Shown here: positions 1 to 64,000 of the stretch, piece by piece
Layout: each line of letters opens with the position of its first letter
Numbering within the stretch: position 1 is the first letter of the stretch
DNA from: a virus
Lineage: Duplodnaviria; Heunggongvirae; Uroviricota; Caudoviricetes
IMG/VR virus record: IMGVR_UViG_2595698618_000001
Span: 15,136 to 79,135 of that record
Reading direction: 5' to 3' (one strand)
Length of the DNA: 64,000 bases
Notes under the pieces: model-generated
What the model was told of the DNA's origin: nothing
Seen by the model: the letters and a program-made list of their open reading frames with translations, nothing else
Databases searched by the model: none
Program-made: the position numbers and the translations under genes

Positions 1-2
1 CG

Positions 3-683
3 CTACGTAATGAGTACCAACTCGTGAACGGTATTGCGGGAGCGATGCCGAATCAGACGAACGCTGACGATGAGCCGACGTTCGACACTACCAACTACAC
101 GGATGGTGTCGATAACGACAGCCAGTTCCTCTTTGCACCAGTTCGCCTCGACAACAGCCGGTATACGGCGCTTGGGTCGATTGGTGGGCTGTTCGGAGGA
201 GCGGCTATCAGCGAGCCGGTTTACAACGATACAATCAATACAGGCGGCAATTCGCTGACGCAGAAACTTACTCGGTCTGAGGCTCAGGACTTGCGTGATG
301 AGCAGGTTATTCCTGTTCGTGAGGCAGGTGCGATTCGTGTGAAGGGCAATCTTTCCACGAGTACGGACCAAGACTGGGAGCGTGACTTCTGGCGTCGTCG
401 TATTGTTGACCGCGTAATCCTTATCGCCAAGGAGGTTGGTGATGCTACGATTGGTCGTATTAATGACGACCAGACTCGGAACGCGGCTGAACGAACGATT
501 CGGACGGAACTTCAGGCACTCGCCAACGACCGTCTTATCAAGGCTAACACGGCTGACGAGACGAATTTCTTCGTGGACGTTTACGAGGATTCGACTAATT
601 CCGACGAGGTTAACATCGACATTGGTGTTACCCCGCAGGGTATCGTCAAGCGTGTTGACACCTCCGTTACAATCAACACATAA
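3..683 (+). CDS. Contractile tail sheath protein, C-terminal part (5' truncated by window)
   Basis: Frame open from base 3; sheath-like C-terminus (VRRIVDRVILIAK...NDDQTR...IRTELQAL...VDIGVTPQGIVKRV); precedes tube gene. Confidence 0.85.
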   Translation, partial: LRNEYQLVNGIAGAMPNQTNADDEPTFDTTNYTDGVDNDSQFLFAPVRLDNSRYTALGSIGGLFGGAAISEPVYNDTINTGGNSLTQKLTRSEAQDLRDEQVIPVREAGAIRVKGNLSTSTDQDWERDFWRRRIVDRVILIAKEVGDATIGRINDDQTRNAAERTIRTELQALANDRLIKANTADETNFFVDVYEDSTNSDEVNIDIGVTPQGIVKRVDTSVTINT

Positions 684-694
684 GGTGATTTAAT

Positions 695-1096
695 ATGGCA
701 AACAAAGAAGAAATTGGTAATGACGTAGACTTGTTCGTTGGTGGGAATCCTAACCCGTTCCCGATTACGAGCGGTTCGTATTCCGAGGAGCCGCAGACCT
801 CGAACGTCCAGTTTAACACGTCTCTTACACAGAGTATTGTGCAGACTGGTATCGAGTATTCCGGCTCGTTCGAGCATTCTGGTTCGAACAAGGAGTTGCG
901 TGACGCGATTTTCGGTGAGCAGAACAACCCTCAGTCGAGTGTTGTGAAGAAACTCGACCAACTCGTTTTCGAGGATTCGGAGCAGACGTATACCTTTAAG
1001 GGTGTCGTCATTGGCTCTCGGTCGAAGGACTTCCCTGCTGACGACCGGACTTCCGTTACCTACGACTTTACCGCCGAGGAACTCGTCGTAACGTAA
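695..1096 (+). CDS. Tail tube protein
   Basis: 133 aa, beta-rich, directly after the sheath; typical myovirus gene order. Confidence 0.75.
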   Translation: MANKEEIGNDVDLFVGGNPNPFPITSGSYSEEPQTSNVQFNTSLTQSIVQTGIEYSGSFEHSGSNKELRDAIFGEQNNPQSSVVKKLDQLVFEDSEQTYTFKGVVIGSRSKDFPADDRTSVTYDFTAEELVVT

Positions 1097-1261
1097 TCGC
1101 ATCGAGCGATAATTAACGGGTAGGTAGTCAACTACTCGTGTAACAACCCGAACGCTGGCTTTCCAGTTCTATTCTTCTCCCGCCCTCTTGGGAGAACCAG
1201 CCAGTACGGTTGAGTTATTGACTGTAACTGCTGTAACTACAGTAATTACAAATTTACAACT

Positions 1262-1708
1262 ATGAACCAAGATACTGCAATTGACTTTTACGAGCGCGTA
1301 ACGCAAGGAACCAAACAGAAGAAGACTATCTCTCTCGAACACGAGTCCGGTGCGACTCTTGAGGGTGTTGAGATGCATCCCGTGGACAAGCGTATGCTTG
1401 CTTCCGTTATTCAGCGTCTCCCTGACGAGATGTTTGATGCGGTTGACGAAGCGGAGGATGCTGATGCGGCTGAGGATGCGATTGACGAGTCTGAGGAACT
1501 CTCGATGGCGGCGGTGACGGAAGATACTGTCGAGGCTTTCGAGGACTTATGTAAAGCGTCCTTGAGCCATCCTGACCTTGCTCCGCCTCAGATGAACGAC
1601 ATTGTTGATAATCTCAATTTCGAGATGCTGTTCCGTGTTGGGACGGAAGTTATCGACATGTCGGTTGAGTCTGATGGGGCGGTTAAGGATTTTCACGAAC
1701 AGGATTAG
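1262..1708 (+). CDS. Tail assembly chaperone
   Basis: Acidic helical protein between tube and tape measure; slippery GGATTTT near 3' end. Confidence 0.75.
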   Translation: MNQDTAIDFYERVTQGTKQKKTISLEHESGATLEGVEMHPVDKRMLASVIQRLPDEMFDAVDEAEDADAAEDAIDESEELSMAAVTEDTVEAFEDLCKASLSHPDLAPPQMNDIVDNLNFEMLFRVGTEVIDMSVESDGAVKDFHEQD

Positions 1709-1716
1709 GGCAGGAG

Positions 1717-1923
1717 TTGTTCTATGCCTTAGAGCAGGGGCACTCCTTCTCTGTTGAAGAAAAGTACGTCGATGACTCCGGTGAGGTTCGGACGAGGAAG
1801 CGAGAAGCCTTTGCCGAGGAGTTGACTGAGGCGCAACTGAAGTTTATCTTCCACGGTAAGGAGCAGAGGAAGAAAATGCGACAAGAGAACTCGGGTATGA
1901 ATAAACCCGGTATGAATTTCTAA
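1717..1923 (+). CDS. Frameshift extension of the tail assembly chaperone (G-T type)
   Basis: In the -1 frame relative to 1262..1708, open from 1687; only a weak TTG start. Confidence 0.65.
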   Translation: MFYALEQGHSFSVEEKYVDDSGEVRTRKREAFAEELTEAQLKFIFHGKEQRKKMRQENSGMNKPGMNF

Positions 1924-1926
1924 ATT

Positions 1927-4878
1927 ATGGCTAAGAATCTTAGTGTCCTTATTGAAGGGGTCGAGACTGTCTCCCGTAAGATGGACGATATTGAGGATTC
2001 CGTTCAGGAAGTTAATCGTTCACTTCAGGGTATGTCAGCGGCCTTTAGCGAAGCGTCTGGCGCGTCTGCGGCTTTTGACGGAGCGGCACATAGTGCTTCT
2101 GAAGCGGCGGATGACGTTGCTCGAAATACGCGACAAGCCGCTCGCGGCATCGACAAAATGGGAGAAGATGCAGTTGATGCGGCGGCGCAACTCGGATTCC
2201 TGTCTACGGTGATGGATAGGACTTCGGTTAGTGCTGGTGCGCTTTCCGTTAACGTTGGTGCTTTCACGATTGCGCTTCGTCAACTTCACACGCAACTTCC
2301 CCTACTCCTGACAACCTTCGGTTCGCTTGGAGCCGTGGCTGGTGGTTTGACTGCCGCTATTGTTGCACTTACAGGAGCGATGGCTGGCCTTTTAGCGGGA
2401 GGTGCTATCGCTTGGTCTAACCAACTCCAAGAGAATTTCGCCGGGATTACGAGTCACGCTGAGGCGATGGAAGCCATTATGGGTGGCTTTGGCGACTTGA
2501 TGGAAGAAGTATTCGCACCAGTATCGGGAGCGGAGAATATCGAACTCTTAATTAATACCATCGAGCGGTTTGCCGAATTAGCGAACCGTTCACTTCAGGC
2601 GATTGATGCGATGCGTGATTCGTTCGTCGCTTTCTTCGAGCCTATTAATATGGCGATTGATTCTAATTTCAACCGTCTTGCTGGTTCGATGCAGGCGTTG
2701 TTCGACTTTACGCCCGGTGGTGAAATTGAGACTGCTGGTGAGGCATTACAGCGATTAGTGCTGTTTGCAATTAATCGCTTGCCTGATATGATTGACTTCT
2801 TCAGCGAGATTACGGCTAAACTCTCTGGACCGCTCTCTGGTCTAATGAAGTCGTTCTTGGCACTAACTCGTGCCCTCGTGCGATTCGCAGAGAGTGCCGC
2901 TGAAGGTGTCTTGCCTATCATCGAAGCACTCGTTAATTCCCTTACTGGATTCTTCCAAGTAATTAACGAACTCGATGCTGGCTTTATCGCAAGTGCGGCA
3001 CAGGCTCTCGTCCTCGTAGGAGTTGGCTTTAAGTTGCTCGGTGTATTCGACAGTCTTCTCGACGTTGTTGGTGCATTCGGTGGCCTCGTAGATGACGTTA
3101 TTCTTAAGTCCTCGTCTCTTGGTAATGCAATGCTACGTCTCTCTGTTAAGGGTGAGGGCTTCTTCGAGGATAGATTCCACGGGCTGACGAGATTCGGTAA
3201 CGCGCTCTTGTCGCAGATTCCAATTCTTAATGCATATGGTGAGAGCCTCGAAGATGCGATGGACCCTGATGCGGATATGGACTTCGCTGATGCTGTCAAT
3301 ATGCATAAGCAGGCGATGGCTGGTTCTCTCCCGACCCTTGACGATTTCCGTGAGAAAATTCGAGGATTGAGGGGAGGTAGCGAACTCGGTGAAATGCTTG
3401 GCGAAGGCGCTGAGTTTGACCCATCGCTACGCGGCAGTAAGATGCGTAGTCCAGCGGGTACGTCTATGCCGATGCCTGATATTTTGTCAGGCGGTGGCCC
3501 GAGCATCCGAGAACGTCTTTCTGGCGCTCGTGAAAGTATGCGGCAGTTTGGAAAGACTGCTATTCAATCTGGTAAGAGTTTCGCAATGGGCTTTGGACAG
3601 TTTGCAAAGGGTGGGATTGTAACATTCCACTCTGCGCTTGCTGGTATGCTCCATCCGGCTCTGTTTAAGACTGAAGGCTTTACGAGCATTGTTCGAGGTG
3701 GTATTGATGATATGGCCGCTGGTTTGCGGCAGATGGGTCTTGGAATTATTCCTCAAGTTGTTGGTAACATTTGGGGAATGATTACGAGTCTCTGGACTTC
3801 CGTGACTGCGTTCGTCGCTAACGAGATTGCGGCCATCAAGTTGGCTTTCGCACAGAAGGGTGTGATGGCTGGCTTTATGCAGATGGCGGCTTCCGCTTGG
3901 GCGGCAGTCACAGGACTTGTTGCTTCTGCGGCGAGTATGATAGTTGCCGCAGTTTCGGCTATTAGCCTTAACGCCGCACTCGGTGGACTTCCACTCTTAC
4001 TCGGTGCTATTGTTACTGGCGCGGCTCTACTTGTTGGAGCAATCGGTAATATGGATGGCATCGTTGGAGGTGCGAAATCCTCGTTCGAAGGCTTGAAGAA
4101 CTTTGCCATTGCACTTGGTCAGGCGCTCTTGAACTTCCTCGTCCCATACTTCAACGTACTCGTGGACGTGTTTGAAATGCTGATGGCTCCTGTTTTCGCA
4201 ATCAGCGACGGACTTCGGTTAGTCATTGATACGGTTCTTGAAGCCGCTGGTGCTGGTGGTGACGGCGCTTCGATGATGCAGAAGTTTGCAAACGTAATGT
4301 CGTTCCTTGGTGAAGTGGTGTCCTTCTTGAGTCCTGTGTTTACGGTACTCGGGGACATTCTTTACGAAGCGTTTATCATTCCGTTCAAGATTATTGCAAC
4401 GGTTCTTGGCGTAGTTATTGGACTCGTGGCTGACTTGATTGGTTGGCTTGCGAAGATGGCTACGGAAACTGGCTTCGTTGATGCATTGCTCTCTGCATTC
4501 GACATTCTGATGCGAGGGCTGGACGCGGCGATTCAACTATTCGTTGACCTCGTGAACGGAGCAATCAACGCCGCTAACCAGATTCCCGGTGTTAACATTG
4601 GGAAGATTGGTCAAGGCGGTGGTGGCGCTGGTGGTCGATTCGAAGACTTGAAGACTACCAAGGCTGAAGTTGAGGAGAACCTTGAACGTGACTCGCAGGA
4701 GAATCAGAATCAAACTGCTGACACGACTCCTGCTCAGTTCAACTTCGAGGAGAACGTTGAGAATAACACGACAGTTAACGCTCGTCCTGAAGATAACCAG
4801 CGTATCAAGCAGATGGTTAAAGATGCGATGGAGGAGGCTAACACCTTCCGTCGTAAGAAGGACGCTTACAGCGGGTGA
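1927..4878 (+). CDS. Tail tape measure protein
   Basis: 983 aa, Ala/Gly-rich amphipathic helices, position after the chaperones. Confidence 0.9.
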   Translation: MAKNLSVLIEGVETVSRKMDDIEDSVQEVNRSLQGMSAAFSEASGASAAFDGAAHSASEAADDVARNTRQAARGIDKMGEDAVDAAAQLGFLSTVMDRTSVSAGALSVNVGAFTIALRQLHTQLPLLLTTFGSLGAVAGGLTAAIVALTGAMAGLLAGGAIAWSNQLQENFAGITSHAEAMEAIMGGFGDLMEEVFAPVSGAENIELLINTIERFAELANRSLQAIDAMRDSFVAFFEPINMAIDSNFNRLAGSMQALFDFTPGGEIETAGEALQRLVLFAINRLPDMIDFFSEITAKLSGPLSGLMKSFLALTRALVRFAESAAEGVLPIIEALVNSLTGFFQVINELDAGFIASAAQALVLVGVGFKLLGVFDSLLDVVGAFGGLVDDVILKSSSLGNAMLRLSVKGEGFFEDRFHGLTRFGNALLSQIPILNAYGESLEDAMDPDADMDFADAVNMHKQAMAGSLPTLDDFREKIRGLRGGSELGEMLGEGAEFDPSLRGSKMRSPAGTSMPMPDILSGGGPSIRERLSGARESMRQFGKTAIQSGKSFAMGFGQFAKGGIVTFHSALAGMLHPALFKTEGFTSIVRGGIDDMAAGLRQMGLGIIPQVVGNIWGMITSLWTSVTAFVANEIAAIKLAFAQKGVMAGFMQMAASAWAAVTGLVASAASMIVAAVSAISLNAALGGLPLLLGAIVTGAALLVGAIGNMDGIVGGAKSSFEGLKNFAIALGQALLNFLVPYFNVLVDVFEMLMAPVFAISDGLRLVIDTVLEAAGAGGDGASMMQKFANVMSFLGEVVSFLSPVFTVLGDILYEAFIIPFKIIATVLGVVIGLVADLIGWLAKMATETGFVDALLSAFDILMRGLDAAIQLFVDLVNGAINAANQIPGVNIGKIGQGGGGAGGRFEDLKTTKAEVEENLERDSQENQNQTADTTPAQFNFEENVENNTTVNARPEDNQRIKQMVKDAMEEANTFRRKKDAYSG

Positions 4879-4885
4879 TTAAATT

Positions 4886-5515
4886 ATGGCATTAGATTCT
4901 GACGGAACACTATATGACGACCGTGACCCTGTGACGCTTTCAGGGCTTCGTGAAGACCAGATGGCGGTGACGCCGAAAGACTTAAGAGAGGCTGGCTCTA
5001 ATGTAGATATAGCCGCCAGCGCAGAAGACTTGCAGGCTGAAAACAGTATTGGACTTACGCCTACGGAGAACATTGAGCGTCTCCAAGCATTAGGCTGGTA
5101 TACTGCTGAAGAAGCCGAGCGTCGAAAGAAGCAACTTCGTGCGAACATCGAAGAAGCGGAGCAACAAGAGCCAAAGGGCCTTGTCTCTGTGGAGATGGTT
5201 TATAATCAGCCGAATATTTCGGTGTCTTCGTCTGGACGCTTCAAAGAGCATCAGACTATTGATGGTCCTATTGTGCGTCAAAAGATTGGTGAAGGTAACG
5301 TTGAAATCGAAATTGAAGGTGTATGCACTACACCAGAGGCGAAGGTTATTGACACACTCCGATTCGAGGGCACGATTACTGTCTTGAGTGATAGGTACAG
5401 CGGTGAGGTGCAGATTGCCTCTACTTCAACGAGTCCTCTCGAAGACGGTGGTGCGATGAATCTCGACGGGCAGTTTACACATACATTTGGAATTTCCTGT
5501 GTTGAGGTAGAATAA
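4886..5515 (+). CDS. Tail/baseplate initiator (GpU-like) protein
   Basis: Synteny after the tape measure; beta-rich C-terminal domain. Confidence 0.5.
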   Translation: MALDSDGTLYDDRDPVTLSGLREDQMAVTPKDLREAGSNVDIAASAEDLQAENSIGLTPTENIERLQALGWYTAEEAERRKKQLRANIEEAEQQEPKGLVSVEMVYNQPNISVSSSGRFKEHQTIDGPIVRQKIGEGNVEIEIEGVCTTPEAKVIDTLRFEGTITVLSDRYSGEVQIASTSTSPLEDGGAMNLDGQFTHTFGISCVEVE

Positions 5516-6765
5516 TGGTTGTGTACGACCAAGAACTTCACGTAGAAGTTGACATTGGTGGGAACAAGTGGAAGCCTATTGATGGGAACGTTACTCGTTC
5601 TCGGTATAATGAGGCGGATACGGTTCAGATGATGGCTGTTCCTGACCCTGATGAGAATCCTGATGCTGTTCCTGTTGAGGAGCAGGAGATTACAGTACGG
5701 CTTGGTCCTCGGTCGAGTGTGACGACAGACGGAGAGCGTGACTTCGTTAATGATGATTTACTGGTGACTGTTTTCACGGGTTATGTTACCAACGTCTTCG
5801 ACTTTGGTGATGGCTCGTGGGAGATTGAAGCAGTCAACTATATGTTGGATTTAAAGACTACTAACGTTTATGTATCTGTTGATACGTACATTTCTACGTC
5901 TAATCTTGTAGAAGAAGTCGTGAAAGACGTTAACCTATTTGCAGGAATTGACCTTGATTACAATATTGACTTGTCTCCGACTTTCCCCGGTCCCTATGGT
6001 TACTCTCGATGGAGTGCTACTGGTCAACAGCCTGAAGCGACTGACGAGTTAATTTCACGAGAGTATACTGGTGTTAAAGCGGCGAAGGTTCTGGATGAAC
6101 TTTCAGAAGCCGCGAATGCAATTTGGTGGATTGATGCTAACAATACACTACAATTCGGACCAACGAATACAGCCGCTCACAAACTTTCGTGGGTGACTGA
6201 AACAAGTGCTGGAAAGCAGACGCCTCCGTATAAGAGTGTTAAGGTTGTTGGAGACAATATTGTATCGACTGAGGGGTGGGCGCGTAGTCAGATGCTTTCT
6301 GAAGCGACGGGCCTCTCACAAGGTCAGTTACAGCGTCTTGGTGCGGAAGATGAGGAAATTGGTGCTGGTGGTCTTGTGCCACCTACGTTTACGTATCGTA
6401 ATGAGTCGATTAAGACTCAGGCTGAGGCTGAACAGATTCGTAATCGGATTTTGGACGAACTTCAGCAACAGCAGGCTGGTGGTCACGTTACTATTGTTGG
6501 TCGTCCGATGATTGACATTCTTGACGTGATTGAGATGCCCGATTCGTTTGGGCGTACTTCTACTTCTCCCGATGAGGAGTCGGAGTTCATAGAACCGGCG
6601 CAATACATCGTACAGAAGGTTGAGCATCGTTTGAGTGGTCAGGATGGTTACGTCACAAGAATCGAATGTGGCGGCCTTGCAGAGCGTTACAGCGGCCCCG
6701 TATACGAGTATGATGAAAACGGGAATCTTATCCTGTCCACAGAAGAAGGAAACGAGGATGAATAA
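5515..6765 (+). CDS. Baseplate hub protein (GpD/late control D-like)
   Basis: VLDELSEAANAIWWIDANNTLQFG and C-terminal YIVQKVEHRL...GYVTRIE are hub-like motifs. Confidence 0.75.
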   Translation: MVVYDQELHVEVDIGGNKWKPIDGNVTRSRYNEADTVQMMAVPDPDENPDAVPVEEQEITVRLGPRSSVTTDGERDFVNDDLLVTVFTGYVTNVFDFGDGSWEIEAVNYMLDLKTTNVYVSVDTYISTSNLVEEVVKDVNLFAGIDLDYNIDLSPTFPGPYGYSRWSATGQQPEATDELISREYTGVKAAKVLDELSEAANAIWWIDANNTLQFGPTNTAAHKLSWVTETSAGKQTPPYKSVKVVGDNIVSTEGWARSQMLSEATGLSQGQLQRLGAEDEEIGAGGLVPPTFTYRNESIKTQAEAEQIRNRILDELQQQQAGGHVTIVGRPMIDILDVIEMPDSFGRTSTSPDEESEFIEPAQYIVQKVEHRLSGQDGYVTRIECGGLAERYSGPVYEYDENGNLILSTEEGNEDE

Positions 6766-6767
6766 TT

Positions 6768-7430
6768 ATGCCACAGTTTGAGCGAACAGAATCGAGTTAC
6801 TTGGAGCAACGAATCCGCGACCAGATTCGCCTTCCGCAAGTTGGTGAAATTGTTAAGGTACGCGAGCATACTACAACAGACGATGACAATAACTTCGAAT
6901 GCGACGTTCTTCTCCGAGGAGAGGAACAGCAACGTCGAGGCGCTCTTGTTGCAACGCCCGGACGAGACTCGATGCATATCCCATCGGTGGGCGACATTGT
7001 TCTCGTAAACTTTATCGACGGAACAGGCGAGGCTCCAGTAATTACAAACGTTCTCTATACTAATGAAAAACGCCCTCCTCTCGCACAAGAAGGGATGGTT
7101 CGTCAGCGCAAGGGTAATCTTTATTACGAGGCACATCCTGATGGTGATTGGATGCGTATCTCGCAGAAGTCCAATGACGACGATTCTGGAAGCGCGGCTA
7201 ACGCGAGAATCGAGATTGATGACTCTGGTGCAAACCCTGTCGTAAATATTGAGACGAATGGTGCGGATATTAATATTAATGTTTCTGGTGGTCAGGTGAA
7301 ACTTGGCGACCCTAATGGAACGTTTGCTGAGGTTGCTCGTAAGGGTGATGCGGTTGAGGTTGACGACCCTGATTCGGGGACTATCACAGGAACAATCACC
7401 GAAGGTAGTAGTGACGTACAATCATCATAA
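6768..7430 (+). CDS. Baseplate central spike (GpV/Gp5 OB-fold, PAAR-like tip)
   Basis: IPSVGDIVLVNFIDG..EAPVITNVLY; C-terminal VARKGD.V....GTITEGSS. Confidence 0.8.
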   Translation: MPQFERTESSYLEQRIRDQIRLPQVGEIVKVREHTTTDDDNNFECDVLLRGEEQQRRGALVATPGRDSMHIPSVGDIVLVNFIDGTGEAPVITNVLYTNEKRPPLAQEGMVRQRKGNLYYEAHPDGDWMRISQKSNDDDSGSAANARIEIDDSGANPVVNIETNGADININVSGGQVKLGDPNGTFAEVARKGDAVEVDDPDSGTITGTITEGSSDVQSS

Positions 7431-7513
7431 CCGAAAGACTTATAAACATGGAGTACGATAATACAGTAAGGTGTGATAGGAGTGACGCCCTATTCACGGG
7501 AGGATTATAATAT

Positions 7514-7891
7514 ATGGCTCACTATGGTAGTGGTCCGACCCTCGATAAAGATTGGGACTTCACAGTAGATAATACTGGTGATATTGAATGTACCAATCAA
7601 CTTGGGTTTGAGACTGCTGAATTAGAGAAAGACTTAGCGTTTGCTATTGCCCGTCGCCTCGAACTCGAATTGGGTAAGCGTACTACTCCTTCGCAACAGG
7701 CGACGGTTAAATCGCTTGCCCGAGAAGTGATTTTACGTGACCCGCGTATTTCCCGAGTCATTGATTTAGACCTTGAGCAACTTAATTTAGTTCAAGATGA
7801 TGGCTCTACTTTTGTGGACGGGTATGAGATTACAGCAAATCTTGTAGCGGCAGATGATTCAATTGACCAACCTTTAATTATTGAAGTATGA
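7514..7891 (+). CDS. Baseplate wedge protein (gp25-like)
   Basis: 125 aa, ILRDPRISRVIDL motif, precedes the J-like gene. Confidence 0.7.
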   Translation: MAHYGSGPTLDKDWDFTVDNTGDIECTNQLGFETAELEKDLAFAIARRLELELGKRTTPSQQATVKSLAREVILRDPRISRVIDLDLEQLNLVQDDGSTFVDGYEITANLVAADDSIDQPLIIEV

Positions 7892-9297
7892 CAGCACACG
7901 ACCCACGAACTTCTGAGGAAATTTATGAGGAGTTGAAAACTCGACTCCAAAATAAGATTCCAAAGTTAACAAACTTCGTTAAGTCGTCGTTTAACTACGT
8001 TTTCACGAACGCTTTTGCCTCTGAACAGCACGAGGCTGAAGTCGCGGCAACCGCAGTCCAACTTTCAGGATGGGCGGATTATGCCGGGAAACAGTTAACG
8101 GCTGACGATTTGGATACACTTGGAATTGATGGAGCAACGGCTGAAGAAATTAACCAATTCGTTTCGGATTCACATCTGGATGAGTTCGCAAAGGCGTTTG
8201 GTGTCTCTCGTGACCCCGGCGCTCGTGCAGTTGGCGACTTAGAAATTACGACAAATTCCGCTGTAACAATTCCAGCAGGCACAACGTTTGGTACTCAGCC
8301 TGATGCAACTGGTGACTACATTGCGTTTGAACTTGTAGACGATGTTACAGCAAACAGCGCAACTACTATTACAGCAGAGATTCAGGCTGTTGAAATTGGC
8401 GAGCAGGGGAACGTTGGTTCTGGTACGATTACGTATCTCCCGAGTCCTCCTGCTGGAGTCTCCAGCGTTACAAATCCTCAGCCTACTTCTGGTGGTGCTG
8501 ATGAGCAGAGTAACGACAGTCTTCGAGTAGACGTTAAAAACGCAGTCGTTGAATCTGCGGAAGGCGGGACGACTGCTGGCCTTGAAGCATATATTGAGAA
8601 TAACTCTGGCGCGACTTCCGCGCTTGTCCAAGAGAAGTTCACGGGTGATGCTGAACACGGTTCGTACCCACACGGTGACGTTATTGTGTACGGAGGAACG
8701 GACCAAGATGTGCAGGATGCGATTGATTTTGCTCATCCGAGCGGTGTCGAACACTTTCTTGTTCGGCCTGATATTATTGAAGTTGGTGTCACGGCTGAGG
8801 CTGAAGGTACAGACATTGACACGACGGAAATCGAGCAACAAGTTACGGACTTCTTTAACGAACTCGACTTGGGTGGAGACGTGTATCGGGATAAGTTGAT
8901 TCAGATTGTTATGAATGCTGACCCTGACATTGATAATCTCGCGTCTCTCGAAATTGAGGTTCAGAATGAAGACCATACTTTCTCGACGGGTACTGACGTG
9001 TATCAGTTGGATAAGGGTATGGAGTCTGATGATGAAGACGACGAAGGTATCACGGAAGTTACTGGTACGCTTTCTGGTACTCCTGACCATACGTTCGTTG
9101 AGGATACGGATTACCAAGAGTGGAACTCGGTGGCTGGTGACACCAGCGAGCCTCACGACTCTATTGACTGGAGCCTTGCTGGAGATGACCCTGATGACGG
9201 AACCGACTTCTACGTGGATTATATTGTCGCAGAAGACATTACAATTGCCACGACAGAAGTTGCTCAACTTAACAACGTAACTGTGACGGTGGTGTAA
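7888..9297 (+). CDS. Baseplate J-like wedge protein
   Basis: LDEFAKAFGVSR..GARAVG; IPAGT; A.EIGEQGNV; SGGADEQSNDSLR are baseplate-J motifs. Confidence 0.9.
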   Translation: MTAHDPRTSEEIYEELKTRLQNKIPKLTNFVKSSFNYVFTNAFASEQHEAEVAATAVQLSGWADYAGKQLTADDLDTLGIDGATAEEINQFVSDSHLDEFAKAFGVSRDPGARAVGDLEITTNSAVTIPAGTTFGTQPDATGDYIAFELVDDVTANSATTITAEIQAVEIGEQGNVGSGTITYLPSPPAGVSSVTNPQPTSGGADEQSNDSLRVDVKNAVVESAEGGTTAGLEAYIENNSGATSALVQEKFTGDAEHGSYPHGDVIVYGGTDQDVQDAIDFAHPSGVEHFLVRPDIIEVGVTAEAEGTDIDTTEIEQQVTDFFNELDLGGDVYRDKLIQIVMNADPDIDNLASLEIEVQNEDHTFSTGTDVYQLDKGMESDDEDDEGITEVTGTLSGTPDHTFVEDTDYQEWNSVAGDTSEPHDSIDWSLAGDDPDDGTDFYVDYIVAEDITIATTEVAQLNNVTVTVV

Positions 9298-10464
9298 ATG
9301 GTTGACTTATCTCGAATTATTGATAAGTTTCCTGAGATTATTCCTCGGGAGAGTAATAGCACTATTGCTCGTTACATCGAGGCGTTTCAGGAAGATACCG
9401 ATGGTCTTGCTGATGACTTAGACGATATTAGAGATAGTCGTTTCATCGACCAAGCAACGGGTGCTGACTTAGACCGTATTGGTCGAATGTATGGTCCTCT
9501 TGGTAGCCGTGCTGGACGAGATGACCAAGAATATCGAACATACCTAAAGTCTCTTGTTCCAGTATTCCAGTACCGAGGTACAGTTCCCGGTATCAGAGCG
9601 GCTGTTGCGGCAGGGCTTGGTATTGAAGATGGTATTAATGGTGGCGGTCCTGCTGACTTAGAAGTTTACGAACACTATAATGACGACCCTGCTAATCAAG
9701 AAGAATATCTTGAATATACCATCATTCTTGACGAGTGGACACCCCACCGAGGTTCTACTATCGAGAATCTTGCGGAATTGTCAGACGCTTCTGTGTCGAG
9801 GTTGCGTAAGACGACTTACAACTTGCCTGAAGAAGAAGCAGGTGTTACTGATGCAGTTAATGTAACTGAAGGTCAAGTTATTACTGATGCGATGAGTGCA
9901 TCTGATGCGAGTTTCGTCAATCCTAATTTGACGACTGTGCCAGATGCCGCGTCTGTTGATGAGCAGGTTTTCGTCAATCCTAATTTGACGACGGTTGCCG
10001 ACGAGTCTGCGGCGTCGGAGGATGTTGTTAAGACTGAGCGTGATGCTGGTAAGGCTCGTTGGGACCAACAGCGTGTGGACTGGGACTTCTTCGAGTGGGC
10101 TGTTATTGAAGAACTTCTACGTACTCACGCTGAGGATGTATCGGTTGATGAGCAGGTTTTCGTCAATCCTAATTTGACGACGGTTGCGGGAGGTACTGGT
10201 GGTAGTTCTGATTCGGTTGCTACTAATCCAAACCTCACGACAACTTCTGACTCTGCATTTGCGGATGATGCGAATGCGGTTGACCCGAACCTTACGACGG
10301 TTGGGGATGATGCGAGTGCTGATGACGCTACAGCCGTTAATCCGAATACTACAACTGTAGCCGAGGATTCGACTGTCACGGAGAATGTCACGACTACGAC
10401 GACTCAAGTGGCGTGGGATTCCGGCAGTTGGGACTCGATGAATTGGGCTGTAGAACACAACTGA
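9298..10464 (+). CDS. Baseplate wedge/tail protein (GpI-like) with ~20-aa (V/T)NPNLTTV repeats
   Basis: ATGADLDRIGRMYG...RDDQEYRTYL; C-terminal half is repetitive. Confidence 0.75.
   Translation: MVDLSRIIDKFPEIIPRESNSTIARYIEAFQEDTDGLADDLDDIRDSRFIDQATGADLDRIGRMYGPLGSRAGRDDQEYRTYLKSLVPVFQYRGTVPGIRAAVAAGLGIEDGINGGGPADLEVYEHYNDDPANQEEYLEYTIILDEWTPHRGSTIENLAELSDASVSRLRKTTYNLPEEEAGVTDAVNVTEGQVITDAMSASDASFVNPNLTTVPDAASVDEQVFVNPNLTTVADESAASEDVVKTERDAGKARWDQQRVDWDFFEWAVIEELLRTHAEDVSVDEQVFVNPNLTTVAGGTGGSSDSVATNPNLTTTSDSAFADDANAVDPNLTTVGDDASADDATAVNPNTTTVAEDSTVTENVTTTTTQVAWDSGSWDSMNWAVEHN
9912..10350 (+). repeat. Imperfect coding repeats (NPNLTT units) with an exact ~39-nt duplication
   Basis: TGAGCAGGTTTTCGTCAATCCTAATTTGACGACGGTTGC occurs at ~9960 and ~10149. 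Confidence 0.85.
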
Positions 10465-10466
10465 AT

Positions 10467-10490
10467 CGAAACACTTAAGTAGTAGGACTA
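10467..10490 (+). promoter_or_regulatory. Representative viral BRE-TATA promoter (CGAAA-nn-YTTAAGTAGTAGG); dozens of copies window-wide
   Basis: e.g. 7433, 10467, 12189, 15065, 18228, 39600, 42333 (+); 30757, 31313, 33645, 34645, 37265, 38310, 52590, 54895, 60735 (-); each upstream of a gene or RNA. Confidence 0.85.
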
Positions 10491-10515
10491 CTTATAATCA
10501 AAGGAGAACTTAATT

Positions 10516-11082
10516 ATGGAATATCGAAAGTCTAACGGCGGTCTTGGAATCGAAGGAGTTATTGAGACGAAGGTACACGACGTTTCCGACCTACAGGAAG
10601 CGCATCCCGACTGGGATGAGATGAGCAAGAAGGAGAAACTCGCGGCTACGAAGGACGTTGAACCAACGTTTACGGACGTTGAGTATAACGTAACTACGGA
10701 CCTTCTTCACGAATACTTTGTGGACAACCTCGACCCTGATAATACAGCGGCGGAGGCGAATGTTTCCGCATCGTGGCTTGCGCTCGGGACAGACGGTGGC
10801 TCTGGTACAGCAACAAGTGACACGGACTTGAATAATCGTGTCTACTCTGAGGCAGTAACCGACCACGCTGATAACGGCAAGGAACTTCTTGCGTCTACCT
10901 TCATCGACTCGACTGAGGCGAACGGGAATACGCTTGACGAACTTGGTCTTTTCACGGATGACCCGGCAAATCTTGCGAACCCTGAAGTATTTATGATTAA
11001 TCACAGTTCGTTCGCGGCTGTGACTAAGGATAACTCCAAGACTGTTACGTTTGACGTGACTCTGACGTTCAGCGACGTATAA
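10516..11082 (+). CDS. Tail collar/fibre-attachment protein
   Basis: WLALGTDGG...LNNRVY...EANGNTLDELGLF resembles tail-collar fibre family; own promoter at ~10467. Confidence 0.6.
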   Translation: MEYRKSNGGLGIEGVIETKVHDVSDLQEAHPDWDEMSKKEKLAATKDVEPTFTDVEYNVTTDLLHEYFVDNLDPDNTAAEANVSASWLALGTDGGSGTATSDTDLNNRVYSEAVTDHADNGKELLASTFIDSTEANGNTLDELGLFTDDPANLANPEVFMINHSSFAAVTKDNSKTVTFDVTLTFSDV

Positions 11083-11120
11083 ATTCGGCTGACGGCGTAA
11101 CCGTCACTTTACTTTAGATT

Positions 11121-12188
11121 ATGACTGAAAAAGCAAACCCATCTGTAACTCGACCAGCCGAGGCATTTAAGACTGCTGGCGCTATTGCATATGGCGGACA
11201 TGGCGGAAGTGGTTTCGTCGTTGATGGCGCAAGTCCCACGGAGAACTCCGTGCAGGACGGCTCCATTACTGAAGCGAATCTTAATGCATTTGCTGAGACG
11301 AGCGGCGGAGCCAGTCTCGATGTGACGATTGATGCGGGTGAAGCGTTCGTCTATGGCTCGTGGCTCGCAATTGACACACAGACGACGGTTACGCTTGCCG
11401 CAAGTACCGCAGGACAGACAGTATACGTTGGTTGGAATAAGGATGGTACTGATGATGTTATCGTTGGCCTTGCGTCAGCGTTTAGTTCTGCATCGGGTGA
11501 TGCCGACCAGAAGATTCCGCTATGGGATTTCGATACTGACGGGAGCGGCGTAACTGCGACTACAGATAGACGGCGTATTGGGTACTCACAAGAAATCACC
11601 GGCACGCAATACTTCGGTGCTAATAATGAAGTGTCTGTCTCTTATGATAATTCAAATAGCGAATTATCAGTCTCCGGCGATTTAAAGGCAGACAATTTCA
11701 ATACTGGTGGTGACACATACTCTCGATTGTTTAATGATGGGACCGCATTTCGCACCTCTGGATGGGATTCTGGTGATGAAATAAAACTTAGAGTTAGAGG
11801 TGCTTCATCATCTACTGGTGGTGTTCAGGTACAATGGCACGATAATTCGGCTGGTACAGATACTACTATCTTTGAGGCGGTCAATGATGGTAGCATCAAT
11901 ATTCCTGAAGGAAATCTCAATCTTAGCGGTGGGTTTATTACACTTGACCCCAATAACGCAATTATTAGTGGACAGAATGTTGGTGGTGGTGGGGGTTCTG
12001 ATTACTATTGGCGTATGCAGACTGGAATTGCATTAGACGTATATAATACTAATGAGGCAGAGTCCTACTTCACCGTAAACGAGAATGGACCTGTGACCAT
12101 TTCAAACGCGACATTTGGTCTTCCCCAATTCACCTCTGACCCATCTGCAAGTGCTGGTGAAATGTGGTATAGAAGTGACCTCGACTAA
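11121..12188 (+). CDS. Tail fibre/adhesin paralog 1
   Basis: N-terminal ~155 aa shared with 12425..13399; divergent lower-GC C-terminus. Confidence 0.7.
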   Translation: MTEKANPSVTRPAEAFKTAGAIAYGGHGGSGFVVDGASPTENSVQDGSITEANLNAFAETSGGASLDVTIDAGEAFVYGSWLAIDTQTTVTLAASTAGQTVYVGWNKDGTDDVIVGLASAFSSASGDADQKIPLWDFDTDGSGVTATTDRRRIGYSQEITGTQYFGANNEVSVSYDNSNSELSVSGDLKADNFNTGGDTYSRLFNDGTAFRTSGWDSGDEIKLRVRGASSSTGGVQVQWHDNSAGTDTTIFEAVNDGSINIPEGNLNLSGGFITLDPNNAIISGQNVGGGGGSDYYWRMQTGIALDVYNTNEAESYFTVNENGPVTISNATFGLPQFTSDPSASAGEMWYRSDLD

Positions 12189-12226
12189 TCGAAAGGCTTA
12201 AGTAGCAAGAACACTATTTAATAACT

Positions 12227-12415
12227 ATGACTGAAGAAATTTCTGTTGAGGTTAGTGACCTGTACGCTGAGATGTATGAACAGGTCGAGGAAACTGCTGG
12301 TTCTGAGCAGACGCGGCAGGCTGTGGAGAATATGATTCATAATCTCTACCAGCAGGTAGAACAGGCGCAACAGCAACAACAGTTCCGTATTGAGGAACCT
12401 GAAGATAGAGAGTGA
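12227..12415 (+). CDS. Small acidic helical protein (possible fibre chaperone)
   Basis: Own promoter at ~12189; lies between the fibre paralogs. Confidence 0.45.
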   Translation: MTEEISVEVSDLYAEMYEQVEETAGSEQTRQAVENMIHNLYQQVEQAQQQQQFRIEEPEDRE

Positions 12416-12424
12416 AATTAACTT

Positions 12425-13399
12425 ATGACTGAAAAAGCGAATCCAAGTATTAATCGACCGGCTACTGCATTCCACACAGCCGGGGCTATTGGTTACGGAG
12501 GGCACTCCTCTCGTAGCGACCCCGGTTTTGTGGTAGATGGAGCAAGCCCTACTGAGATTGCACAGCAGGACGGTATTGATGAAACGCAGTTTGATACGTT
12601 TAGTGAAACTTCAAGTGCATCTTCTTTCGGGATTACGATTGCACCGGGTGAGGCGTTTGTCTTTGGCTCGTGGATTGCTAAAGATACAGATACATCGTTG
12701 AGTCTGCCGTCTTCGTCTACTACTACTGTGTATGTTGGGTGGAATAAGAATGGGACTAATGATGTTATTATTGGAACGTCGTCGGCCTTTAGTAATGCGT
12801 CCGGGGATACTGACTTGAAAATTCCATTGTGGACATTTACCACAGATGGTTCTGGCGTCACGTCTGTTACGGACGAGCGACGGATTGGTTATACAATTGG
12901 TGAGACGACTGTTGATGGAGTATTGTCTGTGCGTGATGATATTCGTCTGAATGATGATGATGGTCAGCAATTTATAACAGTTGGTTCTGATTCGGATGAA
13001 TTAAGTATTACTGAAACTGGAGGAACGTCGTTTGGTAAGTTCCGTGTTCTTTCCCGAGAGATTGAACTTGATACGGATGGCGGATTTGCCGAAGTGTTGA
13101 ATGGCCCAATTCGCGCACCCAGTTTTGAGGATTCATCTGGTAATACGATGATGAGTAATGTCGCGGCATCTGGACAGGTGACGCTGACTTCAAATAATGC
13201 TGTTGTAGATACTGGTATTAGTGCGATTGATGCTACGTTTACGCTTGCTATTGGTATTGATGACCCGGATGCTGATACAAAGGTTTCAGGTCGATTATTT
13301 TGGGATGATTCATCGGGAACGTACAAGGTGGAACTTGTTGAAAATGGAACGGACGTAGGGAATCCTACTGTAAATTACGATATTATCAGAGTACGATGA
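12425..13399 (+). CDS. Tail fibre/adhesin paralog 2
   Basis: MTEKANPS...GEAFVFGSWIA...VYVGWNKNGTNDVIIG...KIPLW.F.TDGSGVT nearly identical to paralog 1. Confidence 0.7.
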   Translation: MTEKANPSINRPATAFHTAGAIGYGGHSSRSDPGFVVDGASPTEIAQQDGIDETQFDTFSETSSASSFGITIAPGEAFVFGSWIAKDTDTSLSLPSSSTTTVYVGWNKNGTNDVIIGTSSAFSNASGDTDLKIPLWTFTTDGSGVTSVTDERRIGYTIGETTVDGVLSVRDDIRLNDDDGQQFITVGSDSDELSITETGGTSFGKFRVLSREIELDTDGGFAEVLNGPIRAPSFEDSSGNTMMSNVAASGQVTLTSNNAVVDTGISAIDATFTLAIGIDDPDADTKVSGRLFWDDSSGTYKVELVENGTDVGNPTVNYDIIRVR

Positions 13400-14223
13400 C
13401 ATTTAATTGGGCATTTACATATGGCTCTCCTCAGGAAGTTGCTGATGCTGGTAATCCTAATGGATATTACTTGTTAGAAACTCCAACAGGGCCGGAAGAA
13501 TTTTACATTAATACTGAAGACCACGGTGACGGTGGATGGGTGTTAGTTTCTAATGTGGATGTTACTGGTGGTAACTATGCCCAAGATAATGGGTATACTG
13601 CACCAAGTGACTTTAATGTTCCACAGAGTAGTGGTGATGTTCAAAGCCAATATACTAATTATGTCGGAACGCAATCAGAAGATGGTGCGTTTATCCAAGT
13701 TGATAACTTCAACGGCGCATCTCCGCCAAGTAATAGTTGGGGTTCTGTTGGTCTTGGTGGTGGCTCTGGAGACTATAAACATATTCGTTCATACCGTCCC
13801 GATACGAAGGGGTATGAGTGGAGTGAAATTAAGTTTAGAGTGAGAAAGAGCGTTGGTAACGACGGATATTCAAATGGTCAAGGTAGAAGCGATTCCAATA
13901 GCGACTATGAGTTATTTGGAAATAGTCTTGACGGTGCAAAGATTATTGCAGGTGAGCCGGGTGACTCAAATGCAGAGCATATCTTTGACGTAATTACGTC
14001 ACAGCAAGATGAGGGTTTAATTAATTATACACGTAATAACTATGATAATCTTCGTGGAGATGGGACGACAAGTATCGGTTTTGTCTCTACGACGCAGACT
14101 TTTGAATTGACACATTCACTCTCATCATCTAATGGTAAGCCACCGTTGTATAATGAGATGACTGACCAAGGTGTTGATGACGAAGGTTCGACTGCTTCAA
14201 AATGGTATATGTGGATTAGATAA
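13396..14223 (+). CDS. Putative adhesin with fibrinogen-related-domain-like N-terminus
   Basis: NGYYLL...EEFYINTEDHGDGGWVLV resembles the FReD GxY...YCDM..DGGGWTLV motif. Confidence 0.5.
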   Translation: MTFNWAFTYGSPQEVADAGNPNGYYLLETPTGPEEFYINTEDHGDGGWVLVSNVDVTGGNYAQDNGYTAPSDFNVPQSSGDVQSQYTNYVGTQSEDGAFIQVDNFNGASPPSNSWGSVGLGGGSGDYKHIRSYRPDTKGYEWSEIKFRVRKSVGNDGYSNGQGRSDSNSDYELFGNSLDGAKIIAGEPGDSNAEHIFDVITSQQDEGLINYTRNNYDNLRGDGTTSIGFVSTTQTFELTHSLSSSNGKPPLYNEMTDQGVDDEGSTASKWYMWIR

Positions 14224-14225
14224 TT

Positions 14226-15062
14226 ATGGCACAAATTGCAACAATTAGACTTCAAACACAGAATAGTGGTATAGTAGATGTTCCAGTATTTGAATTGAGT
14301 GACGTTAATTATCCAGTAGTAAGAGTCCAAACTGCTTCTGGTGTGGGTGCATTGAATTTAGTGGACCCGGTTGACGCTGAACTCGATTACTTACGAGTGC
14401 AAACGGCGTCTGGAGTGAAAGCAGTTAGCAATAGTATTATTCAGATGCTTGACTCGTTCGAGGACGGTGATATTTCTGAATATGGTGGTCAGACTGGTTC
14501 TTTTACAGTTACAACTGGTGCTAATGGAGTGTCACCACCTGTAGGAAATTATATGCTTTACTCTCCTGAGACAGCCCCACGAACGTCTATTATTTCGCGT
14601 ACTGATATTGGTCCATCCCGAGGCGACCATTTCGGTTGCTATGCATATTGGCAGGGTGATAATAATAATGACTTTTGGGGTGGCATTGCTTTTGCAAATG
14701 GTAGTGTTGGAGATAATAGTAACTTTAGCGGTAATACTATTAGGCACGCTGGTAATACTGGCTCAAATCGTAACGAATTGCAAATCAAAGAATGGGACAA
14801 TGGTAGTGAAACAGAAATTGCTGTAACATCTATAGATTGGGGAACATGGAATAATCAATGGCTGTTCCTTGATGTTACATGGGCCAATGACGATACCATT
14901 ACTTGCGACCTTCGTGATGGCGGCCCTGATGGTAGCATTATTGTTACTGTCCAAGGAGTTATAAATCCTGATGACCCGAATGGAGGAATGGGATTCCGAC
15001 AAGACCACGAGAATAATCCATATAATACTTACTTCGACGGGTATCAGATTTTCCCGCAATAA
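14226..15062 (+). CDS. Putative adhesin (N-terminal fibre-binding module plus lectin/ConA-like domain)
   Basis: Repeated VRVQTASGV N-terminus; Trp/Gly/Asn-rich beta-sandwich-like C-terminus. Confidence 0.55.
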   Translation: MAQIATIRLQTQNSGIVDVPVFELSDVNYPVVRVQTASGVGALNLVDPVDAELDYLRVQTASGVKAVSNSIIQMLDSFEDGDISEYGGQTGSFTVTTGANGVSPPVGNYMLYSPETAPRTSIISRTDIGPSRGDHFGCYAYWQGDNNNDFWGGIAFANGSVGDNSNFSGNTIRHAGNTGSNRNELQIKEWDNGSETEIAVTSIDWGTWNNQWLFLDVTWANDDTITCDLRDGGPDGSIIVTVQGVINPDDPNGGMGFRQDHENNPYNTYFDGYQIFPQ

Positions 15063-15120
15063 AACCGAAACCTTTTTATAGTTGGCCCACATAGTTACGA
15101 GTAGCGGTGAGTATTAAGTA

Positions 15121-15657
15121 ATGGGACTGCTAAACTCAGAAAACGATTTGCTGGAATGGATTCGCCGCACTTTCATCCCTCCTCTTGGGATGTTAGTCTC
15201 CGCGTATAACGAATCCACCGGCTCGAAACTCTACGTACAAGGACCCACGACAGACAACCAGTTCGTCGGTCGAGTGAAAATGGGCGAGGAAGACTTCGAG
15301 GCCGAACTCGAAGAAATGGGATTCGAACGAAATCCCCTCGCTTCACTCAAACACTTAATCGGAACTCGTGAGAAGGAAGAAGGTTCCTTCCGCTGGCTCG
15401 CACCAGAAGATTCCGAATACCGAAAGGATTACCAACTTCACGTAATTCTATACGACGGTTCCGTAATTCCTGACGCTGAAACTGGTGAGACGTATGTATA
15501 CGCTCATTGGGAGTACCGTTGGGACGTGGCTCCGATGAAGCATTATCGCGCTGTTAACTGGAAACCTGTTCAGGGTGTCCAGATGATGCAGACAATGCTT
15601 ACGGAGAATGGTATTGACTACGATTATCAACTGCCTCCAACTAAGGATAATGAGTAA
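15121..15657 (+). CDS. Hypothetical protein
   Basis: 178-aa ORF with own promoter (~15065). Confidence 0.6.
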   Translation: MGLLNSENDLLEWIRRTFIPPLGMLVSAYNESTGSKLYVQGPTTDNQFVGRVKMGEEDFEAELEEMGFERNPLASLKHLIGTREKEEGSFRWLAPEDSEYRKDYQLHVILYDGSVIPDAETGETYVYAHWEYRWDVAPMKHYRAVNWKPVQGVQMMQTMLTENGIDYDYQLPPTKDNE

Positions 15658-15892
15658 CGACGATACTTCGCAAGAAACTTCGGACAATTTGGAATATATT
15701 GGTTCGATTCTTGCCTCGTTGATTTTACTCGGTGTGATGGCCCTCATTGGCGCGGTTGCGCTTGGAGTGGCTTCGCTTTCTGGAGTGCCGCAGGCGTGGT
15801 TTATCGCAGTCGTTGTTCCGATTGTGATTATGGCCGCGATTCAAGCGTTCGGTAAGGACGTGTACGCGGTATTCCAGAAGGCGCGGAAATGA
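15650..15892 (+). CDS. Small two-TM membrane protein (holin-like position)
   Basis: ATG at 15650 overlaps the upstream gene end; two hydrophobic helices. Confidence 0.5.
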   Translation: MSNDDTSQETSDNLEYIGSILASLILLGVMALIGAVALGVASLSGVPQAWFIAVVVPIVIMAAIQAFGKDVYAVFQKARK

Positions 15893-16064
15893 CAATTTTC
15901 CCGACTTTTATACGGTCTTTGGATGGACACTTCATTGAGTTGAAGAAAGAATCCGTATATCAGTCACCGAGTGTTAACCATAGGATTCCAACGAAGGCAG
16001 AGTGGGTTATTCGAAATTCGACCTACTATGAACCCAACCGGATTCACTATGAGGAATAGAACGA

Positions 16065-16454
16065 ATGAAGCATATTGCATTGGGAATTATGATAGGACTT
16101 GCCGGTATTATTGCCGCTTTGAGCGGCGCTTCACTCGGTGTAGCGGCTACTCCCCTCGCCGCAGTAGGCGTATGGGAGGCGCTTGGGTTACTGTCAAACG
16201 TTATCGCTCCAATCGTCGGTGCGTTAATTGCAGTAATCGTATGGATTCACAAGCGTTTGAATGACTTAGAAGAAGCACAGGACGACCTCGACCGAAGTGT
16301 ATTCGGCAACGAAAAAGATGCACTCAACGAAGGAGTGTTAATCGAGGTACGAAATGTAAACCGCAGGCTCGATACACTACAAGAATCTATTGACGAGATT
16401 CGCAGAGAAAACGAGCATCTGCGGGATGAGCGGAAAAGAGAGTCTGACGACTAA
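16065..16454 (+). CDS. Membrane protein with C-terminal coiled coil
   Basis: Two N-terminal hydrophobic segments followed by heptad-like acidic region. Confidence 0.55.
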   Translation: MKHIALGIMIGLAGIIAALSGASLGVAATPLAAVGVWEALGLLSNVIAPIVGALIAVIVWIHKRLNDLEEAQDDLDRSVFGNEKDALNEGVLIEVRNVNRRLDTLQESIDEIRRENEHLRDERKRESDD

Positions 16455-16487
16455 GCGGATTTTCTCTTTTTAAGAAAGTTTAGTTCG

Positions 16488-17096
16488 TTAGAACAGGTAT
16501 TCTTCGCGGATTGCAGTAACCTGCTCCTCGATAGCGCGAGCCGACTGCATCAGGCTAATGTGATTATTACCCTGATAATCCATACGCCGCTGTCGAACAG
16601 CCGCGTGGACCGCATTTAGTTCATCTTCGGTTAGCGTTGCGTCATAGCCACCACGGAATTTCGTGAGGGCGGCGTCACACGCATTCGAGCGAGCAACATT
16701 GCGACTTCGGAGAGAAGTATACTGATTAAGGAGAGCCGCTGTAAGAATCTCCTGCTGTCGTGCGTCTAAGTCGAGGCTTACGTCAAACTCTCGTTCCTCG
16801 TCTTCTTCCTCAACTTCAGGCTCGGCATCCTCCTCTCGCTCAGGTTCTTCCTCAGATTCGTCTTCTAAGTCGTCTTCGTCAAAAGTAATTGTTTCGTCTT
16901 CTGGTTCGTCTTCGTCGCTTGAAATATTTTGTGCGGCGACAATCATTTCGAGGGCTTTGTCTTCTCCGACTCGTGCGAGTTCGGTTAGGTCTTCGGCTTC
17001 GGCTTCTGCTACTGCTTCTGCGTCTTCATAGCCCATTTCTCGTAGGTCGTCAGCGCGTGCTGGTCCGACTCCATCAATTTCAGTAAGTTCGGTCAT
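16488..17096 (-). CDS. Helix-hairpin-helix domain protein with acidic linker
   Basis: EIDGVGPARADDLREMGY...LARVGEDKA HhH motifs. Confidence 0.7.
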   Translation of the reverse strand: MTELTEIDGVGPARADDLREMGYEDAEAVAEAEAEDLTELARVGEDKALEMIVAAQNISSDEDEPEDETITFDEDDLEDESEEEPEREEDAEPEVEEEDEEREFDVSLDLDARQQEILTAALLNQYTSLRSRNVARSNACDAALTKFRGGYDATLTEDELNAVHAAVRQRRMDYQGNNHISLMQSARAIEEQVTAIREEYLF

Positions 17097-17194
17097 ACAT
17101 CCTTTTATAAGAACTACTCCTACTTAAGTGTTTCGATTCTACAACCGAAACCTTTTTATAGTTGGAGCGTCTATCTCTCAACGTAAACTATATT

Positions 17195-17938
17195 ATGTCT
17201 GATAATCTACAGCGGCGTACTACTGAAGCAGGCCGCGTTTATACTGACATGGAGGAGTTATTTCTACCTTCTGTCACAACGGTTATCGACCAAAAACCCG
17301 AACCGAAGGGTCTTAAATACTGGAAGCAGAAGTATGACGGAACTGGCGGTAATGAACATTGGAGGGATATTTTGAGTTACAAAGCGAATCGCGGGACAAT
17401 GATTCACTACAATCTTCTCAATGAATTTGCTCCCGAAGATATGTTTGGTCGAAACGAGGAGGATAGTACCGAAGAACTAAAACTCGAAGGCAACTGGGAA
17501 CGATACCGAGAAGAACTAACCTTCGCACAAGAAGCGTGGAAGGAAATCAAAGAAATTCGCGGTATCGACGCAGAAAACGTCCTCGACGTAGAATGCTTCG
17601 TGACAAACACAGGAATCGGATACGCCGGACAATTCGACTTACTCTACATCGACAAAAACGGTGACTTAGTATTATCCGACCTAAAGACAAGTAAGCGAGT
17701 CTACGACAAGCACCAGATGCAACTTATCGCATACGACAATGCACTATCACTCGACATTGACGTGCTTGAAGTAGTCCGAATCCACCCTGATTCTGAATCT
17801 TGGGAAATTAGTCACGATAGCGACTGGTCGAAGAATCGTAACGAAATTTGGGGCGAGTTTGTCAGCCTTCGCCAGTCGATGACGAACGTTGAGGAAGAAT
17901 TTAAGAAGATTGCCGACGAGGGCGTGGATGACGGGTGA
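17195..17938 (+). CDS. PD-(D/E)xK exonuclease
   Basis: LPSVTTVI; RGTMIH; VECFV...YAGQFDLL...LSDLKTS; QMQLIAY. Confidence 0.85.
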   Translation: MSDNLQRRTTEAGRVYTDMEELFLPSVTTVIDQKPEPKGLKYWKQKYDGTGGNEHWRDILSYKANRGTMIHYNLLNEFAPEDMFGRNEEDSTEELKLEGNWERYREELTFAQEAWKEIKEIRGIDAENVLDVECFVTNTGIGYAGQFDLLYIDKNGDLVLSDLKTSKRVYDKHQMQLIAYDNALSLDIDVLEVVRIHPDSESWEISHDSDWSKNRNEIWGEFVSLRQSMTNVEEEFKKIADEGVDDG

Positions 17939-17942
17939 AATT

Positions 17943-18239
17943 ATGGGACAACTCGACAAAGACCTAAAGAGCCAAGGATTTGAGCGAACCGAGCGTTCAT
18001 CTCCATTCCACGATGACGGCACACTTTGGGCCAACTCCCACGAACTCGTTTGCGATGAAACAGGCATCGTAGTACGTAGCCAAGCAGATTTACAGCAAGA
18101 AGAAAAGACCGTTGCTGAGTTAAGCGAAAGCACGCCCCGATACTCAAACAGCGGTCGTGTCATCCTGCCCGGTGGACACAAGCACGTTTACGACTGGGGC
18201 GAGGATGACGAAGGCGAGTTTATTTACGAAAAAGTTTAA
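17943..18239 (+). CDS. Hypothetical protein
   Basis: Acidic 98-aa ORF after the nuclease. Confidence 0.5.
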   Translation: MGQLDKDLKSQGFERTERSSPFHDDGTLWANSHELVCDETGIVVRSQADLQQEEKTVAELSESTPRYSNSGRVILPGGHKHVYDWGEDDEGEFIYEKV

Positions 18240-18265
18240 ATAGTAGGAGTACGTACTATAATCAA

Positions 18266-19324
18266 ATGTACGTATATCTCGAAAACGGCGATTGGTATCA
18301 AGGGAACACAGTCTCCGAGGGAGAAGCCACAGCAGAACTTGTTTTCACAACTAATTACACCGGATACGAGGAGAACTTAACCGACCCTTCTTTTCGAGGA
18401 CAAGCCCTCGTATTCGCCTATCCATTAATCGGAAACTATGGAGTCAACAGAGAGCGTTTCGAATCCGACGAGGTGCAACCTTATGCCGCGATAGCGAGAG
18501 AATTTGACAAGTCAGTATACTCGCTATTCCAAGAAGAAGGTATCCCGGCAGTTGACGGCATTGATACACGGAATCTTGTTACTACTATCCGCGATGAAGG
18601 TTCAATGAATTGCGGGATTGCGGATTCGAAGGAGCGTGCGAAAGAACTTGCTTTTGAGGATGTAGATATGACATATCCGCCTCGTGAAAACATCGAGCAT
18701 CGTGGGACTGGAACGCTGAATATTGTCCTCCTCGATTGTGGTGTTAAGGAGTCGATGTTGGATAAGTTGGCGGAGGCTGGCGCTCGTGTGATTCGAGTGC
18801 CGTGGGATTTCCCGAAGGAGAAGATTGCTGAATATCAGCCGGATTTGTTATTCGTGTCAAATGGGCCGGGCGACCCACAAGCGTATGAGAGCGCCATAGA
18901 GACGATTCAGTATTGGGAAGGGCGAATCCCCGTATCTGGCATTTGTCTTGGACAGCAGTTAATCTCGCTCGCTCTCGGCGGTTCTACGACGAAGATGAAG
19001 TTCGGTCATCGCGGTAGCAACCAGCCAGTCTACTCAGAAGAATTAGGCCGCGTTCGTATGACTACGCAAAACCACTCATACGAAGTTTCCGAACTACCCG
19101 ACGAATTGCAAATAACCGAATACAACGTCAATGACGAAAGTATCGAAGGAGTCAAACGAGAAGAAGACGGCTGGAATATGCAAGAAAAAGAGAACGGCTA
19201 CTTCAGCCTACAGCGCGTGACGCCAATTGTGGCACGCCAATACCACCCTGAAGCAAATCCGGGTCCGAATGATTCGGAAGACTTTTTCGAAGAAGTTATT
19301 TCTATCGCTCAGAACTTCCAGTAG
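18266..19324 (+). CDS. carA: Carbamoyl-phosphate synthase small (glutaminase) subunit
   Basis: ELVFTTNYTGYEENLTDPSFRGQALVFAYPLIGNYGV; SNGPGDP; GICLG (catalytic Cys); QYHPEANPGP. Confidence 0.95.
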   Translation: MYVYLENGDWYQGNTVSEGEATAELVFTTNYTGYEENLTDPSFRGQALVFAYPLIGNYGVNRERFESDEVQPYAAIAREFDKSVYSLFQEEGIPAVDGIDTRNLVTTIRDEGSMNCGIADSKERAKELAFEDVDMTYPPRENIEHRGTGTLNIVLLDCGVKESMLDKLAEAGARVIRVPWDFPKEKIAEYQPDLLFVSNGPGDPQAYESAIETIQYWEGRIPVSGICLGQQLISLALGGSTTKMKFGHRGSNQPVYSEELGRVRMTTQNHSYEVSELPDELQITEYNVNDESIEGVKREEDGWNMQEKENGYFSLQRVTPIVARQYHPEANPGPNDSEDFFEEVISIAQNFQ

Positions 19325-19881
19325 TCTGGATGTTCTCGAAGGATTGTATCGACGCCAATCTTATCCTTCTTGCCCTCGGGGTTATCGTCGTACAAGTCTC
19401 GGATTACTGCGGCTCCGTCTCCTGATGAGGACACGGCGCTGGTTACGTCACAATCGTAGTGAGTTGGATGACCGAATGAGATATTACCCGAGCGTGTGAC
19501 GCGGCTATCGAAGTCGCATTCGTCTGCGATGATTTCGAATGATTGTTCTACGTCCCACGGTTTCTTGAGTCGAAGCGTGCGTGCTTCGTATCGTGTGAAT
19601 TTGATTGTTAGGTATGGGTAGGTGGGGATTTCGTTCATCTCCATTGCCCAGTCTACAATGTCTTGCACGTCGTCTTGGTTTACGACGAGTCGCTTCTGAC
19701 CCGAGGTTTTCAATTCTAAGGCCCGTAGCGAGCCGTCTAATGGGATTAGTAGGTCGGGTGAGGGTACGCTTTGATTACCCGACCAACCGGGCCTCAGCGG
19801 GATTACAGAGCCTCCTGTGAGGTCGAATATTTCTGATGCGAGTTCGTGTTCCTTTCGTAAGCCTGCTTTTTGTCGTGACAT
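19309..19881 (-). CDS. hjc: Archaeal Holliday junction resolvase-like (Hjc) nuclease
   Basis: G.RKEHELA...SGNQSVPSPDLL...RALELK; follows nucS. Confidence 0.7.
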   Translation of the reverse strand: MSRQKAGLRKEHELASEIFDLTGGSVIPLRPGWSGNQSVPSPDLLIPLDGSLRALELKTSGQKRLVVNQDDVQDIVDWAMEMNEIPTYPYLTIKFTRYEARTLRLKKPWDVEQSFEIIADECDFDSRVTRSGNISFGHPTHYDCDVTSAVSSSGDGAAVIRDLYDDNPEGKKDKIGVDTILREHPDYWKF

Positions 19882-19883
19882 AA

Positions 19884-20552
19884 TTATAATGGTTGTAGTT
19901 CGCGCCATTCCAAATCGTTTCGCTCAAGCAATTCCAAAGCCGCTGGTCGGATAGAGGGTGATACAAGAATCCCCTTCGCTCCATCTACGGCGTTAGTATA
20001 GCGAACAAGTTGGTCTGCGTGATTGAGGCTGGCGCGAGTTCTCTTAACCTCAAGCAACACAGGAGTACCATCCTGCTCTCCATAAATATCGACACGCCCC
20101 GCTCCGTCAATCACAACCTCGTGTTCGAGGGATTCTACATTTAAACCAATAACATCAGGGTCGGCTAAGATAGCGTGATGCATATCTTCTTCCGTCCCGT
20201 CGAGGCTGACTTTCGTATCAGCGTTGACTTCGTACACCTCATACGAGTCAATCCGATGACAGTAAATCTTCAAATCCTCGTCATTGCGAGAGTGGTACGC
20301 CTCAATAACGAACTCTCCATCCTCCACGTAAGTCTCTAATTCTGCTCCGGTAGGTTGCCAGTTTCGAGGCTTGTGATTTGTGACTCCGTGGACTTGTAGG
20401 TTTCCATCTGGTTTCCAGATAATGATTCGTTCGTCTCGTGGAAGGTATCCTTCTGCTCTCCCGCTATACTCGACGCTACAGTTAGCGAATACGGTGATGG
20501 GATAGTCGGATTTGTTCTCGAATGTTACGTGTAATTCTTCCGGGCTACTCAT
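19884..20552 (-). CDS. nucS: Endonuclease NucS/EndoMS
   Basis: CSVEYSGRAEGYL...RIIIWKPDGNLQVHG...PRNWQP; EEDMH; GRVDI..Q...LLEVKR; QLVRY. Confidence 0.9.
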   Translation of the reverse strand: MSSPEELHVTFENKSDYPITVFANCSVEYSGRAEGYLPRDERIIIWKPDGNLQVHGVTNHKPRNWQPTGAELETYVEDGEFVIEAYHSRNDEDLKIYCHRIDSYEVYEVNADTKVSLDGTEEDMHHAILADPDVIGLNVESLEHEVVIDGAGRVDIYGEQDGTPVLLEVKRTRASLNHADQLVRYTNAVDGAKGILVSPSIRPAALELLERNDLEWRELQPL

Positions 20553-21616
20553 AATCGTATTCGGTCCAGCGTCCGTCTACCTGTTCACGCATTTCCTCTG
20601 CGAAGGAGTACGGGTATTTCTCGAAGCCCGTAACTTTGAGGGCAAGTGTGTAGACTCGCCCATCTTGGAACTCGTAGTAATCCTTGGTTTCAAGGTTGAA
20701 TACGGTGTCGTCAATGTGGACTTCGTACTGTCCGTCGCTGAGGTTTTCGATACTTCCTTTCGTCATATTGCCGCAGGAGAGTTTGACGAGGTGATAACCC
20801 TCGCTTGCGACATAGCCGCCGTGGACTTCCTCGAATTTGTACGTGTAGCCATTCCATAAGAGTGGGAATGTTTTCATATTTTCCGAGGCGTCTTGCATTT
20901 CTGCGACTAATTCGCTCGGGTCAAGCACGTCGGCTGATTTTGCGGTTACTTCGAAACTATCCATAGTTGTTACTAATGTATGTTACTCGTTCGAAGTATA
21001 AAAAGGTTTCGATTCCTCTTACGAGGAGAACCGCGAATACCAGTCGTCGGAAGCGTCGTAATCCATAGAAACAAACTCTATTTCCATCACGTCACCATCA
21101 TACGTCCATTGTGAGATAATGGAGTCTTTAAATAGTAACTCGTGCTTTTTATTGTATAGTCTGATTGTTTCGCAATCTGGAACGCCGCTGTGTTTAAACG
21201 CACTTTTCGTCGTTAGAGACACAGAAATCGTGCTACCAGTTTGGACAACTTGACCCTCATCGAAGTGCGATGAGTGGACTGTATCGTAATCCCGTTCGAT
21301 GTTTAAGGACAAATCATCGACTGCGACGAATTGCCCGTTGATGACCATTAAGAGTGGTCCGTGGTCGAACAGGTCAAGCATAAGTCCTTCACGATTCCTT
21401 GTGCCACCTGACGTGTTCAACTCTTTCTGCCGGGAATTGTGCGAAGACATATTCTCCGTTCAGCATACCTTCAGTCTCAATCTCACCAGAGTCGTGGTTA
21501 AACTCTGTGTCGTGTACGTGGAGGTCGTATTCTCGGTCAGATTCAAGAATAATCATAAGTTCTCCCATCTCTGTAAGAAGGTTTTCAATGTCTTCGCTTG
21601 TATAAGTCATACACAC
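20545..21616 (-). other. Three hypothetical ORFs (20545..20964, 21019..21450, 21389..21616)
   Basis: Acidic ORFs each near a promoter motif; no family recognised. Confidence 0.5.
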
Positions 21617-21617
21617 A

Positions 21618-21970
21618 CTACTTGGAACTGAACATACTTAAATCTTTCGGTGTCATCAAGTATGCATAAGTCACCAAACCAGCCGACACAAATCCGACTA
21701 ATAACGCCGCAAGTGGAATCACTCCCACGCTTAGAGCAATGCCGACCTGCATCGACGCAATAACGACAAGCGTGATAAGCGCGTAATTAGCAATTAATTC
21801 TACTCGTTTCATAGTTTAACCCCGTATAAATCCATCAGATACATCACCCAAGAACCGGCCATAAAACCGAATGCCAAGAGCGCGGCTTGCGCTCCAAGAA
21901 ACGGCGCGACTGGTGATATGAAAAAGATGAATCCAGCAATCGTCATCACCAACAGTTTTGCTAAAACCAT
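21618..21970 (-). CDS. Two coupled small membrane proteins (21809..21970, 53 aa, below track cutoff; 21618..21812)
   Basis: MVLAKLLVMTIAGFIFF...; ATGA overlap with the next ORF; promoter at ~22000. Confidence 0.6.
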
Positions 21971-22011
21971 ACGACTTAAGGTACGGCGGCCTCCTACTTA
22001 AGTCTTGCGAT

Positions 22012-24891
22012 TCACATAAACTGCGCGAGTCCAGACTGACTCGAATCTGCCACGAGGTCGTCAAAGTCCCACCCCATCGTCTTCACGATAGGCTCGATGG
22101 GACGCCGCAGAGTCTTATTCGCCATCTTATCGTAATCAATGTGAATCGCATCCGGCAAGTTACGCTCGTCATTCAAAGAGAGCGCATCCATATCACGACC
22201 CAGTTCTTTCTGCGTAGGGTCATTTGGAACGTCGTCCTTACCACGCTCCCAACCCTCCTCATAAACGAATACGTCGGGATACGGATAACCCACACGGTCG
22301 ATATAGAACATCAGCGGCTTGTCGCCCGAAGTGATAGTTTCTCCGCTGACGTGAGCGTTAGCGTACTTCGCTCCTCGAATGTGCGGCTGTGGTGTCATAT
22401 ACTTACCGTTTTTATTCGGTCCACCGTATTCTTCGAGCGGCTTGCTGATTGCCGAAGGGATGCCGATTCTCCCCGGTTCTACGCCGCCAGCCGTTGCCTC
22501 GTCCCAGTTCTTCTTGAGATAAGACTGGACACTCGACTTTGGCTCATCCTCTTTGAGAATCCGGTGAAGGACTCCTTTCTGAACTTCCGTGGTAACTTCA
22601 GCCGTGTCGGAGCGCACCAACTCAAAGCCTTTCGTGGCAGGTTCAGGGTCTTCGATTACCTCACCCTCGTCCCACGTTACGAGTTGGCTGTATCGCTTTT
22701 TGACACCCTTGTTCGGGTCGTCCGATTTGAAGTCTCGGAGGAAGAACAGGGAATCCGCATAGGACTCAATCTCGACCTCCATTTTGTGCATATCCGGGTC
22801 GTTAATCCAGAACCGCTCTGCCATAAATCCATCATAGGAATTGTTGACGTGCTGTGCGGCTTGGAAGAACGGCATCTCAGGTTCTTCACCAGCCTCCATT
22901 CGGAGGAAATCTTCCTGAATTTCCTCAGCCGTTACGTCGAGTTCTGGAATCTCCGTCATAACGCTGTCTGTATCGCCGCCAACGCGCTTGGCCTTCGGAT
23001 AGCCATTGTTCTGGAGGAACTGCTCGAACTCATCACTCGTGTAAGTGACAACCTCCTGTCCAGCGAGTGTAATCGTCTCCGCGAGTCTCCAGTCGAAAAG
23101 CCGGAATCCTTTGCCGTAAGAGGCTGAATCCCCGAAAACGCCGTAGAGACTGTTCACGATTCTCTTTACTGCACCGTACTTTTCGTCGGAATATTTGTCC
23201 TTCTTGTATTCATACTTCATATCGGTCATCATCGTGATAACCTCACGGACAAATCCTTCCTTGACCTCCGGCTTGGTGTAGTAAATCGGGCTACGCTGAG
23301 GCGGGCTGTCGCGCTTCACGTCATCGTCACGCCGGTCTACAAAGGCGCGGTAGAGGTCGTCCTCCTCGTATCCCGCTTCCGCCGCTTCTTCGAGACTGTC
23401 GAATACTGTTTCCGGCGAAACGTTGAGCGACCACATCAAGTATGGATACAGACTGGCGAGGTCGGGGTACACAACGTTCTTGTGCTTACCCGGAATCGGA
23501 TTGAAGACCTTGCCACCGTAATACCATCCACGCTCAGGCTTCGTACTGGTAGGCAGAGCCATACCCTTCGAGTACGCTTGGCGAAGGAACAGCACGTCGA
23601 TGATTCCAATATTCGAATCAGCACACTCGCTGTAGGACGTGCCGGTGACGTGACGAATGTGGTCGTACATATCGAGGACGCCTTTTGCTTCCTCAATTTT
23701 TACCACGGCCTCAACGTCTCTTATATTGTATCGCATAAAGTCAACAGGCTCGAACTTCCAGCCCTCGTCCAGCGATTCAATATCTTCCTTCCCGTATCCG
23801 AGTTCGTCGTTGGCGATGTAGCCAAGGCTGTAAGACTTCTTCTCGTGAATCTGTGTCTTCTTATACGCCTGAAGCATATCGAACATCTCACGACCCTTGA
23901 CGAACGGCGTGCCGGAATTGGTCGTGAACGTTTGGTTAAGTGGCGACAGTTCGCTGAACGACCACTCGTTAATCTTCTGACAACGGTTAATCCAGTACGG
24001 ATAGTCGAAACCGTTACCAATGTCGTTCCGTGAACTGTTCCATCCCGTGAGTAGGTCAGGGTCTTTCTCGATAATCCACTCGTTCGCGGAGGCCAGCATT
24101 TCCGCCTCATCCTCGAACACGTCAATCTCGATTTGAGATTCGTCTACGCCATCCGGCAATTCCCATTCAGGACTCTCCCAACGCTCGTCTCCTTCGTCGT
24201 AGAAGAAGTCACTTGGCTTGAGGATTGCGGCTTTGTATTCATCGTCGTAGGTATCGTGTAGTGTATACGACGTAATCGGCTTAGAGGCTTCCTCGGTATC
24301 GGGGAAGACGCCACCACTCCAAACCTCAATGTCGATAGTGACCATTCTCGGGTCCACGTCTGGCAAGTCTTCAGTTGCCTCTATGTCGTCAACGTGGACT
24401 CGCTCCTCTCCCGATGGAAGCGTAAAGCCTCGCTTGATTCCCGTCGAGATAAGGAAACGATTCGTGAAGAACACGTCACCCTCCCACGATTCATCAAAGA
24501 AGTCCCGCAATTCCGAAACGTGCTTCGGCTCTACGGTTTCAATCTTGACCAGATTCCGACCTTGGAGAGTCGTTGCAGGTGCTTCATCGACTTCCGTGAT
24601 GGTTGTATTCATCGAATGCTCGTCTTTGACGAGGACGCTACGTGCTTCCATTGAGCGAATGGCTCCCTCGTTTAGCAAGTCGTCTTGTTTGTCGCGGAAC
24701 TCTCGCTCGCTGATGTAGAAGTACGGGTAAAAGCCTTCGACCTCGACGTAGCGCCGATTCCCCTCTGCGTCACGGCAGAACAACTGCACGATAGGCTCAG
24801 GAATACGATGACCGTCTCGCTCGACGGTATACTCCATCGTCATTACCTTGAGCGTCTCGCGCTCTGAACTGAAACTTGTAAGACCTGACAT
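22012..24891 (-). CDS. polB: Family B DNA polymerase (no intein seen)
   Basis: Exo motifs DIEV, GWNS...FDYPY; Pol motifs DLASLYP, KRIVNSLYG, GDTDS, KKRY. Confidence 0.97.
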   Translation of the reverse strand: MSGLTSFSSERETLKVMTMEYTVERDGHRIPEPIVQLFCRDAEGNRRYVEVEGFYPYFYISEREFRDKQDDLLNEGAIRSMEARSVLVKDEHSMNTTITEVDEAPATTLQGRNLVKIETVEPKHVSELRDFFDESWEGDVFFTNRFLISTGIKRGFTLPSGEERVHVDDIEATEDLPDVDPRMVTIDIEVWSGGVFPDTEEASKPITSYTLHDTYDDEYKAAILKPSDFFYDEGDERWESPEWELPDGVDESQIEIDVFEDEAEMLASANEWIIEKDPDLLTGWNSSRNDIGNGFDYPYWINRCQKINEWSFSELSPLNQTFTTNSGTPFVKGREMFDMLQAYKKTQIHEKKSYSLGYIANDELGYGKEDIESLDEGWKFEPVDFMRYNIRDVEAVVKIEEAKGVLDMYDHIRHVTGTSYSECADSNIGIIDVLFLRQAYSKGMALPTSTKPERGWYYGGKVFNPIPGKHKNVVYPDLASLYPYLMWSLNVSPETVFDSLEEAAEAGYEEDDLYRAFVDRRDDDVKRDSPPQRSPIYYTKPEVKEGFVREVITMMTDMKYEYKKDKYSDEKYGAVKRIVNSLYGVFGDSASYGKGFRLFDWRLAETITLAGQEVVTYTSDEFEQFLQNNGYPKAKRVGGDTDSVMTEIPELDVTAEEIQEDFLRMEAGEEPEMPFFQAAQHVNNSYDGFMAERFWINDPDMHKMEVEIESYADSLFFLRDFKSDDPNKGVKKRYSQLVTWDEGEVIEDPEPATKGFELVRSDTAEVTTEVQKGVLHRILKEDEPKSSVQSYLKKNWDEATAGGVEPGRIGIPSAISKPLEEYGGPNKNGKYMTPQPHIRGAKYANAHVSGETITSGDKPLMFYIDRVGYPYPDVFVYEEGWERGKDDVPNDPTQKELGRDMDALSLNDERNLPDAIHIDYDKMANKTLRRPIEPIVKTMGWDFDDLVADSSQSGLAQFM

Positions 24892-24899
24892 AGCAATAC

Positions 24900-25691
24900 C
24901 TACGGTCTATCCGTACTTAAGCCTTGTGGAAACTTGTGTTCAAATCCCGGTAGCGGTTCACCCATATATTCTAACAATTCGTCACTACCAGATTTATCAA
25001 AGCAAATTGCCTCCTGTTTGTAGTCTTTGGGCAATGGTAATCCAGCATTTTTGAAATAGTTGGTTAATTTATCCCAATTTTCATACTCATTAGAGCAAGC
25101 AATTTTAATTACCTTGGAAGATTTATTATAATTACCATCTCCCACATACCAATGTTTCAATACAGTTGGAGTTAGTTCTATATCCTCTGGAAAGACTTTA
25201 CCACGCTCTGTATACCAATCCGAGAATTGTTCAAAGTTCGGATTTGCTCTACTTTTCCAATAGTATACGTCGCTATAATTCTCGGGTTCCGCATTATCTA
25301 CCAATCCCGAGTCCATAGCATTTCTCGCACTATCGGTAGCACTCTGTTGAAACTTTACTCCTGTGCTTAAATTTTCAAAAATATCATCAAGATATTGAAG
25401 ATACTCTTTTGTAACCATACCACATTGAATGTGTGGATTCCTGTTATCCTGCAAAATTAGCGAACCATCGCCTAATAATAATCCTATAGTTACTTCTACC
25501 TGTTCTTGTGTAAGTTCTGGATAATTACAGGAAGATAGCGCCCAATGATTCCCCAAATTCTTTTTAGGAGCGCCGCAGTCCTGACATACATCCCAAGAGT
25601 CTGGAGAGTGTTCAGGATACTTGCTATAGTGATTATTCCTAAGCGAAGTTTTGCTCGAATACTCCTTTCCGCAAGTGTGGCAACTCTGCAT
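24900..25691 (-). CDS. Free-standing LAGLIDADG homing endonuclease with N-terminal Zn-finger
   Basis: VTIGLLLGDGSL and LKHWYVGDGNY motifs; CHTC...H and CQDC; lower GC than flanks. Confidence 0.85.
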   Translation of the reverse strand: MQSCHTCGKEYSSKTSLRNNHYSKYPEHSPDSWDVCQDCGAPKKNLGNHWALSSCNYPELTQEQVEVTIGLLLGDGSLILQDNRNPHIQCGMVTKEYLQYLDDIFENLSTGVKFQQSATDSARNAMDSGLVDNAEPENYSDVYYWKSRANPNFEQFSDWYTERGKVFPEDIELTPTVLKHWYVGDGNYNKSSKVIKIACSNEYENWDKLTNYFKNAGLPLPKDYKQEAICFDKSGSDELLEYMGEPLPGFEHKFPQGLSTDRP

Positions 25692-25776
25692 ACATATAGT
25701 TATATCTACAACTACTTAAATCTTTTGGTCCACTCATACACTCTGAAAACGAGTCGTAGTAATATAAAGGTTTCGA

Positions 25777-26004
25777 TTACCGCTCTCGAACTTCCTCGTT
25801 CGTCTTAAACTTACAATTATCGCAAAACTCGTAAAACCTATCCTTCGTTGTACCAATAAACGGAATCCCGTGATGGACAAACCACCGATACCGGAACTCG
25901 TGCCTCCCACAATTCGGACACTTCCGATACGGACGCTCCTCCTTCGGCCACGGTCGCGCACCCCTCTCGTAAGTGGAAACCCACTCTACATCTTCAGGCT
26001 TCAT
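25777..26004 (-). CDS. CPxCG zinc-finger small protein
   Basis: KCPNCG...FCDNCK. Confidence 0.65.
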   Translation of the reverse strand: MKPEDVEWVSTYERGARPWPKEERPYRKCPNCGRHEFRYRWFVHHGIPFIGTTKDRFYEFCDNCKFKTNEEVRER

Positions 26005-26450
26005 ATCTCGTCAACCAGAACACTCTTGTCTCCAAGGCGTGCGAGGAGAACACGAATCGCCGTATCTCTATCCGAGTGATAACTGTGCATCATCCACGAT
26101 AGGGGAATCTGCATCTTATCCCGCTTCCCCTGATACCAGATGACGATGGGAATATCGCGTTTAAAGGCTTCGTACATATAGACAACTGCTCCGACAAGGA
26201 ATGCGTCATCCTGCCACGAGACGAGTAAACCGTCCACGTCCTTCATTTTATCGACTACAGGCTCCATAATTTCATCAGGGTTATCGTAAGGGTCGTCCAC
26301 GTCGTCCCCAATCTGGTATGGATTAATGAAGTCGTAGTCGGGGTATTCGTCTGATACGTCCTCCTGCCAGCCGAACGGGTCGTCGTAGGTGGTCGCTCCG
26401 CAGACCATAATCATCTTCTTTGACCCGTCGTTGAAATTAAAGCCACTCAT
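26001..26450 (-). CDS. Nucleoside 2'-deoxyribosyltransferase-like protein
   Basis: Small flavodoxin-like pattern: VCGATT...W...FINPY...DVDGLLV...GAVVYMYEA. Confidence 0.55.
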   Translation of the reverse strand: MSGFNFNDGSKKMIMVCGATTYDDPFGWQEDVSDEYPDYDFINPYQIGDDVDDPYDNPDEIMEPVVDKMKDVDGLLVSWQDDAFLVGAVVYMYEAFKRDIPIVIWYQGKRDKMQIPLSWMMHSYHSDRDTAIRVLLARLGDKSVLVDEI

Positions 26451-26656
26451 TCTTCTACCTCAGTATTTACGTCGAGTAGGACAATCTCTGCGTCACGGAA
26501 CTGCTTGGCGAGAATCTGCTCAACAGCAGGCTCCATCTGTTCCGCGACTTCTTCGAGACTATCCGCCCCCTTTGCTTCGAGAACTGCTTCCTTGTCCTCG
26601 TCCGAAACTTCCTTCTTCGTGAGCATCGTGATTTGGGTTACTACTTCACTCATACG

Positions 26657-27085
26657 TTAGAATAGGTCTTTGTCCGACTTAAGTGTTGCGGTTGCATTAG
26701 CCGCAGTCTCAATATCAACATCAGCACTCATCCCATACCCAAGCAACTCCTCTATCTCTCGTTCAATAGAAACTTCTTTATCTGGTGTCATTGGGTCGCC
26801 TATATGCTTCATCATCACTTTATCCGTGATAACTTCCTCAAGGCTGTCGTGGTCGCTATCACACGAATCAACGACAAATGGATAAAAAGAGTAGAGTTGA
26901 AATAGTTGTGCGTCGAGTCCACTTAGGCGAAAATACTCGTTGTCTTTCGTGAACTCTCGCTGGCAGGAGAGACATTTTGCCTGATATTTGTCAGGCATTG
27001 CACCGAAGGCAACGTGGTGTCCGTTGACTTCCGCGATTCCGTAAGAACCAATTCGGATATTTTGGTCTAACTCTATAACTACCAT
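26657..27085 (-). CDS. Zn-ribbon paralog family member
   Basis: GHHVAF...CLSC...LYSF...SC. Confidence 0.55.
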   Translation of the reverse strand: MVVIELDQNIRIGSYGIAEVNGHHVAFGAMPDKYQAKCLSCQREFTKDNEYFRLSGLDAQLFQLYSFYPFVVDSCDSDHDSLEEVITDKVMMKHIGDPMTPDKEVSIEREIEELLGYGMSADVDIETAANATATLKSDKDLF

Positions 27086-27130
27086 ACGAAAAGATGGTTC
27101 TCTAACTATTTAAGTCTTACGGAAGAAATA

Positions 27131-27217
27131 CGCCGAGAGCAGGAGTCGAACCTGCAAGCCATATCTCAGGACACGATGGTTCCAGCATCGCGGGGTCGCC
27201 CATCCCCTTGTCACGGC
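27131..27217 (-). tRNA. trnS: tRNA-Ser(GGA)
   Basis: cgatg-ctGGAac-catcg; long variable arm; T-loop GTTCGACTC; G73. Confidence 0.85.
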
Positions 27218-27473
27218 TCAGTTTACTTTAAATTGTGACTCGTCTTTATAACCGAAAATACGAGCATTATCGACTTTCTTTGTATAGTCGAACAGGCAGT
27301 CTTCGCAAAAGTCTACGTAGAAGGTCTTGTCAGGCTCGCCCTCGTAAGTTTGTTGGAGTTCGTATTCTGCATCATCGGAGCAATCCCGGCTAAAGCAAAC
27401 TCCTAATTCTTCTTCGAGGTCGTCCTCGTGAGTGACCTTCTCTATATTTCTTTTGCTCAAGTCGCCTGCCATA

Positions 27474-27548
27474 TGGGTGCGAGAGGATTTGAACCTCAAA
27501 TCACCGCAATGTCAATGCGGTATCTTAACCGAGTTGGACCACACACCC
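27474..27548 (-). tRNA. trnV: tRNA-Val(GAC)
   Basis: ccgca-ttGACat-tgcgg; GTTCAAATC. Confidence 0.9.
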
Positions 27549-27552
27549 TCTA

Positions 27553-27627
27553 TACGGGCAGAAGGATTTGAACCTTCAACATCTCCGATGTAAGCGGAGT
27601 ATTCTGACCAGATTGAATTATACCCGT
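27553..27627 (-). tRNA. trnV: tRNA-Val(TAC)
   Basis: ctccg-ctTACat-cggag. Confidence 0.9.
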
Positions 27628-27634
27628 GCGTGAA

Positions 27635-27705
27635 TTGGCTGGAAGGGAGTCGAACCCATATCTCGGCGTCCCAAACGCCGAATCGTACCATTGGACCACC
27701 AGCCA
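27635..27705 (-). tRNA. trnP: tRNA-Pro(TGG)
   Basis: cggcg-ttTGGga-cgccg. Confidence 0.85.
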
Positions 27706-28509
27706 GCGTAATAGTAGGATACGGGTTCCTACTACTTAAACCTTTCGGTTTAGTTTAGGTCTACGTTTGGGAGCGAGCGTTTATGCTCCTGAATCCACGG
27801 CGTGTTCTCTAAAGCGTCGATGACGCTTGAGTATAGCGCGGAGTCAGTTGCAGAATCCGCCCACGATTTTGAACCAACCTCGTCTTCGAGGAGGTTCTTC
27901 ACCGTGTTGCGAGATTCGTTGGTCTTGACCCAAACCGATTTGTCTTGAGTGAATGTAACCGGAATCTTCTTCCAGTTATCGTCTTCCGCAAGCATCGTCT
28001 GCTTTAATTCACGCATACGCTCGCGCTTTTTACGGCGCTCCTTCTTCTTACGCTGATGGTATGCGTGACGCATATTACCTCCCATTGCAATCTATACTTG
28101 GACTCCCTAATACTTAAAGGTTTCGATGCGCCTTCTCAAGCAAATACATCATATACACTTGTCGCCGCCACTTTTCAGTAGGAAACTCACCCTCAGTATA
28201 TCCGAAGTAAATTCCAGTAATCGGATGAGTGATAGTCCCACCTACGTTAATATACTGCTCACCCTTGTAATTAATTACGTCGCCGTCGTGTATCACAGGT
28301 ACATAGCCCCCGTAGTTTGATTAAGACAAATGTAAAGACGACTTCACACAATTCAGTTTGCTTACTCGCTCCAATATCGTCTTGCGCCCTGAATGTCGTG
28401 AGGTACTTTTCATCTTTGCCAAATTCAAGGTGCGCGACCTCACCGCACGAATTACACTCTGCTTGGTATCCGTTAGCGGCGTAACCCATATTGCACCAGT
28501 CTGGTTCGT

Positions 28510-29016
28510 TCATTTCAGGAAGTCAACAGCATCCGCGAGACTATGGATTCTATCACACGATTTGCTTCCTGCATCATCTAAGTGGGCGTTCCACGGTTGG
28601 TCACGGAGTAGAAGCCGACACTCTCCAAACATATCAGGGTTATCATCAATGAACACGTCGAACTGTTCGAAATGATACTTTGGAACGCCAGTTGAAGTAT
28701 ACGAGTCGTATTCGATTCCGTGTTCTTCGAGCCACCAGACAATACTCTCATCAACGTGTTCCCGTGCTGTGAGGATGTGAACTTCATTATTCTCCCGAAG
28801 TTCAGACACGTATCTGTCGAGGTTTGGCTCCTCGGGTGGAATGAATTGTGGGTTGTGACGCCATACTGCGTCGGTGACTCCCATATAGACTTGCCATTGA
28901 TGGTCGGATAAATCCCATTCTCCGAGCAATTCCGCTCTGTCGAGTTTGTCGGTGCTTTGCAAAGCGGCTTCGTTTGTATCCGCTAATACTGATTCAACGT
29001 CGAGTGCTATCTTCAT
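28510..29016 (-). CDS. HAD-family 5'(3')-deoxyribonucleotidase-like
   Basis: MKIALDVESVLAD; ILTAR; VFIDDNP; DQPWN. Confidence 0.75.
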   Translation of the reverse strand: MKIALDVESVLADTNEAALQSTDKLDRAELLGEWDLSDHQWQVYMGVTDAVWRHNPQFIPPEEPNLDRYVSELRENNEVHILTAREHVDESIVWWLEEHGIEYDSYTSTGVPKYHFEQFDVFIDDNPDMFGECRLLLRDQPWNAHLDDAGSKSCDRIHSLADAVDFLK

Positions 29017-29235
29017 ATTCTGTTACTGTAATTTCTAATCGGGGGATTTTGCCGCCTTCTGGAACTATATCCCATTCTTCCGAGTGTAGCACGAGCCAGT
29101 ACGTATCTCGCTCGAAATCAGGGAATAGTTCAATAAATTGAGCATCTTCTGGTAGGTCTGTTTCGCAAGCGCGGCGAGACTTGAGCATATCAGCAAGGAA
29201 CGTCTTGCTAACCTCAACTCGCTTGAGTCGTCGCT

Positions 29236-29598
29236 TCATTCTATCACGTCCAAGATAGTCTTACACGAGTCACACCAGTAAATATCTTTCGTGTCAATGG
29301 TGGAGCCTCGGACAACTCGCTTCATCTTCTCACGGGATACTTCGCCCCACGGGTGCTGGCATTCGTCTGGATTCTCGGGAACATCTTCGTTTACTTCAGG
29401 TGAATCAGACGTATCATCGGAGTCGGGGTCGGGTGCGTCTTCTGCTGAAACTTCTACGTCGAAGTCCTCGACAGAGCCTTCTTCTGGCTCCTCGTCATCA
29501 GCACCTTCGTCGTCTCCGTCCCATTTTAATCCAGCCATCTTACTCCACCAACTCATACGTAATGCCTTCAGGAGCGACAATCTCTCCGTCAACGTCAC
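29236..29598 (-). CDS. Acidic protein with C-terminal Cys/His zinc motif
   Basis: ECQHPW...WCDSCK. Confidence 0.5.
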   Translation of the reverse strand: MTLTERLSLLKALRMSWWSKMAGLKWDGDDEGADDEEPEEGSVEDFDVEVSAEDAPDPDSDDTSDSPEVNEDVPENPDECQHPWGEVSREKMKRVVRGSTIDTKDIYWCDSCKTILDVIE

Positions 29599-29705
29599 TC
29601 ACATCCATTCTTGATTCCATACCGTTACCTCGCATAATAATCTCATCTTCATCACTAACGTCTATTGTTTGCCGTGGCATACGGGAAGATACGGGCTGAC
29701 ACTAC

Positions 29706-30266
29706 TTAAATCTTGCGCTTATAGTGGAATACCGCATCGTGGATTCCCTCATACGAAGGAATGTCGATAGTCTTCATCAGCGCATAACGCTCGTCCAACG
29801 TCTCGTGGAATACGTCGTCGCCCGTACATCCACCCATTCCTTCTCCGATGTAGACTACATCAGTCCCACCATTGATAGCGTGCGTGTCGAGAGCCTCTCG
29901 CGCCATTGGCTCACCATAGGGAGGCCAGCATAGTAGGAGTGTTGGCTCTCCGTTGATGCGTTGAAGCATTTCTTCTGTGCCTTCGTATACTGTCGTCCAC
30001 GTTTCCTCGGGAGGGTCTATATCTATTGGGCGAACGCTGGCTCCGGCGTCTTGGAGCATCCACGCCCAATATCCTTTGCCTGCACCGATTTCTACAATGG
30101 GCGATAATTCTGCAATGTAACTAATCGCTTCTTCGTTTGGGATAGCCCAACTGTACGTTTCGACTAAATCTCCGCGCTGTCCGAACCATTGCTGTGCCCT
30201 GAACGAATCTTTGTTCTGCAATTTACGGAACTCGCGGAGGTAGTAGTTTTCGGAGTAGTCTGCCAT
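29706..30266 (-). CDS. SAM-dependent methyltransferase-like protein
   Basis: YSWAIP...IVEIGAGKGYWAWML; LLLCWPP; VVYIGE; likely start MADYS at 30266. Confidence 0.6.
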   Translation of the reverse strand: MADYSENYYLREFRKLQNKDSFRAQQWFGQRGDLVETYSWAIPNEEAISYIAELSPIVEIGAGKGYWAWMLQDAGASVRPIDIDPPEETWTTVYEGTEEMLQRINGEPTLLLCWPPYGEPMAREALDTHAINGGTDVVYIGEGMGGCTGDDVFHETLDERYALMKTIDIPSYEGIHDAVFHYKRKI

Positions 30267-30306
30267 ACTTGGTAGTATGGGTTGATGACTATTAAAAGTA
30301 TCGGAG

Positions 30307-30391
30307 TAGGCCGGACAGGATTTGAACCTGTGAAGAACTAATCGGGGCATCTTAAGTGCCCTGCCTTTGACCAGACTCGGCGCACCGACCT
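30307..30391 (-). tRNA. trnL: tRNA-Leu(TAA)
   Basis: gggca-ctTAAga-tgccc; long V arm. Confidence 0.9.
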
Positions 30392-30395
30392 ATAG

Positions 30396-30478
30396 TGAGC
30401 GGAGCAGGATTCGAACCTGCGAAGGACTATACCGGGAGGATTTGACTCTCCTGCCTTTGACCACTTGGCTATCCACTC
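30396..30478 (-). tRNA. trnL: tRNA-Leu(CAA)
   Basis: ggaga-gtCAAat-cctcc (31:39 mismatch); long V arm. Confidence 0.8.
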
Positions 30479-30481
30479 AGA

Positions 30482-30565
30482 TGCACCCGCTTGGAATCGA
30501 ACCAAGAAAGCCCCTACGGGCAAGGCCCCTCAAGCCTATGGGTTTCACCAGTTCCCTACAGATGC
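30482..30565 (-). tRNA. trnL: tRNA-Leu(GAG)
   Basis: aggc-ttGAGgg-gcct; long V arm. Confidence 0.8.
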
Positions 30566-30572
30566 GCGTAAT

Positions 30573-30650
30573 TCAGCAAAGTTGAGAGTGAGGTTGGTTT
30601 CTGAATCCCAAGATTTTGGTGGAATTGAAGTATCTCACTCCCTCGGCTGA
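30573..30650 (-). ncRNA. Y-RNA-like RNA #1 (78 nt) between Leu tRNAs
   Basis: UCAGC[C]GAGG/CUUUGCUGA bulged-C helix plus GAGUGAG/CUCACUC; shares 20/22 nt with the RNA upstream of TROVE. Confidence 0.65.
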
Positions 30651-30734
30651 TGAGCCGGGCAGGATTCGAACCTGCAAAGCACTAAAGCGCGAGGTCCTAA
30701 GCCTCGTGAGTTTAACCATTTCTCGTACCGACTC
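30651..30734 (-). tRNA. trnL: tRNA-Leu(TAG)
   Basis: cgagg-ctTAGga-cctcg; long V arm. Confidence 0.9.
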
Positions 30735-30764
30735 GCGTATTTACACTATACGAACTCCTACTAT

Positions 30765-31217
30765 TTAAAACTTTCGATTTAACCCCATCTTACTCCTAAT
30801 CTCATCCTGCTTTCGAGCAACCTCAATATGCTTCGCCAACTTCTGCTGGTCTTCATAAGTAGCAGGCATCCCATCCTTCAAGTGAACCTTATCTCCCTGA
30901 ATATTCACTACACTATTTCCACTAATCGTAGTCGTCTGCGGAGCGCCACCAGTCGTGGTAGACACATTGCCAATACTCACCCCACCCGCGCCAGCAACTC
31001 CATCTACATCATCAAGGATTTTCTCAAGTTCACTCGCCTCTGCACAAGGCTGACGCTGAATCAAGCCAAGCGCGTAATACTTATACTTCTGCACACTTTC
31101 AGGCCCGTCCTTGTAAAAGATGTGCGGAACGCTCTCGCTCAACTCGCAATCTTCGCACTCGAACGTGCCATCCTCGAAGGTGATTGTATGTCCCCCGAGA
31201 CTCACAGCATATTTCAT
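30765..31217 (-). CDS. Zn-ribbon paralog family member
   Basis: Start MKYAV at 31217 (longer call overlaps a tRNA); GHTI...CEDC...YYALG...PC. Confidence 0.55.
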   Translation of the reverse strand: MKYAVSLGGHTITFEDGTFECEDCELSESVPHIFYKDGPESVQKYKYYALGLIQRQPCAEASELEKILDDVDGVAGAGGVSIGNVSTTTGGAPQTTTISGNSVVNIQGDKVHLKDGMPATYEDQQKLAKHIEVARKQDEIRSKMGLNRKF

Positions 31218-31221
31218 TTGA

Positions 31222-31294
31222 CAGGCGTAAGGGGATTCGAACCCCTGTCGCAAGTTTAGAAGACTCGCGGGATAGTCCACTACCTTATACGCCT
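31222..31294 (-). tRNA. trnR: tRNA-Arg(TCT)
   Basis: cgagt-ctTCTaa-acttg. Confidence 0.85.
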
Positions 31295-31329
31295 ACACGA
31301 AAATAAGACTCCCTACTACTTAAATCTTT

Positions 31330-31572
31330 CTACTGGCAATCAGGGCAATACTCCTCGAAGTTAATTGCGATAGGGTCTTCGGGGTCGGGGAATGCCTCCC
31401 TCACCCAATCCGTGTGCTTTACGTCTTGGCTGACCCGCTTCTCCTCGCTGACGATTTCGGAATAATCGTAACTCCCGTGAACGTCAACGTATGCTCCCTC
31501 CTCGAATGTCGCGTCTAAGGTGATGGCTCCACAACCATCGCAAATTAGGTGCTTGCCTAACATAACGCCCAC
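31330..31572 (-). CDS. Small Zn-ribbon protein
   Basis: CDGC...CPDC. Confidence 0.55.
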   Translation of the reverse strand: MGVMLGKHLICDGCGAITLDATFEEGAYVDVHGSYDYSEIVSEEKRVSQDVKHTDWVREAFPDPEDPIAINFEEYCPDCQ

Positions 31573-31639
31573 GACAGGACTCGAACCTGCAATCTCTGGC
31601 TTCGAAGGCCATTGCCTTATCCAATTAGGCTACGTGGGC
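31566..31639 (-). tRNA. trnR: tRNA-Arg(TCG)
   Basis: tggc-ctTCGaa-gcca; GTTCGAGTC. Confidence 0.9.
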
Positions 31640-31758
31640 AAACAATTATTGTGACGTGTGGGGTACTCCTTATCTAAGTTGGATATAGATATTAAATTCC
31701 CCTCGGGGTAGCCCTCTCACTCCTTCCACCCCTTACCTGACTTACGGCTTCCGGGTAC

Positions 31759-32277
31759 TTAAATCTTTCGATTATCCCGACGCCGATACTTCCCACAGGG
31801 ACAATTCCGGTCAGTCTTCTCCAACATATAGATTGCCAAACGCTCTCTACGCCATTTCTCAAGCGTATTGTACGTCTGCACAGTCCCGTGTCGTTCCTCA
31901 ACGTGTGTCGGCAACTTACCAAACTCTTGCACGTAGCCGCAATTTCGGCATTGTGCGAGGCCGTATTCCGTGCCGACTCCGCAAACAATCTCCCTGTCTC
32001 GATACTCGAATACGTCTCCTTCTTCCTCCATCATTTTCTCCATTAGTCCACGCATTGCTGATTCGAGTTGTCTGAATACTAAGTCTTCGTGTCCTGCTTG
32101 GAGTAGTTCATCGGTGATGGCAAATTCGTTGCCGTATTTCGTACCATTGTGTCGTTTGCTGATGCGTACTACTTCAGCCATTCGTGATGGCTCGTACATA
32201 TGGTGTACGTTTAACTCACCGATGTTGAGTTCGTCGGAGAACGAGTGCGTAATGTCTATTAAGTCTTCCTCGTCCAT
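31759..32277 (-). CDS. Zn-ribbon paralog family member with N-terminal extension
   Basis: CRNC...IYML...CPC. Confidence 0.5.
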   Translation of the reverse strand: MDEEDLIDITHSFSDELNIGELNVHHMYEPSRMAEVVRISKRHNGTKYGNEFAITDELLQAGHEDLVFRQLESAMRGLMEKMMEEEGDVFEYRDREIVCGVGTEYGLAQCRNCGYVQEFGKLPTHVEERHGTVQTYNTLEKWRRERLAIYMLEKTDRNCPCGKYRRRDNRKI

Positions 32278-32311
32278 ATGGGAAGTTCGCACTCTAACTA
32301 TAAAAAGGTTA

Positions 32312-32397
32312 CGCCGAGCAGAGGATTTGAACCTCTTGGCCGCATATGCGACCGTCTGTTTTCAAAACAGACTGAGTTTGCCTGACTCAATCTCGGC
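32312..32397 (-). tRNA. trnS: tRNA-Ser(TGA)
   Basis: tctgt-ttTGAaa-acaga; long V arm. Confidence 0.9.
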
Positions 32398-32402
32398 TCA
32401 AG

Positions 32403-32474
32403 AGTCGGGAGAGGGATTCGAACCCCCGTACACCGAATCTGCTGTCCGGGCCGTGACCACTCTGGCATCCCGAC
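32403..32474 (-). tRNA. trnC: tRNA-Cys(GCA), atypical A33
   Basis: ccgga-caGCAga-ttcgg; U73 discriminator. Confidence 0.75.
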
Positions 32475-32483
32475 TACGCTGAG

Positions 32484-32774
32484 TCAATTACACCCATTTA
32501 GGAAGTATCGTCCCAAGGGTATAAGTTTAATGGTTTGAACGTGAATCTCGTGTGAGGGTTTGACGGTTCCTCTAATTCCTTCTTCTCTGTGGCAGTTTTT
32601 GCAGTAGAGGTTTAGGTGGAAGTAGATTCGTCCGTCGTCTGTTTCGTGAACGTCATTGTGTAGTAGCACAATGTGGTGGCCGTTCCACGTTATCGGGAAG
32701 TATGAGCGTTTGTACCCGTAGGCTTCAACTTGCTTGATTTGCTCGTTGAGTTCGCTACGAGTACCGAGGGTCAT
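32484..32774 (-). CDS. Zn-ribbon paralog family member
   Basis: GHHIVL...CKNC...LIPLG...GC. Confidence 0.55.
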   Translation of the reverse strand: MTLGTRSELNEQIKQVEAYGYKRSYFPITWNGHHIVLLHNDVHETDDGRIYFHLNLYCKNCHREEGIRGTVKPSHEIHVQTIKLIPLGRYFLNGCN

Positions 32775-32775
32775 A

Positions 32776-32874
32776 TTATCCGAAGAACGTGGTTGGGCCG
32801 TCCGTACAGTCGAGGCAGACGCCTCGCTCGTTCAAGATTGCTTTCTGTTCGTCGCACCGTGAGCATTGCTTCAT
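32776..32874 (-). CDS. 32-aa zinc-finger microprotein (below track cutoff)
   Basis: MKQCSRCDEQKAILNERGVCLDCTDGPTTFFG; fills the gap between tRNA-Ile and the next ORF. Confidence 0.7.
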   Translation of the reverse strand: MKQCSRCDEQKAILNERGVCLDCTDGPTTFFG

Positions 32875-32875
32875 A

Positions 32876-32950
32876 TGCGTCCGGTTGGATTTGAACCAAC
32901 AAATCTTTCCGTTATCAGCGGAACGCCTTACCTGATTTGGCTACGAACGC
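32876..32950 (-). tRNA. trnI: tRNA-Ile(GAT)
   Basis: ttccg-ctGATaa-cggaa. Confidence 0.9.
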
Positions 32951-32953
32951 GCA

Positions 32954-33026
32954 TAGTCGGTAGAGGATTCGAACCTCTGTCACGAGGGTCAGAGCCTCGT
33001 ATGATTGGCCGCTACACAAACCGACT
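32954..33026 (-). tRNA. trnQ: tRNA-Gln(CTG)
   Basis: cgagg-ctCTGac-cctcg; A1:U72 as in archaeal tRNA-Gln. Confidence 0.9.
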
Positions 33027-33028
33027 AA

Positions 33029-33111
33029 CGCCGAGGGAAGGATTCGAACCTTCTGACCATAAAGGCCGTTGGATTAGCAATCCAACCGAGTTTGCCTGAC
33101 TCAACCACGGC
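33029..33111 (-). tRNA. trnS: tRNA-Ser(GCT)
   Basis: ttgga-ttGCTaa-tccaa; long V arm. Confidence 0.9.
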
Positions 33112-33114
33112 TCA

Positions 33115-33185
33115 TACGAGGAACCTGAATCGAACAGGTAGTGCCGGTCCATCTGACCGGAGTGTTTCCATTACACTATCCTCGT
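33115..33185 (-). tRNA. Atypical tRNA-like gene (nominal GAT anticodon, no U33)
   Basis: Perfect acceptor, D and T stems; ccggt-caGATgg-accgg. Confidence 0.6.
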
Positions 33186-33248
33186 GTATTATAGTGGCAG
33201 TTGTCTCCACTCGGACTACGACGGTGGCCTGCCGCATCGTCCAATTAG

Positions 33249-33333
33249 CGCCGAGGGCAGGATTCGAACCTGCATTCCACAATGGGAGCCTGTTTTCGAG
33301 ACAGGTGAGCGACCAGATTGCTCAACCACCGGC
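33249..33333 (-). tRNA. trnS: tRNA-Ser(CGA)
   Basis: cctgt-ctCGAaa-acagg; long V arm. Confidence 0.9.
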
Positions 33334-33338
33334 TCGTA

Positions 33339-33409
33339 TGAGGTCTGAGAGATTTGCACTCCCATCACTCGCTCTGGAGGCGAGTAGGATTCTATTACCC
33401 CAAGACCTC
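33339..33409 (-). tRNA. trnW: tRNA-Trp(CCA), intronless, T-loop TGCAAAT
   Basis: ctcgc-ctCCAga-gcgag. Confidence 0.8.
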
Positions 33410-33412
33410 TCA

Positions 33413-33485
33413 TAGTCCCCCGAGGAATCGAACCTCGCTCTCTCGGTCCAAAGCCGAGCGTCTTTCGCCAGCGGACTCGGGGACT
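33413..33485 (-). tRNA. trnQ: tRNA-Gln(TTG)
   Basis: ctcgg-ctTTGga-ccgag; A1:U72. Confidence 0.9.
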
Positions 33486-33530
33486 TCATTATAGCGTAAG
33501 TGCTATGGGTATTTAAGTCTTGCGATTCCC

Positions 33531-33629
33531 TAATACTTGCCACGCACCGGGAATCCTAAAAAGTGGAGATTTGACTCCACGAAATTTGCGAACTCTGAAT
33601 CGAGCATCGTGAAGTCATTGTGTGTATTA
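33531..33629 (-). ncRNA. Candidate structured ncRNA with own promoter
   Basis: Promoter at ~33645-33662; terminal UAAUAC/GUAUUA; GUGGAG/CUCCAC hairpin; no credible ORF. Confidence 0.4.
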
Positions 33630-33668
33630 CCCTATACGGGGTCCTCCTATATAAATCTTTCGATTTAA

Positions 33669-33741
33669 TGGGCCGAGCAGGAATCGAACCCGCGATGGGA
33701 GGTTAAAAGCCTCCTGCGTTAAGCCATTTCGCCACCGGCCC
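33669..33741 (-). tRNA. trnK: tRNA-Lys(TTT)
   Basis: ggagg-ctTTTaa-cctcc. Confidence 0.9.
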
Positions 33742-33745
33742 GCAA

Positions 33746-33816
33746 ATCCAGCAGAGGGAGTTGAACCCTCACGTCAGCCATACCAAAGCCGTGCCCTACC
33801 ATTAGACCATACTGGA
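33746..33816 (-). tRNA. trnT: tRNA-Thr(GGT)
   Basis: cggct-ttGGTat-ggctg (weak stem); U73. Confidence 0.7.
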
Positions 33817-33819
33817 TAA

Positions 33820-33893
33820 ATCCGCTGGTGGGAATCGAACCCACAACCTCTCGCTTACGAGGCGAGTGCCCGTCCAAATTGGGCCACAACGGA
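33820..33893 (-). tRNA. trnT: tRNA-Thr(CGT)
   Basis: ctcgc-ctCGTaa-gcgag. Confidence 0.9.
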
Positions 33894-33895
33894 TA

Positions 33896-33968
33896 ATCCG
33901 GTCGTGGGAGTCGAACCCACCGTCTGTTCCTTACAAGGGAACCGCCACTCCTATGCGGCCTGACCGGA
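33896..33968 (-). tRNA. trnT: tRNA-Thr(TGT)
   Basis: gttcc-ctTGTaa-ggaac. Confidence 0.9.
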
Positions 33969-34090
33969 ACGCTGAATATACTAACCGCTCCACGTTTTTT
34001 TTACTAACATCGAGGAACGTGGAAACGATGAAGTTGTGACTACTTAAAGGCGCGTGCCCGTTGTTGTAGTTTTGGACTTCATCGTTGGAG

Positions 34091-34193
34091 TGGACCGCCC
34101 CGGATTCGAACCGGGAGTTCCTTGCTAATTTGGAGCAGAAGCCGTAACTTCAACTCTTGCAAAGCAAGTGTCTTGCCATTAGACCAGCGGCCC
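34091..34193 (-). tRNA. trnA: tRNA-Ala(TGC) with 31-nt BHB intron (34127..34157)
   Basis: G3:U70; intron at 37/38 with central helix UUUG/CAAA and 3-nt bulges CAA and UUA. Confidence 0.9.
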
Positions 34194-34210
34194 AAGTTGC
34201 GTGACTATAC

Positions 34211-34624
34211 CTATGAACTGCTACTACTTAAAGGTTTCGGTTTGATAATTCCATTGTGTAACTTACGATGACAGTTAGCGCAAATGACGACACACTTCTC
34301 CAACTCCTTGTCAATACGCTCATAGGAAGCGTCGTCTGCTCGAAGTTTGGAAATATTATGCTCTTTGTTGTCAACGTGATGCAAGTCGAGCGCACAAGCA
34401 ACATCCTCGTCGCAGTTTATGCACCCACGCTCACTCTTATAAGTATTGATATATTCTGCCTTCTCACGGCGGCGCTTGTTCTCTTGCTCACGTATTTGCT
34501 CTTTTCGGCCCTCCTTAGCGTAGTAATATTGAGTATGATAGGATAGTTCGTCCCATTCCTCTTGTGATTTATCTACGTGGTTTGGGACTTGTTCTTGATA
34601 TTGGTCTTCTTTGAAAGAACCCAT
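34211..34624 (-). CDS. HNH homing endonuclease
   Basis: CINC...LDLHHV...KCVVICANCHRKLH. Confidence 0.85.
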   Translation of the reverse strand: MGSFKEDQYQEQVPNHVDKSQEEWDELSYHTQYYYAKEGRKEQIREQENKRRREKAEYINTYKSERGCINCDEDVACALDLHHVDNKEHNISKLRADDASYERIDKELEKCVVICANCHRKLHNGIIKPKPLSSSSS

Positions 34625-34687
34625 ACTCTTACAAATAAACTGCTACTACTTAAAGGTTTCGGTTTGAGACTTTCAAACTATTTCATA

Positions 34688-34825
34688 CTATACTGTCTCA
34701 TCCGAAATGGGCGGAACTATTATGTCATCCACCCTTGGGGCATCGTTGACGATACTTGGTGCGATGGTTGTGCCACCGACTAAGAGTATCGCTAACAATA
34801 GCGCGATTATTGGTCTACGATTCAC
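34688..34825 (-). CDS. 45-aa signal-peptide/membrane microprotein (GTG start)
   Basis: MNRRPIIALLLAILLVGGTTIAPS...; promoter at ~34845-34862. Confidence 0.55.
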   Translation of the reverse strand: MNRRPIIALLLAILLVGGTTIAPSIVNDAPRVDDIIVPPISDETV

Positions 34826-34874
34826 GGGGATACTACGCGCTAAGAGTATTTAAGTGTTTCGGAAAAGTGCTTGC

Positions 34875-34970
34875 CGTACTTCTGGAAAGAGGCAGGCTGT
34901 CCCTCCCGCCTATTAGACACAAGGCTGAGTGCGCCTTGCCACAGGGGGCGCTTGCAGTTACGGAAGTACG
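34875..34970 (-). ncRNA. Candidate structured ncRNA directly 3' of the CAT tRNA
   Basis: 8-bp closing stem CGUACUUC/GAAGUACG; internal hairpins CAAGGC/GCCUUG and AGGCGGG/CCUGCCU. Confidence 0.5.
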
Positions 34971-34972
34971 TA

Positions 34973-35058
34973 TTCCGACGATGGGATTCGAACCCATTTC
35001 GTGCGAAGCACAACAGGATATGAGCCTGCCGAGCATAGCCAGACTGCTCAACGTCGGG
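34973..35058 (-). tRNA. tRNA with CAT anticodon and long variable arm (Met or Ile2)
   Basis: gcagg-ctCATat-cctgt; V arm GTGC-TTC-GCAC; C1:A72 mismatch. Confidence 0.8.
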
Positions 35059-35060
35059 AG

Positions 35061-35136
35061 TGGGCTGAACAGGATTTGAACCCGTATGTAGAAGGTCAAG
35101 AGCCTTCCGCGTTTAGCCAAGTTTCGCCATCAGCCC
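35061..35136 (-). tRNA. trnK: tRNA-Lys(CTT)
   Basis: gaagg-ctCTTga-ccttc. Confidence 0.9.
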
Positions 35137-35139
35137 AAG

Positions 35140-35212
35140 TCTCCCGAGTAGGATTCGAACCTACTGCAACACGCTCTACAGGCGTGTACCCTTACCAGCG
35201 GGTCTTCGAGAG
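35140..35212 (-). tRNA. trnY: tRNA-Tyr(GTA), archaeal type
   Basis: cacgc-ctGTAga-gcgtg; C1:G72, short variable loop. Confidence 0.9.
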
Positions 35213-35215
35213 GTA

Positions 35216-35288
35216 CGTCGCAGGGAGGACTTGCACCTCCAACATCTCGGGTAACAGCCGAGTGTTCTACTAATTGAACTACCGCGAC
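35216..35288 (-). tRNA. trnN: tRNA-Asn(GTT), T-loop TGCAAGT
   Basis: ctcgg-ctGTTac-ccgag. Confidence 0.85.
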
Positions 35289-35338
35289 ACGCTGTATACC
35301 ATCATACGTGGTGATGGTATATAAATCTTTCGATTTGA

Positions 35339-35409
35339 TGCGCGATTCGGGAATCGAACCCGAGTCTGCTCCGTGGCAGGGAGCCGTCTTTCCATTGGAC
35401 CAACCACGC
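35339..35409 (-). tRNA. trnG: tRNA-Gly(GCC)
   Basis: gctcc-ctGCCac-ggagc. Confidence 0.9.
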
Positions 35410-35413
35410 GCTA

Positions 35414-35484
35414 TGCGCGGCACGAGAGTCGAACTCGTATCTCAGGCTTGGAAGGCCCGCATCTTGCCATTGGAACAGCCACGC
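35414..35484 (-). tRNA. trnG: tRNA-Gly(TCC)
   Basis: cgggc-ctTCCaa-gcctg. Confidence 0.9.
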
Positions 35485-35489
35485 TCAAG

Positions 35490-35563
35490 GTCCGGGCACG
35501 AGATTCGCACTCGTATCTCGACCGTCACAGGGCCGAATGTTAACTTTTCCACCAGCGCCGGAC
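35490..35563 (-). tRNA. trnH: tRNA-His(GTG), T-loop TGCGAAT
   Basis: cggcc-ctGTGac-ggtcg; encoded G-1:C73; acceptor stem has a bulge. Confidence 0.75.
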
Positions 35564-35606
35564 ACGCTTTCTGGATTAATACCTATGCACTACTACTATA
35601 TAAATC

Positions 35607-36416
35607 TTACGATTTGTAATCCCGATAATCCGACTTCGCCCTCAAATAATACTCACTATAAATCGCAGAATTACGCTCATTCTTATCCAAATCATTCCAC
35701 TCATCACGCCACGCATAAATCTCCTCAAAGCCAGAAGAACGTTCGCTGGTTACAACAAGAGAAGAACCATCCTTCCGAAACGTGAAGTGTGAGAACCGAG
35801 TTACGTACTTACTCATTGTGTGTAGTCGCTACCTTCGATATAATCGCCGTTGTTCAGTCGAGTCATATCTACCTCCCACGAGCCGTTCACTCTCTTAACC
35901 GGGACAGAACGATTTTCGAGTTGCGCCATATCCTCAACGGGAACGTCGAGAGCGTCGAGAACGGAGGGGAGAGTCCTATCAGACTCCCAATATTGTGGGA
36001 CAGAAAGTGAAAATACTTCGTCACCAGCATCAGGGTAATCAAGTGTAATATCAAGTGTCTCACCACTACCGTTAGTTGCTAACTCCATTTCCACGACAGG
36101 AGCGTAATAGCCATTTTCCGTGGCTTGTTTGATTTGCGTCAGTTCGGCAGAAATTTCCGCAGGGTCATTAGTTCTCGGCATACAGGAATATTCGAGCGCC
36201 TACTACTTAAACCTTTCGATGTTCCATTAAAATTAGTTTGTAAAGTTCCATCTTATCGAGTCCCATAACTTCTTCGTAGTCGAATACTGCGATTACGTCG
36301 TCGCACCAATTGCAGTAGACGTAGACTTTCTTAACTTTATCGAAAAGAGCGATTTCGTAATGGGCATACTCGTCTTTGACGAGAGTAAAACTCATCTCGT
36401 CAGGAAATTCTGCCAT
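35607..36416 (-). other. Three hypothetical ORFs inside the tRNA array (35607..35816, 35813..36181, 36207..36416)
   Basis: Acidic ORFs with promoters at ~36200-36217; last has CNWC. Confidence 0.5.
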
Positions 36417-36421
36417 CGGAG

Positions 36422-36497
36422 TGCTGATGACAGGAATTGAACCCGCGACCTCTACGCTGAGAACGTAGCGTCTCTCGCCAGCGGAGACTCCATCAGC
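36422..36497 (-). tRNA. trnE: tRNA-Glu(CTC)
   Basis: ctacg-ttCTCag-cgtag. Confidence 0.8.
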
Positions 36498-36501
36498 AAA
36501 G

Positions 36502-36575
36502 TGGGCCGACCCGGATTTGAACCGAGATGCGCCTGTTCTTCAAACAGGTGGATTCCCAAATTATCCTATCGACCC
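36502..36575 (-). tRNA. trnF: tRNA-Phe(GAA)
   Basis: cctgt-ttGAAga-acagg. Confidence 0.9.
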
Positions 36576-36578
36576 GCG

Positions 36579-36944
36579 TTAGTATTCCAAGTTGGAATGT
36601 TCTTTTCTGTGACAGTTCGCGCAGAGGATGATGCATTTCTCCATCTCCTCCTTAATCGCTTCTTTTGAGTAACCATCGTTCGCCAGTTTAGCCACACTTT
36701 CACTCTTATCATCGTTATGATGATGGAAGTCGAGTGCGGCTGGATGCTCCTCGTCACAGTTGGAACATCCTCGTTCGTGCTTATAGTCGGCTACCCATTG
36801 ACGAAGTTTGGCCTTTCGGTTAGCAATGCGTTCCTTCTCCTCCTCTCTGTTGCGATAGTAGTATCGCATTGAGGGAGCGAGGTCTTCCCATTGCTTTCCA
36901 TCAGGAAGGTCTACGCCTTCCGGTTTGGGCTTCATCTCCGTCAT
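36579..36944 (-). CDS. HNH homing endonuclease (paralog of 34211..34624)
   Basis: CSNC...LDFHHH...KCIILCANCHRKEH; wedged between two tRNAs. Confidence 0.85.
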   Translation of the reverse strand: MTEMKPKPEGVDLPDGKQWEDLAPSMRYYYRNREEEKERIANRKAKLRQWVADYKHERGCSNCDEEHPAALDFHHHNDDKSESVAKLANDGYSKEAIKEEMEKCIILCANCHRKEHSNLEY

Positions 36945-36945
36945 A

Positions 36946-37033
36946 TACTGGCTACGAGATTCGAACTCGTGTCTCGACCTCGAAAGGGTCGAAGGATTGG
37001 CTTAATGCCGTGCGTCCACTACCCCAAGCCAGC
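36946..37033 (-). tRNA. trnE: tRNA-Glu(TTC) with 15-nt D-loop insertion (37001..37015)
   Basis: cgacc-ctTTCga-ggtcg; D-loop GTAGTGG[ACGCACGGCATTAAG]CCAATC. Confidence 0.8.
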
Positions 37034-37169
37034 GCGTTGAATCCCCTTTCGGGGAGGTGTACCGTGAGGCGTCACAGTACGCTGACGATGCACCACGGTC
37101 CCTATAACGAGGGTTGGTTAATCCTGCCTTGTGTGGCTCACGTCAGTTAGGGCAAGTCAGTAGGCCCTA
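37034..37169 (-). ncRNA. Structured ncRNA B (~135 nt)
   Basis: Stems UAGGGC/GCCCUA, CUGACG/CGUCAG, CCCU/AGGG, GUACUGUGA/UCACGGUAC, UCCCC-GAAA-GGGGA. Confidence 0.65.
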
Positions 37170-37240
37170 CGCCGAAGCCGGGTAATGCTCCCGAGTCTCG
37201 TGCGTGACAGGCACGCATCTTACTTTTAGACCACTTCGGC
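37170..37240 (-). tRNA. trnD: tRNA-Asp(GTC) with non-canonical T-loop AGCATTA
   Basis: cgtgc-ctGTCac-gcacg; acceptor GCCGAAG/CTTCGGC; G73. Confidence 0.75.
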
Positions 37241-37272
37241 ACTTCGTATTCTTACTAATGCGCCCCTACTAT

Positions 37273-37863
37273 TTAAATCTTTCGATTTATAGCAAGGTCT
37301 TGGTATCTCCTATCATCAAGAACTGGCAACTCCATCAGGGCAACCTCTGCCCACTCGCGGTATTGTCCATTCTTTCGTGTTCGGTGGAATCCATATTTAT
37401 CAAAGAATGGAATCACTTTCTTAACAATATCTCCATACTTGCTTACTTGAAACACGATACTACCCTTTTCTCCATCTCGGCGGGGAGCATATTGGTGTAT
37501 AGTTCCACAATCTAATGTTTGTTTGAGCATATCAATTGCTTCAGGGTCATCATCCGCTACCGTAACTTGGAACGTGAACCTTTTAGAGCCATTCTCTCGC
37601 TTTCTTATGAATGAACCCTCTCCGGCAACAAAGCCTGCAAGAAAATTACCTCGCTCATCACTAATATCCGAAAGGTCTATCTTGTTGGACGATTCGATTG
37701 ATTCTATTTTGTCGAGGTCATCGTGTTTCTGAAGCCCAAGTCGTGAAGCCTTTGCACGAATTGCTTCAGAACTTCGCCCAAACTCATCAGTTAGGTTATC
37801 GGTATATGTAACTGGATATAATTCTTCGAGTTGAGAAATTTCGTCTTGCGTCCATTTACTCAT
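37273..37863 (-). CDS. LAGLIDADG homing endonuclease with N-terminal HTH
   Basis: NFLAGFVAGEGSF...FQVT...; WTQDE...GRSSEAIRAKASRLGL. Confidence 0.85.
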   Translation of the reverse strand: MSKWTQDEISQLEELYPVTYTDNLTDEFGRSSEAIRAKASRLGLQKHDDLDKIESIESSNKIDLSDISDERGNFLAGFVAGEGSFIRKRENGSKRFTFQVTVADDDPEAIDMLKQTLDCGTIHQYAPRRDGEKGSIVFQVSKYGDIVKKVIPFFDKYGFHRTRKNGQYREWAEVALMELPVLDDRRYQDLAINRKI

Positions 37864-37914
37864 ATGTCACAGTATGGACTACAGGTATTTAAGTGTTTCG
37901 TTTTTGCTGTGACA

Positions 37915-38212
37915 GAATGAAAACCTTACGGGAAAGTAAGGCGGTGGTTCCAGCCCACCAGTAGGCCGCCACCCTACGCCCTTGGCCGAGGACCTTTTAC
38001 GGCGGAGTTTTGTCCTAATTTTTGTGCCAGACACCAGTAGGCCGTGACCCTACACTTGACGATTACCGCCAGAGTTGGTTACACCCTGACTACTGTGCTT
38101 CTCACGAAGCAATCCGCGCCTTAGTTCACTTTCGTACCACGAGGGCACGCACGCTTTACGTGGAGTCTTTCATTCACGGTATCCACGCACCGTTATCCCC
38201 TATAATGGGAGA
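37915..38212 (-). ncRNA. Large structured ncRNA A (~260-nt core)
   Basis: Closing stem GAAUGAAA/UUUCAUUC; at least 7 hairpins incl. a GUGA tetraloop; 22-nt internal repeat. Confidence 0.65.
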
Positions 38213-38213
38213 G

Positions 38214-38285
38214 TGGGCAATGAGAGAATCGAACTCCCTTCTCATCCTTCGCAGGGATGTGTCATATCCAGTAGACCAATCGCCC
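38214..38285 (-). tRNA. trnR: tRNA-Arg(GCG)
   Basis: catcc-ctGCGaa-ggatg. Confidence 0.9.
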
Positions 38286-38314
38286 AATTGCGTACTTCTA
38301 CGTATGACCTCCTA

Positions 38315-38917
38315 CTACTTAAAGGTTTCGATTTCCTCAATACAATCTCGAAGAACCGCCTCCTTTGACTGATTCGCATCAATTCGTACAATCCGGTCGT
38401 ACCGCTCGTACAAATCCTCATAATTCTCGCGCACGCGCTCTTGGAAACCAGACTCCTGCTCATACTTCTCATCTCCATCAACCCTATCGAAAGACGTACC
38501 AACATCAACGTCAAGCCATAGAGTCAAATCAGGCTCATAATTAAACGGACCCATCACCGACTCAATATACGGCATAACATGACCACGCGGAATACCAGCC
38601 TCCTCCAACGCAATAGACTGATACGCCCTCGTGGAATCCGCATACCTATCCGAAATAACCATCTGTCCCTCCTGAACAGCAGGACGAACACGATTCTCGA
38701 TATGGTGGACCCTATCTCCCATAAAGAAGTAGAAGTCCGTGAGTGGATTCGTGCCGGAGTCTGATTGAAGGCATTTTCGGACTTGTTTGCCGGTCCATAA
38801 ATCGCTTGGCTCGCTGGTCATCATAACGTCGCCGTATTCATTTTCTAAGCCCTCTGCTACGGTCGTAGTACCTGCGCCGTCTACTCCTTCGAGTGTGACG
38901 AATAATCCGTTTCTCAT
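38315..38917 (-). CDS. tmk: Thymidylate (dTMP) kinase
   Basis: FVTLEGVDGAGTTT; EPS; DRVHH; VISDRYADSTRAYQ; PDLTLWLDV. Confidence 0.93.
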   Translation of the reverse strand: MRNGLFVTLEGVDGAGTTTVAEGLENEYGDVMMTSEPSDLWTGKQVRKCLQSDSGTNPLTDFYFFMGDRVHHIENRVRPAVQEGQMVISDRYADSTRAYQSIALEEAGIPRGHVMPYIESVMGPFNYEPDLTLWLDVDVGTSFDRVDGDEKYEQESGFQERVRENYEDLYERYDRIVRIDANQSKEAVLRDCIEEIETFK

Positions 38918-39052
38918 ACTTCTATTTACGGGTTTCGGGTATTTAAAGTTTTGGGTTTAAGCATACCGACGCACATTAGATAGAGTGCAGTCGAAACCTC
39001 CGATTCAACTCAAACCGGAATCTTTAAGTAGCCAGAATCCGTTTTACCTATA

Positions 39053-39601
39053 ATGATTCTTGGTGAGCAGGAGATTATTGAGAGGGTTGAATCGGGGGAT
39101 TTGTATATTAGTCCCTTCGTAGAAGAACACGTCGAACCCGCCTCAGTAGATTTACGGCTTGGGCATAGTTTTACGACGATAGAACCAACTGGTCGGACAA
39201 TAGATACACACGACCCGGACTCGTTCGAAGCGAGGACATTTGAAGTAGATACGCTCGAACTATACCCCGGTGAGACTATTCTCGGTACGACACTCGAAGA
39301 AGTCGGTATCCCCTCGGATTTGGTGGGGAATGTTGTGGGTCGGTCGAGCCTTGGTCGTCTGGATGTGGTGATTCACAAGACGGCTGGCTTTATCGACCCC
39401 GGCTTTAAGGGAGAGATTACTCTTGAGATTGAGAATGAGGGTCAGCATCCGGTGAAATTGTATCCGGGTGATAGGGTTTGTCAGATTTGGTTCGCTCGTG
39501 TAAATGGTGTTGAAACACCCTACGGTGAGGAACGCGGTTCGCAGTATCAGGGACAGTCGGGAGCCACTCCTTCTGGAATGCAGTTCGACTCTCGGGAATA
39601 G
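39053..39601 (+). CDS. dcd: dCTP deaminase
   Basis: PASVDLRLG; GRSSLGRL; AGFIDPGFKGEITLE; RVCQIWF; YQGQSG. Confidence 0.95.
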   Translation: MILGEQEIIERVESGDLYISPFVEEHVEPASVDLRLGHSFTTIEPTGRTIDTHDPDSFEARTFEVDTLELYPGETILGTTLEEVGIPSDLVGNVVGRSSLGRLDVVIHKTAGFIDPGFKGEITLEIENEGQHPVKLYPGDRVCQIWFARVNGVETPYGEERGSQYQGQSGATPSGMQFDSRE

Positions 39602-39702
39602 AAAGATTTAAGTAGGTCCAAGCCCTACTGTAATATCCCGAAGTTGGGCGCGAGAATTACAATTTACGTAGGGATGGCTCTCGCGTTTGACGGTGATAAA
39701 TT

Positions 39703-42063
39703 ATGACAGAACATATGAAACAAAAGGAACGAGAAGTAGAGGTAGAGATGCCTATTCTCTCTGTCGATGAGAGTCTTAGCGTCGAAGAACGGATGACGGC
39801 TAACGCCTATCACAATATTTTACCAGCACGGTATCTGCTTGAGGGTGAAGACCCCGAAGACCTATTCTCCCGAGTCGCGGAGAACGTCGCCAAAGCAGAA
39901 GCCGACGAAGTATCAGAGGAAATGTGGGCTGACGAGTTCGAGCATATGATGGCTACACTCCAATTTATGCCGAACAGTCCCACTCTGATGAACGCAGGCG
40001 GCTCGCTACAGCAACTCTCCGCTTGCTTCGTCCTCGAACCCGGTGACTCAATGGCGGAGCCTGACGAGTTTGGTCGAGAGTCTATCCTCGATACCGTCAA
40101 GCACGCAGGGCAAATCTTCAAGTCAGGCGGCGGTGTCGGTTATTCCTTCAGCGCACTACGCCCCAAGGGAGCGTACATCGAATCCACAGAGTCAGAAACC
40201 TCTGGACCAATGCAGTTTATGCGTCTCTATGATGAAACGTGTGAAACTGTGAAGCAGGGTGGTAAGCGTCGTGGCGCTCAGATGGGTATTATGCGAGTGG
40301 ACCACGCGGATATTGGTCGCTTCATTACGGCAAAGCGTGTTGAAGGAAACCTCGACAATTTCAACATCAGCGTTGCACTAACCGACGAGTTCATCGAGGC
40401 AGTTCGCAACGACGAACTATACACCTTCTACGACCCACAGACTGACTTTGACGGGACGCAGGATACGCTCGAAGAAACCGTGAAGTTCTACTCTCCTGAG
40501 TACGCGGATAACCCTGTTGACTTCCAGCAGGCTAACGCCGAGGATAAGGTTGGGATGGAATTGGTTGACGAGAACCTTTGGCGTGATTACGCTGATTCCA
40601 TCGAGGCTCACGTCGATTACGACAGCGACGAGCGTGTGTCCCTGAAGGAGAAGTGGGGCGACGACGCTCGAATGCACCTCAAGGAAGGTGAAGTGATGCA
40701 ACTCCCCGCTCGCTTCATTTGGGATTTAATCATCGACGGAGCGTGGCGCAACGGAGAGCCGGGTCTATTCCACTTGGACGAGACGAATCGACAGCACTCG
40801 TTCGACGCGGAGAAGCACCCGCATCATGAAATTAATGCGACAAATCCATGCGCCGAGCAACCGCTTTCTGCATACGAAGCATGTAACCTTGGGCACATTA
40901 ATCTCTCCTTGATGATGAAGGACGACAGCCTCCCATTCGAGGAGTGGAAGAAGCAGACTGATTATGATTATCAGTTTGAAAAGAGTGCTGTCACGGATTA
41001 CGTTGAGGAGAACGTGGATTGGGAGCAGTTGCAGAAGATTGCTCGACACGGTACTCGCTTCCTCGATAACGTTGTCACAATGAGTGACTTCCCGCTTGAG
41101 GAGATTACTCAGCGCGTCAAGGGCCAGCGGAAGATTGGCCTTGGCATTATGGGATGGGCGCAGATGCTCTATCAAATGGGTATCCCTTACGGAAGTGACG
41201 AGTCGTATCAGGCGGCTCGTGTCGTGATGGGATTCATCGACAAGGAATCCACGAAGATGAGCCACGAACTTGCGGAAGAACGCGGCTCCTTCGAATACTG
41301 GGACGAGTCTAAGTATGCGAACCCCACGGAGTACCCGCAATGGTTCCACGAGCATACTTACGAAGACCCCGAGAATTGGGAAGATGGCTACCCGATTCGT
41401 AATCACAACACGACTACAATCGCCCCGACTGGGACGACTTCGATGATTGCGAACACGACGGGTGGCTGTGAGCCTGCCTACAACGTCGCAAACTTCAAGA
41501 ACGTCGGAGACGACATTCAGGGAAGCGATATGCTTGTTGAGTTTGACGACTACTTCCTCAAGACGCTTGAGGCTAACGGCATCGACGTTGAGGCTGTGAA
41601 GGAGGACGCGGAATCCAAGATGCGTAACAACGAGTTCGACGGAGTTGACGACCTCTCCATCCCCGAGGAAATCGCTCGTGTCTTCGTGACGACCAACGAC
41701 CTCTCCTCGCGTCAGCACGGTCTAATGCAGAGAGCATTCCAAGAGTTCGTTGACTCGGGTATCTCGAAGACGATTAACGCTCCGAACAGCGCGACCCGTA
41801 ACGACGTTCACGAGGCGTTTATGCTCGCTCTGGACGAGGACGAACTTGGTCAGACCATCAAGGGCCTCACGTTCTACCGAGACGGTAGCCGCGACGAGCA
41901 GGTCCTCACGACCCGCGTAGACAACAATCTCGACAAGGAAGACGAGACTGACGTGGGCAAGGCTCTGCTCTACGAACTTGGTGGCGAAGACAAAGAATGG
42001 AGCGAGGAAGACGTTGAGAAGTTCCTCGAAGACGCAGAAGACTACGTGGAGAACCGACTATAA
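39703..42063 (+). CDS. nrdJ: Class II (B12-dependent) ribonucleotide reductase, lacking C-terminal Cys ribbon
   Basis: FMPNSPTLMNAG; LSACF; GGGVG; RRGAQMG; ATNPCAEQPL..YEACNLG; TIAPTGT; DSGISKTIN. Confidence 0.93.
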   Translation: MTEHMKQKEREVEVEMPILSVDESLSVEERMTANAYHNILPARYLLEGEDPEDLFSRVAENVAKAEADEVSEEMWADEFEHMMATLQFMPNSPTLMNAGGSLQQLSACFVLEPGDSMAEPDEFGRESILDTVKHAGQIFKSGGGVGYSFSALRPKGAYIESTESETSGPMQFMRLYDETCETVKQGGKRRGAQMGIMRVDHADIGRFITAKRVEGNLDNFNISVALTDEFIEAVRNDELYTFYDPQTDFDGTQDTLEETVKFYSPEYADNPVDFQQANAEDKVGMELVDENLWRDYADSIEAHVDYDSDERVSLKEKWGDDARMHLKEGEVMQLPARFIWDLIIDGAWRNGEPGLFHLDETNRQHSFDAEKHPHHEINATNPCAEQPLSAYEACNLGHINLSLMMKDDSLPFEEWKKQTDYDYQFEKSAVTDYVEENVDWEQLQKIARHGTRFLDNVVTMSDFPLEEITQRVKGQRKIGLGIMGWAQMLYQMGIPYGSDESYQAARVVMGFIDKESTKMSHELAEERGSFEYWDESKYANPTEYPQWFHEHTYEDPENWEDGYPIRNHNTTTIAPTGTTSMIANTTGGCEPAYNVANFKNVGDDIQGSDMLVEFDDYFLKTLEANGIDVEAVKEDAESKMRNNEFDGVDDLSIPEEIARVFVTTNDLSSRQHGLMQRAFQEFVDSGISKTINAPNSATRNDVHEAFMLALDEDELGQTIKGLTFYRDGSRDEQVLTTRVDNNLDKEDETDVGKALLYELGGEDKEWSEEDVEKFLEDAEDYVENRL

Positions 42064-42151
42064 TGGAGGAAATGATGGACGAAATACTGAAACTCGGAAG
42101 CCAGAAGCATAGTGAACGACTGTACGTAATTGAAAAAGGAGGTGAGCAAGA

Positions 42152-42265
42152 ATGAGCGCAACTCAACAGATTTGCCCGTCGTGTGGTGAAGGAGTGATTG
42201 AGCAGTCGTCGCATTCATCGTGCGGCGTTTGCAACAATTGCTTCTTCTCGCCCTGCTCTAACTGA
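42152..42265 (+). CDS. 37-aa Cys-rich ribbon resembling the NrdJ C-terminal domain
   Basis: MSATQQICPSCGEGVIEQSSHSSCGVCNNCFFSPCSN; GGAGGTGA RBS; coupled via a 30-aa ORF 42063..42155. Confidence 0.7.
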   Translation: MSATQQICPSCGEGVIEQSSHSSCGVCNNCFFSPCSN

Positions 42266-42392
42266 GCGGGTGATTCTTTTTCTCGAAGTTCTCCTATTTC
42301 TTTTCGCGGATTATCTTGCTTATCGAATTTTAACCGAAAGACTTAAGTAGTAGGAGAACCAAGTTACAACTTGACATACGGAGGTGATTCAT

Positions 42393-42530
42393 ATGCCCGA
42401 TGAGGAATATTCGGCTCATCGGTGTGACGAGTGTGGCGCAGACTTGTGCCAGCAGTCAGGCGAGTGGTTCTGCCCTGATTGTCAGGAAACGTTCCAACTC
42501 GTTCCCGATAGAGAAGAATTTATAGTTTAA
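42393..42530 (+). CDS. 45-aa CxxCG zinc-finger microprotein
   Basis: RCDECG...WFCPDC; GGAGGTGA RBS; promoter at ~42333. Confidence 0.7.
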   Translation: MPDEEYSAHRCDECGADLCQQSGEWFCPDCQETFQLVPDREEFIV

Positions 42531-43021
42531 TTCTCAGCGGTGAGTTTCTCCTTCGTAGAGAAGTCGTTAGCCGCTCTTTTCGCAATCATATCGAGCAGTA
42601 CGTGTCTGTGACAATGCTCATTTTCCCGCTCGAAGCAGACCAACGTAATGCTCTCGCCTGTCCGTAGGCGTCGAACTAAATCATCAATAGCCCGCTGTGC
42701 CTCATCAGAATTGCGAATATACTCGACGTATTTTTCATCCAAATCGAGGTCTTCGTAGGCTCGGTCGCCCGGTTCGTCAATCGCACTATTCATTCTATAT
42801 TCGGAACGCCGCTTCCAAAATTTCTTGAGATACTTCTCCGGCATTCCGAGAACAGGAGTCCATTCGTCTGTTACATCGAGGATTCCTGTATCGTTAGGCT
42901 TGCGAACTACGGCGATTTTCGTCTCGTTACAATCCGCGCCGTAATTCTGCAAAGTCGCCTGATTCGGGTCGTGCTTATCGCTAAGAGTATGAAAGCACGC
43001 TTGCTTGAGGCGACCTGTCAT
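42527..43021 (-). CDS. DUF488/YeaO-like protein
   Basis: ESITLVCFERENEHCHRHVL C-terminal motif. Confidence 0.6.
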   Translation of the reverse strand: MTGRLKQACFHTLSDKHDPNQATLQNYGADCNETKIAVVRKPNDTGILDVTDEWTPVLGMPEKYLKKFWKRRSEYRMNSAIDEPGDRAYEDLDLDEKYVEYIRNSDEAQRAIDDLVRRLRTGESITLVCFERENEHCHRHVLLDMIAKRAANDFSTKEKLTAEN

Positions 43022-43061
43022 AGCAAGAACTACGCACTCTAACTATAAAAATGTTCCGGTT

Positions 43062-44225
43062 TCACTCGATATTACGACTATCCGCAAACGAGTGAATCGC
43101 ATCCACGTATTCAGCATCAAGCGAACTCCCATCAGCCTGATGATGAAACCACTTCGCATACACAGCAAGTTGACTCCCGAGAGGAGCGACAGTCCGATGC
43201 GTCCTGATAGTTTCAATGCTATCTTCTGCGTCGAGTGACGCCATATTCTTATTCGGGAAGTCTACCTTGTACCTCTCGGAAACCGCGCTCTCTGGTTCCT
43301 CACAGCGTTCGTCAGCGAAGTAGGCCATTCGGTCTACCTCACGAACCAAATCCCGAGAAGACCGTCTCACGGGCAATACAAGACTATGGTGCTTATTCGG
43401 GTCAGTCTCTTGCTCGACTACTCGATAGATATGAGGCGACAGTATGACGAGTGCTTTCAATCCTCGATTCATACATCCATATCACTCGCACGAGCCTTAA
43501 CCTTCACGGGATACACCGTGTGGCGTAGATTACAATCGTGGCATTCGTAATACCACACAGGGTCATCTGCATCCGGGTAAAACTCGATATTATGAATATC
43601 CTGCCCGCATTCGGCGCAATTAATTTTGTAAATCGAGTCCATACCCTGTTCGTTCGTTGAACGATAGTCGGTATACTTCTCGTTCGATTCTTCCCAGTCG
43701 AAACTCATTTTACCATCAACCTATCAAGAGACACTTCAATCTTATCGAGGTCAATTTCAGGAATTTCATCCTTCTTTACCTTCTTTAACTCACGCTCGAT
43801 TAAGACGTTAGTGTATTTTACACGAGAATCACAATGCTCACAACGGGCATACGGATTAGTTTCTACGTAACCATACACGTACTCATCATCGTGCTTGGTT
43901 GGTCGGAAGTCTCCCTCCCATTGCTCGTCTAATTGCTGAAACGGCCCCTCGTGAACACGATGGTATTCACCATCACCACACTCTTTTGGCTCACTACTAA
44001 ACAATCCCATTATTCAATCACTTCAGTTGGTTCGTATTTATACGTTTTGGTGTCTTTTTCGACATTGCGTGTTTCACTACAATGAGCGCATCGCTCACCA
44101 GTTTTTCGAGTAGACTTCCACTCGAATACCCCAGTCTCGTGACTGAAGTTTCCGCGCATTGCGTATTGCTCGTCAAACTCGACCCATTCGTGGTCGCACT
44201 CTCCGAATAAATTTAGGAAACTCAT
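43062..44225 (-). other. Run of small hypothetical/Zn-ribbon ORFs (43062..43472, 43469..43708, 43705..44010, 44010..44225)
   Basis: CAECG/ECHDC; paralogous EC..H...RCEHC and ECDH...RCAHC. Confidence 0.55.
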
Positions 44226-45025
44226 GGGCTGATTTGAACTGGGCCTTTGTCGTCCCAGTAGGCGGCGGTGTAGGGAATCCATTCGCGTAGTTCCTCGACT
44301 ACACCATCGCTCATATTTCGAATCTCCCATTGTGCGTTTCCGCGTTGGCGGAGGTTGAGGACGTGGAGCATCGTGCGAGCGTTGCCCGACATTGTGACGT
44401 TAACCTGAGTCGCCAGAGGGAGCGCATACCGAGCGTCTTCGGCAGGCACGCCCAAGTCAAGCAGAGACTCGTAAGCGATGGTGCAATTCTTCAGCGCCTT
44501 CTCGTAGACGTGTTTGGCGTTCTCTCGAACTTCGTCGTCTTCATCCTCCCACACGAGGCCGTCGCTTCGCGTGAAGTGGTCGGGGTTCGTGAGAGACTCA
44601 GGCATTGCGTAATCAGGGTCGTCAAAATCGACGTAACGCATCGACTGAATATCGAATGAGAGGTGTCGGTGTCGGGTAATCTGCGCCATCGTGACTCGAC
44701 TCATTCCCTCGATAGCGAACGTAATTGACGGATGCTCCCAAATTCCCCAATGGCCGCGACTCGCCTGCTTGCGAATGAACGCACGAGTCTTCGCCTCATC
44801 GTAAATGTAATCCGGCAACTCGTCAATATCTTCATCGAGGAATGCGTTGTCAATCTGTGGGTTCTCACGGATTGCGCCAGCAATGTCTTCGGTCCCGTAA
44901 TCGACTGGTTCCATCAGTTCGGTGTAGTCTGCATCTCCGACGAAGCCGCCGTACATATCTCCTCGTCCCGAACGGCAGATAAGCCTCTCGGGATTTTCAG
45001 TCTTGTTGAGAACTTCGACCTTCAT
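44222..45025 (-). CDS. thyX: Flavin-dependent thymidylate synthase
   Basis: GHWGIWEH; SRVTMAQITRHRHLSFDIQSMRY; EDARYALP; AQWEIR. Confidence 0.95.
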   Translation of the reverse strand: MKVEVLNKTENPERLICRSGRGDMYGGFVGDADYTELMEPVDYGTEDIAGAIRENPQIDNAFLDEDIDELPDYIYDEAKTRAFIRKQASRGHWGIWEHPSITFAIEGMSRVTMAQITRHRHLSFDIQSMRYVDFDDPDYAMPESLTNPDHFTRSDGLVWEDEDDEVRENAKHVYEKALKNCTIAYESLLDLGVPAEDARYALPLATQVNVTMSGNARTMLHVLNLRQRGNAQWEIRNMSDGVVEELREWIPYTAAYWDDKGPVQISP

Positions 45026-45860
45026 CGGAGCATCTCCTCGATTTCGTTGCATTGCTCTTGCGTCAGGTCAATGCTTTCCTCATTGCGAAGGAACTCCATA
45101 ATCGAGCGTTCTAAGTCGTAAGAATTATCGTCGTGTGTTTCGAGGACGAGAGCCGCGAGATATGCGAACTCTTTGTTACCAGCATCCTCGATAATATACT
45201 GTTCGCCAAGGGCGTCAGCAATTTCGTCAAGCGTCACTTCCACGGTCAATTCGCCGTATCCAAGAGTTACTGTGCTTTTCTCCATATAGGAGAAGACGGG
45301 CTACGGCTTATTAAAGGTTTCGGTCAGAGTTCGCTCATCAACTCCGAGTAGACTTCGCCAAACTTCTCCTGCGCCACATCTGCATCTGGCAGGGCATCAA
45401 TACCTTCCTGAAGTGCCTCCGCTTGCTCCTCTCTGTTTGCATTGAGGAGATTAACGCGAACGTCGTCGGCAAATTCCTTTGCCATCTCCCCATTGCCGTT
45501 ATCTAATTCTTCGAGTGCGATACTCAGGAAATCCGCATTCTGTCCAATCTGTGTCTGATTCATCACACCTCATACTACGATTCAAGGGTACTTAACTAAT
45601 TCGATTTACCCCTTCGTCATAGCACGATTTTATGTTGAGCATAATACCATACGCTCGAATCACAATCGGCTCATCAACGTCAACCATCACGCCATTCTGC
45701 CGATTCTTACGCTTGAAAAGAATCTGGTCGGAGACACAATCTACACGCATCTCCCAATATTCATCTTCAAAATAGTAAACCGAGCCATCGTCATAGTAGC
45801 CACTCTGTACCATTTCCCAACCACGAACAGGCACTTCCGGCAACGCCTCCTCGTATGGAT

Positions 45861-46208
45861 TCATACTGCTTTACGGAGGCTCGTGAGACTCGTCTTGCCG
45901 ACTCCCGGTACGCTGGATAGTTCCTCGTCGGATGCAGAGCGAACGTCACCTCGCGTCTCATAGCCAGCCTCACGCAAGTTCGACGCCGTACCTGCACCAA
46001 TCCCCTTCAAGTCTTCGAACTGTACCTCGAAGTCTGAATCATCAAAGTCTTCCGCAGTCTCATCAACCATATCATTACACGAGGGGCAGAGGCCACTATG
46101 CTGATGCAGGCTATTCACTTTCCATAGGTGTTCCTCAACGTGGTCTTTTCGAATAACGGTATCTCTGTCACACTCGTCGCAGTAAATTCGGTATGATACT
46201 ACTGTCAT
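45861..46208 (-). CDS. Zn-ribbon plus tandem HhH protein
   Basis: CDEC/CPSC; LKGIGAGTA; VPGVGKTSL. Confidence 0.7.
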   Translation of the reverse strand: MTVVSYRIYCDECDRDTVIRKDHVEEHLWKVNSLHQHSGLCPSCNDMVDETAEDFDDSDFEVQFEDLKGIGAGTASNLREAGYETRGDVRSASDEELSSVPGVGKTSLTSLRKAV

Positions 46209-46247
46209 ACCTACTCTTACGAGTTGCTACCTAAAAAGAGTTTCGCT

Positions 46248-46757
46248 TTACCGTCGCGTCAGCAACGTCTCGAAAATTCCCGAAAAGCCACATTCATCAC
46301 AATTAACGTGCATCTGAATCGCATAATGATTACCCGAAGGCTCGATGTTCACGTCACCTTTCACCGTCTCGCCGCACTCCTGACATTCTGTTGTATTATC
46401 CATTGGTGTGTTTCTCCCGATTTCATCTACCTCGACATAAGCGACTTCCGCCTCCTTTCCGTAAGGGTACATAATTCTAAAAACTTCGTCCTCTTGAAGC
46501 GAGCGAATAGCAGTTTCAATCTTTTTATTCACAGTATATCCTGTGACAATTTCATCGTGCCAATCATCCCAAAATTCGTGTTCTGCGTCGAGAAGTGTAT
46601 GTTCCTCGTTCTTCGGGTCGTGTGTCTCTCCGATTGGCGTAATGCCGAGCATATGAGGAATACGAACTTCGTTCTCAAACATATCTATCTCCTGACCGTG
46701 CAGAACTCGGCGGAGTCGGACAGCCACTTCCTCACGCAAGTCTTCCATCGTGTTCAT
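46248..46757 (-). CDS. Hypothetical protein with C-terminal Zn ribbon
   Basis: CQECG...CDECG. Confidence 0.55.
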   Translation of the reverse strand: MNTMEDLREEVAVRLRRVLHGQEIDMFENEVRIPHMLGITPIGETHDPKNEEHTLLDAEHEFWDDWHDEIVTGYTVNKKIETAIRSLQEDEVFRIMYPYGKEAEVAYVEVDEIGRNTPMDNTTECQECGETVKGDVNIEPSGNHYAIQMHVNCDECGFSGIFETLLTRR

Positions 46758-47141
46758 AGGAAGTAAAAGGAGTTCCTGCTACTTAACTGTTTCGCTCAGA
46801 CGGCGCGGAGCCTTACAGCCCACCATCGGCGTTTGAGATGCCTGCTGTGAACGATTGACCACATTCTTCGCAGATGAACCCACGCTTTCTGGCGGCAAGA
46901 GAGCCACAGTTCTCGTGATGATAGCCAATCATCGAGTCGCCGTAAATTGACTCATTAGCGTCGAGTGTTTGACAATGGATGCATTCTCCATTAGTGCAGA
47001 CATTATCTTCACACTTTTCCGAATGATTGCGGAAATCTCCTAATTTCTTGAAGACTTCTGCAATTCTTTTTGCGACTGATGCAAAGAAGTCTGTTAAGGC
47101 TTGCATCACGTCTTCCAATGCATTGACAAACGAGGTGAACA

Positions 47142-48965
47142 TTATCCCTGAATGTCTTGCTTGGAGGCGACTTTGACCTTCATTGCGAGAGGCGTGTTGC
47201 CCTTCTTGCGAATGGTATTCGTTCGGAAGATGCCTTCCTCGGTGAGTTTCCGAATGGCACTCTCAATCTGACGCTCGGCTTCGTGTGGCGTCTCAATCCA
47301 GTCGTCAGGACCGTAGTGCCACACTTCGTGGTCGGGGTCGAAGACCGTACCGGAAATGTCAGCACCCTCGCCGGACTCTCCGATGGGCACAAGGCCGAGC
47401 ATTTCCTTCAGGCCGGGTTCGTGTTCGTCCAAGCCGTCGATACGCTCTCCGTCCAGCGTCTCCTCTAAGGCGGCACGCACGGCTTCCTCGTAAGGCTCCA
47501 AGTCAACATCCTCGAACTCGCCAGCCGAACTTCCGTCGAGTGTGACCTGACCACCTTCGTTCTGACTCGTATCGACCGAAGACTCGCTCATAAAGTCAGA
47601 TGCCTTTGGCTCAAGTTCCTCGTTGATGCGGCGTGCAGTCTCCACGAAGTCTTCTCCGGTGATAGGGTCGGTGCAACCCTCGAAGAAGTCCTTGAAGTCG
47701 TCGTCAATCTCAAACTTTCCGAGAGCCTGCCAGCCCTTAAATTCGTAGAGGTGTTCGCCGTTCTCACCAGCCCGCTCGTGCTTCTGAACCAGATAATTCT
47801 GAATCAGGTCTGCAAGCATTTGCTCAATCTGGTGACGCTTCACGAAGGAGGCATTCGTCTTGCGAAGATGCTCCTGAATGTCGTTGATGCTGGAGAGATT
47901 TCGCGTACCACCAGTCTGCTCAATGGCGACACAGATGGCCTTCTTCTTTCTATCGAGTTGGTGAGTCGTTGCCATTAGAATGTCTCGGGTTGCAAGAATG
48001 TTGGCGAGGTCTTGCGGTTCTGCAATGTACGCCTCTTTCACGCCCTCGTTAGACTCCTTGATGGCTTTCTTGTCACGACTCTTGTAGTTGAGCAGAGCCG
48101 AGGACCGGACAAGGTTTGCGACCATAGCGCCGACACGGTTCGTCTCGCTTCTATCGGTGTCGAAGATAGGCTTCGCGTACTTCACGAAGTCCCGACCGCC
48201 GAACTGTTCCTCACCGGCAGGAATCTTCACCCAAGCATCTTTGGGCATCTCTCGAATGTGGTCTTTGAGAGCCTTGTGTCCATCCTCAAAGTCGAACATA
48301 TACTCGTGGTCGCTATCGCCAAAGGCAATCATCGAGTGGTCCCACTTCGTAGCGAGAACACCCTCGTTCTTGTCCTTGGACTCGTGGACCGGAACTTTCA
48401 GGAGGCGGTCCCACATTTCGAAGTCAGGTTCGTATTGTGCATACAGGAACCAGTAGGGGATTGCACTCCGCTGAATCTCGTCCACATCTCTGTCTGCACC
48501 TCGCCCGTCTCCTGTGACTTTGTAGGTGAACTCCTCGTCGTCACCGTGCAGGCTCTTGAGAATCTCGATAATCTTCTCACCGGGCTTCTGCAACTCGTCA
48601 AGACTCGCAATCCACGCATCCTCCCACGTATCGTCGTAGATGATGGCGGTATCGGAACCGCTGGTCGCCTGATAGAGATAGCCATCAGGGAACAAGTCTT
48701 CGACCTGATGCTGAAGGTGAGTCTTCCCGCTCCCGGCAGTTCCGATTAGGACACCTGAAATAAAGTGAGACGAATCTTCCATAAATCCGCTCACGTAACC
48801 AAGTGTCGTTAGCAAGAACTGCTCCTCATTTTTGACAATGCGAGAGCGCCCATACTTCACGAGGTCGATGGCAACGTTATCGTGGAGGTCATAATCGTAA
48901 ATTAATTCCTCCTCGGGTACACCATCGGACTCGTCTTGAGCCGTATCGCTAAAATTGAATCCCAT
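47142..48965 (-). CDS. P-loop AAA+-like ATPase, putative replicative helicase
   Basis: Walker A GTAGSGKT; Walker B IASLDE; 607 aa with winged-helix-like C-terminus. Confidence 0.7.
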   Translation of the reverse strand: MGFNFSDTAQDESDGVPEEELIYDYDLHDNVAIDLVKYGRSRIVKNEEQFLLTTLGYVSGFMEDSSHFISGVLIGTAGSGKTHLQHQVEDLFPDGYLYQATSGSDTAIIYDDTWEDAWIASLDELQKPGEKIIEILKSLHGDDEEFTYKVTGDGRGADRDVDEIQRSAIPYWFLYAQYEPDFEMWDRLLKVPVHESKDKNEGVLATKWDHSMIAFGDSDHEYMFDFEDGHKALKDHIREMPKDAWVKIPAGEEQFGGRDFVKYAKPIFDTDRSETNRVGAMVANLVRSSALLNYKSRDKKAIKESNEGVKEAYIAEPQDLANILATRDILMATTHQLDRKKKAICVAIEQTGGTRNLSSINDIQEHLRKTNASFVKRHQIEQMLADLIQNYLVQKHERAGENGEHLYEFKGWQALGKFEIDDDFKDFFEGCTDPITGEDFVETARRINEELEPKASDFMSESSVDTSQNEGGQVTLDGSSAGEFEDVDLEPYEEAVRAALEETLDGERIDGLDEHEPGLKEMLGLVPIGESGEGADISGTVFDPDHEVWHYGPDDWIETPHEAERQIESAIRKLTEEGIFRTNTIRKKGNTPLAMKVKVASKQDIQG

Positions 48966-49407
48966 TGTTACGTCTGTAATTGGTGTCCTCTATACTTAAA
49001 CCTTTCGTTCGTACTCGTAGTCGATGCGAGACGGAATTTGCGAAACGTCGAACTGCCCCTTCCCGTGAACGTGAAACACCTGCAACGAAGTATCCAACGA
49101 AAGAATCACGTTAAACTCGTCCTTCTTTTGAATGATTTGCAATTCTCCCGGTAATTCCGTGCCGTCTCCGTACATATCAAGGTAGAAGAATACCCATCCG
49201 AGGCAATCTCCGAAGTTGTTATACTCGCGTGACTTTAGTTCAAAGTGAGGGTTGTTCAGCCACTCGGGGTTGTAGTCTACGTTCACCATAGAGGGCGTCA
49301 CGGTCGCCGTAACGTCGCCTTTCCGAAAGCGAGGCCAACGACCTTGCTCGACTGTAACTCCGCTCACAGCGTCAACACGCGCCCTCTGAGCAACTCGGTG
49401 AAAGTTA

Positions 49408-50289
49408 TCAGCGAACGATAGCGTTCTTGATGAAGTCATTAATCATCTCCGTATTCATCTCTCCATCGAGGTGATTCTCAGGCGTTAGTTCACGGTCCAA
49501 CTCAGCCTCGATGAAGTCCTCGAACGGATTACCGGCGTGGTCGTAAGCCTCCGCATTACGCTTCTTCTCGATGAACGACTGGAGCAACTCATACTCGTCT
49601 TCACCAAGGCCAAGCGACTCCGCATTCTCAGAGGCGAACTTCGGGAAGTCCATCGTCGGCATCTCGTGAGTCGTGCGAATATGCTTCGCGTGAAGGATAG
49701 CACGCATAATGTAGAGGTTACGCTTGACCGTCTGCTTCAAGTTACCAGCCTCGTACTCGTCCGACTCTTTTGGAATATCCCCAATCCCCGTATGCCAATA
49801 ATGGTCATCCTCGTTTTCAATTGGGTAACGCTCGCCCTCCGTGTCGTAGATACACGGCTTTAGGTACTTCATATAGTTCGACTCAGCCATCGAACGATAG
49901 TGATAGTAGAGCGCGATTGGCTTGAAGTTTGCATTCGCCATCTCACGAAGTTCGTCAAGAGTCCCGATAAACTCAGGATTCTCGAAGTAAGTGACTGGCG
50001 AATTGAGGAACTCAAGAGTCGTCGGATTCGAGTCGTTGAGCAATTCCCCGAACTTCTTAATATTCCAGCATTGGAAGTCGATTTCGCCTCGCTTGATAGT
50101 TAGCGTATCCTCGTAGCCACCGATTGTGGCATAGTCGCTCGCATCTTGAGCGAAAATGAGGAAAGCGTCGTAGTCCGACTCGGGGGAGTCGAGATTCATC
50201 ATATGCGAACCGAAAGAGCGACACGAAATAGCGTGAATGCCCTCGCTCTTTTCGATTTCGTAAATCGTGTTTCTAATTTCTTCTCTCAT
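49408..50289 (-). CDS. RlaP-like (Pol-beta family) predicted nucleotidyltransferase
   Basis: FGSHMMNLDSPESDYD; WNIKKFGELL..SNPT.LEFL.SP; KRNLYIMR. Confidence 0.8.
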   Translation of the reverse strand: MREEIRNTIYEIEKSEGIHAISCRSFGSHMMNLDSPESDYDAFLIFAQDASDYATIGGYEDTLTIKRGEIDFQCWNIKKFGELLNDSNPTTLEFLNSPVTYFENPEFIGTLDELREMANANFKPIALYYHYRSMAESNYMKYLKPCIYDTEGERYPIENEDDHYWHTGIGDIPKESDEYEAGNLKQTVKRNLYIMRAILHAKHIRTTHEMPTMDFPKFASENAESLGLGEDEYELLQSFIEKKRNAEAYDHAGNPFEDFIEAELDRELTPENHLDGEMNTEMINDFIKNAIVR

Positions 50290-50613
50290 ACTACGTAGTA
50301 CGAGACGTTCCCACTTAAGGGTTACGGAATTGTTTCATCCGCTTCTTCAATTTGCGCTGTTGTTGCCTTGCTTGAGCGCCTTTGGTGTCGGTCCCGACTA
50401 CGCATATGGCAAGTGGAATTTCTTCTGAAAGCATTACGTTCCAGCCGTCGAGTTTGACGTTGACGCCATTGGGAGCGCCCATAAGTTCACGCATTGCGTC
50501 GTATACGTCAGGATGCATTACGATTAAGAGGTACGGGTCGTCGTACTCTGATTCCGCGTAATTAATAGATTCGCGGATTTTATCGTCTACTTCCTGATAC
50601 AACTGCCAGTTCT

Positions 50614-50934
50614 TCATTTGTGGCTAATTGTTTTGTAGTATTTTTCGATACTTAGTTGGGCTTCTGAAACGTCGTTGTCGTTGTAGAAGTCACAGATTTC
50701 TATCCAGTCGTTTTTCGCGTGGAAGTTTCTGTGGTATCGTGAGCGAAGTAAAAGAAGGTTCGCCGGGCGATTATCCCACGGTATTGTATTCCTGTGGTGA
50801 ACGTTCCATACACGTCCATTGAATACGTCGTGTGGGTCTTCTTCGACACAGGCGAGTAGTCGATGTAGTTTGACAGAATCTTCTCCGTCTGTGACTACTT
50901 CGTATCCGCCTACTGTCTTGAAGTTGATGCCCAT
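50614..50934 (-). CDS. HNH endonuclease (HNH_3-like)
   Basis: KLHRLLA...VHHRN..PWDNRPANL...H. Confidence 0.8.
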   Translation of the reverse strand: MGINFKTVGGYEVVTDGEDSVKLHRLLACVEEDPHDVFNGRVWNVHHRNTIPWDNRPANLLLLRSRYHRNFHAKNDWIEICDFYNDNDVSEAQLSIEKYYKTISHK

Positions 50935-52463
50935 TACCGCGCCGGTTCTACTGATTCAATCTCTTGAATCATCCCATCGACGTTCTCGACCTTCTCGATG
51001 AAGTCGAGGACCTGTTCCGACCAGCCGCTCATATTGTAAACGTCGTGAGCGCCTTCTGGTGTTACGAGGTCGCCGTAGTGTTGTAGGTCGATGAGGTATA
51101 GGCTTGCGTTAGGGTTCTCCGCCTTATACGCATCCCATTCGTCCTTGAAGGACGTGTTGGTTCTCCAAGTGGAGTCGTTCCAGAGTTGCATATCGGTGAA
51201 CACGATGATACGCTCGTAAGAGCGGTCTTCGTTGCGTAGTCCACGGAGGACTTTCCAACCGTTAGTCGAGCCACCGACTCCGACACTCTGCATCTTCTCC
51301 GCGTTGGTGACGAGAGGGTTTCTCGGGTCGGCGTTAATTTCAGCGAAGTCGCTTGCGAAAACGCCAACATCAGATTGCCGTTCGAGCATCATTGCACCGA
51401 ACAGCGTTGCAATCTCCATACATTGCAGTTCCGAGTCTCCCGATACAGAAGACCGCATCGAACCACTCACGTCTACTGCGGTGAACGTATTCTCGAACAC
51501 GTCGGGTAGGTTCTCCGTAGCGACTTCCATCGCATTTTCGAGGAACTCCAGCGCGTTTTTATCGTTAGGCGTGTCTCTGCTCTGCTTGACAGCCTTGTAC
51601 GCTTGGTAGAACCGGAATGGGTACATCTGACTGTTTCGAACCCATTCGTCGGTTACGTCACCAAAGATTTCCTCACCGGAGAGTCCGGCGTCGAGCATAT
51701 TGCGAACGTTGCGAACCCGTGCGAAGATAGGCATCGAGTAGCCATCCTCATTTTCTTCGAGTTGTTCGCGCCAAACCTCAGCCTGACTCCGGCCCTCTTT
51801 ACCGGCTTCAGACATTTCGTTCTCCCACGTATCGGACTGCTTGAGCGGGTCTACGTCAGGATGGGAGTCCAGTTCTCCGAGAGCAATCTGCTCAAAAATT
51901 GCATCTCGCTCCTCATCCCGAGGACGCGGGTGAACGAGGTTCAGCAAGTCGCGGTACTGCCATTCTCTCGAAGGGCGGTCCCACTTTGCAAACTGATACT
52001 CGTTGAAATTGTGGAGAGCATCCTCGATTCCTTTCTTCAGCGGATTCGGGATGGACTTGCCGTACAGGGAAACCTGCATCGCAAGAACTTCCAAGGGTTC
52101 ATCTGCACGCTGAATAACTCCCTCAGCATAACTACGAACGTAACCCTTGGTCCGGTCATCGTTGGCCGACAGTACGAGCAACAGTTGAGGGACTTGCCGA
52201 AGATTCTCAGACTGTCGCGCATACTTAGCCAACTTCAGGACAAATTCTGGATTTACATCCGCCACTCGGTCGAACTCAGTCCGAACGTCATCTAACGAAT
52301 CCTCAGCCGACTCGTAATAAGAGTCTTCGAGGAGGTTCGTCAGCACGTTCTTCGTGAGAGCAACTTCGGGCGAGTCAGGCGAATACGCTTCGCCACCCTC
52401 ATAGTTGTCCTTCTCAGTTCGTTCTGCGACTGTCTCTTTCGTGTCGTTGTAGTTGATTCCCAT
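50934..52463 (-). CDS. rsr: Ro60/TROVE-domain ribonucleoprotein with C-terminal vWA
   Basis: NYEGGEAY; PEFVLKLAKYARQ..NLR; YQFAKW; DLLNLVHP; MYPFRFYQAY; MIDAS DVSGSM; FTDMQ; SGWSE. Confidence 0.9.
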   Translation of the reverse strand: MGINYNDTKETVAERTEKDNYEGGEAYSPDSPEVALTKNVLTNLLEDSYYESAEDSLDDVRTEFDRVADVNPEFVLKLAKYARQSENLRQVPQLLLVLSANDDRTKGYVRSYAEGVIQRADEPLEVLAMQVSLYGKSIPNPLKKGIEDALHNFNEYQFAKWDRPSREWQYRDLLNLVHPRPRDEERDAIFEQIALGELDSHPDVDPLKQSDTWENEMSEAGKEGRSQAEVWREQLEENEDGYSMPIFARVRNVRNMLDAGLSGEEIFGDVTDEWVRNSQMYPFRFYQAYKAVKQSRDTPNDKNALEFLENAMEVATENLPDVFENTFTAVDVSGSMRSSVSGDSELQCMEIATLFGAMMLERQSDVGVFASDFAEINADPRNPLVTNAEKMQSVGVGGSTNGWKVLRGLRNEDRSYERIIVFTDMQLWNDSTWRTNTSFKDEWDAYKAENPNASLYLIDLQHYGDLVTPEGAHDVYNMSGWSEQVLDFIEKVENVDGMIQEIESVEPAR

Positions 52464-52475
52464 TTTGTATCACCA

Positions 52476-52561
52476 CGGTTGAAATTGGAAGTCGGGCCAC
52501 CATTTTAGGCAGGTGACAAAGCCCAATTTTCAATATTGAAGTATCCGACTCCCTCGCACCG
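52476..52561 (-). ncRNA. Y-RNA-like RNA #2, ends 13 nt upstream of the TROVE start codon
   Basis: CGGU-G[C]GAG/UUUC-A-ACCG bulged-C helix; GGAGUCGG/CCGACUUCC; AUACUUCAAU; promoter at ~52590-52608. Confidence 0.7.
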
Positions 52562-52735
52562 GGTTAACGGCATACTATCATAGGGACTCGGACTACTTAA
52601 ACCTTTCGGTTTTCGTGGAAGTAGAGCCGGTCATACCGAGACGAATAACACACCTTCTCCGCATCAGCCGTGTGAAACGTCCCTGCACTCCCAAGATTCA
52701 CCTTCCTCGTGTACGGGTCGCCACAAATAGAACAA

Positions 52736-53614
52736 TCAGTCACGCTTGACCAACTCCGGCTCGTCGTACAAATCCTCAACCGAATCCTCACCTCGAATGA
52801 TACCATACGACAAGACGCCGAAACGCTTGTCATTATCCGTGACACCCTGCTCGAACTCCTCTGTGCGTCCCATAATCGTCACCACTTCGAACCCTTCTGG
52901 AATGTAGTCATACCACTCGTGCGGGAATAGATAGTGCGACTCCTTCCAGCATCGTAGCCCAAGCGTCTCCAACTCCTTCTCGCTGAACTGCTCCAGATTC
53001 TCGAATACGTCTTCACTCGTGGGCAGGTAATCTACATCTACTCCATCCTTACGCTCGAATTGAGACGAGCGAATTACAATATTGTCACTCATCCTTCCAT
53101 CGTGTCCCCTTGCTTCCATTCTGGTTCTGGCGCTTCTTCCTCATCTTCGAATCGGTAATCTTGTGCCATACGCTGAATTACGACTCGATGGTACTTAAAC
53201 GTTGTGATTCACTCGTAATACCGAAAGGCTTAAATACCCTGAGTGCGTAAATAGAATAAGGATTGACGTGGCGGTGTCCCGTAAGGTTTCCTTCTTGGGA
53301 GGATTTCTATATTAGTAGAACACACTATCCTGATGGTTATCCCTTTGAGTACGTAGTAACTCAAGGAGTTGTTCTATCTGATTAATGCGACTACGCATAG
53401 TTGCGGCCTGTTGCTCTCCCTGACATTCAAGCATTAGATATTCCATATCCTCGAAGAAGTTTTGGACCTCTTTTAAGTTGTCTATCATCTCGTCAAATTC
53501 TTCGGGAGAATATTTAGCAAGGAGAGCGAGGCTTGTCATATCGGCGGGACCCATCTCTCGATGCATCTTCGCCAATTCGAGTTGTTCCTCGTGCGAAAGT
53601 TCGTCAATGCCCAT
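52736..53614 (-). other. Hypothetical ORFs (52736..53119, 53312..53614)
   Basis: Acidic ORFs with promoters. Confidence 0.5.
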
Positions 53615-53691
53615 AGTCTTAGTTGTGACTATGGGAACTTAAGCGTTGCGAAAAGAAAATGAGTGAGAGTTAGAAGAACGGCGTCAGTCTT

Positions 53692-54690
53692 TTACGACTG
53701 GTTCTGGATGAGTTCAACCATCCGGTCTACGTTCGGGTCGTCGGACAGGGAGCCACCGTTGTCCTCGATGTTCGTGCGGATGGTATCCTCGTCGGTCGGC
53801 ATACCTGCCTCGACGTACTCCTGAACGAACTCGTAATCCTCGTCGGGGAGGCGGTTGCTTCCCACAGACGGGTCGAAGTTCCATTCGAGGTAGGAGTAGC
53901 CGACAGGCGTACCCTCGGTCGGGGAGAGCGGCTCGAAGCCATCACCGAGGTCAGCGAAGACGGAGAACCACTTCATCGCACGGCGCTCCTCGTTCTCGAC
54001 CATCTCGGCGTACTCCTCGTCCAACTCCTCACGGCGGGCGACCATCACGCCAACCTCCGTACCGTAGAGTTCCTCACGAAGTTCGGGGTTACGAGCGTAA
54101 CGGCTCGACACATCGGCGTCTGCACCGTTCGGGTACTCGATAAGGCCACCGTTGACCTGACCCGTCTCCTCGTCCATACCCGCATTCTCGGCTCCGTTCA
54201 CGTCCAACTTCTTGGCAACGCTGGTGGAAGCCGTGCCACTCACGACTGCGATGATGCGGTCTGCGTCGAAGGAGTCCACGACCTCGCCCTTGTAGAGACG
54301 GTCGCCGTACTCGACACCGACTCCATCAAGAACGTCCGTGCCCTTGTCGTCAGCGTTGAAGACTCGGACTTCGTTGGAGTCTGCCACGTCAACGATGACA
54401 GTACCCTCCGTGCCTTCCTCGGCGTCAGCGACTACACCGGGGTCGTCAAGGACAAGGCCGAGATAGCCTTGGTCGAGGCGGCCCTCGTTGTGCTGTGCGT
54501 CGGGGAATCGGATGATGGGGTTGCCCTCATCCTCGGGGAAGGTCCCCGTAAGAATAGTCGTCGGGTGGAAGTGGACGAATGCCGTACTGCCCATATCCAC
54601 CTCAATCTGTTCAAGCGTCTCCTGCTCGTCGGAGCCGCTGTTCTCTCGTGCTTGCTTTACTTCTTCCGTAACTGAGTCTTTGAATCCCAT
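53692..54690 (-). CDS. Very acidic 332-aa protein (function unknown; possibly ssDNA-binding/recombination)
   Basis: Strongly biased codons, own promoter, GGTGA RBS; no motif recognised. Confidence 0.5.
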   Translation of the reverse strand: MGFKDSVTEEVKQARENSGSDEQETLEQIEVDMGSTAFVHFHPTTILTGTFPEDEGNPIIRFPDAQHNEGRLDQGYLGLVLDDPGVVADAEEGTEGTVIVDVADSNEVRVFNADDKGTDVLDGVGVEYGDRLYKGEVVDSFDADRIIAVVSGTASTSVAKKLDVNGAENAGMDEETGQVNGGLIEYPNGADADVSSRYARNPELREELYGTEVGVMVARREELDEEYAEMVENEERRAMKWFSVFADLGDGFEPLSPTEGTPVGYSYLEWNFDPSVGSNRLPDEDYEFVQEYVEAGMPTDEDTIRTNIEDNGGSLSDDPNVDRMVELIQNQS

Positions 54691-54749
54691 TGTTGTATCA
54701 CCAATTACCCATTGGAGTTAGTCACGTATAAACCTTTCGGAACCTGTTG

Positions 54750-54860
54750 GGTGAGTCGGCTCACGAAAGGGCGTGGTGAGTGTCTCCTAACACTCGTTCG
54801 ATACACCTCTCACGAGAATGTACCCAATCACTTGAGCAGTACGCCCAAGCCTCGCCCCAC
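54750..54860 (-). ncRNA. Candidate structured ncRNA with own promoter
   Basis: GGGCGU/ACGCCC enclosing UACAU-CUC-GUGA-GAG-GUGUA and GAGUGU/ACACUC; then GUGAG/CUCAC hairpin; promoter at ~54895-54910. Confidence 0.5.
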
Positions 54861-55304
54861 TACGTTTCTACTCATTACCTAATATGCACCCCTTCTACTT
54901 AAACCTTTCGATTTCTCCTATTCCTCGATTTCCGTCCAGCCAATGACATTTCTCATAGGAATACGAACCTCGTCCTTCGTCGGCCAACCACTCCCATTAG
55001 TCTCATTGCCTACTGCGAGATACTGTCCGTCGTTATTAACCTTCCAATGCTTGCGTCGAAACATATTCTTGAACTCTCCGTCAATTAACATTGGGTATCG
55101 AATCATTATCTCGTACATACGGAATAGTATGCACTATTCAGTAATAAGGTTTGCGAATGTGAAGGAGGAGGGGCGCTCGCCCCGATAATGTTGCGACCCT
55201 CAAACTCCTTCACTAAGAAAGTTGAGTTTTGAATTTGAACCTGCCGTTAAGCAGTTGACTGGCTATCCAGCAGTCGGTTAGGCTCGGGGAACTCCCTTCC
55301 GACA

Positions 55305-55436
55305 TAGCCCCGGTAGGATTCGAACCTACAATCTCTGCTTCCAGATAGCGAAGTAACGCTTCCAATCGCTCCACAAAACGTGGCTGAAATCTCAGAAGCG
55401 ACGTAATAGCGCCTTGAACCATTCGGCCACGGGGCT
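55305..55436 (-). tRNA. tRNA-Gln(CTG)-like gene with 58-nt insertion in the anticodon stem (55350..55407)
   Basis: A1:U72 acceptor AGCCCCG/CGGGGCT; removing the insertion gives ctgct-atCTGga-agcag. Confidence 0.6.
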
Positions 55437-56168
55437 TCGTAAACGTCGGCTAAATTTGAGAACGCGGTTGTGGATTCATAGTCTTGAAGTATGCGTTCTC
55501 GTCGTCCGACAATACACTATTAGGACCCCTACTACTTAAAGGTTTCGAATTTCATCAGCGACTTCGGCGCGAATATCTCTCGATGGAAGCGAACCAAGAG
55601 CAAACGCTATATACAGATGCTCCCGAAACCACTTCTTCGCAAATTCTCCCTGTTCGTCAAAATAAAACGCACTACCACGATACATTTCTTCAGCAATCTG
55701 GTCGAGTAAACGCGGAATCGTATCATCGACAAACGTTTCGTGCGTCTTCGACTCATTCGGACCCGAAAAATGATACCAACTCCCACCAAGGTCCACACCA
55801 CCATAGCGAGAATCATCATTCATCGGGTGAGTGCAGGTAGCGACTAAGTACCCCGCTTCTTCCTCGATAGTAATCCGCAACGACGCCTCACTATAATACG
55901 AAATGTAAAACGTGTATTCAACCATTTAATTCCTCATCTAAAGCGGCGAGCGTCTTCCACAACATCGGAAGTGTTTCATACGACGAATAGCCAAGGCTCT
56001 CCAACGCCGACTGCACACCATTCGTGTGAATGTATCCATCACCAATACAATGATAAATGCAAACCATTGTTTCAACCTTTTCTCGGTGGGATAATTCTCG
56101 ATTCCTTGCCTCTATCGCGTCGGCACTTGTTGTTGAGACTTTGACACCGGGGAAGTCTCCATAGGTTG

Positions 56169-56540
56169 TCACAGTTCGAGAATACTTATGTCAACGCCGT
56201 CGGGTAGTTCTCCACGAGTTGCTTCCTCGACTCGGACACCATCTCGAACAAGTTGCTGTCCTTCCGACAGATTGCCGACAACGATGAATTGCTCAATGCC
56301 GAACTGCTCGATAAGCGAATCAAGTTTCTCCTGACTGCCTGCAAACTCGTCTCCCTGTACGTCGAGTCGTGGCGACAACTCCCACGGCTCCTCATACTTA
56401 TCCTCACCGAAGTCATCCATCGTAAAAATAATCGGAACTTCCTGACGCTCTGCAAGTGAAATGACCTCGTTCACAGGGTCGATAAGTTCGTTAGTGTCGA
56501 ATCCTCTCTGCATATTCACTACTGCTACTGCTTTGCTCAT
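56169..56540 (-). CDS. Truncated isochorismatase/cysteine-hydrolase-like protein
   Basis: AVAVVNMQRGF...INEVI..A....VPIIFT.D; catalytic Asp is Asn and no catalytic Cys. Confidence 0.5.
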   Translation of the reverse strand: MSKAVAVVNMQRGFDTNELIDPVNEVISLAERQEVPIIFTMDDFGEDKYEEPWELSPRLDVQGDEFAGSQEKLDSLIEQFGIEQFIVVGNLSEGQQLVRDGVRVEEATRGELPDGVDISILEL

Positions 56541-56589
56541 ACGCGAACTACGGACTCAAACTACTTAAGTCTTTTTGAAAGCAGACTGA

Positions 56590-57981
56590 CTATTCTGCCT
56601 TGATGGAGAGGAACGGCTTGACTCTATCGACCACTTCGACCGATTCTCCGAGCGCGGCTTCGATTTGTTCAGCAGGCTTGTACGCACCGGGAATCTCGTC
56701 CATCGGCTTCTTCGACATATACACGTCGCCAATCTGTTCCTCGAAATCGTCAGCGTCGAACTTGTCGTGAGCCGCAGTACGCGACATAGCCCGACCAGCA
56801 CCGTGTGCAGACGAGTTATTCCACGAGTCCTTCCCACGCCCTCGGCAGAGGAGCGTTCCGTAAGACATATTCAGAGGCACGACAAGGCGCTCTCCATCGT
56901 GGGCACGGCACGCGCCCTTACGCACAGTCGCGTCCTGAAAGTCGATGTAGTTGTGGACGGACTCAACCTCATCCTCCCACCAGACGGGGACTTCCTCGTT
57001 AGCCTCGCCATCTTCGCCCAAGATAGAACGAACTGCATCGAGGACTGCGACAGCCATCTGCTTGCGCGAGACGCTGGCGTAAGTCTGAGCAAACACCATA
57101 TCCTTGATGTAGCCGTGCGCTTCCTCTCCTTCGAGGTAGTCCAAGTCCGTGTTGCGACCGGATTCAGCGTTCTTCGTCTCCTGAATGAATTGAGACAGTT
57201 CGTTGAACTTCTCCTGAATTGCCTCTCCCTCGAAGTCTGCGCGAATCTTATCCGACTTCGGCTTCCAGTCTTCACCGAGATATGGCTCGATGGAATCAGG
57301 AATCTCCGTCTCAAGCGCACGCTCGTTCATCCTATCGGTGGCTACATCCTGCCAATACTGGGCAATCTGAGCGCCGATGCCACGAGAGCCGGAGTGAATA
57401 ATCACCCAAACGTCGCCCGTCTGCTCCGAGCGACCAAACTCGATGAAGTGGTTGCCTCCACCGAGTGTACCGACGCTGTTGATAGCGCGGCCTTGGTCGT
57501 ACCCTACGCGCTTGCACACGTTCTTGAAGTAGTCGAGGCCGTACACGTCTTCGGGGTCTTCCTCGATAGCGAACTGCGTCTGCTCCGTGAACTCGTCCAG
57601 TTTGTAGACACACTCACGCCACGGGAAGTCGTTGCCCATATGGAAGCCGTTTCTTCCGTGAACGTCGAATCCCATTGGAATACGCTCGCGCACAGCAGAG
57701 TCGAGTTCCTCAAGCGAATCGAAGTCAACGTCCCCGAGTTTGATAGCGAACATTCCGCAACCAATGTCCACGCCAATCGTGTTTGGAACAATCCGATTCT
57801 TGACAGGCATCGTGAAACCGATAACCGCTCCTGCTCCCCAATGGGTGTCAGGCATAATCGCAACGTCGCCCTCACCCTCGAACGCAGGGTGGTCCACCAT
57901 CTCCTGAATCTGGTCTTTAGCCTCCGACTCGACGGAATCAATCTTTACGTCAGCCGTGTTGTAATCGCCTTCAATCTTCAT
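56590..57981 (-). CDS. rtcB: RtcB 3'-phosphate/5'-OH RNA ligase
   Basis: MPDTH.G.G; IGVDIGCGM; GTLGGGNHFIE; HSGSRG; HNY; RKGA; HGAGRAMSR; DEIPGAYKP; start MKIEG at 57981. Confidence 0.97.
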   Translation of the reverse strand: MKIEGDYNTADVKIDSVESEAKDQIQEMVDHPAFEGEGDVAIMPDTHWGAGAVIGFTMPVKNRIVPNTIGVDIGCGMFAIKLGDVDFDSLEELDSAVRERIPMGFDVHGRNGFHMGNDFPWRECVYKLDEFTEQTQFAIEEDPEDVYGLDYFKNVCKRVGYDQGRAINSVGTLGGGNHFIEFGRSEQTGDVWVIIHSGSRGIGAQIAQYWQDVATDRMNERALETEIPDSIEPYLGEDWKPKSDKIRADFEGEAIQEKFNELSQFIQETKNAESGRNTDLDYLEGEEAHGYIKDMVFAQTYASVSRKQMAVAVLDAVRSILGEDGEANEEVPVWWEDEVESVHNYIDFQDATVRKGACRAHDGERLVVPLNMSYGTLLCRGRGKDSWNNSSAHGAGRAMSRTAAHDKFDADDFEEQIGDVYMSKKPMDEIPGAYKPAEQIEAALGESVEVVDRVKPFLSIKAE

Positions 57982-58099
57982 ACTCGAAAGAAGGGGCCAC
58001 AACGTTATAAACGTTGCGGTTAAGCCGAACTCAATCGGAACCAACGGGTTCCGACAGTAACGCTACTCGTTACTGCTAACCGGCGGTTGAGGTTGAAAA

Positions 58100-58462
58100 T
58101 TAGAGTTGTTCAACGTACAGCGGTTTCCCGCTATCAATCGCCTTCCGCAACGTATCCGCACTACCATCACTATTACCATCCCATATTACGACAATCACAT
58201 CAGCCGACTCCACCATATCGGTGTTACGCTTCGGTCCAGCCGCAGGACCCCACTTCTCCCACAGCGGCTCGTGGATTTCCGTATCCAATTCCATTTCCTC
58301 GGCTAACTGTTTGGCGAACGTATCGACACCATCAGCACCTCCCGTGATTACTTTATTAACACCAGATGCGCCGCTCTTAAACCACGGGCTTCTGAGAATT
58401 GCATCACGGACTTCACTTCGCTTTGTTTCAAGCGAGCGACTCCCTGCAATTAATACGTCCAT
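58100..58462 (-). CDS. SLOG family (YspA/DUF2493-like) protein
   Basis: VLIAGSR; ITGGADGVD; AAGPKRN..MV; IWDG.S.GS. Confidence 0.8.
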   Translation of the reverse strand: MDVLIAGSRSLETKRSEVRDAILRSPWFKSGASGVNKVITGGADGVDTFAKQLAEEMELDTEIHEPLWEKWGPAAGPKRNTDMVESADVIVVIWDGNSDGSADTLRKAIDSGKPLYVEQL

Positions 58463-58566
58463 TATCCTGTAATTTCTTCGGGATGTTCCTCGGCTAAGTG
58501 CGAGCCAATGTTCTCTGCAAGTGTTGTACCATAGTCACAGCCGTCCACATTACAAGTAAATCTCAT
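58462..58566 (-). CDS. 34-aa C2H2 zinc-finger microprotein
   Basis: MRFTCNVDGCDYGTTLAENIGSHLAEEHPEEITG; promoter at ~58590-58605. Confidence 0.7.
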   Translation of the reverse strand: MRFTCNVDGCDYGTTLAENIGSHLAEEHPEEITG

Positions 58567-58606
58567 ACACTTATGTATTCGGCTTCGTGGTATTTAAGTC
58601 TTGCGA

Positions 58607-59257
58607 TTATAGAAGTTGCTCCAACTCGTCGTCGCTGATTGTACGCAAGTCAGGGAACTTCTCCACTAATTCTTCGGCAGGATTCCACACAGCGGGGTGG
58701 CCGAGAATTGGCTTACTTGCGACATAATCCGACATATGAAGAATCTGCTCCCAATCAGTTTCAGGATTCTTGCCTTCAGCCCACGCTCCGTTATGTGCGT
58801 GAATTGCTCCATAGACTTGCCTCGGCGCTCCACCAAGGACACGAGCCACGTCACTCCCGATAACGTCGTGGTTCTGCACAGTATGCTCATTCCTCTCTGA
58901 AGGCCAACCGTATTTAAGCATATCGTGAATTAGCGCCGCACTCTTACCAGCCTCTCGGTCGAACTCTGTGATAAGCCCTTGCTCTAAGTATGAACGACTT
59001 AGGACGAGATACGTGATGAAGACACGCTTCGTGTGGAGCCAATTGCCGAACTGCCCGGTTTCGTCTTTAGCGTGATACTTGCCCGTTGAAGAAGATGGTC
59101 GATTCCAGAAATGGTCAGGACACCCCTTCAAGAACGTCTGTTCTGTAACTTCTTGTAATTCCGGGTCAAGAATAGTGCCAACTTCGGGGAGTAGTCGGTA
59201 CAACTCCTCCTCTGACAAGTTATTCTTCACTCGGTTGATTCTCTCTACTTTCTCCAT
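58607..59257 (-). CDS. HD-domain phosphohydrolase
   Basis: SSTGKYH...HTKRV; AALIHDMLKYG; H...G; IHAHNGAW; LHMSDY. Confidence 0.8.
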   Translation of the reverse strand: MEKVERINRVKNNLSEEELYRLLPEVGTILDPELQEVTEQTFLKGCPDHFWNRPSSSTGKYHAKDETGQFGNWLHTKRVFITYLVLSRSYLEQGLITEFDREAGKSAALIHDMLKYGWPSERNEHTVQNHDVIGSDVARVLGGAPRQVYGAIHAHNGAWAEGKNPETDWEQILHMSDYVASKPILGHPAVWNPAEELVEKFPDLRTISDDELEQLL

Positions 59258-59289
59258 AAGCGAGTATACGCACTCCGACTATATAAGAC

Positions 59290-59400
59290 TTACGTTCCGA
59301 GCCACATACTGAATAGTACGAACAGCGTCAGGAGTAAGCCGATATACGGATGTGCGATAAATCCAATGATTAGTACGCCGATTGTAATCCATAGTAGCAT
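59290..59400 (-). CDS. 36-aa membrane microprotein
   Basis: MLLWITIGVLIIGFIAHPYIGLLLTLFVLFSMWLGT. Confidence 0.55.
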   Translation of the reverse strand: MLLWITIGVLIIGFIAHPYIGLLLTLFVLFSMWLGT

Positions 59401-59401
59401 C

Positions 59402-59869
59402 TTACGTCGTGTCGTTGAATGTGATTCCATTTGTAGCGTTCCCTCCTTCAACTCCGTTGTCGTCTCTGCCTTGCCAGAGCGCCTCTCGTGCGAGTCTGTT
59501 GGCAGTCTTGTTCTGTTCAGTCGTACTACGCTCCTCCCATTCTAACTCCCATTCCTCGAACTCGAATAACTTCCTGAGAGCGAGTCTCCGGTACTCAAAC
59601 CACTTGTCATCGTACATATCGTCAGGGTCACGGATTTTGTCAACGAGCGGTTGACAATCGACTACAACGCGAATCGTATCATCATAAGCCGTGACTTGCT
59701 CTTGGGCAACTTCGAGTCCTTGCATCAAACCGTGCCACTCCGCCTCCATTGAGGTGTAGTCTCCCTCGACGTAGTGCTTCCCTTCGATTCGGCCTCCCGT
59801 CTTTAAGTTGATAACGTACCCGAGGCCGAAAACTCCTTCTCCTTTAGAGGCGTCCGTGTATAGTTTCAT
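59402..59869 (-). CDS. RNase HI-like nuclease
   Basis: LYTDAS; EAEWHGL..GLE; VDCQPLV; NKTANRLAREA (last catalytic Asp appears as Asn). Confidence 0.8.
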   Translation of the reverse strand: MKLYTDASKGEGVFGLGYVINLKTGGRIEGKHYVEGDYTSMEAEWHGLMQGLEVAQEQVTAYDDTIRVVVDCQPLVDKIRDPDDMYDDKWFEYRRLALRKLFEFEEWELEWEERSTTEQNKTANRLAREALWQGRDDNGVEGGNATNGITFNDTT

Positions 59870-60101
59870 ACCTCCTCCGTGAGTGGAAGGTTATCGTGTG
59901 CGACCATTTCGAGTCTGTCTTTATATAGGTATCCTTTAGAGCCAGTTCCGCTACGGCATTCAGGGCATCGAGTGCGGTATCGCTTTTCGATAAGGACTGC
60001 ACCCTGTGCAGTAGCGATAACGTCGAAACTGCCAGTATACTTGAATGAGTCTTCATCGACCTCATCGACCGTATACTTGTGTGAGTCCCATTGCGTACAC
60101 T

Positions 60102-60443
60102 TCATCCGAATACCACCTCTGGATGTTGCTCGTATTCGACTACGTGAACGTGATAGTGATTGGGGACGTGAGCCATAATTTCGCGTAGCGTATGCTCTCC
60201 GCAGATTGCTGACACGATTTCCTTAATATGCTCGCGTTCCTCGTCAGTAGGTTCTGTCGTGTGTCGCTTGAGGACGACCATAGGTTCGCCGTTGGGTTTA
60301 TTAATAAGTAGGCAAGTGTCGTCCTCGTGGAACCAGCGCGTCTTCTTGTCAGGTTTGGGACAGAACGCGCATTGTGTTTCCTCGTTGGGTAGATTCTCTC
60401 TTGCTGGCATTCGCGCCGAGCCGGGGATATTTCTCCTTGGCAT
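60102..60443 (-). CDS. HIT-like nucleotide hydrolase
   Basis: CAFC...; VVLKRH; VPNHYHVHV. Confidence 0.65.
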   Translation of the reverse strand: MPRRNIPGSARMPARENLPNEETQCAFCPKPDKKTRWFHEDDTCLLINKPNGEPMVVLKRHTTEPTDEEREHIKEIVSAICGEHTLREIMAHVPNHYHVHVVEYEQHPEVVFG

Positions 60444-60615
60444 ACCCTAATGTAGAGCATACATATACTTAAGGCTATCGGATTTTGGTTTCCGAAAAAC
60501 GAAAGGGAGAAAGGGAGAGTGGAGCGAGGGCAAGCACGTCACACGAGCAAAGTGAGGCTACCGGATGCCGCTTTGTTGCACCAGACCGAGACTGGAATAA
60601 ATTGGCTGTTAATTC

Positions 60616-60716
60616 AACTACGAGGGAGCCACCCAAGGAAGGACTCGAACCTTCATTCTTTAGAGTTACAGTCTAATGTTGTACCTTGAAGTAACGGTCA
60701 GCCTTCGTCTCGCGTT
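60616..60716 (-). ncRNA. YrlA-like Y RNA candidate #3 with tRNA-like domain
   Basis: 5' stem strand GCGAGACGAAGG; UUACUUCAA; arm UUAGA-cuGUAac-UCUAA; T-arm GAAGG-UUCGAGU-CCUUC; own promoter at ~60735-60755. Confidence 0.65.
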
Positions 60717-60766
60717 CAAGTGTACCTATGCACTCCTACTACTTAAATCTTTCGATTTACATTTCG

Positions 60767-61965
60767 TTAATAGTTCTTCACATTATCGTAAGAATACCCA
60801 CCAAGCACGAGCATAAATCCGATTAAGGCATCATCAAAATCAATCCTCGGGTGGTCGTATGCTTCAGCCAAGACGCGCTTATAATAATCGTGCATTTCGC
60901 TTGAAGAATACTGTGTCAAACCCCTCGGACCACTCCAACCCATCGCCTTCTTAAACGACCTATCCGCCTTCTTAAAGGCACGTAAGTAATCGAAAAACTT
61001 GTCATCGTCATACTCGATAGGATTCTCACGAGCGAAATCGAGGAGCGAACTACTCATCGTCCAACACCACCGTCGCTCTACTCGGGACATACACATCCTC
61101 GATATGCTCCACCTCTGCCAGCAGGCGACGACGCGCTTCTCCGAGAGCCTCTGCATTCGTCCGACCCTCACTTGGCGACAGGCTGAACCCATCGACCATT
61201 ACTGACTTGAGGACCGCACCCGAATCACCACGCTCGTTGAAGACAAACGTGTAGTGCGAGTTATCACGAATCGTCTCGATGTAATGTTGACTATCCTCCG
61301 AGTCGTAGTTCGTCACAGTCACAGACGCCCCTCCTGATAATCCCTGTGCGCCCGCTCAAGCGATTCCTCAGCACGATTCGGGAAGGTAGACTGATAAATC
61401 AGCCCAACCTCGAAATCCGAAACTTCAAGAATAAACTTCTCCCACTCGGAAGGAAACGTCTCCTTATTCCGAGATAGACGAACGACAAGCGTAACCGCAA
61501 CGTCCGTCATTCGATTTAGTTCATTCTGACTACGCACATCAGCGTACTCGTCTTCATCCACGACTTCCGAAATTCGTGCTTGCGTCTTCTGGTACAGTTC
61601 CTCAGCCTCGGCTTCGGTCAGGCTGGTTCGCTCAACTAACTCCGGCAGTAATTCACTCATACTTCCACCTACGTGCTATCCTTACTTAACTGTTTCCATT
61701 GTTCGTCTACAATCGCAAGTTGGGCGACTATATAAAGCGTTCGATAATCATCCTTCCGCCACGACTCAATCATCATATCCTTATACTCATCCCACTCGCA
61801 GAATGGTCTATTAGCGATTGTGGATTCATCCTGCCCGTGTGGATTCCAGAAGTCTGCATCTTCCGACACACCGAAAATGCGCTCCTTATATCGAGACGGA
61901 AGCGGCCATTCCCGAAGCGTAACGTGTTCCATTCTGCTCAGGCCCATTCTGGAACCTCGTACCAC
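60767..61965 (-). other. Small hypothetical ORFs (~60767.., 61050..61322, 61319..61660, 61669..)
   Basis: Acidic ORFs; no family recognised. Confidence 0.4.
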
Positions 61966-62444
61966 TCAAACCAATCCTGCGGTTCCTTAACCGCGAGGTA
62001 ATATTCACGATACGCTTCCTCTACACTCAAATCTGGACGACTTGGCTCAAAGTCACCAAGACACTTTGGCCGAGCGGTACGCCCGATATTCGGCATAGCC
62101 AAGCCGACAGGACGCTCAGGAATCTCTGCAAACTTACGCATCGACTTATGCTCCGCGAGGTCTGGATTATCAAGAACATCCTCGTAGGGGACGCCGTACC
62201 GAACCTCGTGGAGAGCGCCAGCGTAATCTCGAAGCAGGAGCCAGTTGTCGAATGAGTCACCAGCCCACAGCGTCATTGGATGATTCTTGTGCGTAGCACG
62301 GTATGGCGACAACTCCGACAAGCCGTGCCTGTGCAGAGCAGAACACGCCATCTGCGTAGCCTCCAATATAAGTTTAGTCTGGTGCTTAGTCGCGTGATTC
62401 CGTGCCGCTTGCTTCAAGTCTGAATCGAGCCACATACAGTTCAT
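61938..62444 (-). CDS. Pyrimidine-dimer DNA glycosylase (T4 EndoV superfamily)-like protein
   Basis: MNCMWLD.D...A..H..KH..KLILEATQM; YRATHKNHPMTLWA; EAYREYY. Confidence 0.75.
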   Translation of the reverse strand: MNCMWLDSDLKQAARNHATKHQTKLILEATQMACSALHRHGLSELSPYRATHKNHPMTLWAGDSFDNWLLLRDYAGALHEVRYGVPYEDVLDNPDLAEHKSMRKFAEIPERPVGLAMPNIGRTARPKCLGDFEPSRPDLSVEEAYREYYLAVKEPQDWFEWYEVPEWA

Positions 62445-62673
62445 ACTTATTGTAGCACCTCCGCCGTATTATACGTTCTGGTAAACGTATACTCCCTGTC
62501 AACATCGAGAACGTCATACTGTGCCTCAACCACAAGGTATTCAAGACTATCCAGAATCAAGTCTTCATCACCCTTCTCATATGCCGACTTGAGTGAGAGG
62601 ATTCCAATCAGGAACTTGTTGGATGCTTCTGGCCGCTCCGTCTCCGTATCCTCCCAAATTGTATTAAGTCCCT

Positions 62674-63967
62674 TCATACATCCTCCGTGAACCACCCGTA
62701 GAGGAAGTAGAATCCGACCACACTTGCAAGCAGGAATGGGACTGCGACTAACGCGATTAGCGTCTTGCCTGTCGCAATCATCGCTCCTGCGAATAGCAGG
62801 GACAGCCCAATTCCGAATAGGCAAGCGATTAGGCCGAATAGGGCGCTACTGAAGATTAGGGTTCCAGTAGAAACCACTTTCATCAGTCCTCCGTGTGAAG
62901 TATTTCATATGTCGAATCAAGTCTCCTGCCTCTCCCTCGACGCCCGAGTGGAGCGCAAGTTCACAGATAGCGTGAGACATTTCGTTATACTCGTCACGAT
63001 TCACGCTCACAACAATTGGGACAAGGCCCTCTCGGAACACTTGTCGCTCAATCTGACTGCGAATCTCGATTGCTCTCTCAGTCCCAAGGTTGCGTAGTGC
63101 AACTTCGAGGAGTCCATACTGCATCGGGTCGAGGGGTATGTCGTACAATTCCTTACTCATACTTCTTCATAGGACGCGAGTTCCCTTAAGTCTTCCTCTC
63201 CGCGATAGTCGATGGTCATTCCATTATGCTTTAAATCCGTAATGTCGTCAAACATTACACCTTCGAGCAGACCCTCGACTGTATCCGAGAGTCCGAGAAT
63301 TACCCACGGGAGCGGGTCTTCGCCATCGAGCGACTTGGCAAACTTCTCCCAAATGAAGGTCCTGTCTGCCATCATCGACACGGCGAGAGTCTTCGTCTCG
63401 TGAGTGTTGAGTTTGCGGAAGACGAGTAGTACGTCTTCTGCTTCGGCGCAGTTCTCGCAATCCTCGTCCGAGGAGGATAGCGGCGCTCCGCACATCTCGC
63501 ACTCGGCTAACGCTGTGAAACTGAATCCTGCCATAATAGAGTGTACGGGCTACGACTACTTAAACCTATTCGTCGTAGTATCCAGTAATCAGAAGAATCT
63601 GATGCCCGTGCTTGCGTGCAGTTTCTTCATCGCCTTCCTTCAAGGCTTCGTGAATCTTCTGCATATGCTTTTCGACCTGTGCCTCGATACGCTTGTTCGC
63701 CATACGTTAATGAACGTTGGCTACGTATAAAAAGGTTTCGGTTTACTCTGCCGCGAGAGCCACGTCAGCCTCAACGTCAACGTCAAAGCCAACCGACTCG
63801 AAGAACTCCTTGGCCTCACCAAAGGAGTCAACGTCGATAGCCCACGCATACTCGTCCGGGTCCCACGAGGAGTGGCACTCGAAATCGTCCGAGAAGTCGA
63901 AATCGGGCGTGTCAGTATCATCATCGAGTTCGTCGTAATTGACACCATCTCCCGCACTCCACGGCAT
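62674..63967 (-). other. Hypothetical ORFs (62674..62883 membrane; 62846..63160; 63157..63534 Zn-ribbon; 63743..63967 acidic)
   Basis: Coupled ORFs with promoters at ~63555-63570 and ~63720-63740. Confidence 0.45.
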
Positions 63968-64000
63968 ATACTTGATATACTGCTTCGCCTCAAAAGGCGA

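Follow-up and report, generated by a model that had tools for sequence, protein, structure and literature searches.

A halovirus Ro60 protein and five probable Y-type RNAs bearing its likely binding handle

The archaeal virus HGTV-1 (genome of 143,855 bp) very probably encodes a Ro60 ring protein together with five Y-type RNAs that bear the likely binding handle of this protein. This means that the Ro60/Y RNA partnership would extend to archaea, via a virus amenable to laboratory cultivation. All features described here lie on the minus strand (-), and positions are counted from the first letter of the window, that is, the whole 64,000-nucleotide stretch of DNA that was analysed. An earlier note on this DNA had proposed a viral Ro60 with its own Y-like RNAs, adjoining RtcB and RlaP, and this is supported by the TROVE-linked architecture, by a covariance model of haloarchaeal elements (R1), by covarying relatives and by the analogy with phage phiLo. 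That note was aware of no archaeal Y RNAs; indeed, no description of any was found in the literature searched.

The viral Ro60 gene block and its five elements

The full Ro60 gene read at 50934..52463 (-) is borne out; it encodes 509 aa and matches Pfam TROVE (3e-22) and vWA_Ro60 (1e-7). Pfam and PDB comparisons give a TROVE HEAT-repeat ring and a vWA domain with the MIDAS motif, whose residues D331/S333/S335 are invariant among 38 homologues, and the closest solved relative is phiLo Ro60 (9KOP, E = 1e-33, residues 18-494). The RlaP nucleotidyltransferase was likewise read correctly at 49408..50289 (-) (Pfam RlaP 7e-36), and RlaP lies downstream of TROVE also in L238, L239 and L241-L243. The RtcB RNA ligase gene is real (Pfam RtcB 1e-64, synteny in L238 and L241) and spans 56590..58044 (-). 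An HD-domain phosphohydrolase (58607..59257 (-), Pfam HD 2e-5) and an RNase H-like protein (59402..59869 (-), Pfam RVT_3) show synteny in the relatives. The tRNA genes that surround E1 form a cluster at 27131..38285 (-), as located by ARAGORN and Rfam. ARAGORN finds 35 tRNAs; two more come from Rfam, namely a tRNA-Ala(UGC) with an intron (34091-34193) and a 132-nt 'tRNA' (55305-55436). The latter is re-read here as a Y RNA (Y5), so that the 37 tRNA genes claimed earlier become 36 true tRNAs, in agreement with the published total (PMC8651126).

The three intergenic elements reported at 30573..30650, 52476..52561 and 60616..60716 are real, with their motifs and end pairing confirmed; their number was too low, since E4 and Y5 had been overlooked, and the five elements are spread across 30 kb. 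E1 (30573..30650 (-)) is a YrlB-like Y RNA between tRNA-Leu(UAG) and tRNA-Leu(GAG), 20 kb from the Ro60 gene, with the layout UCAGC / CGA / GGGAGUGAG / A-UACUUCAA / module / CUCACUCUC / AACUUU / GCUGA; as it is flanked by two tRNA-Leu genes, release by tRNA 3' and 5' processing is expected. E2, a handle of the Y type, belongs to the 5' leader of the TROVE mRNA; its location stands as reported, whereas its extent, 52472..52564 (-), is slightly wider. It ends 9 nt before the TROVE ATG, and its outer 3' strand overlaps a Shine-Dalgarno-like GGUGAU. E4 (55445..55510 (-)), also a YrlB-like Y RNA, has the layout GUCGG / ACGAC / GAGAACGC / A-UACUUCAA / module / GCGUUCUC / AAAUUUAG / CCGAC, and its 5' end coincides with the predicted transcription start. 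Y5 (55305..55436 (-)) is a tRNA-shaped RNA with a capped Y handle, and E3 (~60616..60716 (-)) is a YrlA-like RNA with its own promoter. E4 and Y5 lie 3 kb, and E3 8 kb, upstream of TROVE; together with E2 they belong to one gene block on the TROVE strand, E1 being farther off.

BRE/TATA promoters precede E2 and the TROVE gene (52593..52613 (-), ccgaaagg-TTTAAGTAG), the E4-Y5 unit (55532..55552 (-)) and E3 (60739..60759 (-)), and with this placement the transcripts of E3 and E4 would start at the handle. The first of these promoters would drive both E2 and the TROVE gene. The HGTV-1 genome holds 28 such boxes, and the leaderless ATGs that were counted are situated about 30 nt downstream.

E1, E2 and E4 are built alike: the outer stem leads to an internal loop with CGA(R) and to a covarying inner stem of 8-9 bp, after which come AUACUUCAA, a module that varies and a 3' loop rich in U. 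In E1, E2 and E3, (G/C)CGAG stands near the 5' end, the ends are paired, and UACUUCAA follows the 5' strand of the inner stem. The window contains 11 copies of the sequence TACTTCAA, where 1.8 would be expected, and 0 of 100 shuffles reach this count. Folding z-scores are -3.0 for E1, -1.8 for E2 and -2.1 for E4; E3, at +0.8, folds no better than shuffled sequence. Folds and covariation give a stem-bulge-stem, with E3 weak in this respect.

The published motifs of YrlA and YrlB are GNCGAAN0-1G, a stem and then YUAY (PMC4201824). E3 has the first one exactly (GACGAAG), and the other elements approach it (GCCGAGG in E1, UGCGAGG in E2, GACGACG in E4, AGCGAUU in Y5). CGA is invariant in all five and the following base varies, with CGAG or CGAC, not CGAA, in E1, E2 and E4. 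After the inner stem, E3 and Y5 have an exact UUAC, whereas E1, E2 and E4 have AUAC, with the purine first; AUAC, UUAC and CUAC are all present in TROVE-linked elements of bacterial and phage loci. The Rfam search that had been proposed was negative: with RF00019 (Y_RNA) and RF02553 (YrlA) none of the elements gave a match, even when the search space was cut to 540 nt and matches up to E <= 10 were allowed, and neither did the leader orthologue in L238. The gathering cut-off for RF02553 is 69 bits, and distant phage loci score 26-46 bits with this model.

Conservation and covariation of the handle

R1 was built solely from 14 haloarchaeal elements upstream of TROVE genes, with no viral sequences. 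Its top three matches in 128 kb searched are E1 (23.8 bits, 8e-4), E2 (21.6 bits, 3e-3) and E4 (19.6 bits, 1e-2); the next two, the only others with E < 1, both lie inside an ORF, and E3 and Y5 in the window are without a match. Over 97 halo loci, R1 gives 195 matches, nearly all on the TROVE strand, and nearly all of those in cellular loci fall within about 0.8 kb upstream of TROVE, with up to 3-4 per locus. In the haloarchaeal matches from these loci 98.6% of cells are paired, against 29-59% in slid controls, and compensatory changes occur in 13 of 17 pairs.

The earlier note had let its proposal depend on conservation and covariation of the motif near TROVE genes in related viruses, and conserved, covarying copies are found there. 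Related viral contigs with 50-70% identical TROVE proteins have copies at the E2, E4 and E3 positions, and the syntenic copies in six related contigs covary. Among 11 viral copies, all 9 pairs of the inner helix are changed on both sides with 97% of cells paired; taking all 17 pairs together, 93.9% of cells are paired, and 15 of the pairs show compensation. Compensatory changes are seen in the E2-orthologous leaders of L011 and L238, and the E4 orthologues in L238, L239, L240, L242 and L243 have inner stems that are different yet paired.

A reading of the elements as degenerate tRNA genes, or as repeats that arose by chance, functionless in themselves, is extremely improbable. E3 fits positions 8-63 of the tRNA model, E1 is located in the tRNA cluster and UACUUCAA aligns with positions 8-15 of a tRNA, as such an origin would lead one to expect; however, D, anticodon and T arms are absent from E1, E2 and E4, which makes them YrlB-like, three elements have dedicated promoters, and the helices are kept by compensatory changes in related viruses and in more than 100 haloarchaeal copies.

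The stem/CGA/stem/UACUUC layout upstream of TROVE genes is common to haloarchaea, haloviruses, bacteria and phages, and about 120 non-redundant TROVE-adjacent elements are of one common design. Taken purely as a sequence pattern, CGA-N8-12-TAC[TG]TC shows an 8.5-fold enrichment on the TROVE strand within 900 nt upstream of the gene, and 66% of its matches there have a stem score of at least 7, compared with 11% elsewhere. The handle tracks TROVE on the TROVE strand even when the proteins of archaea, bacteria and phages are 25-50% identical. With a 25-nt profile made from the 5' halves of bacterial and phage elements, E2, Y5, E3 (rank 5) and E1 come out among the six best matches genome-wide, with weak E-values of 0.15-1.2 each. 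R1 does not reach the bacterial or phage elements; thus, the link to bacterial Y RNAs rests on common motifs and these weak profile ranks.

Alternatively, the elements could be cis-acting processing or regulatory structures, such as leader hairpins, tRNA-precursor spacers or sites for RtcB, RlaP or an endonuclease, with Ro60 binding none of them and the likeness to Y RNAs being superficial. The positions of E2 as a 5' leader, of E1 as a tRNA spacer and of E4 before a tRNA-like gene agree with this, as does the failure of the Rfam Y RNA models to recognise the elements. Nevertheless, we consider it very unlikely, as the handle is specific to TROVE genes across archaea, bacteria and phages and always on their strand, the majority of HGTV-1 promoters and tRNA spacers are without it, and this motif set also characterises Y RNAs with experimentally shown binding.

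The tRNA-shaped members Y5 and E3

Y5 has acceptor, D and T arms, and its anticodon arm is replaced by the capped Y handle CGCUUCUGA-GAUUUCAG-CCAC GUUUU GUGG-AGCGA-UUGGAAGCG-UUAC, the sole capped handle in the HGTV-1 genome. Six orthologues show covariation in the acceptor helix, the T helix and the capped handle, with 90.5% of cells paired and changes on both sides in 17 of 21 pairs. The acceptor of Y5 is open and its handle closed, whereas YrlA has a closed acceptor; being tRNA-shaped with a capped handle instead of the anticodon arm, Y5 can thus be described as an unpermuted YrlA. E3 combines its exact GACGAAG and UUAC with an anticodon-like hairpin and a T arm, and its end-to-end helix is weak; on the Rfam tRNA model it scores 35.1 bits over positions 8-63, and of the tRNA-type arms it has only the T arm and the anticodon-like one.

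Y5 could also be an ordinary intron-containing tRNA, e.g. Ser-GGA. The handle would then be an intron whose removal, with joining by RtcB, leaves a normal tRNA, and the released intron could itself still be the Y RNA. Y5 scores 45.7 bits on the full Rfam tRNA model, and ARAGORN with introns reads it as tRNA-Ser(GGA) interrupted by an intron of 36 nt. HGTV-1 also possesses a true tRNA-Ala with an intron, plus RtcB, and introns of archaeal pre-tRNAs commonly pair with the anticodon. However, the calls for the Y5 orthologues disagree (Ser-GGA, Ser-ACT, Ala-CGC or none) and the intron positions are odd; no bulge-helix-bulge is seen in the Y5 fold, where a helix of 9 bp leads to an internal loop with two sides. 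Furthermore, the 'intron' bears the whole family signature (U-rich loop, NCGA, UUAC after the stem) on a covarying helix, and other HGTV-1 tRNAs serve Ser-GGA and all 20 amino acids. A tRNA is therefore an unlikely identity for Y5.

A bolder proposal, which we put forward as a speculative and rather improbable one, is that Y5 is a new kind of Y RNA, with tRNA ends matured by the viral CCA-adding enzyme and maybe aminoacylated, and with Ro60 at the position of the anticodon arm, while E2 in the Ro60 mRNA leader would titrate Ro60 synthesis against its RNA partners. If so, the virus would couple Ro60 to the tRNA-handling machinery, or would decoy host tRNA-cutting defence nucleases.

Possible mode of action and known Ro60 systems

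The handle consists of two helices around an internal loop whose 5' strand carries CGA(R) and whose 3' strand is U-rich, with (A/U)UACUUC after it. For the five Y-type RNAs we propose the following. By analogy with Xenopus, Deinococcus and phage phiLo Ro60, the viral Ro60 may bind the handle. E1 and E4 would be free YrlB-like RNAs, the former freed by tRNA processing enzymes and the latter made from its own promoter. Given that the outer helix of E2, in the leader of the Ro60 mRNA, takes in part of the ribosome-binding site, Ro60 may act as a repressor of its own translation when the free Y RNA has become saturated. The tRNA-like bodies of Y5 and E3 may recruit tRNA-handling enzymes to the particle, or vice versa, candidate partners being RtcB, RlaP, the CCA-adding enzyme and RNase P/Z; the open acceptor ends of Y5 could accept CCA. 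Considering the 36 tRNAs and several ligases of the virus, the most likely role of the particle would be the surveillance or repair of tRNAs in infection; judging by gene content, it may protect or repair tRNAs cut by host anticodon nucleases. Haloarchaea are not known to have PNPase, and the best-known effector of bacterial Y RNAs would thus be unavailable.

YrlA and YrlB with Rsr (Salmonella rsr-yrlBA-rtcBA, Mycobacterium smegmatis, mycobacteriophages; Chen et al. 2014, PMC4201824; RF02553) are alike in being encoded together with Ro60, on its strand and close to RtcB, in their paired ends and a stem interrupted by a loop with a motif at or near (GN)CGA(A), in a sequence at or near YUAY following the inner stem, and in having a short form without a tRNA-like module (yrlB) beside a form with one (yrlA). 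HGTV-1 differs in its archaeal virus and hosts, in having no Rfam match, in CGAG/CGAC for CGAA in three copies, and in its five copies over 30 kb, one of them an mRNA leader; Y5 differs further by its open acceptor ends and closed handle. A Y RNA of a permuted gene, described in 2014, also has a tRNA-like module with tRNA-type termini, but its ends come from cutting a closed acceptor loop, whereas the Y5 gene is itself tRNA-like and its handle is loop-capped.

In Thermus phage phiLo, a virus-encoded Ro60 likewise has Y-like RNAs upstream, Yrl1 and Yrl2 (PDB 9KOP, 9L5Y); these were found by a CGAA bulge in a stem-bulge-stem and bind phiLo Ro60 by EMSA and cryo-EM (PMC12135203). phiLo differs in its bacterial host, whose PNPase forms a RYPER-like complex, and in having two RNAs only, with no tRNA cluster and no tRNA-framed member reported. 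The haloarchaeal TROVE-upstream RNAs on which R1 is built, for which no published description was found in the literature searched, have the same handle, several copies per locus and a link to tRNA arrays, and E1, E2 and E4 score as members; in contrast to the viral elements, the cellular copies stand in tandem directly upstream of TROVE, mostly with a T arm.

Candidate Y RNAs in HGTV-1

All genes and elements studied here are carried on the minus strand of the window. The three genes recognised in the earlier note are all confirmed by Pfam: TROVE + vWA_Ro60 at 50934-52463, RtcB at 56590-58044 and RlaP at 49408-50289; the same block encodes an HD protein and an RNase H-like protein, again by Pfam. 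The published gene list of HGTV-1 includes RtcB, a CCA-adding enzyme, LysRS, two Rnl2 ligases and 36 tRNAs, and a TROVE/Ro60 gene and Y RNAs are absent from that description (PMC8651126). ARAGORN finds 35 tRNAs in the window; two further matches come from Rfam, a tRNA with an intron (34091-34193) and a sequence of 132 nt (55305-55436). The former (minus strand) is a genuine tRNA-Ala(UGC) with an intron of 31 nt, missed by ARAGORN in default mode. A stretch of about 300 nt without an open reading frame (37915-38212, minus strand) lies 3' of tRNA-Arg(GCG); it has no Rfam match at E <= 10 and no Y handle, that is, no outer stem, internal loop with CGA and inner stem, the presumed Ro60-binding part.

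When the sequence is re-read, the intergenic elements E1 (30650-30573), E2 (52564-52472) and E3 (about 60716-60616) are as the earlier note described them. The motif TACTTCAA occurs 11 times in the window against 1.8 expected, a number that no shuffle reaches, and listing every copy brought out a fourth element, E4 (55510-55445). The original three stand, and the count was incomplete, as E4 and the tRNA-shaped candidate Y5 were also found. E1, E2 and E4 share one design: an outer stem of 5 bp leads to a 5' loop with CGA and an inner stem of 8-9 bp, and after that stem's 5' strand the order is A-UACUUCAA, variable middle, inner 3' strand, AAnUUU and outer 3' strand. The inner stem varies in sequence from copy to copy and its pairing is always kept. 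The fold z-scores against shuffles are -3.0 for E1, -1.8 for E2 and -2.1 for E4.

BRE/TATA boxes of the form cgaaaNN-TTTAAGTAG number 28 in the HGTV-1 genome, and the majority lie a short way before an ATG codon or the start of a tRNA; those ATGs that were counted as leaderless are about 30 nt downstream of a box. Such boxes stand before E2, E4 and E3. The 5' ends of E4 and E3 fall approximately at the predicted transcription start site, so that by predicted promoter position these two look like dedicated RNA genes. E1 begins 1 base after tRNA-Leu(UAG) and ends 8 nt ahead of tRNA-Leu(GAG). E2 occupies the 108-nt leader of the Ro60 mRNA, a leader that is otherwise unusual, and its outer 3' strand overlaps a ribosome-binding-like GGUGAU, 9 nt ahead of the ATG. 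A conserved Shine-Dalgarno-like GAGGUGAU or GGUGAU is found at 52472-52481 and in five other TROVE loci (L011, L238, L239, L240 and L244). In the leader of the Ro60 mRNA it lies at, or within, the 3' strand of the handle's outer stem, and this position suggests that Ro60 translation may be autoregulated through the leader handle.

Conservation in viruses, haloarchaea and bacteria

Most haloarchaeal TROVE loci share an element that precedes TROVE in Halogranum (nhmmer, E down to about 1e-11). These loci hold up to 3-4 tandem elements and a tRNA, often with arrays of 13-16 tRNA genes. From 14 aligned haloarchaeal elements, none of them viral, we built a covariance model with two helices only, R1. 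With filters off, R1 ranks E1 (23.8 bits), E2 (21.6 bits) and E4 (19.6 bits) first, second and third in the window. The remaining two matches with E < 1, ranked fourth and fifth (44266-44306 and 44594-44652), fall within a ThyX-like open reading frame and were judged to be chance. Across 97 halo-type loci R1 gives 195 matches, nearly all of them on the strand that carries TROVE; those in cellular loci are directly upstream of the gene. In this set 98.6% of cells are paired, with two-sided changes in 13 of 17 pairs, versus 29-59% paired in slid controls.

Viral contigs whose Ro60 is 50-70% identical keep the gene order RNase H-like, HD, (RtcB), Ro60, RlaP, 600-aa protein, ThyX, with R1 matches between genes at the positions of E3, E4 and E2. 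GUCGG-ACGAC and AUUUAG-CCGAC are retained in the E4 orthologues. The inner stems of these orthologues read GAGAACGC, GGUGACAG, GAUGACGG or AGGAAGGC, and each pairs with its own partner. In the 11 viral copies two-sided changes occur in all nine inner-helix pairs, with 97% of inner-helix cells paired. For both helices together 93.9% are paired versus 33-50% in slid controls; the alignment was fitted to the model and so favours the structure, and the slid controls are still far lower. Two of the contigs carry a homing-endonuclease gene (HNH or LAGLIDADG) immediately upstream of TROVE (L241:9317-9970; L242:9295-9960), and no handle was detected at this site, which is the E2 position in HGTV-1. 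A mini tRNA-like hairpin with an acceptor-like stem GUGCC/GGCAC enclosing a perfect T arm lies in an intergenic gap at L241:2520-2565. An eRF1-like gene of the baeRF/acVLRF1 families shares a block with Ro60, HD and RNase H-like genes at L242:7748-8779 and L243:2463-3551.

The Ro60 protein has more than 1,300 homologues, and about 215 TROVE loci were taken from metagenomes, haloarchaeal genomes and viral contigs. Where protein identity is as low as 25-50%, a stem followed by an exact TACTTCAA is again present just upstream of TROVE and on the same strand; Halogranum rubrum and several phage-like contigs are among such loci. Some phage elements are full-length sub-threshold YrlA matches (45.9 bits, E = 3e-9 in L198). 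YrlA was defined by three parts: a GNCGAAN0-1G motif, the presumed Ro60 site; a stem; and YUAY opening a tRNA-like module (Chen et al. 2014, PMC4201824). A descriptor scan returned about 120 non-redundant elements arranged in precisely this way. In this set, bacterial and phage copies read ...GCGAA-stem-UUACUUC and haloarchaeal copies ...GUCGA-stem-(A/C/U)UAC(U/G)UC. By sequence alone, CGA-N8-12-TAC[TG]TC is 8.5-fold denser within 900 nt upstream of TROVE, and 66% of its matches there have a stem score >= 7 versus 11% elsewhere. Among the same elements, short YrlB-like forms lacking a tRNA module keep UACUUC after the inner stem, in bacteria, phages and archaea; its role therefore probably extends beyond the opening of a tRNA-like variable loop.

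R1 itself has no match at E <= 0.05 in 100 bacterial, phage and other distant TROVE loci. A structural model from the bacterial elements was abandoned, as MAFFT left the 3' strands out of register; a profile of 25 nt, built from the 5' halves of bacterial and phage elements, was therefore used instead. It ranks E2 second, Y5 fourth, E3 fifth and E1 sixth, so that four of its six best matches in 288 kb are predicted sites, each with a weak E-value (0.15-1.2). The Rfam check named in the earlier note gave no such support: neither Y_RNA nor YrlA matches the window, the 540-nt set of elements alone or the leader of L238, and the single Rfam match among the elements is to tRNA positions 8-63, on E3. 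Over the HGTV-1 genome every YrlA (RF02553) match is weak (<= 19.9 bits) and lies away from the elements, mostly within the tRNA cluster; in five haloarchaeal genomes, the matches that were mapped are tRNA cross-hits. Megablast of a 9 kb query against a phage collection returned no match, and nhmmer with E1, E2, E4 or E3 singly found almost nothing outside HGTV-1, because the copies are too diverged for sequence-only search. A presumed resemblance of E1 to human Y1 RNA (hY1) finds no support from Rfam Y_RNA.

tRNA-like members Y5 and E3

In HGTV-1 and five relatives, a tRNA-like gene lies within about 10 nt 3' of an E4-type element. In HGTV-1 this is Y5 (55436-55305), with an acceptor stem of 7 bp, U8, a GG-containing D arm and a perfect T arm; the sequence that separates these two arms is CGCUUCUGA-GAUUUCAG-CCAC-GUUUU-GUGG-AGCGA-UUGGAAGCG-UUAC. 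Judged by sequence, this insert is the family handle with its parts in reverse and a loop as its cap. The sequence of the handle helix changes from orthologue to orthologue with its pairing kept: in the six-way alignment 90.5% of cells pair, with two-sided changes in 17 of 21 pairs, values understated as MAFFT misaligned one row. It is rather unlikely that Y5 is a spliced tRNA; with introns allowed, ARAGORN calls the orthologues Ser-GGA, Ser-ACT, Ala-CGC or nothing, and no bulge-helix-bulge is seen in Y5. We read Y5 as a candidate Y RNA, the putative unpermuted counterpart of bacterial YrlA, which has been described as a circularly permuted tRNA whose acceptor loop is closed and which lacks a free CCA end (10.1101/312249). 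A scan of the HGTV-1 genome found no capped handle other than that of Y5.

The 5' half of E3, GACGAAG-GGCUGACCG-UUACUUCAA, comes closest to the bacterial consensus, and its body holds an anticodon-like hairpin and a T arm. E3 folds no better than shuffles, four of its inner-helix pairs are G-U and one position is mismatched, and its 3' loop is only CC. The syntenic element of L238 is a clean short form. We consider, with moderate confidence, that E3 is a diverged member with an inserted tRNA-like module.

Presumed Ro60 binding and possible roles

The closest solved structure to HGTV-1 Ro60 is that of Thermus phage phiLo (E = 1e-33, residues 18-494). The phiLo protein binds a pair of Y-like RNAs whose genes precede its own and which were identified through a CGAA bulge in a stem-bulge-stem (PMC12135203). 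By analogy with phiLo, HGTV-1 Ro60 should bind the CGA loop and its flanking helices. Gene content (36 tRNAs, RtcB, RlaP, HD, Rnl2 ligases and CCA-adding enzyme) and proposals for bacterial and phage systems (PMC7824862; PMC7790460) are the sole basis for a possible role in tRNA repair or anti-defence.

HGTV-1 is isolated and cultivable and its host genus is known, and its five candidates offer a direct route to testing a Ro60/Y RNA particle in archaea. Haloarchaea are not known to have PNPase, the effector in bacteria, so a different effector would be required. All three domains are said to have Ro60. Our literature search found no paper on archaeal or haloviral Y RNAs; it found Y RNA partners of Ro60 described only in animals, bacteria and phages, and Ro60 noted in Asgard viruses without Y RNAs. 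A tRNA-framed member and a leader-embedded handle, both features of HGTV-1, are unreported among bacterial Y RNAs and bear on the purpose of the tRNA-like module.

Many haloarchaea have islands of tRNA arrays, 3-4 Y-type RNAs and Ro60, and the viral module may accordingly belong to a broader archaeal system of tRNA surveillance or conflict. We know of no description of these islands. Three of them (L094:3096-6001, L114:3793-6001 and L133:155-6001) run on one strand from 13-16 tRNA genes through 3-4 tandem Y-type RNAs and a tRNA to a terminal Ro60 gene, and some islands are plasmid-borne.

What the first reader, a model, noticed from the sequence alone, without database searches (positions are those of the whole stretch)
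30573..30650. 78-nt Y-RNA-like gene embedded between tRNA-Leu(TAG) and tRNA-Leu(GAG)
It starts at the base after the Leu(TAG) discriminator and ends 8 nt before the next tRNA, so normal tRNA processing (RNase Z then RNase P) would release it almost exactly. Structure: UCAGC[C]GAGG/CUUUGCUGA, a UCAA bulge, GAGUGAG/CUCACUC, then a 41-nt loop. It has no T-loop, so it is not a tRNA.
Basis: partly seen in the sequence, partly recalled or inferred. Interest (0 to 1): 0.75.

Follow-up and report, generated by a model that had tools for sequence, protein, structure and literature searches.

The report
Y-RNA-like gene inside viral tRNA operon
The 85-base gap between two leucine tRNA genes of the archaeal virus HGTV-1 is a conserved small structured RNA gene of the family that sits next to Ro60-type (TROVE) genes in salt-loving archaea and their viruses, so it is probably a Y-RNA-type partner of the virus's own Ro60 protein, cut out of the transcript by ordinary tRNA processing.

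Summary
Window 30566-30650 (minus strand) is an 85-nt spacer between tRNA-Leu(TAG) and tRNA-Leu(GAG). Its 78-nt core folds as described (z -2.9 to -3.5). It is not a tRNA by ARAGORN or by Rfam's tRNA model.

The genome matches halovirus HGTV-1 in length and Leu tRNA set. It encodes a full Ro60/TROVE protein, RtcB and RlaP in the same window.

I built a covariance model from 18 RNAs lying upstream of TROVE genes in cellular haloarchaea. The seeds were picked with a motif filter taken from the viral elements. The model's best hit in the whole 64-kb window is this spacer (28.4 bits, E 2e-5).

Two related uncultured viruses carry the element inside their Leu tRNA clusters. Six base pairs show compensatory changes. 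Two other relatives lack it.

In 151 Halobacteria genomes the RNA family and TROVE co-occur in 13 of 14 TROVE-positive genomes, and family members usually abut tRNA genes (gaps of 3-6 nt).

Best reading: a short, YrlB-like Y RNA made from the Leu tRNA operon by RNase Z and RNase P. Expression, processing and Ro60 binding are untested.

Earlier notes of this scan had already flagged this RNA family on the same genome. Rfam and the papers searched do not describe it.

The parts
30566..30650 (-). Whole spacer, the predicted released RNA (85 nt): a 78-nt structured core plus a 7-nt 3' tail
   Evidence: Bounded by the two tRNA genes. Top hit of model R1 at 30570-30654, 28.4 bits, E 2.1e-5. Fold z -3.54.
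30646..30650 (-). Lower stem, 5' strand (UCAGC)
   Evidence: Pairs with 30573-30577. Two of the 5 pairs change on both sides in the L067 orthologue.
30643..30645 (-). 5' side of the internal loop (CGA). With the two preceding bases it reads GCCGAGG, close to the bacterial GNCGAAN0-1G motif
   Evidence: CGA is invariant in the 3 orthologues. GA is invariant and the C nearly so (U in 3 seeds) in the 18 cellular seeds. The motif is defined in PMC4201824.
30634..30642 (-). Upper stem, 5' strand (GGGAGUGAG)
   Evidence: Forms 9 pairs with 30584-30592, 100% paired in the 3 orthologues. Four pairs have compensatory changes and one changes G-U to A-U.
30593..30633 (-). 41-nt loop. It begins AUACUUCAAUUCC (family motif UNCUUCR) and holds the inner hairpin 30621-30626 / 30604-30609
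   Evidence: The loop start and hairpin are conserved in L063 and L067. The same AUACUUCAA motif is found in siblings B and D.
30584..30592 (-). Upper stem, 3' strand (CUCACUCUC)
30578..30583 (-). 3' side of the internal loop (AACUUU), the U-rich counterpart of the family's NGUUUUC
30573..30577 (-). Lower stem, 3' strand (GCUGA)
30566..30572 (-). 7-nt single-stranded tail, which is also the 5' leader of tRNA-Leu(GAG). RNase P cleavage at 30565/30566 would set the 3' end
   Evidence: Position only. The gap from a family member to the next tRNA is 3-6 nt in 41 of 44 cellular cases.
30651..30734 (-). tRNA-Leu(TAG), with no encoded CCA. RNase Z cleavage after its discriminator would set the 5' end of the element
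30482..30565 (-). tRNA-Leu(GAG), the downstream neighbour
30760..30775 (-). Promoter-like BRE/TATA motif (GAAAGT TTTAAATAGT) 35 nt upstream of tRNA-Leu(TAG). It is the only such motif before the element, so the element would be the second unit of the Leu operon transcript
   Evidence: Motif scan. The same motif lies about 30 nt before leaderless ATGs and before siblings B, C and D. It is conserved upstream of the Leu clusters of L063 and L067.
50934..52463 (-). TROVE/Ro60 gene (509 aa, TROVE + Ro60-type vWA domain), the presumed protein partner
   Evidence: E 1.2e-33 to Thermus phage phiLo Ro60 structures 9KOP/9L5Y.
52473..52565 (-). Sibling B, a family member in the leader of the TROVE gene
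   Evidence: R1 18.5 bits, E 0.011. Shares CGAGGGAGU and AUACUUCAAU with the target.
55443..55513 (-). Sibling D, a family member with its own promoter, 6 nt upstream of an insertion-bearing tRNA-like gene
   Evidence: R1 20.3 bits, E 0.0037. Promoter at 55540. tRNA hit at 55305-55436.

Best explanation
The spacer is a gene for a small non-coding RNA of a Y-RNA-like family that is tied to Ro60/TROVE genes in haloarchaea and their tailed viruses.

Proposed mechanism:
1. It has no promoter of its own. It is transcribed as the second unit of the Leu tRNA operon from the BRE/TATA motif at 30760-30775.
2. tRNase Z cuts after the discriminator of tRNA-Leu(TAG) and creates its 5' end at 30650.
3. RNase P cuts at the 5' end of tRNA-Leu(GAG) and creates its 3' end at 30566, giving about 85 nt, perhaps trimmed back towards the stem.
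4. The paired ends form the family's handle: a lower stem, an internal loop with CGA opposite a U-rich strand, and a 9-bp upper stem. This handle would be bound by the virus's own Ro60 homologue, or by a host Ro60. The 41-nt loop with its conserved hairpin would act as the effector or gating module.
5. Together with the neighbouring RtcB ligase and RlaP nucleotidyltransferase, the RNP would act in RNA quality control or repair during infection. Its dose would be coupled to viral tRNA output.

Shown here by computation: the structure, covariation, family membership, synteny, tRNA abutment, the promoter motif and the TROVE link. Inferred: transcription, the two cleavages, Ro60 binding and the function.
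For: 1. Structure. The three orthologues fold alike on their own, with z -2.9, -4.2 and -4.9.

2. Family membership. Model R1 was built from 18 cellular haloarchaeal elements upstream of TROVE genes (16 pairs, 13 with compensatory changes). Searched with filters off, its best hit in the 64-kb window is the target (28.4 bits, E 2.1e-5). Siblings D (E 0.0037) and B (E 0.011) follow, and the next hit has E 0.3.

3. Conservation.
- L063/L252 carries the element between Leu(TAG) and Leu(GAG), at 35.7 bits.
- L067 carries it between Leu(GAG) and Leu(TAG), at 22 bits.
- Over 20 pairs, 96.7% of cells are paired. Six pairs changed on both sides, 0 of 500 shuffles reach this, and slid controls give 29-49% paired.
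- Identity to L063 is 87.6%, within the range of the true tRNAs (69-99%) and above the adjacent ORF (71%).

4. Link to Ro60.
- The virus encodes TROVE + vWA_Ro60, RtcB and RlaP.
- There are 135 R1 hits in 48 of 50 cellular TROVE loci, all upstream on the TROVE strand.
- In a whole 4.6-Mb Halogranum genome the only two hits lie at the TROVE locus.
- In 151 Halobacteria genomes, 13 of 14 TROVE-positive genomes have R1 hits, against 1 of 137 TROVE-negative genomes.

5. tRNA-coupled layout.
- The gap from a family member to the next tRNA is 3-6 nt in 41 of 44 cellular cases, and members are 4-12 nt apart.
- In viral contig L005 a tRNA-Met abuts a member.
- Sibling D and its L059 orthologue sit directly before an insertion-bearing tRNA.

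6. Relation to known Y RNAs. A long cellular member gives a sub-threshold Rfam YrlA match that aligns the T arm, closed acceptor stem and D arm (31 bits, E 8e-5 in 551 nt).

7. Promoter. The motif is present only upstream of Leu(TAG) and is conserved in both relatives.
Against: - There is no expression, end-mapping or binding data. No RNA run could be examined.
- The element lies about 20 kb from the TROVE gene, outside the 4-kb criterion used for bacterial YrlA (PMC4201824).
- It has no T arm or D arm, and neither Rfam YrlA nor Y_RNA matches it.
- The 5' motif reads GCCGAGG, one base off GNCGAAN0-1G.
- Two related viruses have Leu clusters without it (L309 and L306-308), so it is dispensable.
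- The cellular seeds were picked with a motif filter derived from the viral elements, so part of the likeness is by construction.
- The cellular TROVE islands are nearly identical across genera. The co-occurrence may therefore partly reflect one mobile block rather than many independent events.
- R1's E-values come from a shortened calibration.
Confidence: 0.62

Rival explanations
1. It is a conserved structured spacer that acts only in cis on the pre-tRNA. It might set the order or efficiency of RNase P and RNase Z cuts, or protect the transcript. It is degraded afterwards, with no Ro60 partner.
For: It has no promoter of its own and is embedded in a tRNA operon. It is dispensable in two related viruses. 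Binding and stability are untested.
Against: It matches a family whose other members lie next to TROVE genes and co-occur with them genome-wide. The loop sequence and an inner hairpin are conserved as well as the stems, which a mere processing spacer would not need. The other tRNA pairs in the cluster make do with 3-nt spacers.
Confidence: 0.17
2. It is a real, released member of the family, but its partner is not the viral Ro60. It might act on the host's Ro60 as a decoy, or on another RNA-binding protein or nuclease.
For: At least one other Halogranum species carries its own TROVE gene with family RNAs (L036/G001). The element lies far from the viral TROVE gene. It lacks the tRNA-like module that many cellular members have.
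Against: The handle is shared with sibling B in the leader of the viral TROVE gene, including an identical CGAGGGAGU stretch. Nothing points to another partner.
Confidence: 0.12
3. It is a decayed tRNA-Leu copy or another tRNA pseudogene.
For: Its length (85 nt) is that of a class II tRNA, and it sits in a Leu tRNA cluster. One stretch (GGGAUUCAGAAACC) aligns loosely with a T arm in the R1 alignment.
Against: ARAGORN and Rfam's tRNA model find nothing there even at E<=10. The conserved helices are a long end-to-end stem, not a cloverleaf. Compensatory changes show selection for this fold.
Confidence: 0.02
4. It is a DNA-level inverted repeat, either a protein-binding site or the footprint of a small mobile element, and not an RNA.
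For: Presence and absence vary among related Leu clusters, and the flanking tRNA order differs in L067.
Against: The arms differ in sequence between orthologues while pairing is kept. One pair is G-U in HGTV-1. All family members lie on the transcribed strand of TROVE or tRNA genes. The two arms are asymmetric, with a 3-nt loop facing a 6-nt loop.
Confidence: 0.03

Closest known systems
Bacterial and phage Y RNAs of the YrlA/YrlB type (Chen et al. 2014, PMC4201824; Rfam RF02553)
   Same: A small RNA whose 5' and 3' ends pair into a stem with an internal loop that carries a GNCGA-type motif. It is encoded on the same strand as a Ro60 orthologue and linked to RtcB. Long cellular members of the haloarchaeal family even show the permuted T arm, closed acceptor stem and D arm of YrlA. 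The target, which lacks the tRNA-like module, compares best with the shorter YrlB class.
   Different: The host is an archaeal virus, and PMC4201824 lists only bacteria and bacteriophages. The element is not matched by RF02553. The motif reads GCCGAGG rather than GNCGAAN0-1G. It lies about 20 kb from the Ro60 gene. It is embedded between two tRNA genes, without its own promoter.
Yrl1 and Yrl2 of Thermus phage phiLo, with phiLo Ro60 (PMC12135203; PDB 9KOP, 9L5Y)
   Same: A virus-encoded Ro60 homologue together with virus-encoded Y-like RNAs recognised by a CGA(A) motif. The HGTV-1 TROVE protein's best solved relative is phiLo Ro60 (E 1.2e-33).
   Different: The phiLo RNAs lie directly upstream of the Ro60 gene and were shown to bind it and host PNPase. 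Here binding is untested, the RNA sits in a tRNA operon, and the effector partner is unknown.
Metazoan Y RNAs (Rfam RF00019)
   Same: The overall plan is shared: terminal stem, a bulged or looped Ro-binding segment containing CGA, an upper stem and a large loop.
   Different: There is no Rfam match, no pol III-type oligo-U 3' end, and a different domain of life. The 3' end would be made by RNase P rather than by termination.
tRNA-linked small RNAs released by RNase P and RNase Z (for example mascRNA from MALAT1, or tRNA-linked snoRNAs and viral miRNAs; from general knowledge)
   Same: The ends of the small RNA are defined by tRNA-processing enzymes acting on adjoining tRNA or tRNA-like structures.
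   Different: Those RNAs are unrelated in sequence and function, and none is a Y-type RNA.

Membership tests
   28.4 bits, E 2.1e-5, the best hit in the 64-kb window with filters off. Orthologues score 35.7 and 22.0 bits. Caveat: the seeds were chosen with a motif filter derived from the viral elements.
   UCAGC/GCUGA; CGA against AACUUU; 9-bp GGGAGUGAG/CUCACUCUC; the loop starts AUACUUCA. The lower stem is 5 bp, against 7 bp in the cellular consensus.
   The strand is the same, but the element lies about 20 kb beyond the 3' end of TROVE (50934-52463). Sibling B meets this criterion.
   0 nt after tRNA-Leu(TAG) and 7 nt before tRNA-Leu(GAG). The family norm is 3-6 nt.
YrlA (Rfam RF02553; Chen et al. 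2014) | Match to the Rfam covariance model at its gathering score (69 bits) | tested here: not met
   There is no match over the element at E<=10. A 14.9-bit fragment at 30643-30675 lies almost wholly on the neighbouring tRNA's T arm and reaches only the element's first 8 nt.
YrlA (Rfam RF02553; Chen et al. 2014) | GNCGAAN0-1G motif near the 5' end | tested here: inconclusive
   The element reads GCCGAGG, so GNCGA is kept but the next base is G instead of A (motif).
YrlA (Rfam RF02553; Chen et al. 2014) | tRNA-like domain with T arm and D arm | tested here: not met
   There is no T arm or D arm. Only a loose likeness of GGGAUUCAGAAACC to a T arm appears in the R1 alignment. No tRNA model hits.
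YrlA (Rfam RF02553; Chen et al. 2014) | Within 4 kb of the Ro60 orthologue on the same strand | tested here: not met
   Same strand, but about 20 kb away.
Y RNA in the functional sense | Bound by a Ro60 protein in vivo | not testable with these tools
   Needs co-immunoprecipitation or EMSA.
Metazoan Y_RNA (Rfam RF00019) | Match to the Rfam model | tested here: not met
   No match at E<=10.
tRNA or tRNA pseudogene | Cloverleaf recognised by ARAGORN or Rfam RF00005 | tested here: not met

The most novel reading that the evidence does not exclude
Ro60/Y-RNA ribonucleoproteins exist in the archaeal domain and in archaeal viruses. In this lineage the Y RNAs are made as units of tRNA operons, with both ends cut by RNase Z and RNase P. 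A virus with the largest known archaeal-virus tRNA set thereby couples production of a Y RNA to its own tRNA output, as part of an RNA repair or quality-control kit (Ro60, RtcB, RlaP). The interleaving of Y-like RNAs with tRNA genes would be living support for the proposal that Y RNAs arose from tandem tRNAs.
Probability: 0.5. Interest if true: 0.8.

Novelty: new variant of a known kind. Interest (0 to 1): 0.72.

Why it matters
Y RNAs are known from animals, bacteria and a few bacteriophages. I found no description of them in archaea or archaeal viruses, either in Rfam 15 or in the papers I could search. A 2026 paper devoted to HGTV-1's tRNA genes does not mention them.

This element would show three things:
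- The Ro60/Y-RNA partnership reaches the third domain and its viruses.
- A Y-type RNA can be produced without its own promoter or terminator, simply as a spacer released by tRNA processing.
- Viral tRNA arrays can hide other functional RNAs, so unusually long tRNA spacers deserve a look.

The HGTV-1 / Halogranum roseipondis system was recently established in culture, so the prediction can be tested directly.

Tried and rejected
1. Rfam at E<=10 over 30400-30800 found nothing for the spacer.

2. blastn of the region against GenBank phages gave only an unrelated tRNA-level hit.

3. Single-protein searches for relatives failed:
- the TROVE protein in genome contigs found nothing;
- P0002 in IMG/VR gave one weak hit, L004, which has no tRNAs.

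4. DNA pattern scans:
- a 19-base pattern in IMG/VR found nothing;
- a 21-base pattern in IMG/VR found only L252.

5. The genome search could not reach the whole metagenome records behind L059-L062. I therefore walked along contigs through neighbouring proteins.

6. L064 and L305, relatives with few tRNAs, have no Leu cluster, so they could not be tested.

7. Sequencing runs: no RNA holder was listed. The DNA rows held only small shares, and I did not lay them.

8. A coding reading was rejected. A 21-codon GUG-to-UGA frame runs through the element in HGTV-1. A 1-nt deletion breaks it in L063, and L067 has no start codon there.

9. Element C (60616-60716) as a member of the same family was not supported. 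R1 gives no hit at E<=10, and its fold is no better than shuffles (z +0.99).

10. An R1 hit outside the window (genome 98709-98779, 21.6 bits) lies inside a long ORF and lacks the loop motif. It is probably chance.

11. Complex prediction was not used, because it does not take RNA partners.

Full report
**What is there**

The window is bases 15136-79135 of a 143,855-bp virus record. That length, and the set of four Leu tRNAs (GAG, TAG, TAA, CAA), match what is published for the haloarchaeal myovirus HGTV-1 (PMC13532342). Earlier notes of this scan also name HGTV-1.

ARAGORN finds 35 tRNA genes on the minus strand. tRNA-Leu(TAG) is at 30651-30734 and tRNA-Leu(GAG) at 30482-30565. The spacer between them is 30566-30650 (85 nt). 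The other two spacers of the Leu cluster are 3 nt each.

It folds into a long end-to-end stem with a 41-nt loop:
- -23.0 kcal/mol for the 78-mer, z -2.89;
- -23.8 kcal/mol for the 85-mer, z -3.54.

No Rfam family, tRNA included, matches it at E<=10.

**The protein context**

The same window encodes three RNA-repair-type proteins:
- a 509-aa protein with TROVE and Ro60-type vWA domains at 50934-52463, minus strand;
- RtcB at 56590-58044;
- RlaP at 49408-50289.

The closest solved relative of the TROVE protein is the Ro60 of Thermus phage phiLo (9KOP/9L5Y, E 1.2e-33 over almost the full length). That protein was shown to bind two phage-encoded Y-like RNAs (PMC12135203).

**Siblings in the virus**

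The string AUACUUCAA, which follows the 5' stem of the target, recurs in three other intergenic places on the same strand:
- directly upstream of the TROVE gene (B, 52473-52565);
- upstream of an insertion-bearing tRNA-like gene (D, 55443-55513);
- as UACUUCAA, at 60616-60716 (C).

B shares CGAGGGAGU and AUACUUCAAU with the target.

**A cellular family, and the membership test**

I fetched 51 TROVE loci from haloarchaeal genomes. Upstream of TROVE they carry arrays of hairpin RNAs with a common handle. I chose 18 diverse cellular examples with a motif filter derived from the viral elements, which is a caveat. They align well.

RNAalifold gives 16 pairs, 13 of them with compensatory changes. 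The handle consists of:
- a 7-bp lower stem;
- an internal loop with 5' NCGA against 3' NGUUUUC;
- a 9-bp upper stem.

A covariance model from these cellular sequences alone (R1) was run over the whole window with filters off:

| Hit | Window position | Bits | E-value |
|---|---|---|---|
| Target | 30570-30654 | 28.4 | 2.1e-5 |
| D | 55443-55513 | 20.3 | 0.0037 |
| B | 52473-52565 | 18.5 | 0.011 |
| Next best | 44267-44306 | 13.3 | 0.3 |

C is not detected. Read through the family model, the target has:
- a lower stem UCAGC/GCUGA;
- a loop with CGA against AACUUU;
- a 9-bp upper stem with one G-U pair.

**Link of the family to TROVE**

- R1 finds 135 hits in 48 of 50 cellular loci, all on the TROVE strand and upstream of the gene.
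- In one whole 4.6-Mb genome (Halogranum rubrum) the only two hits lie at the TROVE locus.
- In 151 Halobacteria genomes, 14 have TROVE and 14 have R1 hits, and 13 have both. One has TROVE only, and one has a weak R1 hit only. Fisher's one-sided p is 1e-16.

The p-value overstates independence. The cellular TROVE islands are nearly identical across genera and often plasmid-borne, so they probably move as blocks.

Rfam's YrlA model does not reach its gathering score on any cellular or viral member. It does give a locally significant sub-threshold match to a long cellular member (31 bits, E 8e-5 in 551 nt). That match aligns the T arm, the closed acceptor stem and the D arm in the permuted YrlA order. 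The family is therefore a distant relative of bacterial YrlA/YrlB. The target belongs to its short members, which lack the tRNA-like module.

**Conservation of the target itself**

I walked along metagenome contigs of HGTV-1-like viruses through thymidylate kinase and neighbouring genes.

| Relative | Leu cluster | Element |
|---|---|---|
| L063 (TMK 81% identical; same element in IMG/VR contig L252) | Leu(TAG) - element - Leu(GAG) | Present, R1 35.7 bits |
| L067 (TMK 55% identical) | Leu(GAG) - element - Leu(TAG) | Present, R1 22.0 bits |
| L309 | 8-nt spacer | Absent |
| L306-308 | 39-nt spacer | Absent |

On the three-way alignment, 20 pairs are 96.7% paired and 6 have changes on both sides. 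None of 500 shuffles reaches these values, and sliding the partners drops pairing to 29-49%.

The loop start and an inner hairpin (AAUUCC/GGRAUU) are conserved in sequence. Each orthologue folds into the same shape on its own, with z -2.9, -4.2 and -4.9.

Identity between HGTV-1 and L063 is 87.6% for the element. The true tRNAs of the region score 69-99%, the adjacent ORF 71% and the promoter leader 73%.

**How it would be made**

A BRE/TATA-like motif (GAAAsN TTTAAGTAGT) occurs 34 times in the genome. It lies about 30 nt before leaderless start codons, before tRNA clusters and before B, C and D.

One copy lies at 30760-30775, 35 nt before tRNA-Leu(TAG). There is none between Leu(TAG) and the element. 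The motif is conserved upstream of the Leu clusters of L063 and L067. The element would therefore be the second unit of the Leu operon transcript.

Leu(TAG) encodes no CCA, so tRNase Z would cut after its discriminator, leaving a 5' end at 30650. RNase P at the 5' end of Leu(GAG) would leave the 3' end at 30566.

This layout is the rule for the family:
- In cellular loci the last member is followed after 3-6 nt by a tRNA in 41 of 44 cases.
- Members are 4-12 nt apart, and several follow a tRNA by 3 nt.
- In viral contig L005 a tRNA-Met abuts a member.
- D and its L059 orthologue stand immediately before an insertion-bearing tRNA.

**What it most likely does**

By analogy with bacterial and phage systems (PMC4201824, PMC12135203, bioRxiv 10.1101/312249), the handle would bind the Ro60 ring, and the loop would gate the ring or tether it to an effector. 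The neighbourhood of RtcB and RlaP points to RNA repair or quality control during infection. These steps are inference, and the effector is unknown.

**Rivals**

- A purely cis-acting processing spacer is possible, but it does not explain the conserved loop or the family's tie to TROVE.
- A partner other than the viral Ro60, for instance a host Ro60, cannot be excluded.
- A decayed tRNA is rejected by the tRNA models and by the conserved non-cloverleaf helices.
- A DNA-level palindrome is unlikely, given covariation, a G-U pair and strand consistency.
- A 21-codon frame in HGTV-1 is not conserved.

**Novelty**

Chen et al. 2014 list 254 bacteria and 22 bacteriophages and do not mention archaea. 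Searches for YrlA, Ro60, TROVE and Y RNA together with archaea, haloarchaea or HGTV-1 found no description of archaeal Y RNAs. One preprint notes a Ro60 gene in Asgard viruses but identifies no Y RNA. The 2026 HGTV-1 paper mentions neither TROVE nor Y RNA. Reviews by Wolin and colleagues were not held, so I could not check them.

Earlier notes of this scan had already proposed Y-like RNAs on this genome and a family upstream of haloarchaeal TROVE genes. I re-derived and tested that here. I added the orthologues in Leu clusters, the presence/absence pattern, the tRNA-abutment statistics, the promoter analysis, the genome-wide co-occurrence count, the sub-threshold YrlA match and sibling D.

**Verdict**

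This is a real, conserved, structured RNA gene. It is very probably a member of a TROVE-linked Y-like RNA family, made by tRNA processing. Binding and function remain to be shown.

Noticed in passing
window 55443-55513 (-), with promoter motif at 55531-55546: A fourth family member (D): R1 20.3 bits, E 0.0037. The inferred transcription start falls on the first base of its lower stem, and it ends 6 nt before the insertion-bearing tRNA-like gene at 55305-55436. The closest related virus has the same pair (L059:5457-5537, followed by a tRNA hit at 5540-5665). It is not among the three elements listed in the earlier notes.
   Followed up: partly
window 55305-55436 (-): A tRNA-like gene with a full acceptor stem, D arm and T arm, but a 71-nt insertion in place of the anticodon region (Rfam tRNA 45.7 bits; not called by ARAGORN). 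Part of the insertion plus the T arm matches the loop part of model R1 (55311-55358, 12.6 bits). It could be an intron-bearing tRNA or a tRNA-shaped relative of the Y-like family.
   Followed up: partly
window 60616-60716 (-): Element C has its own promoter motif (60747), a GACGAAGG motif, UACUUCAA and a perfect T arm (Rfam tRNA partial hit, 35.1 bits). Model R1 does not detect it, and its global fold is no better than shuffles (z +0.99). Its relation to the family is open.
   Followed up: partly
window 34091-34193 (-): Rfam finds a tRNA with an insertion (51.6 bits, 103 nt) that ARAGORN does not call.
   Followed up: no
whole genome, for example window 27740, 31324, 34232, 36211, 38323, 52601, 55540, 60747 (-): A strongly conserved promoter-like motif, GAAA(G/C)N TTTAAGTAGT(AGG), occurs 34 times. 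Start codons of leaderless genes, or the first bases of RNA genes, lie about 31 nt after the first T.
   Followed up: partly
L008-L058 (cellular haloarchaeal TROVE loci): The TROVE gene sits at the end of a tRNA gene cluster: two to five Y-like RNAs, then usually tRNA-Arg(TCG), then two to four hairpins, then the start codon. The block is nearly identical across distant genera and often lies on plasmids, which suggests a mobile island. In some copies the tRNA-Arg carries an insertion.
   Followed up: partly
L059:1135-1217, 5457-5537, 5601-5694, 9855-9994; L062:5433-5521; L005:2396-2463, 2604-2743: Related viral contigs carry one to four family members around their RtcB and TROVE genes. Number and position vary between viruses. 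L007 (TROVE match 2.2 kb long, perhaps interrupted) and L060 have none within the flanks read.
   Followed up: partly
G040 and G087 (unnamed Halobacteria genomes): These are the exceptions to the co-occurrence. G040 has TROVE but no R1 hit under the stricter filters. G087 has a weak R1 hit (29.5 bits) and no TROVE.
   Followed up: no
genome 98709-98779 (-), = L311:19710-19780: An R1 hit of 21.6 bits (E 0.002) lies inside a long ORF and lacks the loop motif. It is probably a chance match, and it shows that R1 E-values near 1e-3 are not safe on their own.
   Followed up: yes

Follow-up and report, generated by a model that had tools for sequence, protein, structure and literature searches.

Ornate RNAs in viral tRNA arrays, such as GOLLD and ROOL, are a standing puzzle and have been described from bacterial phages. 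These RNAs lie near tRNA islands, contain many pseudoknots and have variable linkers that accept insertions (PMC12286853). The manA RNA, which is structured and ~200 nt long, forms RNA-only cages. The raiA RNA acts in trans and combines two pseudoknots and a compact core with variable arms; its ends are joined by a terminal P1 stem, and the partner of its PK1 lies beyond P4-P5 (PMC12968392). Theta ribozymes are found directly 3′ of viral tRNA genes (PMC10879173), T-box specifiers favor NNC triplets and T-boxes use a UGGN stretch (10.1101/2020.06.17.157016), and some group I introns carry PD-(D/E)XK or LAGLIDADG ORFs in peripheral loops.

The halovirus HGTV-1, for which a CCA-adding enzyme, RNA ligases and LysRS have been published (PMC8651126), is available as a cultured virus-host pair with Halogranum roseipondis (PMC13532342). 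We analyzed a 64,000-nt stretch (the window) of a 143,855-bp virus record that matches HGTV-1 and has an array of 35 tRNAs. What is new here is a covariation-supported RNA family in archaeal viruses. We are very confident that both the family and its fold, conserved and with multiple pseudoknots, are real in HGTV-1-like archaeal viruses. By context, this RNA is of the same broad kind as GOLLD, ROOL and manA, and it is a member of none of them.

Results

An RNA element between tRNA-Arg(GCG) and tRNA-Asp(GUC)

The putative non-coding RNA gene, as delimited by alignment, segment comparison and homologs, occupies window positions 37915-38212 on the minus strand, which is the strand of all window features given below. 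The original prediction had described a highly structured RNA that follows tRNA-Arg(GCG) and has no credible ORF. The sequence and all motifs named there are present directly 3′ of this tRNA gene, and only short chance ORFs overlap the element. The tRNA-Arg(GCG) gene (38213-38285) is its constant upstream neighbor, also in the homologous loci, and 3′ processing of this tRNA would create the 5′ end of the RNA. On the other side lies a LAGLIDADG endonuclease gene (37273-37863; PF00961, E 4.9e-11), followed by tRNA-Asp(GUC) (37169-37241), which is the usual downstream neighbor and abuts the RNA in L003, L015, L021, L138, L139, L141, and L294. The endonuclease gene is free-standing, outside the RNA and optional, being absent from L011 and from a run X2 contig that joins across its site.

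A BRE/TATA motif occurs 37 times in the window versus 1.75 expected. Given this excess, the copy that precedes tRNA-Arg (38316-38330) is a candidate promoter and the probable start of a transcript containing tRNA-Arg and the RNA. The same motif search found another copy (37886-37900) that precedes the LAGLIDADG gene as its own promoter motif. The 3′ end of the element (37915-37941) consists of a terminator-like hairpin and a U-rich tail. The RNA is single-copy in the genome. Pfam searches also identified genes for Ro60/TROVE (PF05731, PF25045; 50934-52463) and RtcB (PF01139; 56590-57981) in the window, both on the minus strand.

Other features of these tRNA arrays were noted in passing. A second, different structured spacer RNA (RNA B) lies between tRNA-Asp and tRNA-Glu in the window (37034-37168) and, nearly identical, in L010 (11572-11708); it is not matched by model R1 of the present family and was rejected as a paralog. 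The gene that ARAGORN calls tRNA-Ala(AGC) (36946-37033) is better read as tRNA-Glu(UUC) with an enlarged D-loop, and similar genes occur in L015 near 12006 and in L139 near 7490. A short hairpin motif starting GUGACGCC recurs in tRNA spacers of the window (37060-37080), L002 (near 3320), L010, and L015 (near 12180); L002 carries it without the RNA studied here. Three tRNA-like Rfam matches that ARAGORN did not call (34091-34193, 55305-55436, and 60638-60693) are interrupted or partial tRNA genes. Within the array, two small ORFs (36579-36944 and 34211-34624) resemble each other and share a C-terminal CANCH motif; the former has a weak HNH match (E 0.026). L021 contains an ORF-free, apparently folded 190-nt spacer (9437-9627) between tRNA-Phe and tRNA-Glu.

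The RNA is conserved behind tRNA-Arg(GCG) in HGTV-1-like viruses

Using the neighboring thymidylate kinase gene and DNA patterns, we gathered 11 further distinct copies (L003, L004/L008, L007, L010, L011, L015, L021, L138, L139, L141, and L294). All are in uncultured HGTV-1-like virus contigs, behind tRNA-Arg(GCG). The RNA is ~298 nt in the window and ~220-300 nt in homologs without inserted ORFs. Identity ranges from ~52 to 88% when the first eleven sequences are aligned, and CM scores of the 12 distinct sequences, including the window, are 93-205 bits. Counts out of 11 given below refer to the window and ten homologs, as L294 came later and was used as a held-out sequence.

The surroundings of the RNA vary. 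In L141, an inserted LAGLIDADG gene and a new promoter separate it from tRNA-Arg(GCG). Most homologs end flush with tRNA-Asp, while the L008 copy ends at tRNA-Glu and the L007 copy before a promoter. L294 carries tRNA-Arg and the RNA, moved as a unit, at another place and on the other strand. With its own promoter in L141, varying 3′ neighbors and this joint relocation, the RNA is independent of its flanks.

Searches further afield yielded no additional members. Under strict filters, model R1 matched none of 151 genomes sampled from the phylum of G001, and the RNA was not found in HCTV-1, HVTV-1, HATV-2, or a complete 110-kb related virus, nor near the thymidylate kinase gene in L002, L012, L018, and L144. 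BLAST against phages and plasmids gave chance matches only, as did loose patterns in viral and genome contigs, where the best matches fell within protein-coding frames. The family is so far confined to HGTV-1-like haloviruses with large tRNA arrays.

Covariation supports a fold with two pseudoknots

Folding energy alone does not mark the element as highly structured: its sequence here has a z-score of -1.78, and 7 of 200 shuffles were equally stable. It is covariation in the homologs that bears out this part of the original prediction. In the MAFFT alignment, 90.7% of cells were paired and 19 of 36 pairs showed double changes; none of 500 shuffles did as well. A scan of every pair of columns (5,995) in a 110-column core placed 12 of the top 13 within helices B, PK1, PK2, H, and F, in an alignment that was parsed by hand with some helices known and so favors those helices. 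The remaining pair is a lone pair between 38153 and 38053, the first base of F, with C-G, A-U, and U-A variants. Thirteen column pairs scored at least 24, compared to a mean of 0.66 and a maximum of 5 when independent columns were simulated on the tree. The held-out L294 scored 169.7 bits, kept the helices and added new compensatory changes, some in the 3′ pseudoknot and others at the base of hairpin E. In all, 54 of the 110 core columns never vary, and many of these are unpaired. Compensatory changes thus support five predicted helices, including two pseudoknots that were absent from the original model.

From the 5′ end, the predicted fold begins with a terminal hairpin of variable sequence (A, 38196-38212), identified by segment comparison. 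It is followed by PK1 (38158-38193), an H-type pseudoknot in which the loop (38182-38188) of stem B (38176-38193) pairs with 38158-38164. Stem B forms in 11/11 sequences at all five pairs, three with double changes, and PK1 in 11/11 at three of five core pairs, with double changes. The triplet 38150-38152 within the 5′ strand of PK2 (38150-38153) pairs with positions 38044-38046 in the loop of hairpin F and ranked at the top of the column-pair scan. Between these strands and the center lies hairpin C (38133-38149), which is peripheral and variable: it is longer in L138 and L294, and a PD-(D/E)XK ORF replaces it in L004/L008 and L015.

The central domain (38058-38124), which contains many invariant unpaired bases, is enclosed by helix H (38117-38120 with 38058-38061; 11/11 at all four pairs, three with double changes). 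Inside are hairpin D (38096-38111), which had been predicted and is real but variable in sequence, and hairpin E (38068-38090), with a 7-nt loop (38076-38082). Hairpin F, of 5 bp and a 7-nt loop followed by UGGUG, makes up the first copy of the 22-nt repeat (38032-38053). The UGGU beside F could pair with ACCA in loop E; this pairing is invariant or wobble in the homologs, with no compensatory change. Helix I (38012-38033), read by eye, joins 38030-38033 to a GG(A/G)C strand near 38012-38016, is present in all homologs and shows one-sided changes.

The 3′ domain comes in two forms. In the window, L011, L007, and L010 it is a second module (37943-38005) composed of the strand 38001-38005 and hairpins G (37978-37993), F′ (37961-37977), and J (37943-37959); the loop of F′, the second repeat copy, pairs with 38001-38005, and UGGUG is present in this module too. 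The other eight homologs have instead a single H-type pseudoknot with covarying strands. Hairpin J had been part of the original prediction and, read by eye, is kept in L007 and L010. The terminator-like hairpin K (37924-37941; 37915-37941 with the U-rich tail), also predicted there, is kept with a compensatory change in L011.

For the most part, the secondary structure proposed originally is incorrect. No stem closes the RNA from one end to the other: two hairpins lie upstream of the supposed closing strand, which is an A-rich linker inside PK1, and the closing stem forms at 8/8 pairs here and 7/8 in L011 but at best 4-6/8 in the other nine sequences. Each strand of the CACG/CGUG hairpin and of AGGAC/GUCCU has a different, better supported partner. 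The best supported pseudoknots also differ from those proposed. CGUGCC/GGCGCG pairs at 6/6 here and 1-4/6 elsewhere, GAACUA/UAGUC is consistent at only 3 bp, without compensatory change, and from GGCGG/CCGCC only the involvement of GGCGG, in the loop of the second repeat copy, has survived.

The internal repeat is a duplicated hairpin module

The two repeat copies (37956-37977 and 38032-38053) had been located correctly; they are identical at 20 of 22 positions and are the sole matches to the repeat in the window at up to three mismatches. The repeat exceeds chance, as none of 100 shuffles gave two matches. Since the two positions at which the copies differ pair with two different triplets, the repeat represents a duplicated structural module. 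For the same reason, a CRISPR-type repeat or an insertion scar was rejected: the mismatches coincide exactly with the triplet pairing. The two F hairpins are widely different in L007 and L010 and nearly identical in the window and L011, where the copies have probably been homogenized within the lineage.

Across 15 F-type loops, U at position 2, C at position 5, and a purine at position 6 are found in 15/15, and G at position 7 in 14/15. The consensus is R/U-U-N-N-C-R-G, of which three bases pair with a triplet that starts with G. The natural variants of the RNA include two alternative 3′ domains, ORF insertions, and five different triplet pairings.

Endonuclease genes interrupt the RNA at peripheral sites

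PD-(D/E)XK ORFs of the PF11645 family interrupt the RNA in three cases. The ORFs in L004/L008 and L015 are located at hairpin C and are 50% identical, and the ORF in L010 is at another site and 34% identical. Since there are two sites, with ORFs that are 34% identical across them, at least two insertion events took place. All of these ORFs end on a UAA that is conserved in the RNA, and none disrupts the pseudoknot strands. By eye, a bulge-helix-bulge at the inserted ORF is partial in L015 and was not seen in L008. In our reading, the ORFs homed to a conserved target, of which only the periphery can accommodate them. Counting adjoining genes, an endonuclease gene is inside or next to the RNA in five of 12 sequences (window, L008, L010, L015, and L141) and in none of the other seven. 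Comparable ORFs are scattered through the tRNA arrays of these viruses. In L010, for example, a tRNA-Asn gene (13971-14528) has a 411-nt intron that contains a PD-(D/E)XK endonuclease ORF.

Comparison with known RNA families

The Rfam cmscan suggested with the original prediction found no family for the RNA: for the window, the element and five homologous loci, it returned only tRNAs and chance matches (E up to 10 for the element). Single-family searches gave no match to RF00028, raiA, manA, RF00373, T-box, or GOLLD. The family is absent from Rfam 15. A comparison of homologs had also been suggested, and covariation was present. Both the covariation among the 11 homologs and the lack of Rfam matches thus uphold the claim of a conserved, structured non-coding RNA of no known class. 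No such RNA appears in the 2026 HGTV-1 paper, and we did not find the family in the literature searched; an earlier automatic listing is possible, for example among the 10,000 candidate viral RNAs of PMC10690425.

The likeness to GOLLD and ROOL suggested in the original prediction applies to the context and not to membership. The conserved 3′ domain of GOLLD (RF02032) was unmatched, and ROOL (RF03087) gave no match in the all-family cmscan, the RNA being less than half as long as its model. Unlike GOLLD and ROOL, which are bacterial and mostly >400-800 nt, this RNA is short and belongs to archaeal viruses. Similarly, manA (RF01745) was unmatched at E up to 10. The raiA motif (RF03072) was unmatched in either direction; it is similar in size and in its two pseudoknots, compact core and variable arms, and shares short look-alike words, but here PK1 is a local H-type pseudoknot and there is no terminal P1 or other closing stem.

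Catalytic RNAs and tRNA-related RNAs were also considered. As a group I intron, the element failed on several grounds. RF00028 was unmatched at E up to 10, in the homologs as well. The strand after the would-be P7, which in P3 should pair upstream, pairs downstream in 11/11 with double changes, whereas the upstream pairing reaches only 1-4/6 in homologs. The G of the guanosine site is missing in L008, L015, L010, and L138, with only 3 bp consistent. There is no P4-P6, no exons and no element-less allele was seen; and although ORFs in peripheral loops are a shared feature, the order of helices differs. Archaeal RNase P was rejected because RF00373 was unmatched while controls were detected, and CR-I, CR-V, and the bulged-U P4 are absent from the alignment. 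The RNA resembles T-boxes in the NNC triplet and purine of its loop and in its UGGN stretch, but RF00230, with its Stem I and antiterminator, was unmatched, and the candidate tRNA-reading stretches are both paired internally. Cis control of the T-box kind was likewise discarded, since the RNA is followed by a tRNA gene, a terminator-like hairpin or a new promoter and there is no regulated gene. ARAGORN finds no tmRNA, and the invariant UAA lies 33-76 nt from PK1, in all three frames. Like theta ribozymes, the RNA is directly 3′ of a viral tRNA gene; in contrast to them, Rfam found no HDV-like fold, nor any other small self-cleaving ribozyme, and the RNA is detached from the tRNA in L141. Likenesses to the SRP Alu domain, the FMN riboswitch T-loop, the lariat-capping ribozyme, pistol and RNase P P15 are contradicted by the covarying helices.

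Discussion

The RNA is conserved, has a fixed place behind tRNA-Arg(GCG) and a covarying multi-pseudoknot fold, contains a duplicated hairpin module, and tolerates ORFs only at its periphery. As to its function, our proposal is tentative, and taken as a whole, mechanism included, we give it somewhat less than an even chance: a compact, stand-alone RNA of a new family that is matured by tRNA processing and has modules resembling an anticodon arm, through which it imitates or binds tRNA. Archaeal tRNAs are processed by tRNase Z and RNase P. On that basis, the RNA would be co-transcribed with tRNAs, its 5′ end would be freed by tRNase Z and its 3′ end would be released by RNase P or the terminator. 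Acting in trans, the RNA would be a compact particle that imitates tRNA or binds it, and its terminal hairpin and pseudoknot may protect it. For the tRNA-reading factors of the host (anticodon nucleases, tRNA-sensing defense, or the ribosome), such a particle could be a decoy or a scaffold, and it could work alongside the viral tRNA supply and RNA-repair genes. The Ro60 and RtcB genes of the window and the tRNA enzymes published for HGTV-1 agree with such a role.

The likeness to tRNA is centered on hairpin F, which has the geometry of an anticodon arm: 5 bp, a 7-nt loop, an invariant U at position 2, three paired bases, and a purine. The loop is held in a 3-bp helix like that of codon and anticodon, with the ACCA loop beside it. 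As a post-hoc pattern on a 7-nt loop, this is only suggestive. Unlike tRNA, the RNA has no T-loop, D-loop, or acceptor stem, and positions 1 and 7 of loop F are purines, unlike those of real anticodon loops. Loops with a U-turn and three exposed bases often mediate kissing or pseudoknot contacts that have no role for tRNA.

A rival reading is an RNA-only assembly, a dimer or cage like those of GOLLD, ROOL, and manA, in which the likeness to tRNA would be incidental and some short pairings (the 3-bp PK2, ACCA/UGGU, or the lone pair) would form between copies. GOLLD and ROOL, also located near viral tRNA islands, have kissing loops that join copies, one of these having been predicted at first as a tertiary pair (PMC12286853), and manA, at <200 nt, forms cages (10.64898/2026.07.01.735769). 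Covariation is blind to whether a pairing is intra- or intermolecular, and the F module is duplicated in four sequences (window, L011, L007, and L010). We nonetheless regard an assembly as unlikely, as GOLLD and manA were unmatched, cmscan gave no match, and a 430-nt ORF within the protomer would need to be accommodated. It is improbable, in our estimate, that the RNA is instead a T-box-like sensor acting in trans, with loop F as a specifier (NNC and purine) that would exchange its weak internal triplet partner for the anticodon loop of a G34 tRNA, while UGGU would capture NCCA ends. Both F-type loops of the RNA in the window can pair at 7/7 positions, counting one G-U per loop, with viral anticodon loops, those of tRNA-His and tRNA-Gly(GCC), and the other eight testable cases reach 5-7/7; the next-best chance matches of the model are antisense anticodon arms; and the preferences of T-boxes for NNC and UGGN are as cited above. 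NNC and a purine are found in 15/15 F-type loops, and this pattern is the reverse complement of G34 anticodon loops. Most of the complementarity is, however, an automatic consequence of the fixed pattern; the one informative position pairs in only five of 10 cases. The internal partner also covaries perfectly, loop F and UGGU would, from tRNA geometry, be too close for one tRNA to contact both, and the failed T-box search and the missing regulated gene count here as well. Extended to a virus-encoded reader, the same idea would have the codon of the F modules and UGGU, held by built-in mimics, capture specific G34 tRNAs or their anticodon-cleaved forms and shield them or hand them to Ro60/RtcB repair. 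We consider this quite doubtful. Its targets, if it is true, would be His and Gly here and Asp, Arg, or Cys in relatives; to our knowledge, no tRNA-reader RNA of this kind exists in archaea or archaeal viruses.

The invariance of the core, including so many unpaired bases, could also point to a ribozyme for viral tRNA processing, whether rearranged group I-like, reduced RNase P-like, or of a new class. As in group I introns, peripheral loops contain ORFs (here of PF11645, at two sites), and a 3-bp YUA/UAG followed by helix H and hairpin D would give the order P7/P3/P8 if circularly permuted. This too has a low probability: RF00028, RF00373, and all ribozyme families were unmatched; the guanosine-site G is lost in the four sequences named above and helix H pairs downstream rather than upstream; P4-P6, exons, an element-less allele and the RNase P regions CR-I and CR-V are lacking; and such ORFs also adjoin many tRNA genes in these viruses. 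Very improbable is a mobile or selfish RNA-endonuclease element of the HEARO or omega-RNA type, or a leader that controls the LAGLIDADG gene. Five of 12 sequences do associate the RNA with an endonuclease gene, but seven do not, the enzymes belong to three Pfam families in four places, and a single-copy RNA constantly behind tRNA-Arg(GCG) does not resemble a mobile one. The LAGLIDADG gene, for its part, has its own promoter motif after the terminator-like hairpin, which argues against a leader.

Our preferred reading, a compact trans-acting RNA that imitates or binds tRNA, is open to experiment. Since the family is present in a cultured virus-host pair, the expression, partners, and structure of the RNA are directly testable; it is small enough for cryo-EM, and its natural variants are ready-made mutants. 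The RNA may bear on why these viruses carry at least 30 tRNAs together with an RNA-repair kit.

Follow-up and report, generated by a model that had tools for sequence, protein, structure and literature searches.

The Ro60/TROVE locus of the virus

The window analysed here, a single stretch of 64,000 nucleotides, is part of a haloarchaeal virus genome of 143,855 bp with ~36 tRNA genes. It contains a Ro60-type gene (50934..52463 on the minus strand, with its ATG start codon at 52463) that encodes a protein of 509 aa. In this protein, Pfam detected both the TROVE domain (E 3e-22, 79.8 bits) and the vWA_Ro60 domain (E 1e-7, 32.1 bits) above the cut-offs. Its nearest solved structure is the Ro60 protein of Thermus phage phiLo (9KOP/9L5Y; E 1e-33, residues 18-494), and the MIDAS-like residues D331/S333/S335 are invariant across 34 relatives. 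The viral product thus possesses a TROVE domain and a Ro60-type vWA domain with a MIDAS motif and, by analogy, is the presumed partner of the Y-like RNAs described below. When a phage collection was searched, blastn with the TROVE region gave no match, and tblastn found only distant bacterial-phage TROVE genes (~30% identical). The N-terminal MG(I/F)N(Y/F)xDT recurs in a 607-aa protein (47142-48965); whether this is a second TROVE protein was considered and rejected, as BLASTP revealed no significant similarity and Pfam nothing.

Several neighbouring genes are associated with RNA repair. A gene for an RlaP-family nucleotidyltransferase, a family associated with RNA repair (49408..50289, minus strand; Pfam RlaP, E 7e-36), lies in the same gene string as the TROVE gene, and this synteny is retained in five related virus-like contigs (L081, L082, L083, L085, and L086). 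Upstream of the TROVE gene and on the same strand is a gene for an RtcB RNA ligase (56590..58044; Pfam RtcB, E 1e-64), beside which an HD-domain protein is encoded (58607-59257; Pfam HD, E 2e-5). The presence of RtcB, RlaP, and the HD protein in one RNA-repair island, in a virus so rich in tRNA genes, suggests tRNA quality control or repair during infection.

Three paralogous elements and a more distant relative

A Y-RNA-like element, E1 (52472..52564, minus strand), was recognized in the TROVE leader from its sequence, its folds, and covariance models. Its basal stem consists of a 5′ strand at 52564-52558 and a 3′ strand at 52479-52472, followed by a loop GC (52557-52556), the trinucleotide GAG (52555-52553) with its counterpart UUU (52484-52482), and stem 2, in which GGAGUCGG (52552-52545) pairs with CCGACUUC (52495-52488). 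The apical part comprises the loop motif AUACUUCAA (52544-52536) and a hairpin (GUCACC...GGUGGC, 52517-52496), and a CAA bulge is located at 52487-52485. Among the folds of the predicted E1 transcript, the Y-type one has the lowest energy (-32.6 kcal/mol), although E1 alone is not significantly stable (z -1.6). The pairing UUGAAAAUUGG/CCAAUUUCAA, proposed in the earlier note as a switch or pseudoknot, can be found in E1, but enforcing it in this transcript costs 5-8 kcal/mol relative to the Y-type fold; neither E2 nor E3 nor L081 has it, and it was thus abandoned.

The position of E1 between a promoter and the TROVE start codon, as had been described previously, was confirmed: a TATA-like box (TTTAAGTA, 52594..52601, minus strand) that would serve the E1 + TROVE transcript precedes the element, and the basal stem ends at 52472, 9 nt upstream of the ATG. 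The same box with a similar downstream consensus also precedes E3, E4, the tRNA-Leu/E2 unit, and gene 47142-48965. On the basis of the usual archaeal distance between the TATA box and the start, transcription of E1 and TROVE is predicted to start near 52571, ~7-9 nt ahead of the basal stem, and that of E3 at about the first base of its basal stem. In a 137-nt fold, the promoter stretch at ~52598-52582 pairs with the 5′ strand of E1; this stretch is probably located upstream of the transcription start. A Shine-Dalgarno-like GGUGAU (52469..52474, minus strand), which we take to match the haloarchaeal anti-SD sequence, is found 6 nt ahead of the ATG, and its first three bases are part of the 3′ strand of the basal stem. 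The order element, GGUGA(U), ATG is repeated in four related contigs (L081, L084, L085, and L088), in which GGUGA(U) adjoins or overlaps the basal stem.

E2 (30566..30650, minus strand), identified from its sequence, its fold, and a host-only covariance model, takes up precisely the 85 nt that separate tRNA-Leu(tag) (30651-30734) from tRNA-Leu(gag) (30482-30565) and is the single copy of the element in the main viral tRNA array (27.1-38.3 kb, ~35 tRNAs), 22 kb from the TROVE gene of the same genome. Its basal stem (UCAGC at 30650-30646 with GCUGA at 30577-30573) is followed by the loop C (30645), GAG (30644-30642), stem 2 (GGAGUGAG at 30641-30634 with CUCACUCU at 30592-30585), and the loop motif AUACUUCAA (30633-30625). 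This fold has a z-score of -3.5, and folds as stable were obtained in none of 200 shuffles. The third paralogue, E3 (55437..55510, minus strand), which is new relative to the earlier note, was identified from its sequence and by two covariance models and is located 3 kb upstream of the TROVE gene. It comprises a basal stem (GUCGG at 55510-55506 with CCGAC at 55449-55445), GAC in place of GAG (55503-55501), stem 2 (GAGAACGC at 55500-55493 with GCGUUCUC at 55465-55458), and the loop motif AUACUUCAA (55492-55484), with an AAA bulge and then UUU on the 3′ side. An interrupted tRNA gene (55305-55436) begins directly 3′ of E3, from 55436, and a TATA-like TTTAAGTA (55533..55540, minus strand) precedes the E3 + tRNA unit.

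The three elements are built alike. The basal stem leads into a small internal loop that holds the conserved C, then a mini-helix of GAG with UUU, a bulge of 3 nt in the 3′ strand, and a covarying stem of 8 bp; the apical part consists of the motif AUACUUCAA and a variable hairpin, with no T-arm or D-arm. The motif CGAGGGAGTNNGATACTTCAAT occurs in the window only at 52535-52556 and 30624-30645 (both on the minus strand), with no matches in 100 shuffles, and its 21-nt form, in which the first C is dropped, occurs only at those two sites in the 143,855-bp genome. The two bases at which these copies differ had been said to be compensated on the 3′ strand, and the pairs GGAGUCGG/CCGACUUC in E1 and GGAGUGAG/CUCACUCU in E2, with which the folds agree, bear this out; with GAGAACGC/GCGUUCUC in E3, the sequence of stem 2 varies among all three paralogues while complementarity is kept. 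The conserved C had been described as a bulge. It does adjoin the conserved G.U / A-U / G.U mini-helix, but it resides in an internal loop (1x1 in E2; 2x2 in E1, E3, and the host copies) rather than forming a one-base bulge. On the opposite strand, C-A mismatches would take the place of the invariant G.U pairs, which indicates that the folded strand is the one shared with TROVE and the tRNAs. Another candidate structure, ATACTTCGT with a complementary arm at ~49093, is contained in ORF 48996-49439, and the promoter of the following gene makes up its 3′ arm; this was regarded as a coincidence.

A related but distinct YrlA-like RNA, E4 (60616..60716, minus strand), has its own TTTAAGTA promoter and contains GACGAAGG, UUACUUCAA, and the T-arm GAAGGUUCGAGUCCUUC. 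GACGAAGG fits GNCGAAN0-1G exactly, the shared word UACUUCAA is present, and a partial tRNA match (35.1 bits) covers 60638-60693. E4 was detected by neither of the two covariance models described in the next subsection, and its single-sequence fold is uninformative (z +1.07).

A conserved, covarying RNA family exclusively associated with TROVE

A covariance model whose seed includes E1 and E3 matched 95 copies, of which only E1, E2, and E3 are located in the window (seed members E1 and E3 scored 65.6 and 47.9 bits, respectively). The copies in hosts are found upstream of TROVE at 48 of 55 haloarchaeal TROVE loci, on the same strand and inside tRNA arrays of up to ~12 tRNA genes. Each locus contains one to five copies, most of them no more than ~600 nt from TROVE and a few as far away as 2.3 kb, and at most host loci a tRNA gene lies between the last element and the TROVE start. 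In five whole haloarchaeal genomes (~21 Mb), all 11 model matches are at TROVE loci. Among eight related virus-like contigs, the element was found in the TROVE leader of five; the leaders of the other three (L082, L083, and L086) are without it. In L081, the closest relative, the leader stem is fully different yet complementary (AAAGCGAC/GUCGCUUU), and this copy carries a T-arm. The leader element is present even in viral relatives without tRNA genes in the 9 kb examined. Thus, the motif, whose absence upstream of homologous TROVE genes would have counted against the earlier proposal, is widespread there. The proposal itself, of a Y-RNA-like element beside TROVE/Ro60 whose covarying twin lies among the clustered tRNA genes, is supported and is extended by a third paralogue and a family of 95 copies.

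As a non-circular test, a host-only covariance model was built from an alignment of 22 host sequences and run on the window without filters. Its top three hits were E2 (22.8 bits, E 4e-4), E1 (18.3 bits, E 0.008), and E3 (17.2 bits, E 0.017); the E-values are rough owing to a shortened calibration, and those of E1 and E3 are modest. The fourth match (15271-15349 on the minus strand, E 0.029) is antisense to a plus-strand ORF, does not contain the loop motif, and is probably a false positive.

The ends of the family members pair in a long stem whose two helices comprise 19 pairs. Of the cells in the seed alignment, 84% pair, compared with 38-54% with a slid partner, and 14 of the 19 pairs change on both sides; among 81 distinct members, the corresponding values are 94.9%, 37-49%, and 17 of 19. 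Conservation is marked in the 5′ strand (G11 in 93 of 95 copies, U12 in 81, C13 in 93, G14 in 85, A15 in all 95, and G17 in 74), giving the consensus GUCGAG, and the family loop starts with (U/A)UNCUUC. The tRNA T-arm motif was found in 47 of the 81 distinct copies (~58%), and a few host copies contain a T-arm, a stem-loop, and a D-arm in the order of YrlA. In addition, the U-U-A-C in the family loop fits the conserved YUAY of YrlA.

Relation to known Y RNAs and proposed function

The Y-RNA motif is GNCGAAN0-1G in bacteria and GGUCCGA in vertebrates (PMC4201824), and Ro60 contacts chiefly the 5′ strand of the Y RNA (PMC4201824; bioRxiv 10.1101/312249). The consensus GUCGAG of the present family is close to both motifs, which partly bears out the previously noted likeness to the Ro-binding helix, with respect to the CGA core. 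The agreement is incomplete in the window copies, in which the handle strings are GCCGAGG (E2), UGCGAGG (E1), and GACGACG (E3): the CGA core is retained, but the next base is G or C and not A, giving CGAG/CGAC as opposed to the CGAA of bacteria and phiLo.

The phiLo Ro60 protein binds two Y-like RNAs encoded directly upstream of its own gene (PMC12135203). Like these RNAs (Yrl1 and Yrl2) and the bacterial YrlA and YrlB (PMC4201824, RF02553, PMC12135203), the present elements are located beside a Ro60/TROVE gene, often upstream and on the same strand. They share further features with the YrlA/YrlB type, i.e. ends that form a long stem, a 5′-strand motif built around CGA and located in a bulge or an internal loop, a YUAY-like start of the apical part, several copies per locus, and RtcB nearby. 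Many haloarchaeal members have a T-arm, as YrlA does, whereas E1-E3 do not contain the tRNA-like domain (T-arm plus D-arm) that defines YrlA and resemble the small tRNA-domain-free forms YrlB and phiLo Yrl2. Unlike YrlA and YrlB, they occur in archaea and an archaeal virus, not in bacteria, and their binding by Ro60 is putative; the ends of the copies in tRNA arrays would be generated by tRNA-processing enzymes, in hosts without PNPase.

The YrlA gathering threshold (69 bits) was reached neither in the window nor in 20 related loci, the best relative scoring 16.9 bits, and targeted scans of L027 and L004 gave YrlA scores far under this threshold. No YrlA match was found in the E1 region with Rfam at E up to 10, and a 14.9-bit YrlA match near E2 falls on the T-arm of the neighbouring tRNA. 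Overall, no copy attained the threshold of any Rfam family: only tRNAs and chance matches were identified in the window (at the gathering threshold) and in separate searches of the E1 and E2 regions with the limit relaxed to E 10, and only tRNAs in the 20 related loci.

Laid out for comparison with vertebrate Y RNAs, E2 is CAGC-C-GA-G-GGAGUGAG ... CUCACUCU-CAAC-UU-U-GCUG, and hY1 would read GGUC-C-GA-A-GGUAGUGAG ... CUCACUACU-GCAC-UU-GACU. As in the vertebrate Y RNAs (hY1, hY3-5, and Xenopus Y3; 1YVP, cited in PMC4201824), G.U and A-U pairs come after an unpaired C in the end helix, and the 3′ strand carries a 3-4-nt bulge. In contrast to them, the C lies in an internal loop and not in a single-base bulge, there is no oligo-U or La-type 3′ end, and transcription would depend on archaeal promoters or tRNA operons and not on Pol III. 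Up to E 10, the metazoan Y_RNA model (RF00019) matched neither the E1 nor the E2 region.

TROVE genes have been reported in 20 of 29 archaeal tRNA clusters (Morgado & Vicente 2019, PMC6333295). These are the same loci as those described here, and the protein gene is listed there with no Y-like RNA; that paper also cites one haloarchaeal virus with 36 tRNA genes, which the present genome fits. No paper describing archaeal Y RNAs was found, and the literature gave only mentions of TROVE (in haloarchaeal tRNA clusters, Asgard viruses, and Borgs).

Taken as a whole, we consider it probable that E1-E3 are Y-RNA-like small RNAs with a Ro60-docking handle that are cut from longer transcripts and act in a setting of RNA repair; the comparisons show conserved sequence and structure, covariation, and exclusive association with TROVE genes, and Ro60 binding, processing, an autoregulatory role, and the biological role of the three elements are what we infer. 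E1-E3 would be minimal, tRNA-domain-free members of a common haloarchaeal RNA family. In the stem formed by the paired ends, (G)N-C-G-A-G, with the internal loop, the G.U/A-U/G.U mini-helix, and the 3-nt bulge opposite, would provide the handle, which, by analogy with the vertebrate and bacterial complexes, may be where the ring-shaped Ro60/TROVE protein of the virus itself docks, and the apical part (AUACUUCAA and the variable hairpin) may gate the ring or recruit a partner. Cleavage of the flanking tRNA-Leu genes by RNase Z and RNase P could free E2, and E3 would start from a promoter of its own and end at the RNase P site of the following tRNA. E1 forms the 5′ leader of the Ro60 mRNA and might be detached from it as a free Y RNA, might act in cis as a Ro60-binding site that covers the ribosome-binding site and so provides autoregulation, or might do both.

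Four other explanations were considered. It is unlikely that E1 and its viral counterparts are purely cis-acting leaders of the Ro60 mRNA that are never freed, with E2 and E3 as decoys or remnants. The distance of 9 nt between E1 and the ATG, the start of the SD-like GGUGAU within the basal stem, the recurrence of this arrangement in L081, L084, L085, and L088, and a gap before the ATG with neither room for a promoter nor a T-run terminator all fit such a leader; however, E2 and E3 lie outside mRNA leaders, at tRNA and promoter borders that would release free RNAs, most host loci have a tRNA gene between the last element and TROVE, and host loci contain 2-5 copies each. Moreover, L083 and L086 express TROVE from element-free leaders, and a cis role of E1 is compatible with, and not opposed to, the production of Y-like RNAs. 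Even less likely is a role as structured tRNA-operon spacers that help processing or folding or act as transcription punctuation, are not bound by Ro60, and are close to TROVE only through its place in the tRNA arrays. The exact fit of E2 into its tRNA gap, the abutment of E3 on a tRNA, the location of host copies in arrays of up to ~12 tRNA genes, and the presence of TROVE in 20 of 29 archaeal tRNA clusters (PMC6333295) could be so explained. Against this, the host copies concentrate in the last 600 nt before TROVE and are not spread across the 2.5-kb arrays, genome-wide matches are at TROVE loci only, the main viral array contains one copy among ~35 tRNAs, viral relatives without nearby tRNA genes (9 kb) still carry the leader element, and the conserved 5′ strand resembles the motif published for Ro60 binding (PMC4201824).

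We give very little credence to the idea that the elements are functionless, decayed or rearranged tRNA genes, which would account for the T-arm motif in 58% of the members and for weak partial Rfam tRNA and mascRNA matches on host copies: neither a T-arm nor a D-arm is present in E1-E3, what is conserved is the non-tRNA handle together with the loop motif, and decaying pseudogenes are ruled out by the extensive compensatory change in both helices. A chance resemblance between two sites has a negligible probability and is refuted by the comparative data. The 20/22 match is itself near the level of chance, being estimated to arise in some pair of sites about once per 64-kb window, and thus the significance of the similarity rests on the 3′ compensation, the third paralogue, and ~90 homologues beside homologous genes, together with the top three ranks of E1-E3 in the host-only search.

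Ro60-Y RNA particles are known from work on animals and bacteria, and the Y-like RNAs described here suggest that this partnership also exists in archaea. PNPase, a known bacterial effector and partner of the Ro60 system, was absent from the five host genomes checked, and a system without PNPase would therefore have a different effector. It is conceivable, albeit doubtful in full, that haloarchaea and their viruses possess a genuine Ro60-Y RNA system in which Y RNAs are released from tRNA operons by RNase P and RNase Z, the effector is not PNPase but perhaps RtcB/RlaP, and the viral leader copy is also an autoregulatory operator, coupling the translation of Ro60 to whether its own binding site is occupied. 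If true, Y RNAs would be present in all three domains of life and in archaeal viruses, and the absence of PNPase from the checked haloarchaea implies that a new effector or mode of action should emerge. The tRNA arrays and the neighbouring RtcB and RlaP genes suggest biogenesis by tRNA enzymes and a function in tRNA surveillance or repair in the conflict between virus and host, and the leader copy abutting the ribosome-binding site would be a natural case for the study of Ro60 autoregulation. This analysis yields an RNA family of ~90 members that is open to testing, together with its covariance model; culturable carriers of the family include Halogranum, Haloarcula, and Halorubrum strains and the virus itself.

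Y-RNA-like elements of the virus

The TROVE gene of the virus, encoding a protein with Pfam TROVE and Ro60-type vWA domains, occupies positions 50934-52463 (minus strand) of the window. The motif CGAGGGAGTCGGATACTTCAAT of its leader element E1 (52535-52556, minus strand) and the motif CGAGGGAGTGAGATACTTCAAT of the tRNA-Leu spacer element E2 (30624-30645, minus strand) match at 20 of 22 nt. Such a match alone was estimated to be near chance level among all site pairs in 64 kb, and the case therefore rests on compensation, paralogue and homologue evidence. With these, the E1/E2 similarity is real and far beyond chance. When the two variable bases were masked and up to three mismatches allowed, the window contained no further matches and shuffled sequences contained none; across the whole 143,855-bp virus record, no other copy of the 21-nt motif (first C dropped) was found. 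As the earlier note had claimed, the two differing bases are compensated on the 3' strand, the upper stem pairing GGAGUCGG with CCGACUUC in E1 and GGAGUGAG with CUCACUCU in E2. The placement of E1 between promoter and ATG also held, with a TATA-like TTTAAGTA at 52601-52594 followed by E1 and then by the TROVE ATG. E2 takes up exactly the 85 nt that separate tRNA-Leu(tag) from tRNA-Leu(gag).

A third paralogue, E3 (55437-55510, minus strand), was identified by scanning for copies of the loop word that follow an arm with its complement no more than 260 nt downstream. It starts ~30 nt past a further TTTAAGTA box, and an interrupted tRNA gene (55305-55436, minus strand) begins 1 nt after its end. 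E1-E3 have a common layout from 5' to 3'. It opens with a basal stem, after which an unpaired stretch of one or two nt, with a C in it, leads to GAG (GAC in E3). An 8-bp stem, AUACUUCAA and a variable hairpin come next; the return strand of the 8-bp stem then precedes a CAA or AAA bulge, UUU (CUU in E2), a second unpaired stretch of one or two nt and the return strand of the basal stem. The 5' arms of the 8-bp stems (GGAGUCGG, GGAGUGAG and GAGAACGC, respectively) each have their own complement. The C described earlier as bulged is indeed unpaired beside the mini-helix, in a 1x1 or 2x2 internal loop rather than as a single-base bulge; we read the C as able to pair instead in a host subclass whose columns 17 and 188 hold U and G, respectively. 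The interrupted tRNA gene matches Rfam tRNA at 45.7 bits over 132 nt, its insertion being long, and RtcB is encoded 1.2 kb upstream. The adjoining of an RNA ligase (RtcB), an interrupted tRNA and the Y-like E3 is suggestive of a functional link.

The Y-type fold of E1 is the minimum-energy structure of the predicted transcript (-32.6 kcal/mol); the alternative pairing once proposed as a switch or pseudoknot is 5-8 kcal/mol costlier and is not conserved, and was abandoned. The 3' strand of the basal stem overlaps the first bases of GGUGAU, located 6 nt before the TROVE ATG. The sequence running on from the TATA box, AAGUAGUCCGAGUCCCU (52582-52598, minus strand), is nearly complementary to the E1 5' strand AGGGAGUCGGAUACUU (52539-52554, minus strand), partly owing to the promoter consensus of the virus, and would be a rival to the Y-type fold if the true start lay upstream of the predicted one. 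The leader copy is compatible with a Y RNA being released from the 5' end of the mRNA, with cis regulation, or with both.

Relatives in haloarchaea and virus-like contigs

Hundreds of relatives of the TROVE protein (45-70% identity) were found in hypersaline metagenomes and haloarchaeal genomes, and all 55 TROVE loci obtained from the 185,579 species genomes searched are haloarchaeal. A simple word search recovered this stem and loop word immediately before TROVE in, among others, Haloarchaeobius, Halogranum rubrum and Halovenus, and several of these host elements enclose a tRNA T-arm. In a seed alignment of the three window elements and five host elements, with the structure specified by hand, 84% of cells pair (vs 38-54% with a slid partner), and both sides vary in 14 of 19 pairs. 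The covariance model built from this seed (R1) gave 95 matches in the 527 kb searched. Within the window it detected only E1-E3; elsewhere, one to five copies per locus were found on the TROVE strand, for the most part no more than 600 nt ahead of the TROVE start. The motif is thus present upstream of homologous TROVE genes in 48 of 55 haloarchaeal loci, the other seven being mostly partial matches or loci without upstream sequence. Among 81 distinct family sequences, 94.9% of cells pair (vs 37-49% slid; somewhat inflated, as the alignment was fitted to the model), with changes on both sides in 17 of 19 pairs. Even with the fitted alignment, the drop in pairing on sliding and the variety of pair types (as many as six in one column) speak for a genuine structure. 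On the opposite strand the conserved G.U pairs would turn into C-A mismatches, so that the strand that folds is the one on which TROVE and the tRNAs are transcribed.

Two controls addressed circularity and the possibility of a mere association with tRNA arrays. Over five whole haloarchaeal genomes (~21 Mb; 150 first-pass candidates scored per genome), R1 gave 11 matches (E up to 0.01), all inside TROVE loci already fetched. A second model, R2, built from 22 host sequences only and run on the window with filters off, ranked E2 first (22.8 bits, E 4e-4), E1 second (18.3 bits, E 0.008) and E3 third (17.2 bits, E 0.017). The fourth match (15271-15349, minus strand; 16.4 bits, E 0.029) falls within a plus-strand ORF (15121-15657), antisense to it, and is likely to be a false positive.

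At host loci, as many as ~12 tRNA genes precede TROVE within 2.5 kb, which agrees with the published occurrence of TROVE genes in 20 of 29 archaeal tRNA clusters (PMC6333295). In the fetched loci L026-L077 (~0-2500), TROVE (at 2501) closes dense tRNA arrays. In several loci from different genera, L029, L034, L037, L038 and L042 among them, elements and tRNAs occupy identical coordinates, which suggests a horizontally moving module; some of its copies reside on plasmids.

The leader element was sought in eight virus-like contigs whose TROVE genes are closer (57-70% identity). An R1 match ends at the start codon in four (L081, L084, L087 and L088), and a copy with CGAAGG was recognized by eye in L085; no leader element was found in L082, L083 and L086. 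Because the element is present in five of the eight and missing in three, the leader position is a conserved but dispensable trait of the viral lineage. The L081 stem (AAAGCGAC/GUCGCUUU) is wholly unlike that of E1 yet complementary, and its apical part encloses a T-arm.

The TROVE strand also carries genes for an HNH endonuclease, RlaP, RtcB, an HD-domain protein and an RNase H-like protein, and the synteny of TROVE, RlaP and a ~600-aa protein is kept in all the related virus-like contigs. The ~600-aa protein (47142-48965, minus strand) has no confident Pfam match; its counterparts (L081, L085-L088) match PF27228 weakly. Its N-terminus, MGFNFSDT, echoes the TROVE MGINYNDT, with no similarity beyond. 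The start of the HNH endonuclease ORF (50614-50934, minus strand) coincides with the TROVE ORF end, and different HNH or methylase insertions surround TROVE in L082 and L085, so that the region looks like a hotspot of homing elements.

Comparison with known Y RNAs

Bacterial YrlA and YrlB carry GNCGAAN0-1G near the 5' end (Chen et al., PMC4201824). This motif is related to the vertebrate GGUCCGA contacted by Ro60, with conservation on the 5' strand only (PMC4201824; bioRxiv 10.1101/312249). In phiLo, CGAA in a bulge flanked by a 5'-3' stem was used to find two RNAs upstream of the Ro60 gene, both shown to bind phiLo Ro60 (PMC12135203), which is the closest solved relative of the window TROVE protein (E 1e-33). 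The 5' strand consensus of the present family is G-U-C-G-A-G, with an invariant A and with C in 93 of 95 matches; E1-E3 have CGAG or CGAC, whereas bacterial and phiLo Y RNAs have CGAA. The loop after the upper stem reads (U/A)-U-N-C-U-U-C, of which U-U-A-C fits the YUAY opening the YrlA variable loop (PMC4201824), and the AUACUUCG word likewise follows the stem in the bacterial-phage loci fetched. E1-E3 lack the tRNA-like domain of YrlA and resemble the small forms, YrlB and phiLo Yrl2. The T-arm motif occurs in 47 of 81 distinct members, and a few members show the YrlA order of T-arm, closed stem-loop and D-arm. No copy reached the Rfam YrlA threshold (best 16.9 bits vs 69), and Rfam Y_RNA gave no match.

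The Y-RNA-like reading proposed earlier is supported by the 5'-3' stem and the TROVE association across host loci, and the handle (the conserved 5'-strand region of putative Ro60 docking) keeps the CGA core. The elements are best read as a Y-RNA-like small RNA family, here in minimal form, partnering the Ro60-type protein of the virus, and its members are probably Ro60 ligands.

Two further loci contain comparable sequences. E4, a small RNA (60616-60716, minus strand), has its own TTTAAGTA promoter, GACGAAGG (an exact GNCGAAN0-1G), UUACUUCAA and a T-arm, and is therefore YrlA-like; R1 and R2 did not detect it in the window because its handle is of a different type. Ahead of TROVE in L022, a viral contig of bacterial type, three small stem-loops lie in tandem (2130-2460); GAUACUUCG follows each stem, none has a T-arm, and together they form a minimal Y-like array parallel to that of the virus.

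Effector side and significance

No PNPase over the family cut-off was found in five TROVE-bearing haloarchaeal genomes, which yielded S1/KH fragments only; thus the bacterial Ro60-Y RNA-PNPase machine cannot serve as the model for the effector side. A full-text literature search of incomplete coverage returned mentions of archaeal and archaeal-virus TROVE proteins and no description of an archaeal Y RNA. The family is probably a variant of the known Ro60/Y-RNA kind, not a new kind of system, and its interest lies in the missing effector, the leader copy, the integration into tRNA operons and the extension to a new domain of life.
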